From assembly GCF_021869535.1 (NCBI RefSeq), contig NW_026262581.1, positions 115,382,001 to 115,446,000 on the forward strand: a stretch of DNA of 64,000 nucleotides. The letters are read 5' to 3'. Positions within the stretch are counted from its first letter, which is position 1. Each line of letters starts with the position of its first letter. A model generated the notes under the pieces. That model was not told the origin of the DNA. It saw only the letters and a list, made by a program, of their open reading frames with translations, and did no database searches. A program made the position numbers and the translations under genes. Source of the stretch: Mytilus californianus (lineage: Eukaryota). Below are positions 1-64,000 of this stretch, piece after piece.

Positions 1-2019
1 CTACTTGTATAAACCAAATGAAAGTGAACACAAAAAAGCGCTTCAGAAGCCACACATTTGTGAAGTATTATTTTCAGTAGTAATATTGAATTATTTCTGC
101 TCGCAGGCATGTGGGTTTTTATGAGTAATTGTTTCAATAAAAGAGTACCTTTAACTGATCTTAAGTTGCCCTTAGTAAGATTTCTTGAATATGAAATATG
201 GTCGTCGTCTTAAATACACTCATCATAGATAAATTTATGCTACAGTCTAACCTGACACTTCACTGTCATAAAATGCATTATATAAATTTAAAAAAATATA
301 TTCTATTCTATAAATCTAAAATAGAAATATATATGACTAGTGACGACAAACACATCTTTTTGGTGGATAGAAAGGTGATTTAAAATTTTACGAATCGCGA
401 ATCGTAATAGTCAATATCAATATAATTTTATAAAAATAAGCACGAACAGTTAAGGGGCAACTAATAGTCGGAAAGACAGACAAAACCATTGCAAAAAACA
501 AAACATACCCAAAACAAACAAAACAAGAAAAATGAAAAAAAACAAAAGTAAACGTTTAATAGGGAATGCTTGGGAACATTGAAATATACTTTGTTATTGT
601 AGATTTACATTTCGTTTTAGTACGGCTAACTTAAATATTTCAATTTTTTTATTCTCGTATAACTATTTATGGGAGAAAATAATGTAAATTCTAAAAAGCA
701 AATGGTAAAAGCCATGAAAGTTTAAAGTAATAACAAATAAAACACAGTTTTTAAATTATCCAGTGCCTATTTCAAATGAGAACTTCAAATACTTACTTGC
801 TAACATTTGTGTGCTATTCTTGGAAATAAGTCATCTATCGCATCATAAAATCATGACAGATTCTGTATTGATATGTCTATGTTACGTGTAGTTAATCAAA
901 TAAAATGGATTTCCTGGGATGAAGTCTGTTGTAACTCTAATTGTTACAACTGCTTTAGTCACTGGTGTGTCCAATGTTATGTAATTTTCTGGAAAATACT
1001 GATCAGATACCATAGAATTTCTACCAACACAAAGACATTTCAGATAGGAAATAGAAAAAAGCATAATGTCGTTTAATTATAATATGTTTGGTATAACTCA
1101 ATTCTAATCTTTCATCTATTTTTTGTTTTGTTTTAATGGTTATTTCAACGGCCAGTTAAACTGCGTTGATTGTTCTGGTTAGAAACTTCTTCTTTTTATG
1201 CCTCTATTGTTTTATGTCTTTGAAATAGTTTGCTTCTCACACTTCGTGCTTAATTTACCATAAAGATGTGTCGTGCACACCAAGGTAGTTTTAGTTTGAT
1301 GCTGTACAAAGTTTTGTTATTTACATGTAATAGGTTTATTTTCGCTGAACTACTATACATTATTGTTTAGGGCCAACTAAAGCCCGCCTCCGGTTGCGGG
1401 ATTTTCTCGATGTGTTGAAGACCCATTGATGGCCTTGGGCTGTTTTCTGCTATTTGGTAGGTTTGTTGTCTCTTTTACACATTCCCCGTTTCCATTTTCC
1501 ATGTTATTATGTTTTTACAATCCCAGTAATGCAATAAATCAATCATTTTTGTGTAACAGCATTAGGTTTCTCTTTGTTATTTGGTTAAGGATGTCCGTCT
1601 TTTGTATTGTTGGATAGAAAAAGTATAGGTTCCCAACTCCCTCTATACTTTTTTTGCATTCAATAAAAAAACATAGAAACAAAACCGCTGTCAGCTCTCC
1701 ACTAGAATATTATAAACAGCTTCTGTCGGGGCCTTTTATATCTTACCTTACATTACGGGTTTTTCTCATTGCTGAAGGCCGTGCGGTGACAAATAGTTGC
1801 TTATATCTACATCATTTGGTGAATAGTTGCTTCATTAGCAACCATACCACATATTCTCATTTTTATCTTATTCTCAACTATACTTCGATCAAATCAATGA
1901 AATAATTATGCCGTTGTACATTTTGTATGCGTTTTGATAATCAGTCTAGTAGTATTATTTCAATTTTTCAGAATATAAAGGCTTTTCTATGTTGTGATGT
2001 TACACTATTGTTTCAGGTT

Positions 2020-2345
2020 AGGGTGAAGGTTGGCGCCTATTAAAACGTTTAAACCCGCTGCATTTGTTTGCACCTGTCAGGAACCCTGATGTTCAGTGGT
2101 TGTCGTTTGTTGATGTGGTTTATAAGTGTTTCTCGTTTCTCGTTTTTTATATAGATTAGACCGTTGGTTTTCCTGTTTGAATGGTTTTACACTAGTCATG
2201 TTGGGGCCCTTTATAGATTGCTGTTCGGTGTGAGCCAAGGCTCCGTGTTGAAGGCCGTACTTTGACCTATAATGGTTTACTTTTACAAATTGTGACTTGG
2301 ATGGAGAGTTGTCTCATTGGCACTCATACCACATCTTCTTATATC
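2020..2345 (-). mobile_element. Family A-related repeat copy
   Basis: Ends ...GTTGTCTCATTGGCACTCATACCACATCTTCTTAT, the reverse complement of the family A head. Confidence 0.8.
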
Positions 2346-3750
2346 TATTTTGACATGCAAGATGGATTACCACATCTCTCATATAACTTGCAAACTTCCT
2401 AATTTTATTTAACAAAAACGTATTTCAACTAATAATTTACATGCATGTTCAGGGCTAGAACAAATTAACAATAAGTACAATAGGTAGGTACTGCGAGGTA
2501 GGAGTTCGCGAGAAATTTTTACTGCCACTGGAAATGAGAATGTATTGGATAAGGACAAAATGTTTTGCCTAGCAAAAGGTCGCAAACAGACACATTAGGG
2601 AGTTGTTGCAAGGATTCCACACCACGGCATCGAATTTAGCGTCTCCATTCTGACCGGACGTCGCTGCGTATTTATGCATTCCGCAAAGCCAAACGGACGC
2701 CATACCTTATCAAGGGTTTTACTGTCGACACGGAAGTTCTATACCCCAGTAATACACGTGGGGTTATAGTACATAACAAAAGCAAAGAGATCAAAAAGTA
2801 TATCGGGGTGGGGAGGGGGACTTGAGGTAGGCAAGTACTTATTATAGATGGAAAATAACGATTATGTAAAAAAAAAGTACAAGAAAGAAATCAAACTTGT
2901 ATTTTACAACCTATTTTTCAAATACTTAGTTTAATATATTTTAAAGATTAGAAAGAAAAATGAAACACTAGAGTGAGAGCAAACTGATTTAACTAATTTA
3001 AATGAGAACTTAAGTGTTTGATTTAATACAAGTTGTTGAAAGATAAATACTGTTTGTGAAGTTTAAAGCTGAGAAAATTTTCAATAGAAACAGGAAACAC
3101 TTCTGCAAATTGTTACAGCATGTTTATAATATAGTAAATATACACATGAAAAGGAAATGATAGAATTAAAATAAACCATTACAAAATGTTAAGATTGTAA
3201 ACCTATGCAAAGCTGCTCATCTATCATCATGTTCGAGTACAACAATATACAATGCATATATCTCCTCCGTTCAACTTAACAAAGTAAAATCATTAATTTA
3301 TACGAAGAATGCGGTGAAGAGGTTAACTAATTCGAATTTTTTGTTACTGTTGCATGTGCCGCTGAATGGTAAATAAGACTAACTCAAATTTGTGTATACA
3401 AAACCTTTAATAAGAGAAATCTTTGCACGCATGCATTTATTCTAAGGCAGATTTATGACGATTTTTTGCCCTTTTTATATGTATTACCATTTTTACGATA
3501 AAATGTCAAAATTCATGACCAAAGTTTTAATATTTCTCCTTATAATTCCGCATCAATAGCGTACACCGTATATTCATGTCATCTTGGATGCCTGAGTACG
3601 TTTTAAATGATAGTTGATTGGCAATCGGGACATAGAGTTGGCTAATATTCCCTCACATATTGTTGAGTGGCGTTTTAACGCCGTTGACTTTTATTCTTAA
3701 AACATTTATATTTGTATTTGTCGTTACACCTCAATAAATCTTCAAATTTG

Positions 3751-4540
3751 TCCAATATAGAACAGGAGATGTGGTAGGATTGCCAATATAGATCAGGAGA
3801 TGTGGTACGATTATCAATATAGATCAGGAGATGTGGTACGATGTGACAACTATCCAAAACGAGTCCAACTATAGAAAGCCCAGACATAATAAAGTGAAAA
3901 AATTTGAAAAAAAAAAAAACAATGGCCTGATGAATGACAAAACAACAAACGAAAAACAAATATGTCAGACAGCAACCAACGACAACCACTGACTCCCGAC
4001 TTGGGACAGGCAAATAAAGAATGTGGCGGAGTTAAACACATTTGTGAGCGCCCAATCCGCCTCTAAGCTGGGACAGTTGTGTAACAGCACAAAATAAGAT
4101 TAAAATGTAAAAATCAGTTGAAAATGTCTTGACTCGTCAGATCGGCACAAAGCATAAACAAAACAAACAAACTTAAAGAAAAAGACACAACGTGCAGATC
4201 TAAGAGTACTCACAGCTACTGAAAGCTAGCTAGCAATTGTAAAGACCTCATAAACAGTCTGAGAAAAGCATGACCTTGTGCAATGCCAAAACATAAGTTC
4301 TAATATCCACATAATGTAGGATCATAATGTTCATAAATGTATGGTGGCCTTAGGCTGTTTTCTGCTCTTTGGTAGGGTTGTTGTCTCTTTGACACATTCC
4401 CCGTTTCCATTCTCTATTCTATAAGTTATGTTTTAATCTACCAAAAACAAAATCAATAATAGTACCGATAAAAACAATATTAAAAAATCTTACTACGGTG
4501 TTGAACTACTATTCTTTAAGGATAAGTTATTCAAAAGATC
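3751..4540 (+). mobile_element. Family A repeat copy with a 3 x ~31-bp tandem head (CAGGAGATGTGGTA.GATT..CAATATAGAT)
   Basis: Homologous to 47640-48480; the head is tandemly triplicated at 3755-3845. Confidence 0.8.
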
Positions 4541-5030
4541 AATGAGTTTAAATGGATCATATCTAAATTAAAACACTCTATAAACATCATTAACGTAAAA
4601 ATAGGATGTGATATCTCGCTGTTGATAAGAATTCTACGGATACGGCCAAACTTCGAAATAAAATATTTTAATCTTTGAAAGAATTTAGTAAAGGTTTTAA
4701 GTAATTTATGGTAACGAAACCCCTGATTTCAGAATTTACCAGTTAGAGAATTGAAAATGGAACCTGGAATATATATATTACGTTCATTGAAATCTAAAAA
4801 CGTCGCTATAGACACGAGCAAAACGGACGAGTTGGGAAATAAATACATCCAAAGAAGGGACCAAAGGAAAATCATCGTCCTAAAAGGGGAAATTAACAAT
4901 AGGGAACGAAAAAGCGTCTCTTCTGTCGTATTTTTAGCTGTTTTGATGTTCCCGTTACAAATTACAAATGTTAAACGAGAAGCGTCGATTGAACAAGACA
5001 CGAAACTTGCAATATGTTATATTTGTTAAG
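4490..5030 (-). mobile_element. Penelope-like element RT C-terminal fragment
   Basis: The minus strand gives YDRRDAFSFPIVNFPF*...VFISQLVRFARV...QGFRYHKLLKTFTKFF...ISHPIF, with stops and frameshifts. Confidence 0.8.
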
Positions 5031-8000
5031 CTACTCATTTGTTTCATAAATAGTAAAAACAAGTATACTATATCGCCGTCTCAACTCTTATATACACTTT
5101 CCTTTTCAGCAATAGGTGATACAATTATTATTCCTTGGATTTTTCTATAATGCTGACTAGTAGATTATAGCTGTCGTACCTTGAAGTATGATATATTAGA
5201 TTTTCCAAAAAATATAAGCGAATTAAAGGAGGAAAGAAAGTAGTGACATTTTGTCTTCAGAATCAATCTCGTTAAAATTAGAAGATTCAAACAAGACCTA
5301 TATTATATATCATCACGAATAAAGTCTGATAGGATTAGTTTATCTAGAGTTAACAGACAACAGGCATGAAATCCAAGATATCATTAAAATGGACCAGCTT
5401 ATTTTTATATCAGTTTTCTCCTTATCTTTACAATCAATCTTATTTTTATCATAGAAATAGCTACTTGTTTTAATGGTTGTTCAAGAGGTTATACACGACT
5501 TAGGACTGACAAGGTTTTACACAAACACGGAGTAAAAAGTTGGCACAGACACTCCCCGAACAGCACACTGGTGTGGAAAAGAAGTAAAACATTTGATTAT
5601 TTTAAAGCTTGTGTTCATTACAAAATAAATATGTAGAGGACAATGATAATACTAATTTTTATGTAGTATAAATGGGCAAAGAAGTTTCTAAGGAGTGAAA
5701 CAACGGCTTCAAGCACAAGCTTAAGTTGTCATATCGAAACCATTTCGCGAAAGCAAAATGTGTTAAAACAATTTTGTGTTGCTTTAAACAAAAACTCCCT
5801 GTCACATCTAAAAATTTTTGATATAGTAATCAACGTCGAACAAATCAATACAAGTACATTAGAATAAATCCTTGGTATTTTTGATGTCTCAACAAAGTCT
5901 TGGTCCAATATCAAATATGTTACATTAAATCAATGAAGTGAATTTTTAATCAACAGATTATCGAAAAGTATTTGAATCAAAAAGCAAGAAATGAATTACA
6001 CGATAAACAATTTTTTCAAGATTCATAACTGCTCTTCGGTATTGGTACACTTATCTATCTTATACAAATTACCAAAATTCAGACTTTTCATCCATATAAC
6101 CTTGACTCTAAAATTAAAAATTTTCTGTTCTTGTTAACTTATATTGTTGGGTTGTTGTTTCATTGACGTTAATCTATCTCTTATTTTCTTTCATTCAAAT
6201 AAAATTATCTGATCCAGATATAGAAAGTTTGTCTATATAAAGACCGCTTTCGGTGCAGTTGAGGAGATATAAACCAAAACGCTGAATTTCGTAAAAATCA
6301 CCAAAAATTATATCTATTTACAAGTATTGTTCAAAGTCTGTTGAGATAGGAGGTTGTGTCTAGTGATGTCGTAGCTTTCCTATCAAAAGAACTACATTAA
6401 TAGTTCTAACTGCAGATGCTACAATTTATATGGCTCAACGACCATTGTCACTTCGTAATACAGTAAGTTGATTCAACTTATTCAACCTATCTGATGTAAT
6501 CTTCACATTATGTAAAACAAAAGCTAATTGCATTAGATCGACTTACTCTCCAATGATGAAAGAAATACTTTAAATCACTTTGTAACATTTACAGTTTTTT
6601 TTTCTGATGACACGCTCTTCATTTAGTTATCTAGGAAATAAATAATGGTTGAATGTATACGAGTCAACGATTTCATTAAATACTAGGCAATCAGACTTGC
6701 ACGAATCTCTTGACGATAATTTTGTGGAAGAAATTAAGAAAATTAATATGGCTTTTATCATATTTATTACATTCATTTTGTTAGGTTAACAAATGGATTT
6801 AAAACATGTTATTTACTATTTACAGATATAAGGTATTAAAATACATTCGTTTTAAGGAAATATCGGATTTCAGAGAGCAGTTATTCCTATTTATATAAAA
6901 CAAAATTTCGAATACAAATTCACAAGTTTAATCCTTTTTCTCCTTAGTCTTGTGACATCAACAAATACTATTCTTTAATAAAAAAATTTAAAAAAAAAGT
7001 AACTGATGACGACCACATAAGAGCGAAACAGAATTAATGTCCGAAGAGATCATACCCATTATTTACCTATTGCCTATAAATCAAATAGTAGCAATTCAAT
7101 TTACGGAATCCTCAATACTTCTTATTATATATATATTATAATTGATTGATATGCTCGTTTCCAAAAGGATATATTGAATTAATGTCGGATATTAAAATGA
7201 CTGTAACATGCGAACTTTGCATTAATATTCACCATCATAAATGTAACATAGAATAGAACAGATTATATTATGTAACCATATGATTTGTCCTTGGCACATG
7301 TTGTTAAATAAACATGTCGCTGGCATGGTTGTATTTCACACAATCCGCATGAATAAATGCAAAAATAGGCATATTACATTATTTAATTATTGTTTTGCAA
7401 TTTTAGATTCTCTACAAGTTTTATGATTTCAGATAGTCATCTTTCAGACATTCAACCTTTAAGACATCGCCACACTTACACAAATTAGAGTTAAGAGTCG
7501 AAACACAAATAAAGGGAGCCATAGAGTCATTTTACAATATTTACAAAAGTAAGACATGAAACTAAGCAAAACTGTTTAATAGGAAAAAGTATAAACATTA
7601 GCCGCACAACCGTAGATTGACCTAGCCTTAGAATAACATTGCCATAGCAAAATAGAAAAGGCAAGCTACATCTATTTAGGCTATCATAATAAACAAAGAA
7701 ATTTGTGATCGCCAGTAAATCAAAATAGTTGTTAAGTGGCCTATCATTTTTCTCTATAGATAAGCTCCATGGATTTGCAATAACATGATATGAACATAAC
7801 ATTAATGTGTTTCCTGAATAATACCCTGACATTTACTTATTAACTGTTAGTCTGTCTTCTTCATATCATCAAAAGTCATAAGTTTAATAATCGAATATTA
7901 CTAGTTTTATAACAAAAACCACATGCGTTTGTCCTGAACAATGTTGGTCGAAGAAATCATTTTCCGTCTATTCAGAATTTGGTGTTGATGTCATAATTTG

Positions 8001-9529
8001 GTAAACCGTTGTCTCTATTCACAATTTGTTTAGAATATGAGCATGGTGACGCTTCAACAACATTGCATACTTTATGTCTTCTTTGGTGACTTAGTGTGGT
8101 TGGGTTGCTGACTTTACCTAATATCTCCCTTTAATCATACATTTACAGCATGTAACATATTCCATATCTATATGATTTAGATAAAAATAATTCAAGAATA
8201 AGCTTTAAGAATGTATCAAGTATTAATAAAAAAAACTTTTTCGCTTTGACTAGGACTAGCGCCATGTCAACAGTTTTGATTTCAAATCGTTCATAATTTT
8301 AGAAAAAGTTAAGGCTAACCATAATTCATCATTGCTGATATATTTCATAACGTCTCAGAAACACTTCGTTTTTGTTTGATTTACATGGATTATTCAAAAT
8401 GATTTCCTCTTTGAGACGTGAAATATCTTTCTCTGGTGCTAAGATAAGTTGTCCAACAGAATGCAATGAAGACATTTTCGGTCGAATGTTTTTCACTGAA
8501 AATTTGTAAAATTCTCGGTGACTTAAACACTTATTCGATTACTTGTTCCCTAGTTGTCTCGTCTGAAATGATGATCACTCCTCCTCTTTCACTATAGATA
8601 GAGTACGAACAATACTTTTCATAAGCAAATCCGATCCGTTATTGGTAAAATCGGCTAACGTGACCAAGTCTAAAGTACACTCTACAGTGTGTTTGTTCAG
8701 TCTTCATCAAAAACAGTTCATTGCTAAAGATAGTTGAGTATACAGACAAACCTGATTTCTAGCGTTCAGTCAAGTACGTTCTATTAATTATTTATCTCCA
8801 CGATTATGCAACTTGTATTCACATAACTGCAGAAACGAAAGCTTTTGTCCATCAACCCACCAATTTCAGTAATTTTATTTCTTTACAAAATGGCGTCAAA
8901 CGTCAAGATTCAATAATTGCTTGTACACACTAATTTAATGTAACAGGTTCTTTTGGGACTATAGAGTTTCTGATTTTTTTCCCAAATGATAATGTATGGA
9001 CCAAATCTATTTTAAATATGCTGAAATTTTTCAACTAAGTCTCTGAGGAAAAATCATAAAACACATAATCCGATATTCCAAGAGACACTTCTTACTAAAT
9101 AGCTGAAATGTCAAACTAAGAGATTCTTACATAAGTAAGATAACTGTATAATCTATGTAAATTCCTACATATCATTGTATCCATAATATGAAAAATATTT
9201 TATATAGGATGTCATGTGTTTTAAATAGATGATAAACGTTTTTATGGTATGACAGCCTTAGTAGAACATTCTTATAGGGACGATAAGCTGGATAAATATA
9301 AGAACTACACGGATAATAACAGTAAGGGGATGACTATTTGATAGTCTGGGGAGGGGGAGGGACAGGAGGATATTTTGCGGATTTATTATTCATTTTAATC
9401 TGTCGCTAATCATGCCTTTTTTTAGCTCTTACCTGGTCACATTTTTCATATTTACAATCCTCTTGTCTCCCACCCCACCTTCCCAAAAAAATATCAAATG
9501 GTTTTCCCCTTATTTAACACAAGTTTAAA

Positions 9530-9600
9530 TTGATTGATTGTTGGTTGCTTATTTTTAACGTCCAGTGACAAAAATTTCATGCATGTTCAGGAAAAGAACA
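9530..9600 (-). mobile_element. SINE-like 3' end with (AATC)n tail (related fragments near 22550 and 34597)
   Basis: The minus strand reads CCTGAACATGCATGAAATTTTTGTCACTGGACGTTAAA...CAACAATCAATCAA. Confidence 0.5.
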
Positions 9601-9619
9601 GTTTGAAAGTCATGTATAT

Positions 9620-10250
9620 ATTATGAAAATAAAGAGATGTAGTATGCTTGCCAATGAGGTAACTATCCACCCAAGTTCAAATAAGCAATTATAGGCAATC
9701 GTACGGCCTCCAACAATGACAAAAACCCATACCGTATAGTCGGCTATAAAAGACCCCGACATGAAAAATGTAAACCAATTCAAACAAGAAAACGAACGGG
9801 CTAATTCTATATTACAAAACAATTTACAAAAAATCAAATATGAGTTGACAGACAACCACTGAACTGCAGGTTCCTGACTTGGGACAGGCACATAAATAAT
9901 ATGGCAGGGTTAAACATGTTTGTGATCGCTCAACTCTCCTCTAAACTGGGACAGTGGTGTAACAGTACCACATAAGAACAAACTGTAAAAATCTGTTGCA
10001 ATTAAATTAACTCAAAAGATCGGTACGAGACACAAAAAACAACTAAACTAACATTAAGACAATAGACAGAAAGCACAGAAATAAGAGTATTTGCAGTCAC
10101 TGAAAGTTTGTTCAAAGCTAATTACAACACTGAAATAAATCTTGTTCTCCCAGACTAAAGTATCAATCAGTACAAAACCAACGGATTTAGTCATAAACAG
10201 TCTGAGAAACGCCGTGACCTTGTATACCTTATGGTGGTCCGAAGGTTTTT
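9620..10250 (+). mobile_element. Family A repeat copy
   Basis: Homologous to 47640-48330. Confidence 0.82.
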
Positions 10251-10689
10251 ACAATAAAAATTTTGCAATAGAAATAATTGTTAGAATTAACCAGCAGATT
10301 TTCCTCAAGGACCTCCAGGGAAAAAAATTTTGAGAACTCGGTGATATCTTTGCCGTATATACAAAAATAATCCACTTTAATTACTTTTAAAAAAATTGAT
10401 AGACAAGATGTTCTTTTCGATCATATAACAGACAAACATTGACAAATTCTTGTACAGTTTAAGATTATTCCTGAAAATCAAATGGTCGGGGCTTTAAGCC
10501 GGATTTGTTTAGCAAAATTGAGTTAGGAAAGCATAAAGAAAAAATGTCACGTACACAGCGATTTCTTCCAACCAATTTTCTTTGTTTTTATACTTATTGT
10601 AAAATTACATCAATGCCAAAACAGAGCACACCATTACAGTCATGTTTACCGAATCGGAACTGACGTATCTGAATGTTCTAATAAATCAT

Positions 10690-11210
10690 CGTAAATTTCA
10701 TTTATGTCATCCAACATATAAAAAAATGGTATCAGGGCTGACACTTTTAACCTCCTTTCTGGCGACACGGCCATATATGGCTTGGTGGTTATGTTGATGC
10801 CACCTGATTTTGTCCACCGCCTCTTCAATACTCTTGGGTTTAGCATTGGAGGCCAACATTCCCCCCTCCTTGTCTGAGGCCCCCTGGCACAATCTCATGA
10901 CCGCCTGTTGGTACATGTGATCCTCGGGCAGGTGGCGAAAGGCTTTTGTGGCGAGGGATAGGACTCTGTCGGCCCAGTCCTCTAGGGTTTCGTCCCCCCT
11001 TGCCTGGCAATGTTAAATTGAACCTGAGCGGTTTCTGGCAACTCATTGAACCCAAAAAATTCTGCTATATTCGACGGCAAATTGAATTTTTGTTTTATTG
11101 CTTCTTCTACAGAATATCTCCAGAAGAGTTCCAGATTCATTTTTTTGTACTCTTCACTAGAAGACATTCCGCTGGAGATGTACAGAAGAGACCAATAAAA
11201 CACGCCCTAG
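10690..11210 (-). mobile_element. Gypsy-like LTR retrotransposon gag (capsid) fragment
   Basis: Joined across frameshifts it reads EEAIKQKF...FGFNELPETAQVQFNIARQ/GDETLEDWADRVLSLATKAF...QAVMRLCQGASDKEGG...KPKSIEEAVDKIRWHQH. This contains the Q-x3-E-x4-W-x2-R capsid homology-region pattern. The segment is GC-richer than its flanks, and no LTR or pol was seen. Confidence 0.75.
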
Positions 11211-11381
11211 GTGTATATAACAATATTTAAATGGGGAAGTATATCGTGTTTGTATGGTTAAATGTAAATCATAAACAATCTTATATTAACTGTTTAATTT
11301 TATGCAAGCTACATTAAAATACATAACTATATATGTGAGGTATAGAAAAAAACTGTTTTTCTTGCGATAACTTGTGTTTTA

Positions 11382-11435
11382 TTTGAATTTAGTTCGATGT
11401 TTGAATTTAGTTCGATGTTTGAATTTAGTTCGATG
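11382..11435. repeat. 3 x 18-bp perfect tandem repeat (TTTGAATTTAGTTCGATG)
   Basis: Directly visible. Confidence 0.92.
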
Positions 11436-11610
11436 TTATATAATATAATTATTGTTAGTGTCAATATCAATTAAAAAAAAAAATTATAAAAGGATTTAGG
11501 ACATTCATATTACTATAATTCAAGTGTCTCCTTGAAAAGAATATTTTATCTTATTTTCCTGATCTCCTGATTTTTTAAGTGTTTGTTTTTATTTACTTCA
11601 GGCTACCATA

Positions 11611-11636
11611 CCCCCCCCCCCCCCCCCCCCCCCCCC
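11611..11636. repeat. Poly-C tract (26 nt)
   Basis: Directly visible. Poly-G runs also occur near 46941, 61171 and 62093. Confidence 0.9.
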
Positions 11637-12028
11637 ATGCAGCTAGTAAGTAGACTCAAAACAAAAAATTCTACAAGTTATGACCTACCTTACGGGAACA
11701 AAACTTTTTTAAATAAAAGTTGATTAAATTATATTATTTTACTATTTTTCAACAGACCAACTTTTTCTAAAGACAAAGTTTTCTGATCGATACTTCCAGA
11801 TTACAATATATATGATAATAATTTACGCATTGATTTTCCGCCATAATAAACTCGAGTGTTCAAATATTGTAACTCCAAATAAGTATTTATTTTACAATTT
11901 TAAAATCCCATTTTGAAAGACGATAACCGAATGGAAATTTTTGTTAGTGATTGTCGAAGTGTGGAAATAAACGTAGTTCAGATTTGGGTCAGTTATTAAT
12001 ATATTATCAGTCAACAACTATAGTTAAC

Positions 12029-12086
12029 ATGGCGAAAGTTGTTATGTGTTTAGATGGAAGTCAGTTTGCTGAAGATGCATATAACT
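12029..12086 (+). CDS. USP exon 1 (MAKVVMCLDGSQFAEDAYN + T)
   Basis: ATG at 12029; donor GTAAGT at 12087; phase 1. Confidence 0.93.
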
Positions 12087-15000
12087 GTAAGTATGGCAAA
12101 CATTTTGTGTCTAAATTCTAATGAAACTTGCTCACGTTGCTCATGTAGTTACGCGAAATGTTCAAAGAATTTTTAATATCGACCAGGCTTAAAGAAGCCA
12201 TTGACATACATAAGACTCATATTTGTACAATTGTGTTATTTTCTGATGAACAGCAGGAAGACAAGGGATTAGGACAAGGGGTTAGCTATCCCTCCCCTTT
12301 ACTGAGATTCCCCCCATTTTCTCGCCCGACACATGTCGATTTGTTAGACACACATAAACATCAATGCCGGTTTCAACTCGCAATTTCCGCATCATGCTTC
12401 ACGGACCCTCCTCTTTTCCACGCTAAATTCTAGAATTTTTATTGGAATTATTGACTTTATTTGGAATATCTATTCAAAACAAACAATGAAATATGCATGT
12501 TTATGTATAGTAATTAGTATATTTGTTTTTGTAAATTTTATGTGTGGTACAAAGTGTATTATTGTAATACATTAATGTGTTATTAGTAATCGTTTTACAC
12601 ATCACATACACAAGGCTTTATATCTATAATTATGACCGCATGTATAAAGCCTTCATGCATTACTTCCTAATATTATAAAACAGAAATCATTTTGGCTAAA
12701 GCTTTTTTGATTTTTATAGACTTTTAGATATAAATTTAAAATTAACATACTGATGTCACAAAAAAAATATTTCAAAACTTGAGGGAACAATACAATAAAT
12801 ACGAATAGTGTTTGTACATTCAGACTGTCTGAAAGTTTTCCACTACTGCACACACAAATCACAATTTGATGGACGTTTCACCTTTAAATAACCCTGATCC
12901 GTTTCATATTTTACATGTAAGTCAAAATGATCGTAACATGTTAGCGGTCAACGGGGAATAATTGTCGTTTCATTTTGCTACCAAAGAGGGAATAAAAAAA
13001 AACAAAATATGTTTGCTTGCCAAGTATGTTCGGATCATTGCTCAAGCTTTACAATAGAATAGGACTTTTACATGTACGAGAGGTGCAGGGGTCCCTGATT
13101 CCTACTTCCCTGCCTTACTCTAATAAGCCAAAATTCCCTCTCTGAGTAGGGGAGGGGAAAGGGGTATCTGATTCCTACTTTCCTACCCCTTTTTCCCATC
13201 GCCCCTCATTCCCAGGTTTCTTTATCCCTGTCCAACCCCTCATGTATGTTGGTCCTCATTCTGTTTTTAAAAAAATACTTATATTTGGTTGAATAAGGCA
13301 AATTTCTGATCAAACTAATCAAACTTTTGTTGAGTTAAAATAAAATTTGGATCGTTCAAAGTGAAATATTTATTTGTGTTGATAAAGAATGTGTCATATT
13401 TTGATTCTTCATTTAGAAGAGAACTTGGCTTCCCAGTCTCCCACTGGCTGTAGTTGATATCTAACATGATACTCTTAGTTTACATGTAGATGACACTGAT
13501 TTTATATTCTAAATGTGAAGTTGAGACGCCTGTCGAGTCTTTTGTTCTTTTGTATACATCTTGAAGATTAAATGCCTTACATCTGCTTAAAATGTACCCG
13601 TAAAAACGTATTTACTGCACATTTACTTTATAGTTCATGGATGCAAATAAAAAATGTTAAATGGTAGATACTAGTGGATAAAATTCCGATTTGAAGTATT
13701 TATTTCACTGGGTTTAATTAGACACGCATTGTTCCTTGAACAAAATTGGACTCTTAATGAATTTTCAGACGATATTGTGAAAGGACTTCTACCTTACATT
13801 TGAACACTTCATTATAAAAAAGCGAGTTTAAAATATTTCCTAGGTAGGTTTTTAGATTTTGCAAAACATTGTGTGTGCATACAATTCGAAGATCAACAGT
13901 GCATTTCATTTATACTAAGTATATATCTTAAAAACTTGATATATTTGAGCAGTCATGCACGTTAACCTCACTAATGGCAAATATAACATGTTCGCGACAT
14001 TAAACTCCAGTCTAAATGTAGTTCAAAGACCGCGTCCAAAGTTAACTTACAACGGGTCTGCGTTTCAAATCCGTTCTATAAGTAGGGAACAATATGTGCA
14101 AAGAATGATACAGTGCATTTATTGAAGACACACAATTCTTACATGAAATTGGTTATCATAAGCTAAGGTACAGCTCTTTAATTGCTGTTATTTAACTCAA
14201 GATCCCATCCCAACACGGAACATAAACTCATAATTAGCCTCAAGTTCAAGACACACTCCCACTTTTTATGTCAGCGTATCTAGATGCCGATAGCGTTACA
14301 TTTTTAGCTCACCTGACCTGAAAGGTCAAGTGAGCTTTTCTCATCACTTTGCGTCCGTCGTCCGTCGTCCTGCGTCCGTCGTCCTGCGTCCGTCGTCCGT
14401 CGTCCGTAAACTTTTACAAAAATCTTCTCCTCTGAAACTACTGGGTCAAATTTAACCAAACTTGGTCACAATCATCATTGGGGTATCTAGTTTAAAAAAT
14501 GTGTCCGGTGATCCGGTCAACCAACCAAGATGGCCGCCATGGCTAAAAATAGAACATAGGGGTAAAATGTAGATTTTGGCTTATATCTCTGAAACCAAAG
14601 CATTTAGAGCAAATCTGAAATGGGGTAAAATTGTTTATCAGGTCAAGATCTATCTGCCCTGAAATTTTCAGATGAATCTGACAACCCGTTGTTGGGTTGC
14701 TGCCCCTGAATTGGTAATTTTAAGGAAATTTTGCCGTTTTTGGTTATTATCTTGAATATTATTATAGATAGAGATAAACTGTAAACAGCAATAATGTTCA
14801 GCAGAGTAAGATCTACAATTAAGTCAACTTGACCAAAATGGTCAGTTGACCCCTTAAGGAGTTATTGCCCTTTATAATCAATTTTTAACCATTTTTCGTA
14901 AATTTTTTTAATCTTTTACAAAAATCTTCTCCTCTGAAACTACTAAGACAAATTTAACCAAACTTGTCCACAATCATCATTAGGGTATATAGTTTTAAAA

Positions 15001-18000
15001 ATGTGTCCGATGACCCCGCCCGCGAACCAAGATGGCCGACATGGCTAAAAATAGAACATAGGGGTAAAATGTAGATTTTGGCTTATATCTCTGAAACCAA
15101 AACATTTAGAGTAAATCTGACATTGGGTAAAACTGATTATCAGGTCAAGATCTATCTGCCCTGAAATTTTCAGACCAATCAGGCAACACGTTGTTGGGTT
15201 GCTGCCCCTGAATTGGTAATTTTAAGAAAATTTTGCAGCTTTTGGTTATTATCTTGAATATTATTATAGATAGAGATAAACTGTAAACAGCAATAATGTA
15301 CAGCAAAGTAAGATCTACAAATAAGTCAACATGACCAAAATTGTCAATTGACCCCTTAAGGAGTTATTGCCCTTTATAGTCAATTTTTTACAATTTTTTC
15401 ATAAATTTTGTAAATTTTTGTTAATTTTTACAAAATATTTTCCACTATAACTACTGGGCCAAGTTCATTATAGATAGAGATAATTGTAAGCAGCAAGAAT
15501 GTTCAGTAAAGTAAGATCTACAAACACATCGCCATCACCAAAACACAATTTTGTCATGAATCCATCTTTGTCCTTTGTTTAATATGCACATATACCAAGG
15601 TGAGCGACACAGGCTCTTTAGAGCCTCTAGTTTATTTTATCGAATAACACAAATGTACGGGGTAAAATCAACTTATAGACTGTACATAATATTGGATACA
15701 GAAATTGAACAAATACGGTCAAAACTAGTCCGACAATCTTAGTATTCAACAGATCCAGAGAAACTACAAACTAGACAACCAAGAGATGATATATAGTCAT
15801 GACAAACATAATTTAAAAATGATTTTTAAATCTTACTTTCGATCTAGCAGAATTAAATATATAGTACTACTTGACAAAGATTGAATATTGAAACATGACA
15901 AATCTGACTAATTATACGCCAACTTTTTTCTTTTTTTTTCAATTTAATTGGTCTGAATAAAAACACCACATAAAAATCGTATTAAAAACATATTTGACTG
16001 TTATATCCCTTGGAACTGTCCGTATAAGATTACCTTAGATGTATTTGGCTATTTTTTTTTAAATATCTTTAGGGGTCATATAGTCCTTAACGTTTCTACG
16101 TACTTGTACATCCCTAGCTTTCGAATGATTAGGTTTGAGCTTTCCTGATGAAGGTACATAAAAAATCTTACAAATAAACACTTAATACAAACGATTTGCT
16201 TTTGATATTTGTATTCTTCTTTTCGGATTAAAGTTTATACTTTTGTTGTATTAAACCACAAAATTGAGTATGAAGCAGTCACTCGCACATCAAACTGGAG
16301 TTGGTCTGGCATTAAACTTCATACAGTATTTAGAAAACATGCATAAGCTGTAACTTGATGTCATTCTTGTATTCATGTAAGATATAATCCCAGTCGTATA
16401 GTCGTTGTATACATAGACCACTTAGAATAATCCAGATGAATTTAATTATTAGCTTGTCAGATATAGTGAGGTCGATACGAATTTCTTTGTAGAAGCCTGT
16501 AAGACCCTGTAGGTTGTTACTGGTACATGTATTATCTCTATGCTGAATGCGATTAGAAATACTTTCAACGTCGCACACGTATGAAATATTGCGGTATCAA
16601 AAGCTTGCAAAAATACAAATAAAGTAATAAATACGCGAATAAAATAATGACGAGGCTCCCATTGGTCGTTAGAGGAGTATACCTTTTCAAAAAGGTAATA
16701 ATAAAACGTGCGGGTACGCACTAGACTTGGAATTTGTGTGTTACGGAGGAAACGTTATACTCCATTTGTTATGGGGTTTATATTTTTAAAATAAGTTTAC
16801 TTTTATGGTGGTGGTGGTGTGTTGGGGATGTTAATGTCTATAATGAGAAAACTACCTTAAGAAAGCCTGAAGGGTAAAGATACCACCGATGAAACGGAGG
16901 AGACGATCTGATTTCTCAAGTTATTGTGGGAAAGAATTAACTGTACTCTGGTTTGTTAATTTCTTTATAGTTGAGATTATAAATAGGTAACAAATCTTCT
17001 ATGTACACGTATAGAAGACGATTTGACATCTATCTTGGTGAATGATCTTACTTTTTAATGGTAGTACTTATCAAAAGTAACCGTCGTATTGTGCTTACCT
17101 AGGTTCGCACTGCATTGTGTTATAACATAACACGACAGTACATATATATACTTCTCTTACCTGGTTTTTAATTGAACATTTTGGAGATGTTTTCAAAGAG
17201 AAAAGGTTGATTTTACTCTTTGTATTGTCACGTATGAAGAGGATTAAGTAACCTCTGTAGGTGGTGTGGAAGATACTATAGTGTCTCTTCGTGATGATCT
17301 GTAGAGAAAATAAAATCACACGCCTTCATGCCTGTTCTTGTCGCATTGTTTATACAAAGACAAACATTATACATCTGATAGAGAGAAAATGATCAAATAT
17401 TTAATGAAATTGTTTTCATAGGAAACGATTGAGGTTCTGTGTTACAAATTACTGGACGAAAAATATGGTATGACTAAAACCCAACATTAACAATTAACAA
17501 CACACCAAATCGTAACTAAATGAAGAAGATCAGACATAATATTTTTTTACCTAACATGTAAGTGCATCAGACAAAATTTATTACATGAAAAAAAGAGTAA
17601 AGCAATTGAACGCGATGAAAATATAACTTGCATCTATTTTTTAGTTTATAAAGAGGAAACGGTTTTACCACTTTGTAATTTTGTTTCAAAAGAGGACATT
17701 GTGTTGGGAGAGCAGGTAGGGAAAGTTTCCTAGTGTACTTTTATTTATTGCATAATGATAGTTATTTGTAAAGGGTATTTCTCATATATTTTGCAGGGTA
17801 TGTCCAGAATTTCCACCAAGCCGGAAACAAAGTTCTGTTTCTACACAGTCCTGAAAGTTACATTAATGCAACTACAATGAGTAAGTCAAGATGGTCTATT
17901 AAAACAGAAAATATGACACAATCTTTGTTCTTTGTGGTTACATCTTCTAAAGAAAATACGACTGTACTTCTCTGTGGTTGTAATAAATGGGTTCTAAGAG

Positions 18001-20028
18001 ATGACTGCATAGGTCATGTGGGTTTTATGAAAACATTTGACTTTCATAGATAGTTTATGGTCAAAACTTTTCATGCATCAAAGGGCCCATACGCATAACA
18101 AAAGTTTGTTGAATTAAATTTTTCATTCTTTTCAAAATAAAAAAAATGGATTCAGATACGATACAGCACCCAAATATGGAAGAAAAGATGCAATGTACTG
18201 TTAAATCTGTAAGAGAAATATATACGATTCAAACAAAGGAACTTTATGCAAATTATGTGATATATATATAAAGAGAGAGGATTTCATTAAAATCAACCCA
18301 TCCAAAAAAAAAGATTATAAGCCAGCTTCATAAATTACATATGTCAGGAATCGGTTTTAGTCTTTGACTGTGGGCAACAATCCCTTTTATATCTGTTCTT
18401 TCTTAAACACATATCAAAAAGGGATTAAAATAGTGTATCTGTTAGAAACTTTGGTTTTAAATTGGTTTATCGATTGATTGTTTTTAACATCTTTTGAATT
18501 GTCTTAAATAGGTCCAGGGAGAGTTCTTGAATGCCAAAGAGAGGCTGATGCAAAAACTTCCGAGTTAAAGGACAAATTTATAGCCAAAGCTAATGCAGAT
18601 AATGTATGTACATATATTATGCTATGTATGCGTTTATATAAAACAAGTAGTTAACAGTTATCAGCATGTCACTGAAATGTATATATAGGATGAAAAATAT
18701 GCCAAACAACATAAATCTACTTTAAGCCAGAAAAGTCTTGGTACTAAATTATTCAAAAACTAATTACAGTACTTCTAGTAATCGAACGAAAAGAGTTTTT
18801 ATCAATAAGAAGCAATCAAGACAGATTAAATGAGAAGCTATTAAAGTAGGCTTGCCTATATATAGAAACATACGCTTAAAAGTACGAAGTAACGTGAAAT
18901 CGTAACAATTTCATTTTCTGCATTACACATTTCGATGTATATGGCCTCTTTCGTGATGCCTCAAGCCAAAATATTTGGATATTCGACACCCAACACAAAC
19001 TTCAGGAGTCATAACAACATAAAAGAACAAAAAGTGATAGAAATAATTAACTAGGGAAATGGAGTTGTACATATAATTGAAATGACCTATCAGAAAACAA
19101 TGGATTTATATTTTGTCACAGCAAAAACGATTGTAATAATCAGCATTTTCCACTTTTTATGCCATCACACAAGTATCATACGAATTCGGTACGTGACCAC
19201 ATTTTATTGCATAATAATGTCATGTGTCTTCTCCTTAAGGGTGCAAAAATGGTAGCATTGAGTAGAGATATAGATTGAAATAGCTGACTTTTAACGCAAA
19301 TATGTTAATTAAACTCTGATTTTTTTAAGAAGACATCGCGAGTTCATATACAAACGTTTTGTACATCATAATTTCAACAATTTTGTGTTGGACAATGACA
19401 ATAAACAATTAGAGCAAAGATTCCTCAGCATACATTTACCTGGAATATTTCTGTTTTTGTTGTTAAATATCTTTTGTCTTTCGTAGTCTGTTGCCACCAC
19501 TAACCATTTAGGCCTGATACCGTATGCTAACCTAGAACAAAACCTAACATAAACTTATAGCCATTACTGAACCCTATTTTCAAAGTAAAGTGATCCTTAA
19601 ATTAATAGAATGCTGAATTTTCTATATTATAATTTCCGCCAATTATGTGCTTTAATATAAAAGCGTGCCTACAAGTGCAAAGGGTGCATATCGATAAATC
19701 AAAATCGATATGACAAAATGTAAATCGACACCAATCTCGTTTTGGACATAGAATTCTATTTTTTTAAACGTATTTATGAAGTTATTATAATTATTATGAA
19801 TAGTTATCAGTTTTCTTTTAGGTTGAAGCTGAATTCTTCGTAGAATCGGCAGAAAAACCCGGCCACGCCATTTGCGAGTTTGCCCAGAAGCATGAGGCAA
19901 CATTTATTGTTACTGGAACTCGTGGAATGGGCAAACTCCGTAGAACACTACTTGGAAGTGTTAGTGACTTTGTTGTTCATCATTCCCATGTACCTGTTCT
20001 AGTATGTCGCCATACCAAAGATAAGTAA
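12029..20028 (+). CDS. Universal stress protein (UspA-like), 4 coding exons: join(12029..12086,17797..17880,18512..18603,19822..20028), 146 aa
   Basis: All four exons have GT-AG boundaries with matching phases (1,1,0). They total 441 nt from ATG to TAA. Translation: MAKVVMCLDGSQFAEDAYNWYVQNFHQAGNKVLFLHSPESYINATTMSPGRVLECQREADAKTSELKDKFIAKANADNVEAEFFVESAEKPGHAICEFAQKHEATFIVTGTRGMGKLRRTLLGSVSDFVVHHSHVPVLVCRHTKDK. It carries the USP hallmarks: N-terminal hydrophobic strand-D-GS, and G-TR-G-9x-GS...V.HH...PVLV. Confidence 0.96.
14301..15632 (+). mobile_element. Helentron-type non-autonomous element (HINE-like) in USP intron 1
   Basis: Starts in a T run. It has a 5' hairpin AGCTCACCTG-ACCT-GAA-AGGT-CAAGTGAGCT, a (CGTC/GTCC)n microsatellite, and internal ~500-bp tandem units (14417, 14919, deleted third at 15431). 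The 3' end has a subTIR GGTGAGC and the palindrome AGGCTCT-TT-AGAGCCT before a T run. Confidence 0.85.
17797..17880 (+). CDS. USP exon 2 (WYVQNFHQAGNKVLFLHSPESYINATTM)
   Basis: Acceptor TTTTGCAG; donor GTAAGT at 17881; phase 1 to 1. Confidence 0.93.
   Translation, partial: GMSRISTKPETKFCFYTVLKVTLMQLQ
18512..18603 (+). CDS. USP exon 3 (SPGRVLECQREADAKTSELKDKFIAKANADN)
   Basis: Acceptor TTAAATAG; donor GTATGT at 18604; phase 1 to 0. Confidence 0.92.
19822..20028 (+). CDS. USP exon 4 (VEAEFF...GTRGMGKLRRTLLGSVSDFVVHHSHVPVLVCRHTKDK*)
   Basis: Acceptor TTTTCTTTTAG; contains the USP signature; stop TAA at 20026-20028. Confidence 0.96.
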   Translation, partial: VEAEFFVESAEKPGHAICEFAQKHEATFIVTGTRGMGKLRRTLLGSVSDFVVHHSHVPVLVCRHTKDK

Positions 20029-20299
20029 ATATTGAGAAGCTGATTTAATCGTCACTATGGTTACCGGGAACAGATGGACTTCAACATGCACTATTTATAG
20101 ATGACATAGCGGATACCATTTGGACTGTTTAACATTATGTTGACAAACAAATTGTACCAATGCTTTAGTATTTGATTATTTTTATGCTTTTGAAAATATC
20201 ATTTGAACAAAGTTTATATCTAAGGAATTTGTTAGTCAAGGAATTAATATATGTATAACCAATGTAAGCCTATTAATCGTTAAAAACAGGGTATATCAA

Positions 20300-20305
20300 A
20301 ATAAA
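20300..20305 (+). promoter_or_regulatory. Candidate polyadenylation signal of the USP gene
   Basis: AATAAA about 270 nt after the stop codon. The motif is common in AT-rich DNA, so support is weak. Confidence 0.35.
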
Positions 20306-20394
20306 ATATGGATATTAGATATTAGTTATCTTTTGATGTAACTCGTTTGTGTAGTCATTTGTGACACATGTTCAATATTCAAATCAAGACGGCG

Positions 20395-20590
20395 TCCGTT
20401 AACTTCGAAAAGATTGCTTCAACTTTACCATTAAGAACCCTTTGTTTAATAGCTTTTCTTGTAAGTAGCAATGAAACGTGAGATTTGGAACCGGAAGACA
20501 TATATTTTTATGCATATTGCTACAAAGAAATAGAAAGTTTACAATGGGAAAATGTTTTATTTCAAACTGTCCCACATAGATCACCAACTA
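20395..20590 (-). mobile_element. Penelope-like RT C-terminal fragment
   Basis: Encodes FPIVNFLFLCSN...KLLNKGFLMVKLKQSFR. Confidence 0.7.
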
Positions 20591-23500
20591 CGAATATTGA
20601 ATTTGGACGACTGATATATTTTATTGATAACAAATCCTTCGAAACGTGGTTGGGTTTCTTCAAATCCATTTAATGTCAAAACAGAATACTAAAAAATTGA
20701 CACGTTCTTCTACCAATAACCATACAATACAATACAGAGTGCCAAAAAATATATAATAACGTGAACAAAATATTTTCGATACTTAATGTTTCATTAAAAG
20801 TTTTTGTTTTTGTTTTCTGTTTAATAAAGCATGTTACTTCAGAATTTGAAAGTAGTCGCTAATAAATTATCAACATTCGTAGAATTTCATTTATATTAAG
20901 ATATTTGTGGTTGTGTACATAATGGCTAACAATCGTACTTGTTTGTGATGTTTTTTTTAACGAAGGAAACACTTTTGGCTGGCATTTTCATACCTCTCAT
21001 AGTCTCGATTTTTTTTGGGTATAATACGGGAAATGTGTAATCTTGTCGAATTCAAAATGTAAGTCATCGTATTTTGTGTTCATATTTAGTACATGTTTTT
21101 AAGACATAAATAAAAGAACGACAGACCGTTCTAGTTTCACGTGAACATATCTCTCCGTTCATATGTGTCTTGTAAACACCTTAAACCAGCGTAGCCATAA
21201 GCGGGCATATTTCATTTCCAATAAAAGGTTAACTGCTTGTAGAATAACCAAGCTACCATGCACAATAAAAACATTCAACATTCTTCGTATGAGAGTATTA
21301 ACTATTTTTATTCAATTGGTTGCTCTCATTTGGAGAATGACCAATAGCAAGTCGTCATAACGCTTATGTTATAATTTCAAAACATTAAATCACGTTCAAC
21401 ATAACAGCAAAATGAGGTAAGGCTGAACGAAAGGACATGTTGGATGTACGACTAACGGATAGCAACCCATTGGTACAAAAACAATTGGAGGTCAACAATG
21501 ACAATAACTGGAGTTTATAAGTAATGGCCCTACTCTTATTCTCCAGAGTAGAAAATCAGGGCGTATAAAACACTGTGATTGTAAGTTTGTATGGATATGT
21601 ACAACATCACATAAGATAAGGGAAAATAAGTAAATAAATATAAAAAAAACGTAAACACAGAAAGTAGGATCGACCTCAAGCCCCTGTGAGGTATCTCAGA
21701 ATTTGCACGATTGAACAGATCCAATGAAGATATAATGCTATATCTTATACTATGATAGATAAAACATTGAAACACCTGCATATTTTACCATTTCTCGCAC
21801 AAAACGATAAACTGCCCATAAACTTAATGTCATTTGAGACATATTTTTGTTAATTTTACTATTTTCCTTTCACTCTAACACATATTTTTATTGAAAAGAT
21901 GGTTACAACATATCTGTGAACTGCAGCCTGAATTTTAAGTTGGTTTCGTATTATAACATGGTTTGTGAAATTTAAGAACTACTCTTGTCTCTAGTTCTCT
22001 AAATGAGAAGCGATTTTCTAAATAGGATTTTTTTCGATGTTTTTACATAATGAAAAGAAAAATGTAACTTAAATGAAACAGCGATGCATGTTTATCATAT
22101 TATACTAGAATAACTCTTTCAACGGGTAATCTATTGTATTCAACTGCCGATGCGAATTAAATATCTTTTGCTACTACCCTCGAAATGATACGTGTATATA
22201 AATTAAACCAACAAACATTCAGTAATGCTCAAGTGAAGAAGTTCAAGTACAGGTTATTTTTTAAAAGATTTAATTTACTTCTGTGGGAACAAATGGATAC
22301 ATATTAAATCGGCCTTTAAAAGCTATAACTTGTTTATGTACCTGTGAATGCCCTGTCTAGTAGGTCAAGGTTGTATCTCAAAAATAAAATAAAATATAAC
22401 CTTCTATAGTTGGCCGATTAACTATTTACTGCCTGACAATCTACGCATATTTGGGACGATATAGTGTTAAAAATTTTAACTTTGAACTGGCAGTGGTTTG
22501 TATTTTATCGCTTTGGGGTCCCAGATAAGCGGAGAACTGTTAACCCGTCAACGTCCGGTGGCAACTATTTCATGCATATAATTATTCCAATTAATGAATA
22601 GTTCAATTAAGTAGCTTTTTAAATTGGAAGGACTAATTGATATTTGGCAAATTTTGAAGGCCAGTACGGAAGTTTGCTACAAACCATTTACGAGCAGTGA
22701 AATGATTTTTAATGTGTTTTTGAGAGCGTTGTTCTCTCTTAAAACAGGACATCGCACGCTTTCAACAGCATTTACCTACTACTAAGAAACAACTGATAGT
22801 GGATATTCATCTTTAATACTAAAGAAACGAATTTGCCGCAGAGGGAAACGCGTAGCACACATTGAAAGGCTAGATTGTACAGATTGTTCTCGCATTAGCA
22901 TATCTAATCTTACAGGCATATATGTCCATCGTGTATATTTGCAAATGCATTTTGTATGCACTTTTGCATGCTGAATTCTAACCGTAGAATATTCTGGTAT
23001 TCTTCAACGGAACAATGATTCATACTAGGAATTATATGCAAATACGTATCTAGTTGTGTATGACTTTGTGTGGTCTCTAAATTTCACCTTTCCAGATCCT
23101 TTTGTATTCCATGTTATCAATCAGGCTTTTTCCGATATGCTTCTATAATGTTGCTAAGTATTATATCAAAAGTAAACACCAACAGTATGACAAAAAACAA
23201 CAAAAATGTATAGAAAAAAATGGACAGAGAAAATTTCAAATATAGGAAATATCATTAAATTTCAAATATAGGAAATATTATTTTGCGGGATCTAGTTAAT
23301 ATCGTGTATGACCTTCTCCTGATGTAACTACAGCTTCTAATCTTAGTCGCATCGACACATACAGTCTATTGAATGATAAAGTTAGGGTTATGGTGTTAAA
23401 TTCCTCCATAGTAGCGATTTGCAACTGTTCAAATGTGTCAGTCTAACTGTCGTCTCTGTAGACGCATTAATCTGTTGCACAGCGTCTTCAAGGCGCGTAG

Positions 23501-24994
23501 TAAATTGTACCACACCTACTGCACGATCTCCATCCATTTAACGTATCCGTGGCATCGCATAACTTGTTACTTTAAAAGGTTTCGATATGGCAAAATGATT
23601 CTTACTGAGGGCGCACAATATAATGATCTCATGTGAAAAACAAGTTTATATTTTCTATATCTGTAATGCCACAATTAAGTTTTAATTAATAAAACACTTT
23701 CTTAAAACAGAAAAAAAAACGATTAAAATATGATCATGTATCTTTTCTTTTGTTCGCTAAAAATATGACAAAATTCGAAAGAATTCAAACGACAAAAACC
23801 AGCGGACTTATTTATGCTAAAAAACAATAAATGAAAACCACAGAATAACAGTCTCCAGACTTAGTACAGGAACATGTTGTGGAACGTGTTTGTGAGATCT
23901 CAACCATCCCCAAACCTGGGACAATTGTGTAACAGCAAATGTAAAACTCTTGAAACTTGAACACTTGTCTGATCGGCACGAAGCACGAAAAAACAACTGA
24001 CAATAAGACAAAAGTACATAGTTTATTTAGGTCTCACCATTAATAATATCCTACAGTAAAATTACAGAGAAATTATAGATGCCATTCTAATAGAATTATG
24101 TAAGACAAGTTAACAATACAGAACCAAGTCTGCTATTAAAGAGATAAATTTGATGCGCATAGGAATACGCATAACCTGTAGATAAACTTGTTGCCGAAGC
24201 ATACCCGAAATATACAACGAAAAAATTAAATGTTAACGGTTTCAATCATTTCAGTTCCAGTAAGTGTATCTAGCATATTTTCCTTTTTCATTACAGAAGA
24301 AGGCTTTATATGAGTTGCAGCAAATACATTTGTAATCATATATTTCAAGTTATATAAGAAAATCTCTGTTTGATAAGATTGTGTGCATGTGTTGTGTAGG
24401 GATTTGAAAAGCCATAACTGTCAACCGAATTGAAAAGACTGTCAAAAGCACGTCAAAAGAGATTCAAGGATAGTTATGATATGATTGTCTACTATTTGAC
24501 TAGGCTTTGAATGTAGAACATTTTATAATATAATTTTAAAGAACTTCGTTGTAGTATTTACGTCATACCACTACCACATTGTTGACTGCTCTGTCGGCCA
24601 GCACAAATACAAAAATTGCTATGCGAATACTTATCCTTGAATTAGCGTATATTAAAAGTTTTTATTTATTACTAAAGAATTTTTGAAATGTGATATGCGA
24701 ATATCCACAATATTTATAAATTTATTCAATTACGAATCATCTTATTTCTCCACGGCGTTATACATCAATTTTTTCAATAGGATGAAAGAGCATCAGTATT
24801 TCAGAGCTAGGAAGAGAGGCTCACATTGTATGACAAGGGTCTTGCCTTTTCTAAAAGTGTATCTGCAATAGCTTCAACACATCAGTGAGAAGATTATTTA
24901 AAATGTCAGAGGTAAATTAAAATAACACTTTAGAACTTTAAAGCGTCCCGCGAAGAGCTATAGTGGATTCACTTTCATCAGAAACGCTTACCCA

Positions 24995-27900
24995 ACTAAT
25001 CTTTATTTACCAAAGTCATAACAGCTATAGACATACAACATATAAACTACACACAGTATACATAGATAGCAGAAGGTAGTGTGAAACATATTACAACATG
25101 TTAGATCTTAATTTTTGTGCACGAAATATAAATTTACCCAAATTACATAATTCTCTAAGATTATTAGAACTCATTAATTGTATATATTTATACATAGAAG
25201 GTTTTCTCCAATAATAAGGTTTGATAAAATAAGATCTAAGACCTTGATAAGTGGGACATTTTAAATGAAATGCATCTCATCTTCAATGTCATTTTTACAA
25301 AAACTACATAGTCTATTATTTCTTGGAATTTTGGTAATACAAATCTTATAAATAACTGGTATTGGTTTACATAAGTAATATTGTAAACAAAAATTTTGAA
25401 CCATATATCTATAACTTGAACATTTATCTAAGTTATTCAATTGGCTGTCAAAATCTTGCTTCAGACAATCAAACAGGCGTTGTTTAATTATCAAGTAAAA
25501 AGTACTGGAGAGCTTACTATCAAAAACTAAACCTTGATTATACCAAATATCACCTAAACCTATAGTAAAAAGTACCGGAGAGCTTACTATCAAAAACTAA
25601 ACCTTGATTATACCAAATATCACCTAAACCTATAGTAAAAAGTACCGGGGAGCTTACTATCAAAAACTAAACCGTGATTATACCAAATATCACCTAAACC
25701 TATAGTAAAAAGTACCGGAGAGCTTACTATCAAAAACTAAACCGTGATTATACCAAATATCACCTAAACCTATACTAAGCAACTCATGTTTAATAAAATA
25801 CAACCAATTTGTCTTATTATTTGGACATTTTTGTAAATCATCATATAAAAAACAGTAACAGTTTTTCAAAATACAGTTTGTGGTACATAACAGCTTAAAC
25901 CAGTATTTAAAAATTCTACATTTTCTGGTGTGCAATAATGGCAATCTACCTAGCTCATAGTACACCATGACATTACTAGTAGAGCTTTTCACTTTTATAA
26001 TATTTTTACAATAGCTCAGATGTATCCTCTCTATAGCTGGTGCCTTATGAGCACCCCAAATTTCACAACCATAACAAAGTACACTGTTAATATAAGTATC
26101 AAAAAGTGAAAGTAAAGTTACAAAATTCAAATAAATATCTTTTATATTTCTCCTTAAGGCAAAAACAGCTTTTCTACCCTGTTCTGATAGTTTCTGCTGT
26201 AACAGATTATATTTACCATTAAAATTTAACAAAATACCAAGATAACTTTAACGTATCTACAACTTCTATTTCCTGGTTATTATAATACCATTTTTCATTA
26301 TCATGTATTTTACCACCCTTTCTAAAAACAACAATTTTCGTTTTTGCTATATTAACACTAAGTGACCATTTGGAGGTATAATCATACAAAGTATCAAGTA
26401 ACGTTTGTAAACCAGATACAGATTCTGAAAAAATTACCATATCGTCAGCGTACATTAATAAAAATAAATTTAGTTCCTTCACCTCATAAGGAATAGAGTC
26501 ACTATTTATAAAGGCCATTTCACAATCGTTGACATACATTGAAAAAAAATATAGGTTTATAATACTTCACCTTGCATCAGACCTACTTCATTGGTAAAAT
26601 AATCAGAATTGAACTGATCAAGCACATTACCCTTCTTGAATATAGGTATAAGAATGGCTTTAGCCCAATCAGTAGGAAAAATTCCGTTAAAAATGTACAG
26701 TAATACAGACATAAACACATCCTTGTGTTCAATAAAATATTCGTTAAGAATTCCATCAACTCCATGACTTTTATCTCGTTTGAGGTTACGAATAGTTTTC
26801 AAAATGTCATTTTCTGTAATTTCTCTATCAAGTTCCTCATAGACGCATTCACCACTAGTATTATGGAATAAGCTGTCGTCAAATACAGCATCTGTGTCTG
26901 ATGAGCACAATGACTTAAAATGTTCATGAAACAACTTTAATGGTACAGCATGTTTAGAAGACGCTTTCCTTTTACATTTCTTGTAAAATAATTTAGGGTT
27001 TGTCAGTCTCATCATGTCCAACATGTTTCCTTCAGTACGCATATATTCACGTTTCAAGCGCGTTCTAGTGTTTTATAATCCCTTTTCCCTCGGATTAAAT
27101 TACTATGATTTAGATGCGATTTTAATCTGTTAAAAATATTCAAACAGTTTATATTGCGACGATAAAGGTCTTTACGCTGGACGGTGAACCAAGGTTTATC
27201 ATCACAAATGTTAGATCTGCAAGATTTATAATTGTTTGTCCTCTTTTTAAAAAAATGGTGCCATAATGTCATTCAACGTATTAGTGAATTCGGCCAACGA
27301 ATTGTCGAGTAATTGCTGACCATCAAAGTCAATCCGTTCACGACACAAATTTATCTTGTCCATATTACTAAGTAAACAATCTCTACATTGTTCTTTTAAT
27401 TCATCATTCCATTTAAATTTATCCTGCGACAGTTTCTTTCCGTTTTCACCATCCGGAAACCGTTTCGAATTCCGTTCCTTACACAGTAATGAAAGTTGTA
27501 TATGTAGAAAAGCGTGGTCGGAAAAATTTGTAAAATTAGACACAATAAGTTGACGCACTATCGGGAAAAGTGACACTGGGACTAATAGGTAGTCTATAAC
27601 GCTCATTCAATTCGTACCACAAAATGTAAAATCATTCGCAAGACCATTTTTATGCCGGCCAGTCAATATTCTCAAACCTGAGGCTTTACATAACGAGATA
27701 AGTTTTGGACCATAGCAGTTTGTATTGTTGTCAGGATTATTTCTTACATTGAGTTCTATGTCAGCAGAATAATCAAAAATATCATCTAGTCTATTCCTTA
27801 TAGTAGTATGAATACTATCGTTACTCACAAAATCATCTATTGCCCCATTTCGACTATTTGTATCGCCCAGGAGTATAACATCACCAAGTGAAGAGTAAAA

Positions 27901-29500
27901 CTCAATACTATTTTCTAAATAAATCGCAATTATAAAGTTTATAAAAATTTTGATCTAACAGGGGGTATATATATAAACGCAGGCAATAAATAAGTTTTTA
28001 TCATTTGTAACAATATCCTTTTCAATATTCAACCATATAATTGTGTCATGAATACATTTTTCAATTGAAATTTTATTAGAAAAACTCTTTTATTAAAATT
28101 ACAATACCTCCGCCTTGAGTAGATTTAGACTTTCGTCTAGCATACAAAAACATTCATAACCAGGAATAGTAATATTAAAATCATTTGTTAACCAACATTC
28201 TGTAAGAAAAACTATATCATATGTGCAAATAAAATTCAAAAATGCAATGTCATCAAGTTTATTTTGAATACCACCATTCACATTCCAAGAAATGACTTTT
28301 AAGTTGTCACAGTTTGTAGAATTAGGCACAGAGACTTCAACGCTATCCTAGTCTTCTTTGGTAGTAACCTGCTTCTCGTCAGTTTGATGAGTTGTCTTGT
28401 CAGTACAGAGATCTACATCGATCTTCTCATACGGTATTTGAGTTTCTATTTTCGGTATGTATTGCTTGTGCTTAATCTGATCGAAAAGCTCGTTATTTAT
28501 ATACAGTTTGTCTCTGATCATCACTGCTTTAGCTTTTTGAGTACGAGCTTCTCTTTGAATTGGGAGCAATTGTTTCCTTTTAGCGAGCACATCTGGCGTA
28601 TACTGTACACTGAGACCGAACGGAGAGCCCTTCAATTTGTAAGCGGACGACTCCACTACCTCACGCTGTTTAAAATTGTCAAAAGTTGCAATTATCGGCC
28701 TTGGCTTGTATTTGCTTTCATACGACGAACGCTGCGGAAATTGACATTTCTTTTAACCCCCAATTCATCGCGAACGAAACCACTCAACAGATTTTGGACA
28801 TCCTCACCTGGCATATCCACAATACCGTAGAATATTAAATTGTTTTTTGTAGCTTCATATTGCAAATCAGACACGGTTGATTTTAACTCGTTGTTTTGTT
28901 TATGTATTTCAGCTATTTCTTTCTTTAATTTCGACCCCTTTCTTGGACTGCTAGAACCCCCAGATACCTGCGCAATCCACAAATTATCCTTTTCTGCATT
29001 TAATTCGTCAAGTTTGATATTAAAATTGTCACACGTATTATTAAATCAGAAACTTGAGAAGTGAGTTTTTTAACTTCAAATTCGGTTGTTTTTACCCTGG
29101 GGAATAAACTATCAACTGCCTCACAAAGTCCGTCAAATTTTTCCAATTTTGTATCCATGCTTTCAAGTTTGCTCAATCTAGAATCAATAGAACTGATGCT
29201 GTGCATTATATGACTGAGAATACTACTTTCCGCAACGGGCGAAGTGTATTGTCTAAATTGTGTCGGTAGGGATCCAGGAAAAGGGGGAGGGTACGGATAC
29301 GGATATGGTGTGCTGCTTTGCTGTTTTTGGTTTTGCTTAATATTTTCAGGTGTCATCTGAGCTGACATATTTTCTTGTTCACTATAAACGACTGAAGTAC
29401 TAGCATTTTGTTGTTTATTTTGTTTTTTATTGGATTTCTTGTGTGGCTGTTTTGAATTTGAATCGAACGAAGAATCAGTATTCGGTGACGAATCTATAAG
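24995..29500 (-). mobile_element. Decayed CR1/L2-group LINE (ORF1 ~29500-28348; ORF2 APE + RT ~28330-25091)
   Basis: ORF1 fragments: coiled coil SIDSRLSKLESMDTKLEK, KNNLIFYGI, FGLSVQYTPDVLAKRKQL...RDKLYINNELF. APE motifs: KVISWNVNG...DIVFLTECWL, SVIDYLLV...SDH. RT motifs: GLMQGEVL, LLMYADDMVIFS, NIAKTK. C-terminal CSFC...EDEMHF. There are many frameshifts and stops; a minus-strand AATAAA lies near 25002. Confidence 0.93.
25494..25773. repeat. 4 x 70-bp tandem repeat inside LINE ORF2
   Basis: AGTAAAAAGTAC recurs at 25494, 25564, 25634 and 25704, with near-identical units. Confidence 0.95.
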
Positions 29501-31869
29501 CTTGCTTACCCAACCCCCTTTCTCCCCCCAAAACAACTTGAATACGTGGGGAGGTAATGACCAAAAGGAAAATAAAGAATATCGCCAAATCCATCTTGGA
29601 TCAACTTTGCCCAAGGGAGTTTGAAACTTAGTTTTAAAAAAATCTAAATTTTATCAACTGCTATTTAAGAAAGGTGTAAACCTTAAAAGGTATAGCAATG
29701 ATGTATAGCTACTTGAATACTTGAGAGCTGATGCCCAAAAGGGAACAAAAGGGAACATAATAAAGGATAGCAAAATCCATCTAAGGTCAACTTTGCTTTA
29801 GGTCGGCATGAAATTCACTCTTTGTATGGTTTCCTCATATCATACTACTAGTATCGCCATGTTACAATAAGAAAAGTTTTACACGATTGTATTTCAACAA
29901 TGAGAAGATTACGTTTAATTAGTACAAGATAACAAACTGCGAGAATTAAGCAAGGATTCTCAACTAGAAAAGTCCAGCAACACCTTATTGTGACGATTAG
30001 CAAATTTAAATTCCACAAACCACCTATGATACCCCTTATTTCTATTCAAGCTACCGTCATAAAAGATGTTTTAAAAGATGTCAAGAAGTACATATGATAA
30101 TTTAAACTGCTTTATTCTATTTTCGGTTTCCTGAGAAGAACGCCAATCAACAAGAATACCTAAAGAGAATACTTCCTTTGAAACTAGTGGTCAGCCAACG
30201 ATTATGAATTACGGACAATTTTGTATCATTAATTCTATATGGAGGAAAAATTATATCTTTCGAGTAATAAAAAGCAATAGTGCTGCAACTTAATAAAGGA
30301 CGTTTATATTAATTTAATATACTAGTCAAGTGGATGCATTTTCTCTTTGCTTCATCTGCAGCTCAATCAGCCACAATTCCTTTTGATAATGATTTATGAA
30401 TATGCGTCTGACAATTGTTTAGAGAATTCATATAACAAATACTTATCCCATCGAAAAACACCAATTAGATGATATTACATCATCGAGCGTGAAAGATTTG
30501 CTTTCATTTTGTCATGACTATTGAAAATAAATGACTACAAATATACAATCCCGTTGTAGTAATGGTTAAGCTGGACGGAAGTGTCAGGTTAATATCCTCG
30601 TTTATCCACCTGCCATAAGATGTCTGCAGTAAGTTAGGGTAATATTTATCAGTAGATTACACTGAACAAATATAGTGTTGTGTACAGTATGGCTACTTGT
30701 AACTACTACTGTTGGATTGCATACAGTGTACTGTGGGTGAATGTCCGATGACCTTACCTGTGTTGGAAAGGGACCAGCATTTCAATGTCTAAACTAACTC
30801 GAATGTTAAAGGGCGTGATCTGGCCGTAGACTCTTTCGTGGCCTAGGCCGTTTATTGCCCCTTCGAAGTTTGTCCACACGGATAAAAGTCAAAGAAAATG
30901 ACATGCACTTTCTTAAAAGGTAAACTTGTATGCTTCTTAAAAATATACACAAGTCGAATAGGTTTTCATCGAAAATACTATTTATAGTTTGTGCAGTATA
31001 AAAATTACAATTTTAGCATCTTTTCACAATTGTCTGTTATTTCTGTTAATGTAATCAACGCATGACCGATGCATACTATTAGTTACATAGTGTGCTAGTG
31101 ACCTAATACGATACATATGGGGTCAGTAAATTCCGAAAGTGTTACAGCATCTGGTAATTTGAGATAATGAAACTTTTCCTATTTTATCAAAACTTATTGC
31201 TCTTTTTAGAACAAGAGAAAAGATAAAATATTTATTTATTACTTCTATGCAAATCAGATGTAATCCTCTCATATATCATCGGGGGCAACGCCCCTCAGAT
31301 ATGAGAAGCTTACATCTAAAACTTACAGAAAACTAGAAAAAAATCCATATTTCACTAATTGCTTAGTTATAAGTGTTATTTCTTTATCAAGCTACTTCTG
31401 TTTACACACTGACAGATGAATTACAGAGGTCCGATATCTTTTTTGTTCTCAAGACTAATCAGAGTTATCTATCTTTTTACGCTTGACGGTAGACAACACA
31501 TAATTTATAAATTTCAGCAAATACCTATTTTTTTTCAAATTAAAAATAAACACAAAAAGAGTATTGCAAAGCCTCACTGAATAATTTTTGTAGCTTAGAT
31601 CCATAAAATAGTTTATTGGATTTGGAATTGAGAAAACATTTGTTACAGGGAATCTGGTTTTAACAGAAACAAATACATGATAGATGCAGAACTCTACTAG
31701 ATAGTTGGGTGAAACAAGTTTTGGTGAATTTCAGTTGCAAAACAGGAGAATCAAATTTAAAGATAATCTCTAAAGGTTTCTCACTGTCACTGAAGAGACA
31801 AACACGGGATGAAAAAATGTTGATTTTAGTTTTACTGTATATATTCTTTTCTGTGGTTTGTTCGGAATG

Positions 31870-32490
31870 AAAAAAAAAGTCAAAAGGTAACAAAGAGACA
31901 ATCCAAATTCATAGGTCCAAAAGAAACCGACAACACCATTGCAAAACCGAAATACGACGAGAAGACATACACCAATTCTCAAAACACTACATAGAAAAAC
32001 AAAAGACTCAGCAACACGAAGCCAACCAAATGGCAGAGGTGATCTCATGTGCTACAGAAGGGTAAACAGATTCTGCTCCACATTTGCCATCCGTCATGTT
32101 TCTCATCGTTAGTACACATTTGGTGATAAGTCTCATTCGGTGATGTCACAATCGTGTAAAATTTAGAAGACAGGATTGTGGCTACAATTGAAACATATCC
32201 GTGGTCATCTGTGATACAGATACCCCATAACGGCCAACCAACATATAGCGTCCGTAAAACTTTCAAATAGATGATCTCAACTTTAACGCATAGAACACAT
32301 GGTTCAATAGTTTTTTTTGTAAGCAGCAACCCTTTATCAATGGAGTCATTGTAGGAAAAGCAAGCTATCGAATATCGCATCAATTGAGAGATAAATAATC
32401 CATGTGCAGGCTTGTTAGAATTTTTGTCACTTAGAAATTGAAAATTAATAATTGAGAGCTGACCTACCCTCATTATCAATTTCTAGAGTC
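31870..32490 (-). mobile_element. Penelope-like RT C-terminus plus 3' non-coding tail
   Basis: Encodes NFQFLS...PAHGLFISQLMRYSIAC...DKGLLLTKK, followed by the GGAGCAGAATCTGTTTACCCTTC...GAGATCACC tail shared with copies at 42520, 44450, 51890 and 56480. Confidence 0.8.
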
Positions 32491-33411
32491 AAGAGAAGTG
32501 GATTGCAGGTATAACAATCTAATGACAATCTCCAAGTATGACTCCGACTAAAATCTTATTTTCGAAAATCTGAAACCATAATATTATACAGCATAGGCAT
32601 TTGTCTGATTTATTTTTACCTATATACCATTATATAACCTGAGGATACCTCCGTTTTTATTTGAGTTCGTGTTGTATAATTTTTAGTGACTGTTGTTTGT
32701 TGGTTCTTGGAATTCGTCATTGCATATTCTCATTTGTAATAACAGAATCTTGATATTTAATTATTTCTTTTTAATTACGAATATAACTAATTTCGAGGTC
32801 TCTTAAAACTTCACTTTGCATGTACACAGTCAGGAATCTTAAGAGTGGGACTTGTAGATATGTGTTTTTAAGTATCGTTTATAATAGAATAGCTTGATCA
32901 TTACTCATATTAAAGAATACAATATGTTCAAGTCGGGAATAGTAACTAACACTAAATACCGTGCATTGCTTCATGAATGTTTATATCTTACAGCAAATAA
33001 CGGATGCCATCAAAGTTTATGTACTATCTTTGATTAAACTTTTAAAGGAAGGATTGTTTTATCTCTGAAAGAGCCTGATTCTACCTTTAAACAGAAAACA
33101 CAAAGCCTCACAAAATATCGACCATAAAATTTTAATGAGCAATTACAGGAACAATAGGAAGTTCTGGAAATTGGAAATTACCACAAATATTGTTGGCAGA
33201 GATTTACCATGCTGGCAACGGTTCATGTTTAGGGAAACACATAAGATATCTGGAATTCTAAATTAAATAAAGATATGAAGTATTTACATAGCTGTCCGTT
33301 TAAAGAATCTTGTTCATTTCATTTGAGAACCGACAGGTGTTTACAAAGATAAACAATATCTTCCACATCTCGATTGTTTACACATGTTCTTCACGTAAAA
33401 TATTAAACAAA

Positions 33412-33440
33412 ATGGAATCCAGCGTTGATGTCGTGGACAG
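33412..33440 (+). CDS. Roc-COR gene putative exon 1 (MESSVDVVD + AG)
   Basis: ATG in AAAATGG context; strong donor AG|GTAAGT; phase 2 fits the next exon. The frame is open upstream to a possible acceptor at 33336, so the true start could lie further 5'. Confidence 0.65.
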
Positions 33441-36400
33441 GTAAGTTATTTTGTTTGTATGATAATTATGACTAACAAATGGTCGAAGATGATGTAATCC
33501 AAGGAAAAAATGCTATGAATTGCTTTACTAATTAAAAAAAAACTTTGTTATAATCTTATTGTATGCAAATTATGTAAAGGTGACTGATGGATTATCTGTT
33601 ATATCGATATTACCCCCAACCCTTTTAATATTTCTTTACACCCTATAATGTAAAGCACAGTTTCATTGGTGAGTATATGGAAAAATTACGGAGACAAAAT
33701 ATCACCTCACATTCAAAAGTCAACACCAAAAATCATTTTGAGATGTAGAAAAACTTTAGTGGCGATATATTTTAGAATGATCATCAGAGGTTGTCGTCTG
33801 TCATATTTGTTTTTGGTTAATTATTTTGTTATAAATTTGGCCGTTAGTTTTCTCAGTTGAATTGTTCCATATTTTTTTCATGTCGGGGTCTTTTATAGCC
33901 GACTATACGGTATGGGATTTTCTCATTCTTGAGGGCCGAACGGTTGCCTATAAATGTTTACATCCACTTTATTTGAACTTTGTCCTCTTCTCCTTATTTC
34001 TTTATATATGGAAAAATTGCGTAGACGAAATATAACATCAAAAGTCAACACCTAAAATCACGACATATTTGAAGATCTACGCCAATAGACAGTTTGCAGT
34101 TTAATTGATAAAAACGATATTTACCTTAATAAACAAAATTCACTATGACAATGATCACTGTTTAAAAATTATTATTGTGCGTTTAAGAACAAACACTTAG
34201 AACGAAATGCCATATTCGCGTATTACATATTAAAATGAATATTAAACATGTTTAAATATGTCTTATTCGCACAGTTTGCAGGGTAAACTCTTTTGAAAAT
34301 TTCTGAGGGTAAAATAATATCTGCTACATATTATAAAGCTAGTTTAGAATTTTTTATCGAAATGTTGACATAATCTACTATTTCTTGCTGAAAGCATGTG
34401 TTTTTGCTATATTGCGTCATTATCTTGTTTTCTTAATTTTCTAAATGTAATAAAAGATGTATTATAAGAAAACAGAAAATGTGCCAAAACTTAATTCAAG
34501 GGAACAAACATATGCTGTCTAAGGCAAATGTTATTTCAAAGTTACATATTCCCACAACTGTATGATTAGAGATTTCGATTGATAGATGGATAGGTGTTTA
34601 ACGTCCAGTGGCAACTACGTCATGCCAATGTTATTATGTACACGAAAATTGCTTTGTATCTGACCGATACCACGGGTCGGATGTTTTACCTTGCTAGTTC
34701 ACATGATTAACATCTGCAGGAAGACATGTTCCTACCCGGATGAATTATTCTGACTCCGAAAAGATAAGTCTTTCCTCTTATTTCTAAATTTGGTGCAACT
34801 CAAAACCATAAGTCGAAGAAAAATAGACAACACTACCCCCCAAAACGATGAAAAACTAGACAACACTATGCCCCAAAACGATAAAAAAAAATAGACAACA
34901 CTATGCCCCAAAACGATGAAAAAACAAACAGCAGTTCAAAAAAATACACGACAAAGAAAACTGATGATTGAGCAATAAAAACGGTCAACTCAGGTACTCC
35001 AGATCCATTTCATTTGACACTCGCCGTGTTACTCTTGTAAAATGTAAAACATAACATACTTAAGTAAGTAAGTAATGACTTTATTTAAAGAGAGTGACTC
35101 AATTAGCATTCACTAATCTACCTTGAGGCCCTCACTAAGAACAAACAGTACAAAGCTTACAATTTTGAACATATTATGTAGATGCAATATTCACGCTAAC
35201 TATACATTGTCGTCTGTAGAACAAGAGAAAATTAAATTCATATATATATATACATAAAATACAAAATCATTAGAATATATGAGTGAGTTGTTATAAATCA
35301 TTTACAGTCAAGAAATCTACACATCGTTGTTTAAAAGTGTCCAGGATTTCACAACATTTTATTTCATTTGGTAGTTTATTCCAAAATATTGAGGAGCTAT
35401 ATGTGAAAGATTACTTCATTGAATTTGTGTTCGGTCGCACAACAGCTAAATTATCATTTGCAGATAACCTTAGATTTCTACTATGTAGGTTAACAATTGG
35501 ACAACAGAGATCACACGACAAAGAAAACTGATGATTGAGCAATAAAAACGGTCAACTCAGGTACTCCAGATCCATTTCATTTGACACTCGCCGTGTTACT
35601 CTTGTAAAATGTAAAACATAACATACTTAATTAAGTAATCAGGTGCTTTATCGTTGAGAATTTTATGAACAAGAATAAGTTTATGATATGAAATTTTAGA
35701 TTTGAAATTTAACCATAGCTCTTTGAATAAATTTTTACTAGGCATCAAGTAAAAACTTGCCTGACTCGTGTACTAATCTTGATGCAAACTTTCTCAGTCA
35801 AGTACAGCTCAAGTACAGCTCACAGCTTAGTAAATATGAAGCTAAATAGTACATTGCTTTGAAATGTATGCACTTTGACTCAATTTGTTTTTACTAATAT
35901 TAATTAAATTTAATGGCGTCAGCTGTTGGTTTTATTGTCACATATTGCAAGATTTTCGCGATAAATAAATAATAAATAATAAAATTTGGTACGCTATTTT
36001 TTCTTTTTTTTAATTCAGGTTGAATGTTTTCGTGTTTGGTGGAACATTTTCTGAAAGACAAGATTTAATCCGAGTAACCTTAAGTGAATACGATAAAGGT
36101 CATATAAGTACATCCTCCAACTCAAAGGACAAAAATGATACAACTGTGTTTGTTGATGAGGAGGTTGAAATTTATACATTACCTGGTAAGGATATTATCT
36201 ATTAGAAAACCATTATCATTTTACTTTATATCAAACTTGGCGGAGAAGGTCATTTCAAAGTAGTATTCCAATTTCCTCTTTTGATTACAAACCTTACCTT
36301 ATTATATTCAAAGGTCAAAATTCTCTCTTAATATAAAAATAACAAGATGTGGTATGATTGCCAATGAGACAACTTAACAATGAAATAAATATTTTATCTC

Positions 36401-39400
36401 TTAGTAATGACTACTTGCCTTAATCGCACATGAAATAATCAGATCTATTTTTTAACAGCTTCGCTGCGGTACATACTATTGCAGTTCGCATATATAAGAT
36501 AAGATTTAGAAGACAACAGCATGAGAATGGAGGCGGGAGTGCTTCAATGAGATAACAACTAATATTGTTAGGAAAGATATCTTTCCACCATAAAATAGAG
36601 TTATAATAGTCACTGCACGTGCCCCAACAATGACTGAATACCATTCATTAGCAGGAGCTCTAAATTATTTGGAAATTTTGGACAAAGAAATAAAAAAAAG
36701 GCGTGGTTTTCATTTCATTATACGTTTAAACAAATGATTGTCCCAATCGTGTACATAAGAAATGGTGTTTGTATGAAATCGAGAGAAAAAAATGCTGATA
36801 TTTGACTTTTTAACAAATTATAAAAAATATGAAAATGGGACAACCAAAATCTTAAGTGGAAGAAGGTTTTACAAAGCAAAGACTGAAAAGATAGTCTTCA
36901 TCAATCAGTTACACATTGAAATATTCATTAGGCTCATGAATATATATTTAATTATATGACATACTTACTTATAGAGATTTTTATTTCAGTTAGCAAAATA
37001 GCAAGTTGTGAAATCTGGAATTTTTCTGACAAAAAGGTATGCTTTTTAACTGGCATGTATGATTTATGTGTGAACTTTAATTTCTTTTCGTCTTAAATTT
37101 AATGGAAACATTTTTTCATTATGTGTTAATCATTTAGTAAAAAAAATATATACATTACCAAACCGTACATAACTCCTTCAGACATTGGTTACCTAAGCCC
37201 ATTTTTGTTGTCAATCTTTTAACGTCTTTTTTTTTTTTTTTGCTCCTTGTGCTTAGCATTCAATCGGCTTTTTTCGTTGTTGTTGGTCTCGACAGTATTT
37301 GAAAAATAACCAGCAAAACAAAAGCTTTCAATGCCGCAAGCAAAATATTTTTGATCATTGCTCAACTGTTTGTGTTTTCTTGAAGATGCATGATGTAATG
37401 AATTTTCTGCTGTATCAAGCAAACTATAGTAAATTTATTAACGAATCAGGATTGTTTTACTTCCTCAATAAGAGCCTCATCGTTATATGCGCATAAAGTA
37501 AAGAGACGACACTGAAAACTGAAACTTTTGTTGTAATATATTTTCTTAAAGAATTAAAAGGTAGGTGATGCGGAAATATAGGCACATCCAACTTAGAATC
37601 CGGCATATATTGCCTCGCCACGTACGAGTTCGGCACAAGAATGGGTAGATATGTGTGCCGTCATTTCGGAAACACGCACTGTAGAATGCCCATTTGGAAT
37701 AAAAATCTGACTGGAAAGTTTCAATTACAGCAACTTTACTTTTTTGCATGGTCTTGAATAGCGAACTCATTTTGAAATGCAAACAACTTACGATGATATG
37801 AAAGGAAAACTCACAATAAGAATACTGACTGTACCACATTTCTTAATTTCTTTTTGTTTTACCGTCTTTCATGCATTGCAGGACACGCTTACCCTCTCGA
37901 CGGTCTCGTTCCTTTTGGGGGTCATGTAATTCCCTGAGGTTTTGTTTGTTACCTTGATTTTTCTTCAAAATTGATTTATGATATTTGAATATGGGTAAAC
38001 ACAGTAGTTGTTGAATAAATAGGTTGTAGCTAGGTTATCGTAACTCTAATAGATCGCTTTAACTATCAATGAATCTAAAGCTGAAATTTTTATTAAAAAG
38101 CATTTTCCTTGTGACAATTTTCTGAAATATTAACAGTGGCGCTATCCCTCACCCACAAATATTGTTGCTTAAATATTTTATATATACCATATACTTTTCA
38201 ACCAAAATTTCGATGGGTCAGAAGTGTCGCCATATATGAGAAAATAAAATAAGGTAGAAAATGATGAAGAATTTCTAGAAAAATAGACTTAAATGAAATC
38301 ACTTTCTATTTCAATCTGATACTTGTACAATTTATGAAGCCGATATACAATTTTTCTTATTATACTTTGAAAAATGATACATTTTGTAATACATACACAG
38401 TAGATTTACTCAAACAATTGAAGTTTGAAAAATGCACCCTTACAGGGCCGTTTATTGGGGTTACTGGCTTTACTCTTTTATCAGCAGTGATTACGTAGGT
38501 TTGACAGGTTCGAATTCTGGCAAAACGTATTTCTAAAGAGTACTTTCTATTTTCATTTTATTTTTGTATTTTGTAACTAGATGCAATACCAGCTAACATA
38601 AATGAATAGAGCCAAACAGCTGTGATGGAAATTAATTAATTGATAAAACACTTTCTTTATAAACATGACGTATTATCACATTTAAAATCTTTGAAAAAGG
38701 AATATATTATGTTTTTTTCAATGATAAATGTTTTACAGCTAAGCCAAGGAATATCTCAACTATTTATAAACAAGTGTGCCATTGTTATCATCATCGTTGA
38801 TAATGCAGACTTTAAAGCAACGGAAAAGATTGCCAGACTATGGAGAAATTTTGCTTTCAAGGTATATTTTGACATGTGATGATCCGAGAACGATAACAAA
38901 ATGTTTAGGATTGATAATATACACTGTTATCACTATCATATTAGTTATTTTTTTAAGTTGAAATACATGCAAGAATGTTAGCAGCAAGGCAATAACTACA
39001 TTCGTATTCAAAAGTATATCATATGGACGAAAGGGGCGAAGAGTATACGACAGTGAGACTGTAACTCAACAAAACAATAAAACCTCAAAACAAATATACA
39101 TATCCACAATGTCAAACAGCTCTATGTACGAAATAATTAGTTGTCTTATGGGGAGCCATAAGACAACTATCTACCAAAGTGTAAATGAAGAGGGTATACG
39201 CAGTTATAGGCCACCATGCGGTCTTCGACAATGTGAAAAAAAAACCCATACCGTATTGTCGACTATAAAATGTCACGACATGAAAAATGTGATACAATAC
39301 TAATGAGAAAACCAATTGTATAATTTATAACAAAACAATTTACGAAAAACAAATATGACAGAAAATGAACCAACGACAACCACTATACCATATTTCAAAT

Positions 39401-42400
39401 TCTTAATCACCCTGAGGCTAGACAAATTGTAAACTAAGCAAACGTTTCAAAGTCAATAGTCCACGACTGAGGGGGCGTGGTCAAATTATCTCAAATTGAA
39501 ATGAGATGATCCAATGCTAATACAACTGCAAACCAAATATCATTGACCTACCACTAGTGGTTCCTCATAAACTGACCTAATCACAAACTAATACATTGGT
39601 GATGACGACGCCGTCGGAAACAGCATGCCTATGTCTCGTTTTTGACTCCGTCAAGGCGAGACAAAAAAAGTATTGCACCAAAAAATGCTTGCAGATGCCG
39701 AAAGCTTATACGCTGATATAGAAATTCGTCTAGTCTAATGCAGACGGCTGCACTTTCTAGTGAATTTCACACAGCAACGCAAGTGCCAATAGACACATGC
39801 AACGCCTGAGATGACCTTGTTTGATGAATTTTACTACAGATAAAAAAGGAAAAATAAAAAAGGAAACATTTTAGTCGCGTGACTGTGTGAAATGATTTTA
39901 GTACCAAAAAATACAGAAGATAAGTATAATGGTTACCTTTAAAACACAAGAAAAAAAACCAAAAGATTATGTTAAATGACGCGTTTTAACCTTTTTTACT
40001 TCCTTAGTTAAATAACCATAAAATGTTCAAACGTTGCTTGCATGCATGTATTATCTATAGTCATTGAAGTTCAATCGTAGTTTTTAAATTATTCTTTTGA
40101 CCGAGTGTGGATTCGTATGGCGGGTGATGCATGTATAGCAGGATACGCTTACCCTGTCGACACACCCGTTCTTGCTCCTTTAGGAGTTCATGTGATTCCC
40201 TCAGTTTTTGGTTTGTTACCTTAATTTGTATTCTAAGTCGATTTATGAGATAAATATCGTTGTTTTAAGTTAATATAAGATAAGAAAATGTGGTATAATT
40301 ACCAAGTTAATATTCTAGGAAATACCTTCATAAATCATAATAAATTTTTGACAGCAAAATAGATGGAAAAATAGTTAGAAAAGTTTTCTTGTTTATCCAG
40401 GGTATTCAACATGTTATTATAGCAAATATATCATCAATTGTAACGAGCGATGTCGTACAGCAGACAGTGCAGATCTTTGAAGCTCTTGATGAAAGTCTTA
40501 ACACATTCAAGCAAAGTCAATCCCAGTAAGTAAAGTTGTAGTTAATTTAATTTTTTATAAACTTCACATTTAAATTTTTCCTTATAGACCAAAACGTTTG
40601 TCAAATCAAACGGTGAAAATGTTATCATACTTTAAAAATTTGTTTAGATTAAACAGAAAACGGGACAAACATTAATGAAAAAGTAAAAATACAATGAAAA
40701 GCTTCAATTTTGTAAACCATCGATGCAAGTAAATTCTCTTACCCAAAACGTTGACTGGGTGCGGAATTTAAAATGTTTCCCAAGTACAGAGAATAAACAA
40801 GACTATATATGATAGAAACATCACTGACACATTCAGAAATAAAACTTTCGTTCAACACAACGCAGAAAACTAAGTCAAAAACAACACGAACCTCCGCTGA
40901 AAGAAAAGTTACGTGAAAGCTTTCAAAATGTACTAGTTGCATGTGAGACAAATACCATTAATGCAATATCAAGTATATAAGTGGGAGAGAAAAATTTCTT
41001 CACCACTCAAGTGAAAGATCAAGGACGCACGCAATGCATAACATTGATTTGTGTTTTATACTTGATTTTAGAGTTAAAGAAACTCCAAGAAATTACCACA
41101 AATTACATACTGCTGAAGAAAAGGTAGGTAAATTAAACATGCTTTACTCTCCAAAATCGAAAAAGGTCGATGTTATACGAAATATAAGGGAATGTATTGT
41201 ATTATATAAATCAATTCCACGTTATTATGATTGATTCAGTGAATTTTCATTTTCAATATGTCGTTGTCTCTTGACAACGCATTATAAACAGCAGATGAAA
41301 ATTAACATTGACAGATTAAGGTAAAAATAATGAAAAACGGGAAACGAAAATTATCGTATTGTACCGGAAATGAGCACATTTTGCATTTGATCGCTATATT
41401 AGTAGTGCATTCGTGTTTTTTTTTAAAAGTTCTGTCAAATGAATACGAGTTTTCTTTAAGCAATTAACAAATTTCCCAGCAATTCGCGCTTTTTCTTGAA
41501 TATACATGTAAAAAAATTTGTGTAAAATAAATACTCTCTAAGACGTACATCAAAACATTTGGTTTGATTTTCAACCTTCTAACAATGAGCCAAATTTGTA
41601 TGTTTATTTTAATAATGAAAAAAGACATACACACAGTATTTTGGTTCCTGTGCAGTCTCTTGGTTCCGAAAAGTGAAATACAATGGAACAATGAAACTTT
41701 TAATATATTCATGAAAACAAACTAATTTACATCCTCGTCACTTGGTCTCTGTTGGCTAGTAGTCTCATTGGCAAATCAAACCAATCTTCTTATATTTTTT
41801 ATATTTGTTGAACCTTCATATAAACATAGAAATCATGTGTATTGCTTACAGGACGCACTTCCCGCTCAAGATATATATAAATTTGTAAGATTACTAAAAT
41901 AAAAAATGACCAGAGTAAGTATTACATTTTGATACTTGAAATTGACATAAAAACACTAATAGATAATTACTACCAAAGAAACTGATTTCAATCTTTTACA
42001 GGGGTTTCTGACAATATTAACAACTCTTTTAAAAGAAGAAAAAGACAAAGTGATTACAGAAATAGACGATCTTACAAGAATAAAAAATACTGTACTCAAA
42101 CAAAGAAAGGATGTCGTGTTCAGTTCTATACATGAATATCAAAATATTGTGGCACTAGTGAACATTGGAAATACGTTGAACCATTTAACCGCAAAGGTAA
42201 TTGTTCCAAAAGTTTGGTATTTTCGTAATGTAATTGAAATATACGATGTGCAATAATATAAATAGGAATAATTCTGGTAACACCAACCTAATAGTCCGCG
42301 CTGGTGTGGCGGTCATTTTCTGTATATTCAGCGTTCATGTAAAAATCTTTCAAAATACTTATAATAAAAGTTTTTTTCAGGCGTTGATGAACACAATATT

Positions 42401-45400
42401 TGGCACACATTTTTTTATGTTTAAGGTCGTTGAGGTTTTTAATGCTCTTCAACCTTGTAATTACTTCCTCCTTCCTGCTACTGAATTAAACTTATCATCG
42501 GGGTTGTACTTACTTCAGCAACACGACGGGTGTCACATGTGGAGCAGGATATGCTTACCCATTCTGGAGCACATGAGATCACCGCCGGTGTTTGGCGGGG
42601 GTTCGTATTGCTCAGTCTTTAGTTTTTTTTTCTTGTGTTTTGTATACTGCTGTTTTTCTTTAGGTCTGTTTTGTTTTTTGCCATGGCGTTGTCAGTTTAT
42701 TTTCGACTTATGAGTTTGTATGTTCCTTTGGTATCTTTCGCTTCTCTTTTTAATCTATGTTTGATGCGAGCGCCACTGATGGGTCCTGTGTATACAAAAA
42801 CACCGTCTGGCTTACTTTATTACTGTATAAAAATGTATCTTTGGTAACTTTTTTTCATTTAGGTCAATCAAAATGCTAGATGTTTGGAATGATATACAAG
42901 CTTTACAAAACTAGAAAAATTAGACATTTCTTTTCCAATCACATTTTGGTCTGTTTAGAGTTATTAACACTGATATATCATTTTAGGGAATAATACTCAG
43001 TCATGGATGTTACCATCACGGAGGTGAATTCATCTGCGTGAATCCGCAGCTGTTTCTTAAACTTGTCTATGCTATTCATGTTGACAGCTGTAACAAGACA
43101 TTTCATATTGCACCAAACAGATTCTGGCATCAAGACAGACCAGACAGGGAATCTTTGGTCAAAGTTTTAGAAGACATTCCAATTAATGGATTACTTCGAC
43201 AATGTCTATTACCACTACTATGGCAGGTAGTTTTTTACGATATCTTTCTTAAATTGTATTAGTACTACGTGTAACTTCGGGTATATTATTTATCACAATA
43301 ACAAACTGTACGAAACGTCAATTATTATCGGCTTAATCTATCAATGTGCTTATAGTAGGCGGTAATGATTTTAAATTTTTTTATATTTTTTTTATTTAAT
43401 AAGAATTTCTGTTCTTCATAAATACAATGAGAAAACATACCTTTTCAGCGGGTAGTTTTACACTTGTTATAAAATGAAAAGAAACAACACTTTATACATT
43501 GTATGCGTCCGAAGCTTTTGTAATAATGCGAAAGGTGTTGAATTCTATTTACAGGACTTGTTGTCTAATAAAGAACAAATTCTACTGGTATCTACTGAGA
43601 TGGAAAGATTTGGCCTTCTGATGCCCTATAAAAAGATGTCCATGTTTAGTGATGTAATCAGTTTAATGGATTATCCCCAATTGTCATCAGTCGACCAAAT
43701 GTCTCTCTTATTGATGGGGAAAATGAAAGACTTAAAACCGGTAACTTTTAGTAGATCGTATTATATGTTCTAACAATCAATAGGTATGGGAAAAAGTAAT
43801 TTTCCGAGGGCACTATCCGCCCAGTAACCAAATCATATTTTGTGAAAATTGTCATTTTATAATGGCGGGTGATGCAATCATAGCAGTAGACGCTTACTCT
43901 GTCGACGTACACTGTCTCGCGCTTTTTGAAGTTCATGCGATTCCCTCAGTTTCTGTTTGTTGTTTTGATTTGTCTCTGTCTAATCGATTTACGAGATTTG
44001 AACATCGGTAAACTACTGTAACTTATATTTATCAATTACGAGTTGGTGGAGAACTAAGAATTGTGACAAAAGAGATTATTACAATTTTACTGTTGTGAAC
44101 TCTCCATTTCTGTGCAGCAACGTTCCATCAGCGCCTGCATATGGATTATATCTCTTTCACTTGATACGATATTCAAGGGCTTGCGTTTACTATGATGATT
44201 CCTTCATATAGGGTTACTGCTTGCATCAAGTTTCAAATGGTAAAGTAGAAGTCATTCCTTCGATAATTTATCAGACGCAAACATGATTTGGTTAACCATT
44301 AAAAGTAATATCCTTTTCACAGATGACCACGGATATGTTCCACTTGTTGTAACCACAATTCCGTCCTCTTTTCCTTGGTTGTGACATTACCCAATGCTAC
44401 TTATCATCGTTTTTTTCTCCCTGAAACGAGTAACATGACAGTAGCCACTAGTAGAGCAGTAACTGCTCACCCTTCCGAAGCACCTGAGTTCACCCCCGGG
44501 TTTTAGTGGGGTTCATGTTGCTCACTCTTTAGTTTTATATGTAGTGCTTTGTTGTTGCTGTTTGTCTTGTCGGCGTTTTTTGTTATCGGAGTGGTTTTTG
44601 TTTCTAATTATGATTTTTGATTGGCCCTTGGTATTTCATCTCATTTTAAATGCAAGTGTACTAAACGTATAATTGCAATCCCTTTCAGTCAAAGTTGCCA
44701 TAAGCCGGTTTTGACTGTTCTGTTTAGGTCTTTTAGTTTTTGCTCTAAAAATAATTATAAATTATGATAATTTATTTAACAATATATAACATTAATCGAT
44801 CTTTTTGCAAATAATGACCATCATGTGAGCTGTGCACACCTAAAGTCACGTAATAAATAAAACAGTTGATATATAATATTCATTTTACAGTCCTTAAACT
44901 GGTATGAAGACCTACAGACATCTGATATACAACTGAACCTGAAAGTATCATTTCCTCAGGGATTACCACCAGGATGTTTAGAAAGATATATTGGTGCTGT
45001 ATATTTTGTTTATAAATATGTAAATAATTACTATTATGGATGGAGGTCTGGCATATTACTACGTATTAATGATGTAAGTTTTACCGAAAAGTAATTCTGA
45101 TATGAGATGACATTAGATGACCATGAGCCTTTTCTTGATGAAATGGAATAATCTAATTACAATCATATACGCTGCTGAATGTGATACACCTAAAGACATT
45201 AAAACGACTAAAATACTGTCGAATTTTACCTAGTCCTTTTTGATACATGTGTAAATATACATTTTGAAGGACTTTATATTTTTCTATTTTATATTTTCTG
45301 AAAGCGATTTGTAAGACGATGGTGTTAAAATGAAACGCCAAAATGTATATATAATTCTTTTTTTTATTTTAAGATTATAATTTATAAAATTACAAAAGTA

Positions 45401-48400
45401 AGCGTTCGATATTCATCTATTTCATAATCCATTTTTATCAACAATTCGTGAAGCATTAACAATTTTTTGTCGATAAATGTACAATAGTTGTTATTTATTA
45501 GGAAATGTACTAAGATTGTGTGCGAGTTGAGGATTGAAGACATATACTCGTTTGTGGATAGGTATGAAAAACTGTCGTTTTGTGTCAGTTTGAAAGTTGA
45601 CTGTTTAAAAAATAATGAAAAATGTTAATACTTGAATGAGCATGTATGATAATTGGAGTTAATTCCTTTCAGCAATGTAGAACGAGTTTCAGACTGAAGA
45701 AATAACCCCTCATTTTTTTAGTTGGTCATTTTACGTTTTTATGAAACCTTTTCTGAATTGTTGACTAATTTAGGTATCAGTTAAGTTTCTAGATCACACA
45801 AAATACACCAGGTAAATACTTTAGCAAATTGGATTAAATTACACTCAATGATGTGGGGTGATGTTCTTCTAGTGTTGTGTTCAACTGTTTTGGTTCTTAA
45901 ACATCCTTGGCTTTCAAATATTCGGCTTTAAGCGTACCTGATGAAGGAAAAGCTCTTCGGACGCATAAAACTTAAACGTGTTGTTTTGATTTTTTCGAAC
46001 GTAAAATACCGATTTCTGTGCGCATGAAATGTGTTTCTGTTAAAATCTTCTGTGTGTACGATGGAGAAAGTTCATGAAGCCAAAAAACAACAAAAAAAAT
46101 TAAAAAAAAAATTACGTTTTAGAGCATTAAAATCATACTGCTCTAAACAGTCAAAACATGATGTAGCTACAAGTAACAATGCCTTAGGTATTTGTAACAC
46201 TTAGAAAATGTATCATTCAATCAAGCAATACTTTACATTACCCACACACTGGACCCTGGACAGAATGGTAACCTCGGAACTGAAAGTTCGGCTGCAGCAT
46301 TACCTCACGGTTGTATTCGATCGAAACGTATGATTACGATTTCGGGTCAACAGAACGGTCAGTACCAAAAGTTTGGGAATCCAAATGTATAAAACGTCTG
46401 AAAACATAAAAAACTAGAAGGCTTTAAAAGAACAGCCAAACTGTATTAGGTCTACTTTTCTAAGGATTTTGCAACATTTTGTAAGCACAATTAAAACACT
46501 TTTTACCGGGACGAACAGATTCTGATCATGATGCAATATCAATATGAACCTTTATGTATAAACTATACCGATTCTCTGAGCCAGATTTTGAAAATAGGAA
46601 ATTTACAGACAAAAACAAATCATCAAAGATACCAGGCTTATAAATTTAAACGTCACACGCGCGTTTCGTCTATAAAATACTCATTAGTGAAGCTCTAATA
46701 AAAAAAGTTTAAAGGCCAAATAAAACACGAAATGATGTTAAAGTTACCAACTGTAGGCGTTCTAGAATGAGCAGAATCAATACCGTATAGCAAGCTATGA
46801 AATGCCCCGAAATGAAAACGAGAAAACTAACGGCCTGATTTATGTACAAAACAATAAACGAAATACAAATATGATATACAGCAACAAACGACATCCCTGA
46901 ATTACAGGCTCCTAAATTGGGACAGGTACTTACAGAATGTGGCGGGATGAAACATGTTTCGGGGGGGGGGGGGCAATTCTCTAACCTTAGACAGAGTTGT
47001 CAGCCAAAATGGTCCTAGCTTGTAAACCAAATTAAATCTTATCCGTACGTCTACGTTGGGTGGCTTTCCTTTGATCTTTAATTCATATCCTTTTTATTTA
47101 CTTTCAGGTTTATATCTATATATCAACACAGAATGAGTCTTTAGAGTATTTTGTCCGAACAGATATTGATTTATATCCTAGTTTTGAAGAAGCATGTAAA
47201 AAACTTTGGATGACTGTTGGTTTAGCACTGGATTGTTTTTTAAATCACGTTTCAATTTGGCCAGAACTTAATTATCAGGTAACAAATTAGATAAACGTTA
47301 TAGCAAGTTTGATGGATTTATATACTTACCAACATTAAATGATTAATATTCCTTTCTTCATTCATAAGTTCGTTTTGGGCGGCTAGGCATTTGCGGTATT
47401 TAGCAAAATCATTACTTCAAGATGCAGCAAATATTAAATAATTTGAGATATTTATTATGCATATTAATTCTATAACACTAGACATGTTTCATTATTTACC
47501 AAGAGGGGTTTCCATAATCAATAAAGGTAAGTTTTGAAATATTCGTCTGATATGTACGTAAATCCTCAGATTATTACTTTCGTTTTCACAAAAAAAAGTC
47601 AAAGAAAATGTTACAATCTACCGTTATGTATATATATATAAATAAGAAGATGTGGTATGATTGTCAATGAGACAACTTTCCACAAGAGACCAAATGACAC
47701 AGAAATTGACAACTATAGGTCACCGTACGGCCTTCAGCAATGAGTAAAACCCATACCGCATAGTCAGCTATAAAAGGCCCCGAAATGACAAATGTAAAAT
47801 ATTTCAAACGAGAAAACTAACGGCCTGATTTAAGTACAAAATAATGAACGAAAAATAAATATGATATACAGCAACAAACGACAACCTCTAAATTACAGGC
47901 TTCTGTCTTGGGACAGGCACATACAGAATGTGGTGGGGTAAAATTAGTTTGAAGGAGCCAACCCTCCCCTAACCTGGGACAGTGGTGTAACATTACAACA
48001 TAAGAACAAACTGTAAAAATCAGTTGAAAAGGGCTTGACTAATCAGATGGACACAAAGCAGAAATACATCTAACAAAAACACAGAGTGAACGTGGCAGGG
48101 TACTTATACATCACCACAACAAAAAGACATTGAGTACAGATCTGAGAGTACTCGCAGTTACTGACAGCTAGTTCAAAGCCAATAACAACTAATAAAAAAA
48201 TCATGCATCTAAGACTAAAATATCAATCAGTACACATCCAACATCCAATGGATTTAGTGTAAATACGTCATTAACAGTCAGAGAAAAAAACATGACCTTG
48301 TAAAATGCCAAGATACAGGTATCGACAGATTGTAGAGCCATGCATGTGCATATGTATATAAAAATACTATTTAGTTTGATTTTAATTTACTGATAACAAA

Positions 48401-51400
48401 ATCAATATTAATACCAATAAAAACAATATTCAAAGATCTAATTATAGTGTTGAATTGGTAACCTTTTAGAATAAGTTTATTTAAAGAATCGATAAGTTTA
48501 CATAGTTGCTTTTCATAAACTTGGTAAAAGGGATAGTTTTACATTTTTGTCCTCGGAAATTAGCAACAGAATTAGCCAAAAAGATCCTCATTCGCTTAAG
48601 ACATCTTGTTCCAAAATATATTTTTGGAAAGGCTGTAAGTCATATTCAAATATCAGTGTTAAGGTCTTAAAAGAAAATAATTTTGTAGTTTTTGAAAATT
48701 GTTCCATAATTGCAGAAAGCTTTAGTACCAAAATCATGAATTTTACTGACATCAGACAGAATAATATCTTGTGAAAATGGAAATAATGCTTTTAGTAGAT
48801 TAATAATACTTTTTCATTTTAAAAATCAAGTCGCCTTAATACCATCTCAGTACGAGTTCACAAATTAACTACTTAATAGACAGAACATAAACATTACCTC
48901 AGCTCATTGTTTAGCCTGGGTTAGAATATGACAAGGATTCGTATGTATAAAAATTTTTAAATTTGGAATATTTTTCGTCAGGTAGATTTGTTACAAAAAC
49001 GTGTCTAGTAAATATTAGAAAGTTGATTAACAACTTTCGTCATTTTTTCATATTTTTATTTAATTTGAATTAATTTGAAGGTATACCTGTCTGCTGATGG
49101 AGAACAATTTCGATCAAGCAGTGTAATTGGTGCATGTTCCTTGCCCTCCATGTTGACAAAAAGATACAATAGGAAAGATAACACGGAAGAAGAATTAGAA
49201 ACGAAGGTTAAATTATTGTTTCCATTTCAAGGTAATAATGTAATAATCTTCATCTTTTATTAACTTTAGATTAAACGCGAAAAATACTATGTGTGGGAAA
49301 ATAATAAGATGTCAACTCATGTATTTGTTTGTAAAAAAAATGTCTGCTAGCAAATTAAGATGTCAAAACTGCTCATTTGTACAACTAGTAAATTATATCT
49401 AAAATATATATTTGAAGTCTACGCTTATATGTTTATAATATTGGCATTATGTTCGAGTGGCCAAGCTATACAAAGTCGCTTATCTACAGACGACTTTAAT
49501 TGCATTCCGTGCCAAGGTATTCAACTTTTGTGAATATGACTTCGTACGGAAAGATGGTTCGGTCTGCCAGAGTCGATTCAGAATAGTTTTTGCTTGCCCG
49601 ATACTTGGTACAAAAGATCATTATAATAAGTGTCGTACCTTTTTTAACTCCAATATGTTTCGAAACGTAGCAGAAAAAAATAAGAAGAAATACAGCAAGT
49701 TCTTCCTTAACTTTTTTGTAATGGGAAAGACATTAATGACCCTAATAAATTTACATGCATGGTTAAAATCATTTTCACAGGCTAACGTTTTTTGCCAAAT
49801 CCAGTCAACTTAAACATTCAAATCACAGATAATCACATGCAGAATAAACCGACATGTCTTTGTAAAAAAAAACCGGAAAATCTCAAACTCAAATGACACA
49901 TCATAAAATAAGGTAACAGTAGTTTTAAGACAAATTAAGTTATCAAACACAAACTGAGGGAATCGCATGAACTCCAAAAGAAGCGAGACTGGGCCCGGTG
50001 CGTCGACAGGATCCGCATCTCATGCTATGCATGCATCACCCGGTCTGATAATTCAAAATATCACAATCGGGAATAGGACAGAATCGGTAAAATTGCAGGT
50101 CAGACGACATTTTGCGAAAACATGTAGCTAGCAGGTTGAGATGAACCTATTTGTGATGATTTCAGTCGTTTTTCCTTATAACTTGGTTTCTGTAGTTTTT
50201 ATAGCATACTCCTGCTAATGAAGTCCGAACAGTGTAAACATGCAAATCAGTTGAGATGTGTAATTGCCACATGGGACAGAGGTTAAGTAACTGCTGATAA
50301 ATGGGAAGTTGACGATTGGAAAATTGAAATATTATGTTGTCATAGATTCTAGTTTGAGGTCGCCCATCTCTGTCAATATCGAGGAAAAGATCAAGATATG
50401 ACGTTCACTGGGAAATATGAGATACACTCACTTACTAAAACGTGGATTATTGAGTGACAGGTCATCATCAAAATATCTGAATGTGAAATTAAAGAACTTT
50501 GCAAGATGTGTTCTCTTGTTTATTTTTGAGAAGGTTTTATTATTTATTATTTATTTATGCATTTCTCTGTGCTGAGCGTTCTTGCGTTTGTTTGTAATGT
50601 ATTCCTGTCACGTAGTGTTGTCATTTTAGCGATATTTTTTAACATTGCCATATAAGCGGAAGGTTTGGCTAGCCATAAAACCAGGTTCAACCAGTCATTT
50701 TTTCCTAAAATGTCCTGTACCAAGTCAGGAATATGGCAGTTGTTATCAAATAGTCCGTTTCTATGTATGTTGGCCTTGGTTTTTGTTGCAGTTCAGTGTT
50801 TCTGTTGTTCCGTTGTTTTCCTTTTATAGTTGATGTGTTTCCCTCGGTTTTAGTTTGTAACCCGGATTTGTTTTCTCTTAATCGATTTAGGACTTTTGAA
50901 CAGCGGTATACTACTGTTGCCTTTATTTGTATGAATTCTGCTTCATATGAGTGCATAAACAAGTCGGAATTTTTTGGAATCAGTGCAGTTCTTCACAAAG
51001 TAAGATTTTGTCACAATCTACAGGACGAAATTGTATCTACGAACCCCATTTTTGTAGAAAAAATGCTCTGTTTAAAGAGACGAAGTATTCAATTTTTCAT
51101 TTGAACATTGGGAATAATAGTGTACAGCGTAGAAAATCAAAAATGATATTACTGCAAAATTGTAAAGATTGTTACTGAAGATTTTACGGTAGATCTTTAG
51201 AATTTTGAAGAATCCAGATCTGATTGACGCCGCATGTTGAATATAATACCCCATCACAATATTTTAGGAAGCTATCTTTAATTGTCAAAATAACAGCGGT
51301 AAGAACTTTTGAAAGATGTTTAGTCAAACATTTCGACGAGCCGATTATATATCGTTCTTTATAAAGATTTTTGTGAAGTTTAGATATCACGTATTAAAGA

Positions 51401-53808
51401 CGGGAGATCTTCATAAACGAGACAATGTAAAAAGATTCAAATCTAGATACAAAAAACCTAAACATCGGACATTTAAAAGAAAAGCTTTTGCCAATACGAT
51501 CTTCCAAAAAATAGGGACTGATAGTAGCAAATCTTTTTTCAAATCATTGATATATAAATTTCGCTTAAAGTTGGTATGTGCGATTTTTTTCTTCTTTTTT
51601 GATAAAAAATGTATACTCACATTATTCAAGATTCTACTATGGCCCTGGTATTCATATTTGATCTTTATTTACATATTAAGGGATATTGTATCATCTACTT
51701 TATTACTATTTGGTGAATATACCCGAGGAAAAACCTACGCTCCTTTACATGTCCGATTTTAAAAGTGCTCCGTTTTCGTGTGTTTTATTTAAAATGCCGT
51801 TTGTACGAAAATTACCGGTTGTATGGTTAGATGATTTCTTGAATTTGACCTACCGAATTTAGACTTATCACCGGATTTGTACTTACATGAGCAACACTAC
51901 GGATGCCACATGTGGAGCAGGATCTGCTTACCCGTCAGGAGCACCTGAGATCACCACCAGTTTTGGTGGGGTTCGTGTTATTCAGGCTTTAGTTTTCTAT
52001 GTTGAGTTTGGTGTACTGTTGTTTGTCTGTTGGTCTTTTTCTTTTTTAGCCATGGCGTTGTCCGTTTATTTTCAACTATGAGTTTGAATGTCCCTTTGTT
52101 ATCTTGTGCCTCTCTTTTGTATAGTCAGTACAAACACGATGTTAGAAAAGCTATTAAAAGCAATTAGATCATTTTTTCCAAATTTCTAGAGGACTTTGAA
52201 TTGTGCTCTTAAAGTACGATCTCACCACACGATTACATATTTTAGTGAATTTTTTTTTTTTAAAAAGGCAACCTGTATTACCGAACGAAGAACTATTGTT
52301 TCTGAAAAAAGGAAAATAACAGACACAGAAGATAAAAGTGATTATAAGGTTGATATGTGTATTTTAGATTTTGAAGTTACAGATGAAAAAGATGTAATTC
52401 AACAATGGACACTTTATTTAAAAAGAGAAACAGGGAGGTCATTGGAAATAGATATAAAAGAAACACAGCCGGCTGTAGAATTAGAAATGATAAAACCAAA
52501 AACAAGTATAAAGAAAAACAAGGTATTTTCATTTTTCAGATACATATGAGTATTGATAGCTCACTCTTTTGAAAGAGATAGGCTGATGAATAACCTGATA
52601 ATTTACATATAGTTGTCAACATTAATATATTTGTAATTTTAATTTTAATATCTATAAATGAGCACGAATTACAAATAAGGGTTCATCTCTAAACAGATGA
52701 TCTTATACTGCTTGTTATAATGCTTACAGTTAATTTCAAATATTTTTTTTTGGAAATTAGATTACTATTTATTTCATTTATAAACTGTATTTATGTTTTA
52801 CTGGTTTTTTTTCAAAATATAATTTAAGCGTAAAGATATTACTTGGGATATAAAGACCGCTGATAAACATACTAGCTCGAGTACAGAAAGGATACCTTCA
52901 CAATCGAATATTAAACCAGTCAAATGTAGTACAAACGATGCTTATCTACCATTGAGAATAGATAAACCTACAGTTAAACAAAAGTCTACGAAAACAGAGG
53001 ATGTAGCAAAAACTTCAACTGAGCCCACATATGATAATAACATAGGACGTTGTAAAGTAGATGTTGAAATGGATATTCAGAAGGTGGTTGGATCATTTGT
53101 TGCGACTATCTTAGCTACAGCTGTGGCTGCTTATATAGGAGAAGAAAGTGGTAGACGAGGAAAATGGACAACGTACCAGGTAAAGCTATGTTTGCATTAT
53201 AGAAAATTGGTGTAGGTGTGCAAAAAAAGGAGTGATATTTGCGATAACATAAGTATTTTTATTTTAATGATATAAAAAGAAACATTTAGCAAGAATCAAA
53301 ATGAGACATAATAAGATTATCTTTTGTTCCGATGATATATAATGAATATACTTTAGGCTTAAAAAAGTTTAATTATATCGTCATGAAAGAGGTAAGCAGG
53401 CGCTTTTCTTGCTTATTTTAATCATAAATTCTTGTATGTGATTAAAAAAAAACGAGGTTGCTGACATCAGTCAATGTATTTCCAACATTTCTTTTTATTA
53501 ATTTTTGCATTTAATGCATTTTGACACATTTTTTATTCTCAATTTCATTTTCTGTATAATGAATGTTTCTTTTATTATTATCCAAGGCATCAGTTGCATC
53601 AGAAATGGCAGAAGCTATCATGTTTGTTAATTCAAATGACGTCATGGCCGCAGCAAACACAATTATAAACACCGTAGAAAAAGCTGAAAAACCAGACTCT
53701 TCCAATACACGTCAATGTTGTCTAGATGGATCTTTATGTTACTGTGGGCATAACAAAGATCATAAGGAACAGAGTAGTAAATTCAGTTCAATTTGTACAC
53801 TATTGTAA
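33412..53808 (+). CDS. Roc-COR (ROCO-like) protein with degenerate GTPase motifs and C-terminal CaaX; ~15 exons, ~830 aa: join(33412..33440,36019..36185,36990..37036,38739..38861,40401..40525,41072..41123,42002..42196,42987..43226,43555..43740,44891..45073,47108..47278,49081..49231[or 49239],52268..52522,52829..53179,53587..53808)
   Basis: Exons 1-12 chain with consistent phases (2,1,0,0,2,0,0,0,0,0,0) and GT-AG sites, and exons 13-15 chain in phase 0. Roc-like motifs: RLNVFVFGGTFSERQDL, EIWNFSDKKLSQGISQLFINKCAIVIIIVD, QHVIIAN. COR-like motifs: LNHLTAKGIIL...FICVNPQLFLKLV, MERFGLL, FPQGLPPGCLERYI...WRSGILL, WPELNY, VKLLFP. The domain assignment is by eye from family motif spacing. The exon 12/13 junction is unresolved. 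Confidence 0.78.
34818..34925. repeat. 3 x ~34-bp tandem repeat (AGACAACACTA.GCCCCAAAACGAT.AAAAA)
   Basis: Directly visible; lies in a tail-type repeat remnant. Confidence 0.8.
34946..35630 (+). repeat. Identical 118-bp direct repeats (34946-35063 and 35513-35630)
   Basis: Base-by-base comparison shows ACACGACAAAG...CATACTTAA identical in both copies, offset 567. Confidence 0.93.
35064..35512 (-). mobile_element. 5'-truncated L2/Crack-like LINE 3' fragment with (TTAC)n tail
   Basis: The minus strand encodes ...RPNTNSMK*SFTYSSSIFWNKLPNEIKCCEILDTFKQRC..., the typical ORF2 C-terminus. This is followed by a 3' UTR, AATAAA and TTACTTACTTAC. The insert is flanked by identical 118-bp direct repeats. 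Confidence 0.85.
36019..36185 (+). CDS. Roc-COR exon 2 (degenerate P-loop region, RLNVFVFGGTFSERQDLIRVTL...IYTLP)
   Basis: Polypyrimidine tract plus TTCAG; donor GTAAGG; phase 2 to 1. Confidence 0.85.
36990..37036 (+). CDS. Roc-COR exon 3 (VSKIASCEIWNFSDKK; switch II-like)
   Basis: Acceptor ATTTCAG; donor AG|GTATGC; 47 nt. It converts phase 1 to 0 exactly as needed, and WNFSD aligns with the Roc motif WDFAG. Confidence 0.85.
38739..38861 (+). CDS. Roc-COR exon 4 (LSQGISQLFINKCAIVIIIVD...RLWRNFAFK)
   Basis: Acceptor TTTTACAG; donor AG|GTATAT; 123 nt; phase 0 to 0. Confidence 0.85.
39440..39668 (+). mobile_element. Probable 3' portion of another Helentron-type non-autonomous element
   Basis: Ends in the hairpin TGTCTCG-TTTTT-GAC-TCC-GTC-AAGG-CGAGACA followed by an A run; short (GAC)n precedes it. 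Confidence 0.5.
40120..40250 (+). mobile_element. Related tail-type repeat family (copies 37860-37990 +, 43860-44030 +, 49930-50050 -)
   Basis: GGCGGGTGATGCA...GGATACGCTTACCCTGTCGAC...GGAGTTCATGTGATTCCCTCAG is shared between copies. Confidence 0.7.
40401..40525 (+). CDS. Roc-COR exon 5 (GIQHVIIANISS...FKQSQS)
   Basis: Acceptor GTTTATCCAG; donor GTAAGT; phase 0 to 2. Confidence 0.85.
41072..41123 (+). CDS. Roc-COR exon 6 (QVKETPRNYHKLHTAEEK)
   Basis: Acceptor GATTTTAG; donor AG|GTAGGT; 52 nt; phase 2 to 0, bridging exons 5 and 7. Confidence 0.75.
42002..42196 (+). CDS. Roc-COR exon 7 (GFLTILTTLLKEEKDK...TLNHLTAK)
   Basis: Acceptor CTTTTACAG; donor AG|GTAATT; 195 nt. Confidence 0.88.
42520..42750 (+). 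mobile_element. Non-coding Penelope-associated tail repeat (other copies 51850-52120, 56485-56725)
   Basis: GGAGCAGGAT.TGCTTACCC.T..GGAGCAC.TGAGATCACC...GGGGTTCGT.TTGCTCAGTCTTTAGTTT is conserved between copies. Confidence 0.75.
42987..43226 (+). CDS. Roc-COR exon 8 (GIILSHG...FICVNPQLFLKLV...LLPLLWQ; COR-A-like)
   Basis: Acceptor CATTTTAG; donor AG|GTAGTT; 240 nt open. Confidence 0.88.
43555..43740 (+). CDS. Roc-COR exon 9 (DLLSNKEQ...MERFGLLMP...DLKP)
   Basis: Acceptor TATTTACAG; donor GTAACT; 186 nt. Confidence 0.87.
44045..44650 (+). mobile_element. Penelope-like RT C-terminus plus 3' tail
   Basis: GACAAAAGAGATTATTACAATTTT...CCTGCATATGGA...GATACGATATTCAAGGGCTTG corresponds to DKRD..F..VN.PFL.SN.P.APAYG...IRYSRAC. 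It is followed by the same tail. Confidence 0.8.
44891..45073 (+). CDS. Roc-COR exon 10 (SLNWYE...FPQGLPPGCLERYIG...WRSGILLRIND; COR-B-like)
   Basis: Acceptor CATTTTACAG; donor GTAAGT; 183 nt. Confidence 0.9.
45930..45965 (+). ncRNA. Degenerate hammerhead-like repeat, second family (related copies 16135-16160 +, 24943-24988 -, ~61045-61095 +)
   Basis: AGCGTAC-CTGATGA-AGGAAAAGCTCTTC-GGACGC: the stem I arms GCGT../..ACGC flank an intact CUGAUGA, but stem II or GAAA is damaged in every copy. Confidence 0.5.
46645..46697 (-). ncRNA. Degenerate type I hammerhead ribozyme (retrozyme/Penelope-associated fossil)
   Basis: The minus strand reads GAGCTTCA-CTAATGA-GTATTTTATAGAC-GAAA-CGCGCG-TG-TGACGT. 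The core layout matches CUGAnGA...GAAA with a palindromic ACGCGCGT stem III, but the core has G>A and the cleavage triplet is GUG. Confidence 0.7.
47108..47278 (+). CDS. Roc-COR exon 11 (VYIYIS...VSIWPELNYQ)
   Basis: Acceptor CTTTCAG; donor AG|GTAACA; 171 nt. Confidence 0.88.
47640..48480 (+). mobile_element. Abundant unclassified non-autonomous interspersed repeat, family A (longest copy)
   Basis: Begins ATAAGAAGATGTGGTATGATTG.CAATGAGACAACT...; includes GGCTCCTGACTTGGGACAGGCACA...CCTGGGACAGTGGTGTAACA. Other copies: 2020-2345(-), 3751-4540(+), 9620-10250(+), 23800-24000(+), 33775-33975(-), 39085-39390(+), 46740-47000(+), 50630-50930(-), 58340-58970(+). Confidence 0.88.
49081..49231 (+). CDS. 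Roc-COR exon 12 (VYLSADG...KVKLLFPFQ)
   Basis: Acceptor AATTTGAAG. The donor AG|GTAATA at 49232 is phase 1; an alternative AT|GTAATA at 49240 is phase 0. Confidence 0.8.
50150..51620 (-). mobile_element. Penelope-like RT, larger decayed fragment interrupted by another repeat
   Basis: Encodes SKLHKNLYKERYIIGSSKC.TKHLSKVLT...CGVNQIWILQNSKDL (51390-51190) and FNFTFRYFDDDLSLNNPRF...LDID.DG..QT.IYD (50500-50330). Confidence 0.82.
52268..52522 (+). CDS. Roc-COR gene exon 13 (ATCITERR...SIKKNK)
   Basis: Long poly-T tract plus AAAAAG acceptor; donor AG|GTATTT; 255 nt open. Confidence 0.72.
52829..53179 (+). CDS. Roc-COR gene exon 14 (RKDITWD...VVGSFVATILATAVAAYIG...WTTYQ)
   Basis: Acceptor AATTTAAG; donor AG|GTAAAG; 351 nt open in AT-rich DNA. 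Confidence 0.8.
53587..53808 (+). CDS. Roc-COR gene terminal exon 15 (ASVASEMAE...RQCCLDGSLCYCGH...FSSICTLL*)
   Basis: Acceptor TTATTATCCAAG; phase 0; stop TAA; ends in CTLL (CaaX). Confidence 0.8.
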   Translation, partial: ASVASEMAEAIMFVNSNDVMAAANTIINTVEKAEKPDSSNTRQCCLDGSLCYCGHNKDHKEQSSKFSSICTLL

Positions 53809-54869
53809 ATTAGATTACATTATATAAATGATTTGTTTGAACAAACATTTCAGCGACAGAAGCCGATTTTCACATGCCTATCTTATGTAAATAATTGCAA
53901 TATACGACACACAGAACATTGCTTTTGTTGCCGGAAAGTCATTTTTTGTCATAGTGTGAATCAAAAGTAAAGTCTCATAATGTACTATTTGCCACAAAGA
54001 CCAAGAGTTAATAATATAAATATTGTCTACTCTACTTCAACTTCGTTTAAGTTTAGACTTTTAGTATATTAAAATGTATTTTTCTGGTATACTAGTATAA
54101 CATAATTGTTTTTATCAAGTTATGAATAGTTTTATGCAATTTCAATACTGTCTTGATGTATATAAATATTGAATAAAGAAAAATGCACTGGTTGTTTGAA
54201 CCTGATAAAATGTCCAACCAGTATATCATCATGCCAATTCTGTGAGATAAAAGTTGTTAACCGACAAAAAAGACCCAATGATTGAACATTCAGAACGACG
54301 TAAAGAATGAGACCAGGGCCCGTATGCACAAAGCTACTTAAGTTAAGATTTGTTCCAAACGGACGGATTTTTCTACATGTCCAACGATAAATTAGTATTA
54401 CGATTGGATATCTTAACTTAAATAGCTTTATGCTGGTTACACGTAAGACCTCTTCTGTTCTTTTTTAAATCAAAGTCATTGTTACAGGACGGTATACGAA
54501 ATTGACGAACGGAACTTTATGTGTGCTCATACTTAGTCTCATTGTGCAGATTTTCATGCGAAACCGTCTTTTAAAGGTCCGTCATGTAGAGAAACATTGC
54601 TTAACAATAAAAATATTATTTCTTTTGTGATGACGGCGAATAGATGTTTTCATCTTGCTGGTTTGTAACTATACTTCTAAAAGTTATTTTGAAACAACAG
54701 CTTAACATGAGAGTGAAAACAATCGAAATTGAAACTACATACACGTGCGTTGCCTGGATAAGCCTCGCATCACATTTCATAAGGTTTTAAAGTACATACA
54801 GAAGCAAATAAGATTACCGCTAGTACGAATGAAGTTGGATGTATTCTAATTTATGTCGCTTTCATGTTT

Positions 54870-55345
54870 CAAATTGAGAATGGAAATGGGGAATGTATAT
54901 GTGTCAAAGAGACAACAACCCAACCAAAGAGCATAAAACAGCCCAAGGCCACCAATGGGTCTTCGAGAAAATCCCGCACCCGGAGGCGGGCTTCAGCTGG
55001 CCCCTAAACAAAAATGTGTACTAGTTCAGTGAAAATGGACGTCACACTAAACTCTGAAACATATAAATGAACTAAAATAAAAAAAAAAAAAACAAGACTA
55101 ACAAAGACCAGAGGCTTCTGAATTGGGACAGGCGCAAAAATGCGGCGGGGTTAAACATGTTTTGTGAGATCTCTACCCTCCCCCTATACCTCTAGCCAAT
55201 GTAGAATAAACAAACACACAGCAGTACGCACAGTAAAACTCAGTTTAAAAGAAGTGTGAGTCCGATGTCAGAAAAGGTAACAGAAGAAATTAAGCAAAAT
55301 GACAATGATACATAAATTAACAAAGGACTACTAGCAGTTACTGAC
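54870..55345 (+). mobile_element. Interspersed repeat family B (other copies 1250-1505 -, 4345-4420 -)
   Basis: AATTGAGAATGGAAATGGGGAATG...GTCAAAGAGACAACAACC...GAGAAAATCCCGCA.CCGGAGGCGGGCT is shared with the reverse complement of 1370-1500. Confidence 0.82.
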
Positions 55346-55369
55346 ATGCCTGCTCCCGTTTGTTTGGAC

Positions 55370-55760
55370 CTGCCACGTTCTGAGCCTATTTTCCAATCTT
55401 TCAAGGTGCATATGTCTTGAATGGTGAAAGTGAAAGCAGTCAAAATCAAACTTGATCTCCATTTCTTCATCAGTAGCAACATATAAAAATATGAAAGAAA
55501 TTGGCTGAGCAGTTCACAGGTCATCTCAGTACCAGTCTCTTAAAAACGAGACCATTTCAATTTTGAAATTATAAATTTGTCTCATCTTAGCAGCAGTACA
55601 CCAACTTCAACCGTGAATGGAGTATACATTTCTATACTCAAACGATATTCAAGAGTTTACAGCTGCTACTCCGACTTTGTAAAACGTCTTCGGTGTTTGA
55701 GCAAAGATTGATGAGCCAGGGTTTAGTCAAATAATGTCTCTTCCCTTTTCTCAAACAGTT
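55370..55760 (+). mobile_element. Penelope-like RT C-terminal fragment
   Basis: Encodes KRDHFNFEIINLSHLSSSTPTSTVNGVYISILKRYSRVYSCYSDFVKR. Confidence 0.7.
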
Positions 55761-56859
55761 TATCGGTAAGTACCTAATAGATAAATAGTCAGTATCAACT
55801 TTACAAATAATACAGGATGGTTTTGAGTTGTAGATTCTAGCTGCTGACGTTGTGCGTCGTTTTATTTATTTTACATTTTCCCTTAATTTGTCCTTATACA
55901 AGTATGTTCCTTTTGGTCGTATGACTGTTGACGTGGTCGGTAATTGTACATCCAGCTTTCGGGTTTTGGCTTTGGGCACTTCTTATGTGGGTTGGTCCAG
56001 GGGTGTAATTCGATCACAAGAGGTTATCATAGTTTTGTAGAACTTGACCTCCATTTTGCCATTAATAACAACATAATAAAATTTGAAAGGCATTGGTTGA
56101 AAGGTTAATAGTTATTCCACGAAAACTGTTGGCAGAAACCTACCCGTCCGCTGTTATTCACTATTTCAATAACCGGATTTTTTCTTCGGAAACACCGGTA
56201 AAAAGGCAACTATGCCAAACAACAAACAATGACCACCTTTGGAATACATGCTTCTAGCTTTGAGCAGACACATAAAGCACGTGGCGAAAATAAACATTTT
56301 ATTGAACGCTCAAGGCTCCTCTCAACATAACACAGTAGTGTAACACAAACTAAAACAAATATAATTAAAAAAAAAGACTTATCTGATGATAAATCATTTG
56401 GTCTCTAGTTGGAAGTTGTCCACTATTGCGTGATGCCTAATCACTTGATATCAACATATCTTATAGGAGCAAAATAAAACGAAGGGTGTCACATTTGGAG
56501 CAGGATATGATTATCTTTCGGGAGCACATGAGATTACCCCCGTTTGTTGGTGGGGTTCGTGTTGCTCAGTCTTTAGTTTTCTATGTTGTGTTTTGTGTTT
56601 TGTATACTGTTATTTGTCTATTTATCGTTTTTCGTTTGATTTTTTGCCATGGCATTGTCATTTTGTTTTCGACTTATGAGTCTGAATATCCTTTTGGTAT
56701 CTTTCGCCTCTCTTTTGTCTCTTTGGCAATCATAAACAATCTTCTTGTGTTTATGCTGACTCATCAGATCGTTACTTAGCGTAAAGAAAACTAACACAAT
56801 TACATGACAAATTGTTGCAGATAGCAAGTTGAAAGTTGAATCGTTCATGTTTTTTCCAG

Positions 56860-57325
56860 ACAAAAAAATATCAAACAGAACACCTCCAACGGATTTAGTT
56901 TAAAAACGCCACGAGCAGCCTGGAAAAGCACGACCTTGTGCAATGTCAAAATATACAAGTATCGACAGGATGTAAGACAATATAGTTGAAAGCTCAATTA
57001 TAACTAATTAATCCACCATGTTTTTTTTTCAGACCAGAAACAATATCAATCCGTCCACTTCAAACGGATTTAGTTTGAAAAACGCCATGGGTAGCCTGGA
57101 AAAAGCACGACCATGAGCAATGTAATAATATAAGTATCGACAGGAGACAAGACCATATGATTGAAAGCTCAATTGTAACTAATAAATCGATCGTGTGTTT
57201 TTCCAGACCAAAACAAATATCAATCAGTTCACCTCCAACGGATTTAGTTTTAAAAAACGCCATAAGCAGCCTGTAAAAAGTACGACCTTGTGCAATGTCA
57301 AAATATAAGTGTCGACAGGATGTAA
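56860..57325. repeat. ~175-bp tandem repeat, about 2.6 copies
   Basis: ACGGATTTAGTTT recurs at ~56889, 57064 and 57238; the unit is homologous to the distal part of family A (48215-48340). Confidence 0.85.
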
Positions 57326-58339
57326 AATCATAAGTAGTGGTAACTACAAGAACAGCGAGCAAAGCTTACATAATAATACCACACATTCTTGTAAAGCCCC
57401 TTATTTTCTAAAAAACAAAACAAAAAATAATTTCGATCAATTAACAAAATAAGAGGTGCACAATAGCATTATATGAAAATAAGGAGATGTGTATATTGTG
57501 GTATGTTTGAATATGGTGTTTACAACTGTCACCGTACGGCCTTAAACAATGAGCAGACCCATACCGAATATGCTATCAAAGGACGCAACTTGACAAAATA
57601 TAAAAAAAAAAATAGAAAACCAACGGACTGATTAGAATTTAGATTTGGAGACAGTTTCAATAAATTCTAATAAGGTTTTTAGGAGGAGTAGCGGATACAA
57701 AATGAGTAATCCCGATAAAGCATGTGAAATCCATTATTTGCATAGAGAAACCCTAAAAAAAATGGATTTACAAAATAGGAGGGGACGAATATTGATAAGG
57801 GATTAAGAAAGAATTGCGAATATAAAATGGGCACACAAAATAATTTTTTTTTTCAAAATGATTCCCAAACGTCCCTTGCATAGACTGAGTTGCTAAAGGA
57901 AAAAACCTAAATTTAATTCAAATAAAAATTATGAGTCCCACAATTGCATTGTATAGGAAATATTATGAAAATGTTTCATTGAATTCTTACTAGGGGTTTA
58001 TTGGAGAGAAGTTGGTGCAACTGTGAACTAACATATGCAGATCTGACAAAGTCAATGTCATTTTAAGGTTAAAATTATTCGGAATAAGAAATGAAATACG
58101 AGGTCATTACGTGGGTCAGATTCTGTAAATGTTAACAAAATTCACTCAAGAGATTCTATGGAAGTTGCAGATACAAAAAGATATTATCCTCTTATTCAAC
58201 TTTTTTCTGTAAAAACACACACATAATCAATTAAAATTAATAACATGGAGTTTTTCAAGTTTCACTATTTTAGATATAAGTGCTTATGACCAATTCAATT
58301 TCTGTCCCGGTCAATGAATTGAAGTTTTACTATCTTTAT

Positions 58340-58970
58340 AAAAATAACAAGATGTGGTATAATTGCCAACGAGACAACTCTCCACAAGAGACCAAATGAC
58401 ACAGGAATTAACGACTATTGGTCACCGTATGGCGTTCAACAATGAGCCAAACCCATGTCGCCCAGTCAGCTATAAAAGTCCCCGAAATGACAAATGTAAA
58501 ACAATTCAAACGAGAAAACTGACGGAATAATTTATGTACAAAATAATGTACGAAAAAACAAATATGATACACAGAAACAAACGACAACCACTGAATTACA
58601 GGCTCCTGATTTGGGACAGGCACATATAGAATATGGCGGGGTTAAACATGATAGCGGGCGCCCAACCCTCCCCCATCACATGGGACAGTGGTGTAACAGT
58701 ACATCATAAGAACTAACTATAAAAATCAGTTGAAAAAGGCTTAACTCATCAGATTGATTACAAACAGTAATACATATAACAAAAAAGAGAGTGGACGTGA
58801 CAGGGTACTTATACATCCCCACAACAAAAAGACACTAAGTACAGATCTGAGAGTACTCGCAGTTACAGTTAAATATCAATCAGTACATATCCAACAGCCA
58901 ATTGAGTTAGTGTAAAGACGTCATTAACAGTCAGAGAAAAACATGACCTTGTGCAATGCCAAGATATGCA
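58340..58970 (+). mobile_element. Family A repeat copy
   Basis: Homologous to 47640-48310. Confidence 0.85.
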
Positions 58971-61788
58971 CGTAAAAGAATTTCACAAGTTATGCAGTTT
59001 CTCAAAATATTAACTTATTAACTATTGTAGTCGATTACAATCGTTAAAATTACAATTAAAACAGTTTTACTATCAAAAACACAAGTTTGAATCCATTTAT
59101 TTATGGTCTTTGGTATGATCGTCTAGTGAAATAAATGTGTTTCAAAACAGTATTGAGTACTCTTGGAGATTTGCCACATTTCGATTACATTATATCACTT
59201 GAGGTAAAAGATCTTTAACATTTGATGTCAAACTGTGAAAGTGTTTCAAGATGTTTTTTTGTAATTCAAGTTTTGTTACCTATAATTCATTATGTAACAT
59301 GTAATAATGTTATAGATTTTAATCCTTTAAATCTTATAAATACTTCAATTATTGTCCTTTTATTTTCAATAAACTATGCTTTGAATAAAGTTTTAGTGAA
59401 AGTTTGTTTGTTCGGAACATAACAAGTTTTCAAATATAAATACATTGGAAGTATAAAAAACACGGTCCTCTTTGCTATTTTACTGGCAATTCATTTCACA
59501 ATTCAAGGTATGAACAGATTTTTTAAGTATTTAAAAAATAAAAATATTTTCTGTAAACTTAATGTTCGAAGTTATATATTTCGATATACATTCGTATATC
59601 TGGCTAGCAAAAGACACTGTTCGTGATTTACCTATGTTTTCTTGCTATTGCCTCCCATTTCATTTCATTGTGAGTTTTCATGGAATTATTTAGATGGACA
59701 TGAGGAATTTGATTCTTTTGAAAAATGGAAATCCAGTGAAAGCTTCGTGTTTTCATAAAACATGAAAACAATTTCACACACCAGGTCTGTTATATAAAAG
59801 GTGTGCGTTATTTCATTTAAACTTAAAGTAATGATATACATTTTGATCTTAATTGACTCCAGATTTTCATAAATCCTTTTCTATGGAACTACAACAGCAA
59901 ATGTAACCTTTTTAATGAAGGGACATATATTTTTTTATGCAGTGTTAATCATTGAATGGAAACTGAAACAGATATATGGTTGCAAATCATTTAACTACAA
60001 ATATACTTCCATATACATACGACAGGAATTGTATGTGATGGCATGTGGCTGGAAACCCTGAAATATCACTTACCAAATAGCACTTTATGAATTGCAGGTT
60101 ATTCGTTATTTTCAAGTTTGTGAATCTAATAATTATTGTTCTAAATGTTAAAGAAGGATTAAAAAAAATTGTTTTACATGTACAACATGTATTTTGTTTC
60201 AACATATTTAACTAACCTGCATTGTTTCAGAAAGTTTGAGAAATGCATATTGCTACTTTTCCTCGTCTTGAGTGAAGGATATTGTCAATACAGCAAGAGT
60301 TATACTATAGCTGGACGTTCTTGGTGCTGAAACATGGAAGGTTTTATTGTTGGAGGAGTGGTAGGAGGAACGATATGTATATTCGTGATAATATCCATTG
60401 TATTGTGCTGTTTGGAATCGGAGGAACGCCAAAACCGAATCAGACAGATAAATATAGAACCAGCAAACGATATCTTTATTAGTAAGTATTGTATGATAAA
60501 CAATTAACGAATCATTGCAACACTGGAATACGAATTATAAATGGTCAAATTATCTTATATTTAAAAGGAAGATGCATAATAGGGGCCATTATTTGGTCTC
60601 CGAAATTGCAAAAATCGCAACATTCTCCAGTCTTTTCGAAATTATGTTAATTTAACTGATATATGTTAAGGACTTAGGTAATACAATCTGTACTCTTTAA
60701 AACAGAAATGGCAGCTGTGATGTCACTGTGAAGTCATTGACGTGTTGAAATCGACTTTAAAAAAACATAAATGCCAATATCACACGTAATGATTGGTAAA
60801 ATAAGATATGACACAATTCAAAAATTTAAAAAAAACTTTTTTTTCAAATAGAATGATGCCTTATGACATTTATGACATGTTCTTTACTTAAAATCCCTTC
60901 GATTCTTAAACTAATGAATTAATTAAAAACCAGTTTATCTCAGGCAAAGTAAAGCTTAGGTGAATTTATTTGTTCTTTTTAGGTCCCTGTTGGTCATATA
61001 GCTCCTAACGTTTTCTGGTCTTATACATCATTGTCTTCCAAATTTTGGGGTTTTGAGCATTCCCGATTAAGCCAAATCCCTTAAAGCGCTCACGAAATTC
61101 TATAAGTGTTATTTTCATTTATGAATATCTGGACGATATAATTTGATAGATTTATATTATTTTTTTTTTTGGGGGGGGGGGGGGGGAGTTTCGAATTCTA
61201 GGGGCGTTATTCTTCTCCTTTAATCTTTGAATTAATTTCAAAATGAAGTTTAATATTCTTTTGATAAGAGTGCTGTCTAATAAAAAAAAATAAACATGTA
61301 ACAATCTATAAATTAGTGTAAATTTTATTTTCAAAGTTTTGGTCTTTATTTCTGATTTTTTTTAAACACGGAGTGAAACGTCACTTTTTCGGAACTTATA
61401 TCATATCGACTCAAATCATTGAAGGATATAACGCAATCAAGCAAGGTTATCGGGTTGTTGACTTACTAGGTCATAATGAGATGATATATAAATTGATATA
61501 CAGTTTGTATCTGCAAGGTACGAAAGCCTATTAGGGTCACAAAAAAAAAAATATATATTTCGTAATAACGAGATAAATATCTCGTAATTACGAGAAAACT
61601 ATCGCGTAATTACGAGATGATTATCGCGTAATTACGAGAAAACTATCGCGTAATTACGAGATAATCATTTTTTATCTCGTAATTACGAGATTTATTATCG
61701 CGTAATTACGAGATAACTATCGCGTAATTACGAGAAAATTATCTCGTAATTACGACAAAACTATCTCGTAATTACGAGATAAAATTAC

Positions 61789-61812
<24 letters not shown>
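61789..61812. repeat. (AT)n microsatellite
   Basis: Directly visible. Confidence 0.9.
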
Positions 61813-61819
<7 letters not shown>

Positions 61820-61864
61820 TACAGACTATGATTACCCTTCCGGGGCACCTGATAAAACGCCCGT

Positions 61865-62460
61865 TTTTATTAGCTCAACTGACCCAAAGGGTCAAGTGAT
61901 CTTTTCCCATCACATGGCGTCCGTCGTCCGTCGTCGTCCGTTAACTTTTACAAAAATCTTCTCCTCTGAAACCACTTGGCCAAATTGAAGCAAACTTGGC
62001 CTTAATCATCCTTAGGGTTTCTAGTTTTAAAAAATGTATCCAAAGACCCCACCCACCAACCAAGATAGCCACCATGGCTAAAAATAGAACATGGGGGGGG
62101 GGGGGTAAAATGTAGTTTATGGTTTATATCTCTGAAACTAAAGCATTTAGAGCAAATATGACAGGGTAAAAATTTTCAGACGAATCAGACTTCCCGTTGT
62201 TGGGATGCTGCCCCTGAATTGGTAATTTTAATGATTATTTTTCAGTTTCTAGTTATTATCTTGAATATTATAATAGAAAGATCTAATCTGTAGCAGCAAA
62301 AATGTTTAGCCAAGTTAGATCTACAAATAAGTCAAATGACCGAAATTGTCAATTGACCCCTTAAGGAGTTATTGCCCTTTAAAGTCATTTCTGCAATTAA
62401 GTAAATTTGTTTAATCTTTTACAAAAATCTTTCTCCTCTTAATCTACTTGGCCAAATGAA
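61865..62460 (+). mobile_element. 3'-truncated second copy of the same HINE-like element, nested in a TIR element
   Basis: TAGCTCAACTGACCCAAAGGGTCAAGTGA, then (CGTC)n, then one internal unit homologous to 14408-14900. Confidence 0.82.
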
Positions 62461-63869
62461 TATTATCTCGTAATTACGAGATAGTTTTCTCGTAATTACG
62501 CGATAATTATCTCGTAATTACGCGATAGTTATCTCGTAATTACGCGATAGTTATCTCGTAATTACGAGATAAAAAACTTATCTCGTAATTTCGCGATAGT
62601 TTTCTCGTAATTACGCGATAATTATCTCGTAATTACGAAATAAAACTATGATTATCTCGTAATTACGAGATAAAACAATGATTATCTCGTAATTACGCAA
62701 TAATTGTCGCGTAATTACGCGATAGTTTTCTCGTAATTACGAGATAAAAATATTTTTTTTGTTACCCTAATAGGCTTTCGTAGTAAGGAGATAAGAAAAG
62801 ATAAGAATAGCAAGTTGTTCAGATGTTAAAATTCCTTTTTTACTCAGCGCATTGAGTTAAAAGTAAAAATAAGCCTATGTAAAGAACTCCTTTTTTAGAA
62901 CATACATTTAGTTTCCAAAATTAATGATTTATGGATCAATTTCTTCGATCAATTGATCGCACATCTGGTGGACTGGTAATTCCCGACCGTAAGACCAGCC
63001 TAGATGTATAAAAAAAAGTACGCTAGCAATGATTTATTAAATCAAATAAAATAATCTGAAAATAATAGCACTATTATAAACATCTTGAAATTCTGACAAA
63101 TTTTGAGTTTCAAACAAGAATACGATTTTAAATTTTATGAAATTGTTTTTATTCTAGGCCATTGGAATTTTGTTTATTCACCATGCACCCCCTTAGTTAT
63201 ATAGTTTTTCGTGAATAAATACATCTTTGGCATTCTCAATACTTGACTCTAAGCTTTCCCTCTCAAAGTGCATAAAAAGATCAGTACTGTTTGATAATTA
63301 CTTTCCTGTGTAAGCAAAAAATATGGTAACTTACGAAAGCGTTGAATATTTATTTATGATTACAGGAATACACCAAACCTCCTCCCATACATCCACGTAT
63401 CCTCCACGAGGACCACCACCGGCGTACCCGGGAAGATAGCATAAAATAAAGGCAATAACAATGCTACAAAATATGAAAATGAGAACAAACCAGTAGCAAG
63501 CAAAGTTAAGTCAGGCGTAAACTGCAGAAAAGTACACTCAATAACAGGTCATGAACAAAACTTTTGGAGGACAACACTGAAGCATTAATCAGGGGAACTT
63601 GGCAAACATATTATATATTTTCCGGGTCTATGAATCCATCTGTTGAAAACCGACCGGATGACTTGCATTATTTGTGTTCTAGATGTTATGATTACCGCTA
63701 ATACGTTCTCATCTAAAATTTAAAATTCTCATTCACGGTCATTTGCCATAATTCGTACTCAAATAGGTCGAATTATTGCTCATAATACAAACGTATGCAA
63801 AAACGAGAAAAATAAAGGAAAACACGTTTTTCTTTTTATCAAACACTTGAAAATCGAGAATCTGGCATA

Positions 63870-64000
63870 TTGAACACCTGGTGAATGCTCAACTGAATTT
63901 TAATAAATTAACTTGCATTTCTCAGGCCTGTATGCCAGCATACGAACCTGGTGTATGCTAAAGTCTACATTTAATTTATACATTGCATTTCTCAGGTCTG
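63870..64000. repeat. Diverged 70-bp tandem repeat running off the window end
   Basis: CCTGGTG.ATGCT and TTGCATTTCTCAGG each recur at a 70-bp spacing. Confidence 0.7.

What the first reader, a model, noticed from the sequence alone, without database searches (positions are those of the whole stretch)
33412..53808. Stand-alone Roc-COR-like protein without LRR/ankyrin/kinase modules, hidden across 15 exons
Seen: short exons scattered over 20 kb splice in phase into a ~830-aa protein that starts only ~10 residues before a Roc-like beta1/P-loop strand and continues through COR-like motifs. The ORF track shows only disconnected pieces and misses several exons (e.g. 36990, 40401, 44891, 47108). Established: animal ROCO proteins (LRRK1/2, DAPK1, MFHAS1) normally pair Roc-COR with repeat and/or kinase or death domains. 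Inference: this is a minimal, lineage-specific ROCO derivative with an unrelated C-terminal tail, and is the best candidate for an undescribed system in this window.
Basis: partly seen in the sequence, partly recalled or inferred. Interest (0 to 1): 0.85.

Follow-up and report, generated by a model that had tools for sequence, protein, structure and literature searches.

The report
Divergent lipid-anchored pseudo-Roc-COR mussel gene
A real 15-exon mussel gene encodes a 798-residue, very diverged relative of the LRRK2-type Roc-COR module that has lost its GTP-binding motifs and ends in a lipid-anchor signal; it is a conserved molluscan variant of a known family, not a new system.

Summary
Fifteen + strand exons (33412-53808), all with GT-AG borders, join into 798 aa (not ~830). 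The product is letter-for-letter RefSeq XP_052095995.1, 'uncharacterized protein LOC127731129' of Mytilus californianus. RNA contigs from two runs confirm the exon 2-3 and 3-4 junctions.

Pfam and PDB sequence searches stay below threshold. Profile-profile comparison with 56 verified prokaryotic Roco proteins is clear: E 8.8e-10 over 341 columns, controls 0.04-0.7. Mytilus alone (1.7e-7) and the gastropod Elysia alone (4.2e-8) each give it. COR-A and COR-B are solid; the Roc part is weak on its own.

The G1, G3 and G4 motifs are degenerate, so it is probably a pseudo-GTPase. dN/dS of 0.21 (COR-A 0.09) shows a working gene. No upstream coding exon is likely: a 1-nt indel 8 nt before the ATG breaks the upstream frame between species.

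The tail is part of the family, not another transcript. Elysia homologues keep its helices and a C-terminal CaaX box (CTLL / CSVF).

It is wrong on 'lineage-specific' and on 'unrelated tail'. The same scan noted the degenerate motifs and the CaaX cassette on this window before. Verdict: a new variant of a known kind, of moderate interest.

The parts
33150..33500 (+). Conserved non-coding block around exon 1; probable core promoter, 5'UTR and start of intron 1
   Evidence: It is 94-100% identical between this window and M. edulis L001, against 55-80% in flanking non-coding DNA. A 1-nt indel 8 nt upstream of the ATG breaks any upstream reading frame. An in-frame stop lies at 33301-33303. Sense-orientation reads of run X21 cover it at depth 1-2.
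33412..33440 (+). Exon 1 (aa 1-10, MESSVDVVD..); start codon in AAAATGG context
   Evidence: The same N-terminus is seen in M. edulis, M. trossulus, M. galloprovincialis and M. californianus models.
36019..36185 (+). Exon 2 (aa 10-66): Roc-like beta1, degenerate P-loop GGTFSERQ, alpha1, switch-I region
   Evidence: The joint to exon 3 is seen in RNA contigs of X1 and X4.
36990..37036 (+). Exon 3 (aa 66-81): beta3 and degenerate G3/switch II (WNFSDKK in place of WDFGGQE)
   Evidence: Joints on both sides are seen in RNA contigs.
38739..38861 (+). Exon 4 (aa 82-122): Roc-like alpha2, beta4, alpha3
40401..40525 (+). Exon 5 (aa 123-164): beta5 and degenerate G4 (NISS in place of NKxD)
41072..41123 (+). 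Exon 6 (aa 164-181): short poorly conserved linker exon
   Evidence: It is present in the M. edulis, M. galloprovincialis and M. trossulus models.
42002..42196 (+). Exon 7 (aa 182-246): helical start of COR-A
42987..43226 (+). Exon 8 (aa 247-326): COR-A core, with a family-specific insert (RFW...VLEDIP.xG...LPLLWQD) that is the block best conserved between Mytilus and Elysia
43555..43740 (+). Exon 9 (aa 327-388): end of COR-A (EMERFGLL matching the Roco LM..F.LC motif) and the linker to COR-B
44891..45073 (+). Exon 10 (aa 389-449): COR-B start (FPQGLPPGCLERYIG; GWRSG matching Roco WRxG)
   Evidence: Pfam COR-B is sub-threshold at E 0.09-0.5. hhalign supports it.
47108..47278 (+). Exon 11 (aa 450-506): COR-B beta-sheet and long helix
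   Evidence: pLDDT 75-89.
49081..49231 (+). Exon 12 (aa 507-557): end of COR-B (..LFPFQ)
   Evidence: LFPF is invariant in Mytilus and Elysia.
52368..52522 (+). Exon 13 (aa 557-608): start of the K/T/S/D/E-rich, probably disordered linker
   Evidence: dN/dS of the linker is 0.96.
52829..53179 (+). Exon 14 (aa 609-725): rest of the linker, then a hydrophobic helix at aa 694-712 (Kyte-Doolittle mean 1.95)
53587..53808 (+). Exon 15 (aa 726-798 plus stop): Ala-rich helix conserved in Elysia, Cys cluster CC..C.C, CaaX box CTLL
   Evidence: dN/dS of aa 681-798 is 0.235.

Best explanation
The gene encodes a strongly diverged descendant of the ROCO (Roc-COR) family. Its layout is a Ras-like Roc-type domain (aa ~10-170), then COR-A (~182-388), then COR-B (~389-556). 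There are no N-terminal repeats and no kinase or death domain. A ~125-residue disordered linker follows, then a conserved C-terminal cassette. The cassette holds a hydrophobic or amphipathic helix pair, a Cys cluster (Mytilus) or polybasic stretch (Elysia), and a CaaX box. Shown here: homology to Roc-COR, loss of the canonical G1, G3 and G4 motifs, purifying selection, and conservation of the tail in a second molluscan class. Inferred: the Roc-like domain no longer works as a GTP switch (a pseudo-GTPase). Inferred: the protein is geranylgeranylated at Cys795, with palmitoylation of neighbouring Cys as a second signal, and so sits permanently on a membrane. Inferred: there it acts through its well-conserved COR module as a nucleotide-independent dimerising scaffold or adaptor, perhaps pairing with other members of the expanded molluscan ROCO repertoire.
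For: Gene model and expression. Homology by hhalign of the family against 56 prokaryotic Roc-COR segments, of which 10 of 10 tested carry Pfam Roc+COR-A and 7 of 10 also COR-B: Prob 96.5, E 8.8e-10, 341 columns running from switch II through COR-B. Mytilus alone gives 1.7e-7 and Elysia alone 4.2e-8. The reversed control gives 0.37, shuffled 0.3-0.7 and block-shuffled 0.04-0.07. The independent tool run gives Prob 93.6, E 2e-7. COR alone gives 2.2e-7 (Mytilus) and 3.2e-6 (Elysia), with cross-domain negatives at 0.1-0.45. Pfam Roc is the best hit of the N-terminal piece in three proteins (E 0.0066, 0.026, 0.034), and COR-B is the best hit of the right piece in Mytilus and Elysia. The ten best family-carrying ESM-Atlas feature neighbours of residues 1-560 all share Roc/COR families (first hit 0.95), and several are molluscan clusters. 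Motif loss: GxxxxGKT becomes GGTFS(E/D)RQ, WDFGGQE becomes WNFSDK, and NKxD becomes NISS. Selection: dN/dS is 0.21 overall, COR-A 0.09, COR-B 0.15, Roc-like 0.33 and C-terminal cassette 0.235. Tail: pairwise alignments of P0014 with the Elysia proteins run from COR-A to the last residues. The ends are CaaX CTLL in five Mytilus species and CSVF in two Elysia species. The tail exons lie downstream on the same strand in M. edulis too. With Roco rows added to the alignment, AF2 gives pTM 0.68, and Foldseek puts LRRK1, LRRK2, C. tepidum RocCOR and M. barkeri Roco2 on top at 1.7e-16 to 1e-8.
Against: No Pfam family reaches its gathering score, and COR-A is not seen at all by hmmscan. PDB sequence searches find nothing. 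AF2 with orthologues only failed at pLDDT 30.6. The better model used Roco sequences in its alignment, so its LRRK-like fold is partly built in. The Roc part alone is weak: hhalign E is 0.003 for Mytilus and 5.2e-5 for Elysia, and residues 1-57, including the P-loop region, are not aligned by the profile. Elysia keeps DxxG (WDIPG), so the loss is not uniform. Arg at the P-loop Lys position might still contact phosphate. Nucleotide binding, prenylation, membrane location and dimerisation are untested. The exon 12-13 junction and the transcription start were not seen in reads. Depth was 1-2, and sense reads extend upstream of the conserved block across 9 upstream ATGs.
Confidence: 0.65

Rival explanations
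1. It is still an active, atypical nucleotide-binding Roc. A non-canonical P-loop (Arg in place of Lys) and other residues would keep GTP or another nucleotide bound, so the protein would be a lipid-anchored ROCO GTPase switch rather than a pseudo-GTPase.
For: A basic residue (R23) sits at the P-loop Lys position and Gly17/18 are kept. Elysia retains the G3 DxxG (WDIPG). The Roc-like domain is still under purifying selection, with dN/dS 0.33.
Against: G1 lacks the second Gly and the Ser/Thr that binds Mg. G3 Asp and Gly are replaced in Mytilus. G4 lacks the Lys and the base-specifying Asp. The Elysia P-loop is shortened and carries no GK[ST]. The Roc-like part has the highest dN/dS of the folded domains.
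Confidence: 0.12
2. The gene model is incomplete at the 5' end. Further upstream exons (LRR, ankyrin or other) would belong to the transcript, so the protein would not be stand-alone.
For: Sense-strand reads of X21 lie upstream of exon 1 as far as the edge of the laid stretch at 32950. No start pile-up or exon 1-2 joint was recovered at depth 1-2.
Against: An in-frame stop lies at 33301-33303. A 1-nt indel between M. californianus and M. edulis, 8 nt before the ATG, breaks the upstream frame, while the first ten residues are identical in all Mytilus models that include exon 1. The ATG has a good context. The conserved block at 33150-33500 looks like a promoter and first exon. The Elysia crispata model also starts at the beta1 strand. 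No LRR or ANK ORF lies on the + strand upstream, where there is a minus-strand retrotransposon remnant instead.
Confidence: 0.08
3. Exons 13-15 form a separate gene, as in the older M. edulis and M. galloprovincialis annotations (249-aa products). The Roc-COR protein would then end after exon 12.
For: Older annotations split the locus into 532/565-aa and 249-aa products. The exon 12-13 junction was not covered by the one read-laying run allowed. In M. edulis, intron 12 is 12.5 kb and holds a minus-strand ORF.
Against: Four RefSeq models (798, 799, 794 and 723 aa) join them. Both Elysia proteins carry Roc-COR and the homologous tail in one chain, and pairwise alignments run through to the C-terminus. 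Phase 1 is shared at the junction, and LFPF(Q/K)(D/G) is conserved. The split 532/565-aa models end by reading into the intron.
Confidence: 0.07
4. The resemblance to Roc-COR is spurious, and the protein belongs to an unrelated alpha/beta family.
For: All curated-threshold tests fail.
Against: Two lineages at 24-27% identity each match the Roco profile on their own at 1e-7 to 1e-8, in the right order and over more than 320 columns. Controls stay at 0.04 or above. Pfam and ESM-Atlas point to the same family.
Confidence: 0.03

Closest known systems
Prokaryotic Roco proteins (e.g. Chlorobium tepidum Roco, PDB 3dpu/6hlu; Methanosarcina barkeri Roco2, 4wnr)
   Same: The order is the same, Roc then COR-A then COR-B, and it is matched column by column from switch II to the COR-B sheet. 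Structural anchors are conserved: W116, G314, M342 and the WRxG turn. These are among the top Foldseek hits of the model.
   Different: There is no N-terminal LRR. G1, G3 and G4 are degenerate, whereas all 56 Roco segments used keep GK[TS] in the P-loop and, by the way they were fetched, WDFGGQ(E/D). COR-A carries a ~30-residue family-specific insert. There is a 240-residue tail with a CaaX end.
LRRK1 / LRRK2 (human ROCO kinases)
   Same: They share the Roc-COR supradomain. They are the best Foldseek matches: 8e05 at 1.7e-16 and 8fo9 at 1.3e-15 (with the caveat on the alignment used).
   Different: This protein has no ARM, ANK or LRR repeats, no kinase and no WD40. LRRK2 is recruited to membranes by Rab GTPases (PMC6337361). 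This protein instead carries its own putative lipid anchor, and its Roc domain lacks the GTP-binding motifs.
MFHAS1/MASL1 and DAPK1, and the molluscan 'COR domain-containing' proteins with Death or TIR domains
   Same: These are animal ROCO members. Molluscs have many Roc-COR combinations (Aplysia: PMC9334734). Molluscan clusters with Roc, COR-A and in some cases Death domains are among the nearest ESM-Atlas neighbours.
   Different: Those proteins are recognised by Pfam and carry LRR, death, TIR, EF-hand or kinase modules. This family carries none of these and falls below every Pfam threshold.
CaaX-anchored small GTPases (Ras/Rho hypervariable region); comparison from general knowledge
   Same: It has a C-terminal Cys-a-a-X, with Leu at X (the GGTase-I type) in Mytilus. 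The box is preceded by a palmitoylatable Cys cluster in Mytilus or a Lys-rich stretch in Elysia.
   Different: The anchor is attached to an ~800-residue Roc-COR protein through a long linker and helices, not directly to a 20-kDa G domain. Lipidation was not tested.
Pseudo-GTPases (G-domain folds without nucleotide-binding motifs); comparison from general knowledge
   Same: The G-domain-like fold is retained, the G motifs are lost, and purifying selection continues.
   Different: None is known to me within a Roc-COR tandem. A full-text search for 'Roco proteins' together with 'pseudoGTPase' found no paper. That is a limited search and does not prove absence.

Membership tests
ROCO (Roc-COR) family | COR domain (COR-A plus COR-B) immediately C-terminal to the G domain, shown by profile homology | tested here: met
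   hhalign gives E 8.8e-10 for the whole module and 2.2e-7 (Mytilus) or 3.2e-6 (Elysia) for COR only. The tool run gives E 2e-7. Controls are at 0.04 or above.
ROCO (Roc-COR) family | Pfam Roc (PF08477), COR-A (PF16095) and COR-B (PF25497) at their gathering scores | tested here: not met
   The best Roc score is 17.1 bits against a cutoff of 27 (E 0.0066). The best COR-B score is 13.1 bits against a cutoff of 27. COR-A is not reported.
ROCO (Roc-COR) family | Ras-like Roc G-domain fold N-terminal to COR | tested here: inconclusive
   The continuous hhalign alignment starts at switch II (residue 58). Roc-only E is 0.003 (Mytilus) and 5.2e-5 (Elysia). Pfam Roc is the top hit in three proteins. 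The AF2 model has the beta-alpha pattern and matches Rab and Roc structures, but it was built with Roco rows in the alignment.
ROCO (Roc-COR) family | Canonical GTP-binding motifs G1 GxxxxGK[ST], G3 DxxGQ and G4 [NT]KxD | tested here: not met
   The motifs read GGTFS(E/D)RQ, WNFSDK and NISS in all Mytilus sequences. Elysia keeps DxxG only.
ROCO (Roc-COR) family | Accessory LRR, ANK, WD40, kinase, death or TIR modules, which are usual but not defining | tested here: not met
   No such Pfam hit was found in P0014, P0009-type orthologues or the Elysia proteins, even at E up to 10. ESM-Atlas gave no usable hit for the tail.
CaaX-prenylated proteins | C-terminal Cys-aliphatic-aliphatic-X tetrapeptide at the very end of the ORF | tested here: met
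   The end is CTLL followed by stop at 53806-53808, and it is identical in five Mytilus species. It is CSVF in two Elysia species.
CaaX-prenylated proteins | Actual isoprenylation and membrane association | not testable with these tools
   This needs metabolic labelling or localisation experiments.
Pseudo-GTPases | No nucleotide binding or hydrolysis | not testable with these tools
   Only the motif loss is shown. Biochemistry is needed.

The most novel reading that the evidence does not exclude
A conserved molluscan class of constitutively lipid-anchored pseudo-Roc-COR proteins. They would use the COR dimer interface to dock or regulate the expanded death- and TIR-domain ROCO receptors at membranes. 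That would make them a ROCO counterpart of pseudokinase or pseudo-GTPase regulators, working without a GTP cycle.
Probability: 0.12. Interest if true: 0.65.

Novelty: new variant of a known kind. Interest (0 to 1): 0.4.

Why it matters
This family is listed as 'uncharacterized' with no domains in four Mytilus RefSeq annotations and two Elysia genomes. The work here places it in the ROCO family and shows how far Roc-COR can drift below Pfam's reach. If the inferences hold, it is a natural Roc-COR that has given up the GTP switch yet keeps COR under strong constraint, and that brings its own membrane anchor. LRRK2, by contrast, needs Rab proteins to reach membranes. Such a protein would be a handy comparison for asking what the COR scaffold does on its own. 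It would also be a piece of the poorly understood ROCO expansion in molluscan signalling and immunity. It is not a new kind of system.

Tried and rejected
Steps that gave nothing useful:
- Pfam on single exons gave only noise, plus COR-B at E 0.1.
- ESM-Atlas on one exon and on the tail gave no usable hit.
- Pfam on full-length proteins gave nothing at threshold.
- PDB sequence searches with a single protein, an alignment profile and the Roc piece gave nothing relevant.
- tblastn of residues 1-560 against plasmids, meant to catch bacterial Roco genes, gave only chance hits to gabD.
- A third homologue search with the Mytilus+Elysia profile found no further relatives.

Structure prediction:
- AF2 with orthologues only gave pLDDT 30.6 and was unusable, so no fold search was run on it.
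- The second AF2 run used Roco rows in the alignment. I treat it as descriptive only, because that alignment favours the Roco fold.

Readings considered and rejected:
- A true transmembrane protein: the 694-712 helix is hydrophobic in Mytilus (KD 1.95), but its Elysia counterpart is not (1.31, and it contains charged residues).
- A pseudogene: rejected by dN/dS.

Full report
**Gene model.** The window is AT-rich eukaryotic DNA. Stop-free + strand segments between 33.4 and 53.8 kb carry canonical splice signals. An exhaustive HMMER search with one exon (window:43456-43770) found a 532-aa Mytilus edulis protein at 92% identity. Cluster look-ups then gave full-length RefSeq models in M. edulis (799 aa), M. 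trossulus (794 aa) and M. californianus (798 aa, XP_052095995.1, 'uncharacterized protein LOC127731129'), plus an N-terminally shorter model in M. galloprovincialis (723 aa). Joining 15 exons of the window gives 2397 nt, which is 798 aa plus a stop, identical to the M. californianus protein. After shifting two borders by one base, all introns are GT..AG. Only its length estimate (~830) is about 30 residues too high.

**RNA evidence.** Contigs of two RNA-like runs carry the spliced joints exon 2>3 and exon 3>4 with GT..AG ends. Stranded raw reads of a 2026 RNA-seq run lie in sense orientation on exons 1, 2 and 4, at depth 1-3. Expression is low. The exon 1-2 and exon 12-13 joints and the cap site were not recovered.

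**The 5' end.**
- An in-frame stop lies 111 nt upstream of the ATG.
- The ATG context is AAAATGG.
- The first ten residues are identical in every Mytilus model that includes exon 1.
- A 1-nt indel between M. californianus and M. edulis, 8 nt upstream of the ATG, breaks any upstream frame.
- A block at 33150-33500 is 94-100% identical between the two species, against 55-80% around it. It looks like a promoter plus first exon.
- Upstream of it lies a degenerate minus-strand non-LTR retrotransposon (RVT_1), and no LRR or ANK ORF.
- The Elysia crispata homologue also begins at the beta1 strand.

Upstream coding exons are therefore unlikely (about 8%). Sense reads further upstream, across nine upstream ATGs, remain unexplained.

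**Is it Roc-COR?** Curated-threshold tests fail:
- No Pfam family reaches its cutoff on any full-length member.
- PDB sequence searches find nothing.
- AF2 on the orthologue-only alignment gave pLDDT 30.6.

Sub-threshold signals all point the same way:
- Pfam Roc is the best hit of the N-terminal piece in M. californianus (E 0.0066), Elysia (0.026) and M. trossulus (0.034).
- Pfam COR-B is the best hit of the matching piece in both genera.
- The ten best family-carrying ESM-Atlas feature neighbours of residues 1-560 all share Roc/COR families (first hit 0.95), and several of them are molluscan clusters.

For a proper test I fetched prokaryotic loci with the back-translated WDFGGQE motif. I extracted 56 Roc-COR segments. 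Of ten tested, all carry Pfam Roc and COR-A and seven also COR-B, at E 1e-7 to 1e-49.

Profile-profile results:

| Comparison | Result |
|---|---|
| Family vs 56 Roco segments | Prob 96.5, E 8.8e-10, 341 columns, residue 58 (before switch II) to 475 (COR-B) |
| Mytilus alone | E 1.7e-7 |
| Elysia alone | E 4.2e-8 |
| Reversed control | 0.37 |
| Column-shuffled controls | 0.3-0.7 |
| Block-shuffled controls | 0.04-0.07 |
| Session comparison tool, separately built alignments | Prob 93.6, E 2e-7 over COR-A/COR-B |
| COR only | 2.2e-7 (Mytilus), 3.2e-6 (Elysia) |
| Roc only | 0.003 (Mytilus), 5.2e-5 (Elysia) |
| Cross-domain negatives | 0.1-0.45 |

So COR is solid and Roc is weak on its own. With 30 Roco rows added to the alignment, AF2 gave pTM 0.68 (COR-B pLDDT 75-89). 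Foldseek then ranked LRRK1, LRRK2, C. tepidum RocCOR and M. barkeri Roco2 first, at 1.7e-16 to 1e-8. I treat this as consistent but not independent, because the alignment contained Roco sequences.

**Degenerate GTPase motifs.**
- G1: GxxxxGK[TS] is GGTFS(E/D)RQ, with Gly>Glu, Lys>Arg and Thr>Gln.
- G3: WDFGGQE is WNFSDK(K/E).
- G4: NKxD is NISS.
- Elysia has a shortened P-loop without GK[ST], but keeps DxxG (WDIPG).

A pseudo-GTPase is the most likely reading; nucleotide binding itself is untested.

**Selection.** Nei-Gojobori dN/dS between this window and M. edulis is 0.21 over 542 codons. By region:

| Region | dN/dS |
|---|---|
| Roc-like | 0.33 |
| aa 171-246 | 0.37 |
| COR-A | 0.09 |
| COR-B | 0.15 |
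| Linker 557-680 | 0.96 |
| C-terminal cassette 681-798 | 0.235 |

The gene is functional, and COR is its most constrained part.

**Tail and distribution.** A region-restricted search found Elysia crispata (877 aa, E 6.5e-27) and E. chlorotica (772 aa) proteins. Pairwise alignments with them run from COR-A to the C-terminus. Identity is 34% in COR-A and 26-31% in the last ~115 residues. The most conserved block is an insert in COR-A that bacterial Roco proteins lack (RFW..SL..VLEDIP..G..R..LPLLWQD). Mytilus ends in a Cys cluster plus CTLL. Elysia ends in a Lys-rich stretch plus CSVF. Both are CaaX boxes with a typical 'second signal'. That comparison rests on general knowledge of Ras/Rho anchors. 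In M. edulis the tail exons lie 12.5 kb downstream on the same strand. The tail is therefore part of the family, and the family is not Mytilus-specific. The 694-712 helix is hydrophobic enough for a membrane helix in Mytilus (1.95) but not in Elysia (1.31), so I do not call it a transmembrane segment.

**Mechanism (inferred).** The protein is a permanently membrane-tethered, nucleotide-independent Roc-COR scaffold. The COR module would mediate dimerisation, as in other Roco proteins (PMC6337361), or pairing with ROCO paralogues. Such paralogues are numerous in this genome according to other first-reader notes, and in Aplysia (PMC9334734).

**Comparison and verdict.** It is a homologue of ROCO proteins. 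It lacks their GTP motifs and accessory domains and adds a CaaX tail, so it is a new variant of a known kind. It is already present in databases as an uncharacterized protein. Limited full-text searches found no paper that names Roco proteins together with 'pseudoGTPase', and none describing a natural CaaX-bearing Roc-COR protein. Interest is moderate.

Noticed in passing
window 33150-33500: A non-coding block around exon 1 is 94-100% identical between M. californianus and M. edulis, while neighbouring intron and intergenic DNA is 55-80% identical. It is more conserved than synonymous sites of the gene (dS 0.36). It is probably promoter, 5'UTR and an intron-1 element.
   Followed up: partly
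window 25264-29650 (- strand): A frameshifted non-LTR retrotransposon remnant. The ORF at 26222-26566 hits Pfam RVT_1 (E 2.3e-9), and endonuclease- and ORF1-like ORFs lie around it.
   Followed up: partly
window 36330-36374 and 33800-33990: Short high-copy repeat pieces in introns 1 and 2 reach enormous depth in RNA contigs (summed word depth up to ~19,000). They show 'opposite strand' joints between 33982 and 36374. They are inverted copies of an abundant, transcribed dispersed element and are unrelated to the gene.
   Followed up: no
window 32048-32482(-), 42234-42710(+), 44327-44669(+), 51835-52164(+), 56441-56776(+): Several ORF fragments share the same peptide strings (..HDGCHMWSRICLP.., ..EHMRSPP.FGG.., ..LVFYVVF..). 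This is a dispersed repeat family with at least five copies in the window, mostly in introns of this gene.
   Followed up: no
L001:27729-29399 (- strand), M. edulis: Intron 12 is 12.5 kb in M. edulis against 3.1 kb here. In M. edulis it contains a 556-aa single-exon minus-strand ORF without Pfam hits on record, probably an inserted mobile element.
   Followed up: no
M. trossulus proteins P0012, P0006, P0013: M. trossulus RefSeq has three loci of this family: 794 aa full-length, a 349-aa 5' half and a 457-aa 3' half. There may be a second copy, or a split or haplotig model.
   Followed up: no
window 32950-33148: Sense-orientation RNA reads (depth about 2) lie upstream of the conserved block, over a stretch with nine upstream ATGs. 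They could be a long 5'UTR, another transcript or repeat-derived reads. This is unresolved.
   Followed up: partly

What the first reader, a model, noticed from the sequence alone, without database searches (positions are those of the whole stretch)
36038..37030. All recognisable GTP-binding motifs are degenerate: a probable pseudo-GTPase Roc
Seen: G1 reads GGTFSERQ (36038-36061) where Roc has GxxxxGKT/S, so G>E, K>R and T>Q. G3 reads WNFSD (37016-37030) where Roc has WDFAG. The G4 position in exon 5 reads IIANISS, with no T/N-[HK]-x-D. The frame and splice sites remain intact, which argues for a functional protein rather than decay. Inference: a nucleotide-independent scaffold, or a dominant-negative partner that heterodimerises with active ROCO proteins through COR. 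Established: COR mediates ROCO dimerisation.
Basis: partly seen in the sequence, partly recalled or inferred. Interest (0 to 1): 0.75.

Follow-up and report, generated by a model that had tools for sequence, protein, structure and literature searches.

The report
Mussel Roc-COR protein with dead GTPase motifs
A mussel (Mytilus) gene encodes a membrane-anchored relative of the LRRK2/MFHAS1 "ROCO" proteins whose GTP-binding switch has lost every nucleotide-binding motif, yet the gene is spliced, expressed and kept by selection, so it is probably a natural GTP-independent ROCO protein.

Summary
G1 reads GGTFSERQ at 36038-36061, G3 reads WNFSD at 37016-37030, and the G4 position reads ANISS in the fifth exon.

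I rebuilt a 15-exon, 798-aa intact gene (33412-53808, + strand).

It is the single-copy Mytilus orthologue of an uncharacterised family found in molluscs, an annelid, a nemertean, echinoderms and a hemichordate. The family has Roc, COR-A, COR-B, a C-terminal helical cassette and a CaaX box.

Most non-Mytilus members checked keep canonical GxxxxGK[ST], WDxxGR and T[KH]xD and hit Pfam Roc. Three Mytilus lineages share the degenerate motifs.

AlphaFold models of Mytilus orthologues match solved Roc-COR structures best. The dead motifs sit at the beta1-alpha1 loop, the end of beta3 and the end of beta5.

dN/dS of the Roc exons is 0.36-0.38 (bootstrap 0.24-0.56), against 0.11-0.17 for COR. This is constraint, not decay.

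The best reading is a class-i-type pseudoGTPase Roc acting as a nucleotide-independent, prenylated scaffold.

The "dominant-negative partner of an active paralogue" idea is not supported, because the genome holds no second family member.

GTP binding was not measured. Apart from a note on this gene's C-terminus, the scan held no other finding on it.

The parts
33412..33440 (+). Coding exon 1: start codon, MESSVDVVD plus 2 bases. Only 10 residues precede beta1 of Roc, so there is no N-terminal LRR.
   Evidence: The same start is used in the M. edulis model P0001. The exon is conserved in L001 and L002 with a GT donor.
36019..36185 (+). Exon A: Roc beta1, pseudo-P-loop GGTFSERQ (36038-36061), alpha1, a low-complexity switch-I region and beta2.
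   Evidence: The A|B junction 36185>36990 is in RNA contigs of X1 and X2. The motif column is aligned.
36990..37036 (+). Exon B: Roc beta3 ending in the pseudo-G3 WNFSD (37016-37030).
38739..38861 (+). Exon C: switch-II helix, beta4 and alpha3 of Roc.
   Evidence: The B|C junction is in X1 and X2 contigs. The C|D junction is also supported by 8 stranded X6 reads.
40401..40525 (+). Exon D: beta5 with the pseudo-G4 A-N-I-S-S (N-I-S-S at 40425-40436), then alpha4.
41072..41123 (+).
   Evidence: The junction 40525>41072 (GT..AG) is in 4 X6 reads and in X2 and X7 contigs. Phase was checked.
42002..42196 (+). Exon E: last Roc helix and the linker into COR-A.
   Evidence: Splice logic and orthologue alignment. 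The RNA contigs run on past 41123, but this exon lay outside the stretch on which reads were laid.
42987..43740 (+). Exons F (42987-43226) and G (43555-43740): COR-A.
   Evidence: family found with exon F. (the model of M. edulis P0001 1-400 aligns over about 300-400 columns with solved Roc-COR structures)..
44891..49231 (+). Exons H (44891-45073), I (47108-47278) and J (49081-49231): COR-B.
   Evidence: weak Pfam COR-B hit, E 0.096. (the model of M. galloprovincialis P0044 150-490 matches the CtRoco COR domain 3dpt over 293 columns, plus LRRK1 and LRRK2)..
52368..53808 (+). Exons K (52368-52522), L (52829-53179) and M (53587-53805, plus the stop codon): linker, a conserved hydrophobic helix (..GSFVATILATAVAAY..), a second helix, a Cys cluster and the CaaX box CTLL.
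   Evidence: A CaaX box ends every full-length family member checked: CVIA, CVIL, CVLL, CSVF, CRLL, CTIM, CNIM, CSLL and CIIL.

Best explanation
The window carries the only Mytilus copy of an uncharacterised ROCO-type gene. Its product runs Roc, COR-A, COR-B, a helical cassette and a CaaX box.

Most non-Mytilus members checked have a canonical Roc GTPase. In the Mytilus lineage the Roc domain kept its Ras-like fold and its COR partner but lost the residues that hold the phosphates and Mg (P-loop second Gly>Glu/Asp, Lys>Arg, Ser/Thr>Gln; G3 Asp>Asn, Gly>Asp). It also lost those that read the guanine base (G4 Lys and Asp).

It most likely no longer binds or hydrolyses GTP. That would make it a class-i-type pseudoGTPase. 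It would then work as a nucleotide-independent structural module of a geranylgeranylated, membrane-bound Roc-COR scaffold.

Shown here: gene structure, expression and splicing, orthology, motif loss, fold, and purifying selection.

Inferred: absence of nucleotide binding, prenylation, and the scaffold role. By analogy with CtRoco, which is dimeric when nucleotide-free and monomeric with GTP (PMC6337361), the protein may be locked in a dimer-competent state. That too is inferred.
For: - Exons and junctions are seen in RNA, with the strandedness expected of a + strand transcript.
- A 15-exon, 798-aa open frame uses only GT-AG introns. The same 15 exons give an open 798-aa frame in M. galloprovincialis. 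Splice sites are conserved in M. edulis, M. trossulus and M. coruscus for every exon found in those loci.
- Exon F finds only 40 relatives among 1.84 billion representatives. Named members come from five gastropod genera, Owenia, Tubulanus, three echinoderm genera and Saccoglossus.
- Seven of the non-Mytilus members hit Pfam Roc at 1e-9 to 2e-16, above the cut-off. Patella, which is also degenerate, hits only weakly (E 0.025, below the cut-off). Elysia and the partial Saccoglossus model give no Roc hit, and neither does the Mytilus protein.
- An HMM built from the non-Mytilus Roc domains scores the window's residues 1-200 at 33.0 bits. The best of 2000 shuffles scored 12.0.
- The family profile hits LRRK2 Roc best in the PDB (2.5e-19), then the archaeal and bacterial Roco proteins (about 1e-15), and Rab proteins only at 1e-11.
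- AF2 models: the first 26 Foldseek hits of the Roc-COR-A model are all solved Roco, LRRK1 or LRRK2 chains. For the COR model the first 36 are, including the CtRoco COR domain over 293 columns.
- In the model the three dead motifs lie at the beta1-alpha1 loop, the end of beta3 and the end of beta5.
- Motif table: Mytilus has GGTFS[ED]RQ, WNFSD and N[ILV]S[SQ]. The family has GxxxxGK[ST], WDxxGR and T[KH]xD.
- dN/dS (NG86): Roc exons 0.36-0.38 (bootstrap 0.24-0.56), the G1-G3 exons 0.20-0.24, COR 0.11-0.17, at dS about 0.31-0.34.
Against: - No binding or hydrolysis measurement exists. Motif loss predicts, but does not prove, loss of nucleotide binding.
- The AF2 models are of moderate confidence (mean pLDDT 62 and 70). 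They were made from the M. edulis and M. galloprovincialis orthologues, not from the window's own protein. Beta6 and the G5 region are not modelled confidently.
- Selection on Roc is clearly weaker than on COR.
- RNA depth is low (about 1-4x in the part of the runs that was read).
- RefSeq-type models of three sister species start downstream of the Roc exons, so shorter isoforms without Roc may also exist.
- The homodimer fold test gave no verdict.
Confidence: 0.75

Rival explanations
1. The Roc domain still binds a nucleotide in a non-canonical way. It might bind GTP or ATP through the P-loop Arg and other residues. That would make it a binding-competent but hydrolysis-dead pseudoGTPase (class ii-like), or an atypical switch.
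For: The beta1-loop-alpha1 geometry and both leading glycines of the P-loop are retained. The pseudo-motifs are themselves nearly invariant among Mytilus species, and the G1-G3 exons have the lowest dN/dS of the Roc part (0.20-0.24). That would fit a conserved ligand site as well as a structural role.
Against: G1, G3 and G4 are all lost together. An acidic residue (Glu or Asp) replaces the second P-loop glycine, where phosphate would sit. No NKxD-like base-recognition residues remain.
Confidence: 0.12
2. The gene, or at least its Roc exons, is decaying. It would be a transcribed pseudogene or a relic 5' part that is no longer translated.
For: dN/dS in Roc (about 0.37) is three times that of COR. 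Annotation pipelines gave N-terminally truncated models in M. galloprovincialis, M. trossulus and M. coruscus. The M. edulis assembly has a 1-base deletion in exon H. About 60 residues after G4 that are present in other phyla are missing.
Against: The frame is open, and all 28 splice sites are canonical. They are conserved across lineages separated by dS of about 0.3. The bootstrap upper bound of dN/dS is 0.56, below 1. One RNA contig joins exons A-B-C-D.
Confidence: 0.06
3. The protein would be a dominant-negative partner that heterodimerises through COR with active ROCO proteins of the species.
For: COR-B mediates dimerisation in CtRoco and LRRK2 (PMC6337361). The genome encodes more than 150 COR-A-bearing open frames.
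Against: There is no second member of this family in the genome. The other COR-A genes are so distant that the window's exons do not match Pfam COR-A, and the family profile does not match them. Nothing suggests cross-family COR pairing.
Confidence: 0.05

Closest known systems
MFHAS1/MASL1 (LRR-Roc-COR, the simplest animal ROCO)
   Same: It has a Roc-COR tandem with no kinase. The sea-urchin, annelid and nemertean members of this family carry N-terminal LRRs like MFHAS1. NCBI names the starfish member 'MFHAS1-like'.
   Different: - The molluscan members, including this one, start directly at Roc with no LRR.
- Every full-length member ends in a conserved helical cassette plus CaaX. I do not know such a cassette from MFHAS1; that rests on memory and was not tested.
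- Orthology to MFHAS1 was not tested.
- The literature states that only deuterostomes have MFHAS1 (PMC4104024).
- The Mytilus Roc has no G motifs.
LRRK2, LRRK1 and prokaryotic Roco (CtRoco, M. barkeri Roco2) Roc-COR modules
   Same: They are the best sequence-profile and structure matches for both Roc and COR, with the same domain order Roc, COR-A, COR-B.
   Different: - Identity is only 10-15%.
- There is no kinase, ankyrin or WD40 domain.
- Those proteins bind and hydrolyse GTP through intact G1-G4 motifs, which are absent here.
Class i pseudoGTPases (AAGAB psGD, p190RhoGAP pG1/pG2, CENP-M)
   Same: They have a Ras-like fold with the G-motif residues absent, and they serve as protein-interaction modules. 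[quoted passage not shown]
   Different: - Those are unrelated G-domain lineages.
- Here the dead domain is a Roc still coupled to COR, and active orthologues exist in other phyla.
- Class membership needs a binding assay, which was not done.

Membership tests
ROCO proteins | A Roc (Ras-like G) domain homologous to Pfam PF08477 | tested here: met
   The Mytilus protein itself gives no Pfam Roc hit. Seven non-Mytilus members do, at 1e-9 to 2e-16 and above the cut-off. The window's residues 1-200 score 33 bits against the non-Mytilus family's Roc HMM, while the best of 2000 shuffles scored 12. The family profile hits LRRK2 Roc at 2.5e-19. The AF2 model has Ras-like topology.
ROCO proteins | A COR domain (COR-A plus COR-B) directly after Roc | tested here: met
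   By sequence the support is weak only: Pfam COR-B at E 0.096 on exon H, and 4e-5 for the starfish member, which is below the cut-off. There is no COR-A hit, and the COR profile finds nothing in the PDB by sequence. By structure the support is clear. The Roc-COR-A model aligns over about 300-400 columns with MbRoco2, LRRK1, LRRK2 and CtRoco. The COR model matches the CtRoco COR domain 3dpt over 293 of 299 residues at E 2.7e-6, and its top 36 hits are all ROCO proteins. The models are of moderate confidence and were made from sister-species orthologues.
ROCO proteins | Intact G1-G4 motifs, meaning a GTP-binding Roc | tested here: not met
   G1 is GGTFSERQ, G3 is WNFSD and G4 is ANISS. No Walker A, DxxG or [NT][KH]xD occurs in the whole protein. 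Actual GTP binding cannot be tested here.
Class i pseudoGTPase | A GTPase fold retained | tested here: met
   The AF2 secondary-structure order runs b1-a1-b2-b3-a2-b4-a3-b5-a4..a5. Foldseek matches to Roc, Rab and Ras have probability 1.00. pLDDT is moderate, and beta6 is not modelled.
Class i pseudoGTPase | No nucleotide binding and no hydrolysis | not testable with these tools
   This is predicted from loss of all G motifs. It needs biochemistry.
CaaX-prenylated proteins | A C-terminal Cys-aliphatic-aliphatic-X box | tested here: met
   The product ends in CTLL. Every full-length family member checked ends in a CaaX box. Prenylation itself was not tested.

The most novel reading that the evidence does not exclude
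A previously unrecognised, CaaX-anchored ROCO subfamily of lophotrochozoans and ambulacrarians has lost its GTP-binding motifs repeatedly and independently while staying under selection. The loss is complete in Mytilus and nearly complete in Patella. Elysia has lost G4, and G1 is also absent from its possibly truncated model. Tubulanus has lost G4 and Antedon has lost G3. If this holds, the core job of this Roc-COR module is nucleotide-independent, and Mytilus offers a natural 'GTPase-dead' ROCO for separating scaffold functions from switch functions.
Probability: 0.35. Interest if true: 0.6.

Novelty: new variant of a known kind. Interest (0 to 1): 0.5.

Why it matters
How far ROCO proteins such as LRRK2 depend on the Roc GTPase cycle, as opposed to Roc-COR acting as a structural and dimerising scaffold, is still debated (PMC6337361).

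A search of the held paper library for 'pseudoGTPase' together with 'LRRK2' found only one unrelated review. I therefore found no described natural ROCO with a dead Roc, although the library is incomplete.

This case pairs active orthologues in gastropods and echinoderms with a constrained, expressed dead version in mussels. That is a ready-made comparison for asking what a Roc-COR module does without GTP.

It also brings to light an unnamed ROCO subfamily with a conserved C-terminal helical cassette and prenylation box.

Tried and rejected
- **Pfam on single exons.** Only a weak COR-B hit came up. Exon-sized queries are too short, so I switched to orthologues.
- **Own-genome Pfam COR-A and COR-B searches.** There are more than 150 COR-A open frames elsewhere and none in the window. 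This shows a large, unrelated ROCO expansion, not paralogues of this gene.
- **Word search with P0001.** It returned only four Mytilus proteins and no other bivalve.
- **Naming short fragment hits.** The Logan and ENA fragments carry no names. I could not date the loss within bivalves beyond 'before the split of the window's lineage from the M. edulis complex'.
- **M. coruscus locus L004.** Its 10 kb upstream of exon H does not contain exons A to G. I did not resolve whether this is an assembly problem or a structural difference.
- **M. trossulus locus L003.** It starts downstream of exons A and B, so that species adds nothing for G1 and G3.
- **COR profile against PDB sequences.** Nothing was found. 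COR is recognisable here only by structure.
- **Complex prediction on two copies of the COR region.** The result was no answer (score 0.00), which is evidence neither for nor against dimerisation.
- **An intact P-loop elsewhere or in an alternative exon.** None was found.
- **Folding the window's own spliced protein.** I did not fold it. A spliced sequence has no reference, and I did not type it in. Sister-species proteins P0001 and P0044 were used instead.
Full report
**What is in the sequence.**
The window is AT-rich eukaryotic DNA with about 32% GC. It comes from contig C1 of a 1.65-Gb, 175-contig assembly.

After an AG at 36017-18, exon A (36019-36185) reads LNVFVF-GGTFSERQ-DLIRVTL, with the octapeptide at 36038-36061. 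Exon B (36990-37036) ends ...CEI-WNFSD-KK, with WNFSD at 37016-37030. Exon D (40401-40525) reads GIQHVII-ANISS.

**Expression and splicing.**
I laid one raw stranded RNA-seq run (X6) and three contig sets (X1, X2, X7) on 36010-42009. The runs come from two studies. They showed GT..AG joints at these positions:
- 36185>36990
- 37036>38739
- 38861>40401
- 40525>41072

One X1 contig joins exons A-B-C-D. The C|D joint has 8 X6 reads and the D|D' joint has 4. All of these have the first mate on the minus strand, as expected for a + strand mRNA in a standard stranded library.

Depth is low, at about 1-4x in the roughly 6% of X6 that was read.

**Gene model.**
I combined the RNA joints, splice logic and tblastn of sister-species proteins. 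This gave 15 coding exons from 33412 (ATG) to 53808 (stop). All introns are GT-AG, and the open frame is 798 aa.

Only ten residues precede beta1 of the G domain.

**Relatives.**
The gene is single-copy. Exons A and F, and a profile of the family's COR region, match only this locus in the whole genome.

A full HMMER scan of 1.84 billion representatives with exon F found only 40 proteins. The closest are Mytilus proteins:
- M. edulis P0001, 91% identity over exon F
- M. galloprovincialis P0044
- M. trossulus P0045
- M. coruscus P0046

The window's exons are 94-97% identical in DNA to the M. coruscus locus. They are about 80-93% identical to the other three species. So the window is a Mytilus species of the coruscus lineage. 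From memory, which I did not test, a 1.65-Gb assembly in 175 scaffolds fits M. californianus.

More distant named members come from these taxa:
- gastropods: Haliotis, Babylonia, Batillaria, Elysia and Patella
- the annelid Owenia
- the nemertean Tubulanus
- echinoderms: Acanthaster, Lytechinus and Antedon
- the hemichordate Saccoglossus

**Is it Roc-COR?**
The Mytilus proteins give no significant Pfam hit. Seven non-Mytilus members hit Pfam Roc at 1e-9 to 2e-16, above the gathering score. The Patella, Elysia and partial Saccoglossus models do not. Some members hit COR-B weakly.

An HMM built only from non-Mytilus Roc domains scores the window's first 200 residues at 33.0 bits. The best of 2000 shuffles scored 12.0.

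The family profile's best PDB matches are LRRK2 Roc (2.5e-19), then M. barkeri and C. tepidum Roco (about 1e-15). These come ahead of the Rab proteins at 1e-11.

The AlphaFold2 model of M. edulis residues 1-400 has mean pLDDT 62 and pTM 0.64. It has the Ras-like order of strands and helices. Its first 26 Foldseek hits in the PDB are all Roc-COR structures, aligned over about 300-400 columns.

The model of the COR region of M. galloprovincialis has mean pLDDT 70. It matches LRRK1, the isolated CtRoco COR domain (293 columns) and LRRK2 in its first 36 hits.

The protein is therefore a ROCO-type Roc, COR-A, COR-B protein. COR is recognisable only structurally.

**The motifs.**
In a MAFFT alignment the family reads as follows.

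| Motif | Family members with the motif intact | Mytilus (window, M. edulis, M. galloprovincialis) |
|---|---|---|
| G1 | G-x4-G-K-[ST] (Babylonia GSSMCGKT, Haliotis GDVGCGKT, Acanthaster GGTGSGKT, Owenia GDQNVGKT) | GGTFS[ED]RQ |
| G3 | W-D-x-x-G-R | WNFSD |
| G4 | T-[KH]-x-D | N-[ILV]-S-[SQ] |
| G5 | S-x4-G-K/Q-G | HTA-x-EKG |

In the AF2 model the three dead motifs lie in the beta1-alpha1 loop, at the end of beta3 and at the end of beta5.

No Walker A, DxxG or [NT][KH]xD exists anywhere in the product.

Degeneration is not unique to Mytilus:
- Patella reads GDCEEKKS, WNLKYK and AIEND.
- Elysia has lost G4, and its possibly truncated model also lacks G1.
- Tubulanus has lost G4.
- Antedon has lost G3.

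These are single gene models that I did not verify.

**Selection.**
I mapped all exons onto the four sister-species loci. Every exon found has AG/GT borders and an open frame. The one exception is a 1-base deletion in exon H of the draft M. edulis assembly. The same 15 exons give an open 798-aa product in M. galloprovincialis.

Nei-Gojobori estimates, window against M. galloprovincialis or M. edulis:

| Region | dS | dN/dS | Bootstrap 95% |
|---|---|---|---|
| Roc exons | 0.31-0.34 | 0.36-0.38 | 0.24-0.56 |
| G1-G3 exons alone | | 0.20-0.24 | |
| COR (includes the M. trossulus comparison) | | 0.11-0.17 | |
| C-terminal part | | 0.30-0.37 | |

The Roc domain is thus under purifying selection, but it is less tightly held than COR. 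The motif loss predates the split of the window's lineage from the M. edulis complex.

**Mechanism.**
Three things are shown. The gene is expressed and conserved. Its product is a Roc-COR protein. It has none of the residues that bind phosphate, Mg or the guanine base.

The rest is inferred. The domain probably does not bind GTP. That would make it a class i pseudoGTPase in the sense used in PMC12490416 and PMC5593906, acting as a fixed structural partner of COR.

The family-wide C-terminal cassette is a hydrophobic helix, a second helix and a CaaX box. Here the box is CTLL, which should direct geranylgeranylation. This predicts a membrane-anchored protein.

CtRoco is dimeric when nucleotide-free and monomeric with GTP (PMC6337361). 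A Roc that cannot load GTP may therefore hold the protein in a dimer-competent state. A fold test of the COR homodimer gave no verdict.

**Rivals.**
Non-canonical nucleotide binding cannot be excluded without an assay. Pseudogene decay is contradicted by the frames, the splice sites, dN/dS and the spliced RNA. The dominant-negative-partner idea lacks a partner, since no second family member exists in the genome.

**Comparison with the known.**
The closest named relative by architecture is MFHAS1 (LRR-Roc-COR). The sea-urchin, annelid and nemertean members carry LRRs, and the molluscan ones do not.

Reviews state that ROC-COR always sits in multidomain proteins, and that only deuterostomes have MFHAS1 (PMC4104024). 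Orthology to MFHAS1 was not tested here.

A search of the held library for 'pseudoGTPase' together with 'LRRK2' returned only one unrelated review.

**Verdict.**
It is a new variant of a known kind: a ROCO protein with a dead but conserved Roc, in an undescribed prenylated subfamily. Interest is moderate.

Noticed in passing
window 52368-53808; also the C-termini of P0009, P0010, P0012, P0020, P0026, P0033, P0039, P0040 and P0050: The C-terminal cassette is a hydrophobic helix ..[GS]FVA.ILA.AVA.., a second Ala-rich helix ..G[DN].[DE][GA]AA.AV.., a basic stretch and a CaaX box. It is conserved across molluscs, a nemertean, echinoderms and a hemichordate. It is therefore a family trait and not a Mytilus peculiarity. 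The Mytilus versions add a Cys cluster (CCLDGSLCYC) before CTLL.
   Followed up: partly
window 19822-20025 (+): This is the last exon of a different upstream gene. It is a universal stress protein (Usp) domain, Pfam PF00582 at E 1.6e-16.
   Followed up: partly
window 36331-36375 and 39240-39670 (introns A-B and C-D): Short intronic segments have RNA depth in the thousands. They carry many loose ends and 'goes back' joints. They look like pieces of highly expressed dispersed repeats and not parts of this gene. The 36340-36374 piece resembles a motif that recurs as ...IANETT... open frames elsewhere in the window, for example at 58323-58442.
   Followed up: no
G000 genome-wide: More than 150 COR-A matches lie in intronless open frames of about 400 aa. 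They cluster on contigs C2, C90, C154 and others. This is a large lineage-specific ROCO-like expansion that is unrelated to the window's gene.
   Followed up: no
L001:13568-13749 (M. edulis), L004:1-10000 (M. coruscus), L003:1-7787 (M. trossulus): M. edulis exon H has a 1-base deletion, which explains the odd public gene model P0001. The M. coruscus locus lacks exons A to G within 10 kb upstream of exon H. M. trossulus carries a separate 349-aa gene call over the upstream exons. Public models of this gene are fragmented in all four species.
   Followed up: partly
P0040 (Patella), P0012 (Elysia), P0033 (Tubulanus), P0017 (Antedon): Other family members show partial or full loss of G motifs independently of Mytilus. 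These are single gene models that I did not verify.
   Followed up: partly

What the first reader, a model, noticed from the sequence alone, without database searches (positions are those of the whole stretch)
53084..53808. C-terminal membrane-targeting cassette: hydrophobic helix, Cys cluster and CaaX box CTLL
Seen: the protein ends ...FSSICTLL*. It is preceded by RQCCLDGSLCYCGH and, one exon earlier, by the 19-aa apolar stretch VVGSFVATILATAVAAYIG (53084-53140). Established: CaaX with X=Leu is the geranylgeranyltransferase-I signal used by Rho/Rac-type small GTPases, and nearby cysteines are often palmitoylated. I do not know of prenylation in ROCO proteins. Inference: a prenylated, membrane-anchored pseudo-ROCO.
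Basis: partly seen in the sequence, partly recalled or inferred. Interest (0 to 1): 0.7.

Follow-up and report, generated by a model that had tools for sequence, protein, structure and literature searches.

The report
Conserved lipid-anchor tail on mussel Roc-COR protein
A mussel gene for a switch-like protein of the Roc-COR type ends in a short signal (Cys-x-x-Leu) that normally gets a greasy lipid attached, and distant mussel relatives keep this signal, so the protein probably works tethered to a membrane; the nearby greasy helix is also real but is unlikely to be a simple membrane-spanning anchor.

Summary
Spliced transcript contigs from two organisms join 52829-53179 to 53587-53808, and the protein ends ...FSSICTLL*. 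The ending is under selection. Three diverged copies end CTLL, CLLL and CVIL, with synonymous Leu-codon changes and a stop at the same place. dN/dS is 0.13 for the last 11 residues against 0.92 for the linker.

I rebuilt the gene as 15 exons encoding 798 aa, starting at an ATG at 33413. A relative's 525-kb contig carries the exons in the same order. The protein starts directly with a degenerate Roc-like domain, followed by COR-like exons. COR support is weak: a sub-threshold Pfam COR-B hit and a language-model lead. There is no signal peptide and no LRR array.

Geranylgeranylation of Cys795, probably reinforced by S-acylation of the Cys cluster, is the best reading. The 19-aa apolar helix is nearly invariant and only marginally hydrophobic, and it has a small-xxx-small face. 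If both protein ends are cytosolic, it cannot span the bilayer once. A monotopic or packing helix paired with the equally conserved second helix is more likely.

No lipid or localisation was shown here. This is a new variant of a known kind. The scan has noted CaaX tails on other immune-type proteins of this genome.

The parts
33413..33441 (+). Predicted first coding exon: ATG, MESSVDVVD plus 2 bases, donor CAG|GTAAGT. No signal peptide.
   Evidence: The ATG context AACAAAATGGAAT, the 9 codons and the donor are conserved in the relative L018. No RNA evidence.
36019..36185 (+). Roc-like exon 1 with a degenerate P-loop (FVFGGTFSERQDLI).
   Evidence: The homologue in L018 is 48% identical, E 1.5e-11. 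No Pfam or PDB hit.
36990..37036 (+). Roc-like exon 2 (SKIASCEIWNFSDKK; the DxxG position reads NFSD).
   Evidence: CEIWNFSDKK is 91% conserved in L018.
38739..38861 (+). Roc-like exon 3.
   Evidence: Homologue in L014/L018, E 3e-6.
40401..40525 (+). Exon 5 of the model.
   Evidence: Homologue in L014/L018, E 1e-3.
41072..41123 (+). Small exon, predicted only from splice sites and phase.
   Evidence: No cross-species hit.
42002..42196 (+). Predicted exon, phase 0-0.
   Evidence: No cross-species hit at E<=1.
42987..43226 (+). COR-A-like exon.
   Evidence: 59% identical in L014/L015, E 3e-26. In the Atlas feature search, 33 of 40 nearest named clusters are mollusc COR-A/COR-B. Pfam finds nothing.
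43555..43740 (+). COR-region exon (…EMERFGLLMPY…).
   Evidence: 78% identical in L014, E 2e-25.
44891..45073 (+). COR-B-like exon (…FPQGLPPGCLERYIG…YGWRSGILLRIND).
   Evidence: Pfam COR-B is the only hit: E 0.13 here, 0.021 and 0.051 for the two orthologous exons, profile positions 3-43 of 145. 69-73% identical in relatives.
47108..47278 (+). Exon, phase 0-0.
   Evidence: RNA-like run X1 holds 100% of its words and many organism-B RNA-like runs hold 50%. Homologue in L014, E 1e-16.
49081..49231 (+). Exon.
   Evidence: Present in the spliced transcript contigs of X1 and X5.
52368..52522 (+). Exon.
   Evidence: Present in the spliced transcript contigs. Weak homologue in L011/L018.
52829..53179 (+). 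Penultimate exon: RKDITW, a fast-evolving S/T/K-rich linker, the apolar helix and the loop EESGRRGKWTTYQ.
   Evidence: AlphaFold2: residues 1-69 disordered, one helix at 71-114 with pLDDT 71-85.
53084..53140 (+). Apolar helix 1 (aa 694-712), with small residues at every fourth position (G3 A7 A11 A15 G19).
   Evidence: Kyte-Doolittle 1.95 and summed Hessa scale +1.3 kcal/mol. 15 of its 19 residues are identical in the 38%-identical relatives. The 36-column helix+loop block is 67% identical to that relative and has dN/dS 0.07 against the L007 copy.
53587..53685 (+). Helix 2 region (aa 726-758, ASVASEMAEAIMFVNSNDVMAAANTIINTVEKA), one of the most conserved stretches of the protein.
   Evidence: 70-89% identical among diverged copies. 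dN = 0 against L007.
53716..53745 (+). Cys cluster CCLDGSLCYC (Cys769, 770, 776, 778).
   Evidence: The CC...C.C pattern is kept but the spacing varies: CCNCGC, CCNSGC, CCVNGTLCYC.
53794..53808 (+). CaaX box CTLL (Cys795) plus the TAA stop.
   Evidence: Variants are CTLL, CLLL and CVIL, all followed at once by TAA.
53809..54092 (+). 3' UTR with ATTAAA at 54068-54073.
   Evidence: The X1 contig ends at 54092.

Best explanation
The last two exons encode the conserved C-terminal membrane-binding module of a 798-aa cytosolic Roc-COR-like pseudo-GTPase of a mussel.

Inferred pathway:
- The protein is made on free ribosomes.
- GGTase-I attaches geranylgeranyl to Cys795 of CTLL.
- The usual -aaX cleavage and carboxyl-methylation follow at the ER.
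- The Cys cluster 17-26 residues upstream is then S-acylated, which locks the tail onto a membrane.

The nearly invariant apolar helix (aa 694-712) and the equally conserved helix 2 (aa 726-758) form one unit. This unit packs as a hairpin or oligomer interface, or dips into the cytosolic leaflet. It does not cross the bilayer once.

Shown here: the gene structure, transcription, the sequence, and purifying selection on both helices and on the C-a-a-L ending. Inferred: the lipidation, the topology, and which membrane is targeted.
For: Transcription and splicing:
- Spliced contigs in two organisms and stranded reads confirm the last four exons and the stop.

Conservation of the ending:
- It reads CTLL (window and a Mytilus galloprovincialis-sample copy), CLLL (13 allelic variants, Lau Basin and other samples) and CVIL.
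- a2 is coded CTA/TTA/CTG/ATT and X is coded TTG/CTA. TAA follows directly in every copy, and the 3' UTRs are unrelated.
- dN/dS against the L007 copy: last 11 residues 0.13, helix 2 0.0, helix 1 plus loop 0.07, linker 0.92.

Fit to the prenylation rules:
- GGTase-I targets CaaL/I/M. CTIL and CVIL were fully geranylgeranylated and CLLL alternately prenylated in a humanised yeast system (PMC11152559).
- The 11 residues before the Cys are mostly small or hydrophilic (HKEQSSKFSSI), as the PrePS rule asks (PMC1175975). They have low pLDDT.

Cytosolic N-terminus:
- The conserved first exon reads ME(S/Y)S..D, followed directly by the Roc-like strand. No other hydrophobic segment exists in the 798 aa.

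Precedents:
- FBXL2 is palmitoylated in a prenylation-dependent way on Cys next to its CaaX (PMC9988375).
- ANKRD22 has a lipid anchor, and its predicted single-pass helix is in fact a monotopic hairpin (PMC8478909).
Against: - No lipid, localisation or topology was measured.
- Position -1 is Ile or Val, whereas GGTase-I substrates prefer Ser or Lys there.
- The Cys cluster lies 15-26 residues from the CaaX Cys, further than in Ras, RhoB or FBXL2.
- The apolar helix passes the classical Kyte-Doolittle threshold (1.95), and AlphaFold2 draws it as one long helix, as it does for true membrane spans.
- Helix 2 is too polar to form the second arm of a membrane hairpin.
- I could not fold helix 1 and helix 2 together, because no reference holds the spliced sequence.
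- The first exon and several middle exons lack RNA evidence.
Confidence: 0.58

Rival explanations
1. The apolar helix is a true single-pass anchor. The Roc-COR part faces the cytosol, and the last 86 residues (helix 2, Cys cluster, ending) lie in the lumen or outside the cell. The conserved C-terminus is then a binding epitope or part of a disulfide-bonded mini-domain, as in KASH tails, and is never prenylated.
For: - Kyte-Doolittle 1.95 over 19 residues, and it is the only such segment in the protein.
- AlphaFold2 gives a long continuous helix.
- The Cys-rich stretch could form disulfides.
- Conservation at the exact C-terminus also occurs in lumenal KASH peptides (my own knowledge).
Against: - The three variants CTLL, CLLL and CVIL vary exactly as the CaaL rule allows.
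- Cys number and spacing vary (3-4 Cys, with indels), which is unlike a disulfide-bonded fold.
- The charged flanks (0 on the N side, +1 on the C side) do not favour an N-in/C-out orientation.
- The apolar run is only 18-19 residues, and the summed Hessa scale is +1.3 to +4.3.
- Every residue of the helix is conserved, unlike a plain anchor.
Confidence: 0.15
2. The module is a regulated membrane-inserting or oligomerising effector. The prenyl tail pre-positions the protein on a membrane. A conformational change of the Roc-COR part then releases the small-xxx-small helix, which inserts and self-associates to form a signalling platform or a pore.
For: - G3, A7, A11 and A15 are invariant on one face of helix 1.
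- Helix 1 and helix 2 are the most constrained parts of the tail.
- The Roc-like motifs are degenerate but conserved, which suggests a scaffold or switch rather than an enzyme.
Against: - Purely inferential.
- No similarity to any known pore-forming or executioner domain: Pfam, the Atlas search and the PDB search find nothing.
- No expression or phenotype data.
Confidence: 0.12
3. The CaaX-like ending is not modified. It is a hydrophobic C-terminus kept for folding or stability, and membrane contact, if any, comes from the helices alone.
For: Ile or Val at position -1 is not the preferred residue. There is no experimental evidence for lipidation.
Against: - Cys(-4) and Leu(-1) are invariant with synonymous codon turnover, and the stop position is fixed despite indels upstream.
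- The observed boxes are ones shown to be prenylated in other proteins.
Confidence: 0.1

Closest known systems
Doubly lipidated CaaL tails of small GTPases and FBXL2 (RhoB CKVL, Rap2B CVIL, R-Ras, FBXL2 CVIL)
   Same: A C-terminal Cys-aliphatic-aliphatic-Leu box with upstream cysteines and a flexible hydrophilic linker. The CVIL and CLLL boxes found in the relatives are literally those of known GGTase-I substrates.
   Different: The cysteines lie 15-26 residues from the CaaX Cys instead of 1-10. There is no polybasic stretch. The tail is attached to a 798-aa Roc-COR-like protein and follows two conserved hydrophobic helices.
ROCO proteins (LRRK1/2, DAPK1, MFHAS1, Dictyostelium and bacterial Roco)
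   Same: The order Roc-like domain then COR-A/COR-B-like region. There is a weak Pfam COR-B hit at the expected place, and mollusc COR clusters are the nearest Atlas neighbours.
   Different: - No LRR, ankyrin, kinase or WD40 parts.
- The P-loop, DxxG and NKxD positions are degenerate (FVFGGTFSERQ, NFSD).
- No Pfam Roc hit.
- It carries a CaaX tail. I found no paper reporting a CaaX tail on a ROCO protein.
Prenylated innate-immune proteins (GBP1/2/5, OAS1 p46 with CTIL, ZAP-L)
   Same: Large cytosolic proteins placed on endomembranes by a C-terminal CaaX box. CTIL is almost the same box as CTLL (the assignment to OAS1 and the GBP and ZAP examples are my own knowledge).
   Different: The domains are unrelated, and no immune role has been shown for this gene.
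ANKRD22-type lipidated monotopic hairpin proteins
   Same: A cytosolic lipid anchor combined with a segment that predictors call a single-pass helix but that does not cross the membrane (PMC8478909).
   Different: ANKRD22 is N-myristoylated and its hairpin is longer. Here the apolar run is only 19 residues and the partner helix is polar.

Membership tests
GGTase-I CaaX substrates | Cys exactly four residues from the C-terminus of the real transcript | tested here: met
   CTLL followed by TAA, in spliced transcript contigs. The same holds in all relatives.
GGTase-I CaaX substrates | X = Leu (or Ile/Met/Phe) and an aliphatic a2 | tested here: met
   X = L in all copies, and a2 = L, L or I. The rule is stated in PMC11152559 and PMC1175975.
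GGTase-I CaaX substrates | A flexible, small or hydrophilic linker at positions -1 to -11 | tested here: inconclusive
   HKEQSSKFSSI is mostly hydrophilic and has low pLDDT, but Ile/Val at -1 and Phe/Leu/Ile at -4 are hydrophobic. The PrePS predictor is not available here.
GGTase-I CaaX substrates | The C-terminus is exposed to the cytosol | tested here: inconclusive
   There is no signal peptide in the conserved first exon, but an apolar helix lies 86 residues before the end.
GGTase-I CaaX substrates | The isoprenoid is actually attached | not testable with these tools
   This needs metabolic labelling or mass spectrometry.
ROCO proteins | A Roc GTPase domain with G1-G5 motifs | tested here: not met
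   No Pfam or PDB match for the Roc-like exons. The motifs read GGTFSERQ, NFSD and VDNAD. The degenerate forms are conserved in the relative.
ROCO proteins | A COR domain directly after Roc | tested here: inconclusive
   Pfam COR-B is the only hit of one exon and of its two orthologues, but at 12.5-15.1 bits against a cut-off of 27. The Atlas search gives COR-A/COR-B neighbours. The joined protein could not be scanned.
Tail-anchored or single-pass membrane proteins | A hydrophobic segment long and apolar enough to span the membrane | tested here: inconclusive
   Kyte-Doolittle is 1.95 in the window and 1.52-1.82 in relatives. The summed Hessa scale is +1.3 to +4.3. The uncharged run is 18-19 residues.
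Tail-anchored or single-pass membrane proteins | For tail anchors: the segment lies within about 30-40 residues of the C-terminus | tested here: not met
   86 residues follow the helix.
Dual prenyl/palmitoyl tails | Cysteine(s) within about 10 residues upstream of the CaaX Cys | tested here: not met
   The nearest upstream Cys is 17 residues away in the window and 15 in the CLLL copy.

The most novel reading that the evidence does not exclude
A lineage-specific Roc-COR pseudo-GTPase uses a geranylgeranyl tail to sit on a membrane. It carries a previously undescribed two-helix effector module whose invariant small-xxx-small helix inserts and oligomerises on activation. That would be an MLKL/HeLo-like membrane-executing output attached to a ROCO scaffold in mussel immunity.
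Probability: 0.1. Interest if true: 0.85.

Novelty: new variant of a known kind. Interest (0 to 1): 0.55.

Why it matters
How ROCO proteins such as LRRK2 reach membranes is a central question, and the known cases rely on partner GTPases. A Roc-COR-type protein with its own conserved lipid anchor would be a natural example of constitutive membrane tethering in this superfamily.

It also adds to a pattern in this mussel genome. According to earlier notes of this scan, which I did not check, other immune-type proteins there (a STAND protein, a GIMAP) also end in CaaX boxes.

The two-helix module in front of the anchor has no family assignment and is one of the most conserved parts of the protein, so it is probably the functional output. 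The clash between a predicted membrane-spanning helix and a conserved CaaX box gives a clear, cheap experiment on topology.

Tried and rejected
Searches that found no full-length or wider relatives:
- A profile search of 1.84 billion representative proteins with the tail exon returned only three short ORF fragments and no full-length annotated protein.
- Word searches are limited by query length and returned only exon-sized fragments. The search with the COR-A-like exon found nothing.
- A metagenome scan with the tail alignment found nothing.

Family and structure searches on single exons:
- Pfam on single exons gave nothing relevant, except COR-B below threshold.
- PDB sequence searches with four single exons and one exon profile gave only chance hits.
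- An Atlas search with the tail exon and with the 43534-43740 exon gave nothing usable.
- A regular-expression scan found no LRR array on the + strand beyond what the - strand shows.

Gene-model methods that failed:
- A codon-usage score trained on the four confirmed exons did not separate other exons from noise.
- My acceptor weight matrix scored the confirmed acceptors poorly. I therefore relied on donors, reading phase and cross-species colinearity.

Structure prediction:
- AlphaFold2 of the last exon alone was of low confidence (pLDDT 54.6).
- Folding helix 1 and helix 2 together, and scanning the joined 798-aa protein against Pfam, were left out. The spliced sequence has no reference, and long sequences may not be typed.

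Interpretations rejected:
- A type I receptor reading (ectodomain, span, cytosolic tail) was considered and rejected once the conserved first exon showed no signal peptide.


Full report
**1. Observation**

- The apolar stretch VVGSFVATILATAVAAYIG lies at 53084-53140.
- A GT donor follows 53179, and an AG acceptor precedes 53587.
- The last exon encodes ...RQCCLDGSLCYCGHNKDHKEQSSKFSSICTLL, followed by TAA at 53806-53808.

I laid public reads on 49100-55000. One RNA-like contig of organism A (1188 nt) and one of organism B (1243 nt) cover 49100-49229, 52366-52519, 52826-53177 and 53585-54092 (to 54041 in organism B), and skip the introns. After resolving the few bases that fit on either side of each joint, the canonical GT-AG exons are 49081-49231, 52368-52522, 52829-53179 and 53587-53808.

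Raw stranded RNA reads lie on these exons almost only with the first mate on the minus strand, which places the RNA on the + strand. Depth is low, about 5 in 6% of the run. ATTAAA at 54068-54073 precedes the contig end at 54092.

**2. Conservation of the tail**

Relatives exist only as short ORF fragments on genomic contigs. The copies are:
- A copy 82-86% identical in DNA. It comes from shotgun metagenomes of Mytilus galloprovincialis gills (PMC11729891; loci L007-L009). It ends ...LSSICTLL.
- A copy 52-55% identical over this exon. It comes from a Lau Basin 'Abe' hydrothermal plume metagenome and several other samples. It ends ...ISSVCLLL or ...ISAVCLLL.
- A further copy, 54% identical, that ends ...LSSVCVIL.

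Among 13 allelic variants of the CLLL copy, all but one keep the tail. The exception is a single-contig frameshifted form.

At codon level a2 is CTA, TTA, CTG or ATT, and X is TTG or CTA. TAA follows at once in every copy, and the 3' UTRs cannot be aligned.

In organism B, five of the seven listed differences in the last-exon coding region are synonymous. The other two fall in one codon and together make a Val-to-Ile change. The only listed difference near the box (53787) is synonymous. Not all differences were listed.

Segment identities among the three diverged lineages:

| Segment | Identity |
|---|---|
| Helix 2 | 70-89% |
| Cys-containing linker | 22-34%, with indels |
| Last 11 residues | 45-64% |

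dN/dS between the window and the L007 copy, at an overall dS of 0.29:

| Segment | dN/dS |
|---|---|
| S/T/K-rich linker | 0.92 |
| Helix 1 plus loop | 0.07 |
| Helix 2 | 0.0 |
| Cys linker | 0.21 |
| Last 11 residues | 0.13 |

Selection is therefore concentrated on the two helices and on the ending.

**3. Fit to the prenylation rules**

GGTase-I targets CaaL/I/M. In a humanised yeast system CTIL, CVIL, CIIL and CVLL were fully geranylgeranylated, and CLLL was prenylated by either enzyme (PMC11152559). The PrePS study adds a requirement for an 11-residue flexible, small or hydrophilic linker, with Ser or Lys preferred at -1 for GGTase-I (PMC1175975). Here the linker is HKEQSSKFSSI. It is mostly compliant, but Ile or Val sits at -1.

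The Cys cluster keeps the pattern CC...C.C with variable spacing. It lies 15-26 residues from the CaaX Cys, further than in the classic dual-lipid tails. S-acylation is plausible but is the weaker inference.

**4. What gene this is**

Starting from the confirmed exons, I searched upstream for donors with an open frame in the right phase. This gave a chain of 15 exons in which every junction is GT-AG and every phase fits. The coordinates are listed under parts, and the product is 798 aa.

Independent support for the model:
- The RNA-like run X1 did not cover the intron 53237-53433. It holds 100% of the sampled words of the predicted exon 47108-47278, and RNA-like runs of organism B from several studies hold 50%.
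- Cluster members of the fragments led to a 525-kb contig of the 38-78%-identical relative. On it, in the same order and strand within about 16 kb, lie homologues of the first exon, three Roc-like exons, the exon 40401-40525, four COR-region exons, exon 52368-52522 (weakly), and the last two exons.
- The first exon is conserved: the ATG context AACAAAATGGAAT, nine codons, two extra bases and a GT donor.

The protein therefore starts ME(S/Y)S..D.R and runs directly into LNVFVFGGTFSERQDLI. There is no signal peptide and no LRR array.

**5. Is it a ROCO protein?**

The Roc-like exons have no Pfam or PDB match. The positions of the P-loop, DxxG and NKxD read GGTFSERQ, NFSD and VDNAD. These degenerate forms are conserved in the relative (FVFGGVFSERQELI; CEIWNFSDKK at 91%), so the degeneration is old and stable.

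For COR:
- The exon 44891-45073 and its two orthologues each hit only Pfam COR-B, at profile positions 3-43 of 145. E-values are 0.13, 0.021 and 0.051, all below the cut-off.
- For the exon 42987-43226, 33 of the 40 nearest named Atlas clusters are mollusc COR-A or COR-A/COR-B clusters. This is a lead, not a test.

I could not scan the joined protein. I regard 'Roc-COR-like pseudo-GTPase' as moderately supported and formal ROCO membership as open. No paper in the held library reports a CaaX box on a ROCO protein.

**6. The apolar helix and the topology problem**

Helix 1 (aa 694-712) is the only segment of the 798 aa above the Kyte-Doolittle threshold (1.95; next best 1.57). It is marginal on the Hessa scale as I recall it: +1.3 kcal/mol in the window and up to +4.3 for the 19-mer in relatives, whose uncharged run is only 18 residues.

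15 of its 19 residues are identical in relatives that share only 21% identity in the linker just upstream. Gly3, Ala7, Ala11 and Ala15 form an invariant small-residue face. That pattern points to specific helix packing rather than to a generic anchor. AlphaFold2 of the exon alone gives a disordered linker and one long helix.

If the Roc-COR part is cytosolic, a single span would place helix 2, the Cys cluster and the CaaX box on the far side of the membrane, out of reach of GGTase-I. Both the helix and the box are under strong constraint. The consistent solution is that the helix does not cross the bilayer once. It either packs with helix 2, or with copies of itself, or inserts monotopically. 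ANKRD22 is a precedent: it is a lipid-anchored protein whose predicted single-pass helix proved to be a monotopic hairpin (PMC8478909).

The rival reading is a true span with a lumenal tail whose exact C-terminus is a binding epitope. It remains possible at about 15%.

**7. Verdict**

The sequence observation is confirmed and is not chance. The CaaX reading is well supported by conservation and by known enzyme specificity, but it is unproven biochemically. The 'cassette' needs correcting: helix and prenyl group cannot both act in the way first imagined.

This is a new variant of known kinds, namely a CaaL lipid anchor attached to a Roc-COR-type scaffold and preceded by an unassigned, highly conserved two-helix module.

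Earlier notes of this scan report CaaX tails on a STAND protein and a GIMAP of the same genome. I did not test those.

Noticed in passing
window 19822-20025 (+): An exon encoding the C-terminal part of a universal stress protein domain (Pfam Usp, E 1.6e-16). It belongs to a separate gene upstream of the Roc-COR-like gene.
   Followed up: partly
window 25261-29614 (-): A non-LTR retrotransposon remnant in several broken ORFs (RVT_1 E 3e-9; Exo_endo_phos E 0.004). It lies between the Usp gene and the first exon of the Roc-COR-like gene.
   Followed up: partly
window 50676-51069, 51858-52251, 54222-54418, 54813-55000: Read and contig pile-ups thousands of times deeper than the exons, in all four runs. 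These are high-copy repeats inside the intron and 3' flank. ORFs of the type ...GAGSAYPSGAPEITTSFGGVRV... and ...GCHMWSRICLPILEHMRSPPVFGG... recur at 42234-42710, 44327-44669, 51863-52078 and 56441-56776.
   Followed up: no
window 33266-33452 vs L018 5682-5869: The block around the start codon, which includes about 145 nt upstream of the ATG, is 75% identical in DNA to the distant relative. Most introns do not align at all. It is a candidate conserved 5' UTR or core promoter.
   Followed up: partly
P0018 (cluster of P0002): One variant of the CLLL copy, seen on a single contig, diverges after ...THGC and ends early without the Cys cluster or the CaaX box. It is either a frameshifted allele or an assembly error.
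   Followed up: no
P0026 (cluster of P0008), loci L015-L017: A public source names the intron-read-through ORF that covers the helix-1 exon 'ribosomal protein S24E'. This is an evident misannotation of a prokaryote-style gene call on mussel DNA in metagenomes.
   Followed up: no
L015 13379-16050: An LTR-retroelement gag-protease/integrase ORF pair lies about 4 kb downstream of the relative's tail exon.
   Followed up: no
L007-L009 vs window 52734-53817: The copy from M. galloprovincialis samples is only 82-86% identical in DNA, whereas organism B transcripts are about 98% identical. It may be a paralogue or a deeply diverged haplotype. Both keep CTLL.
   Followed up: partly
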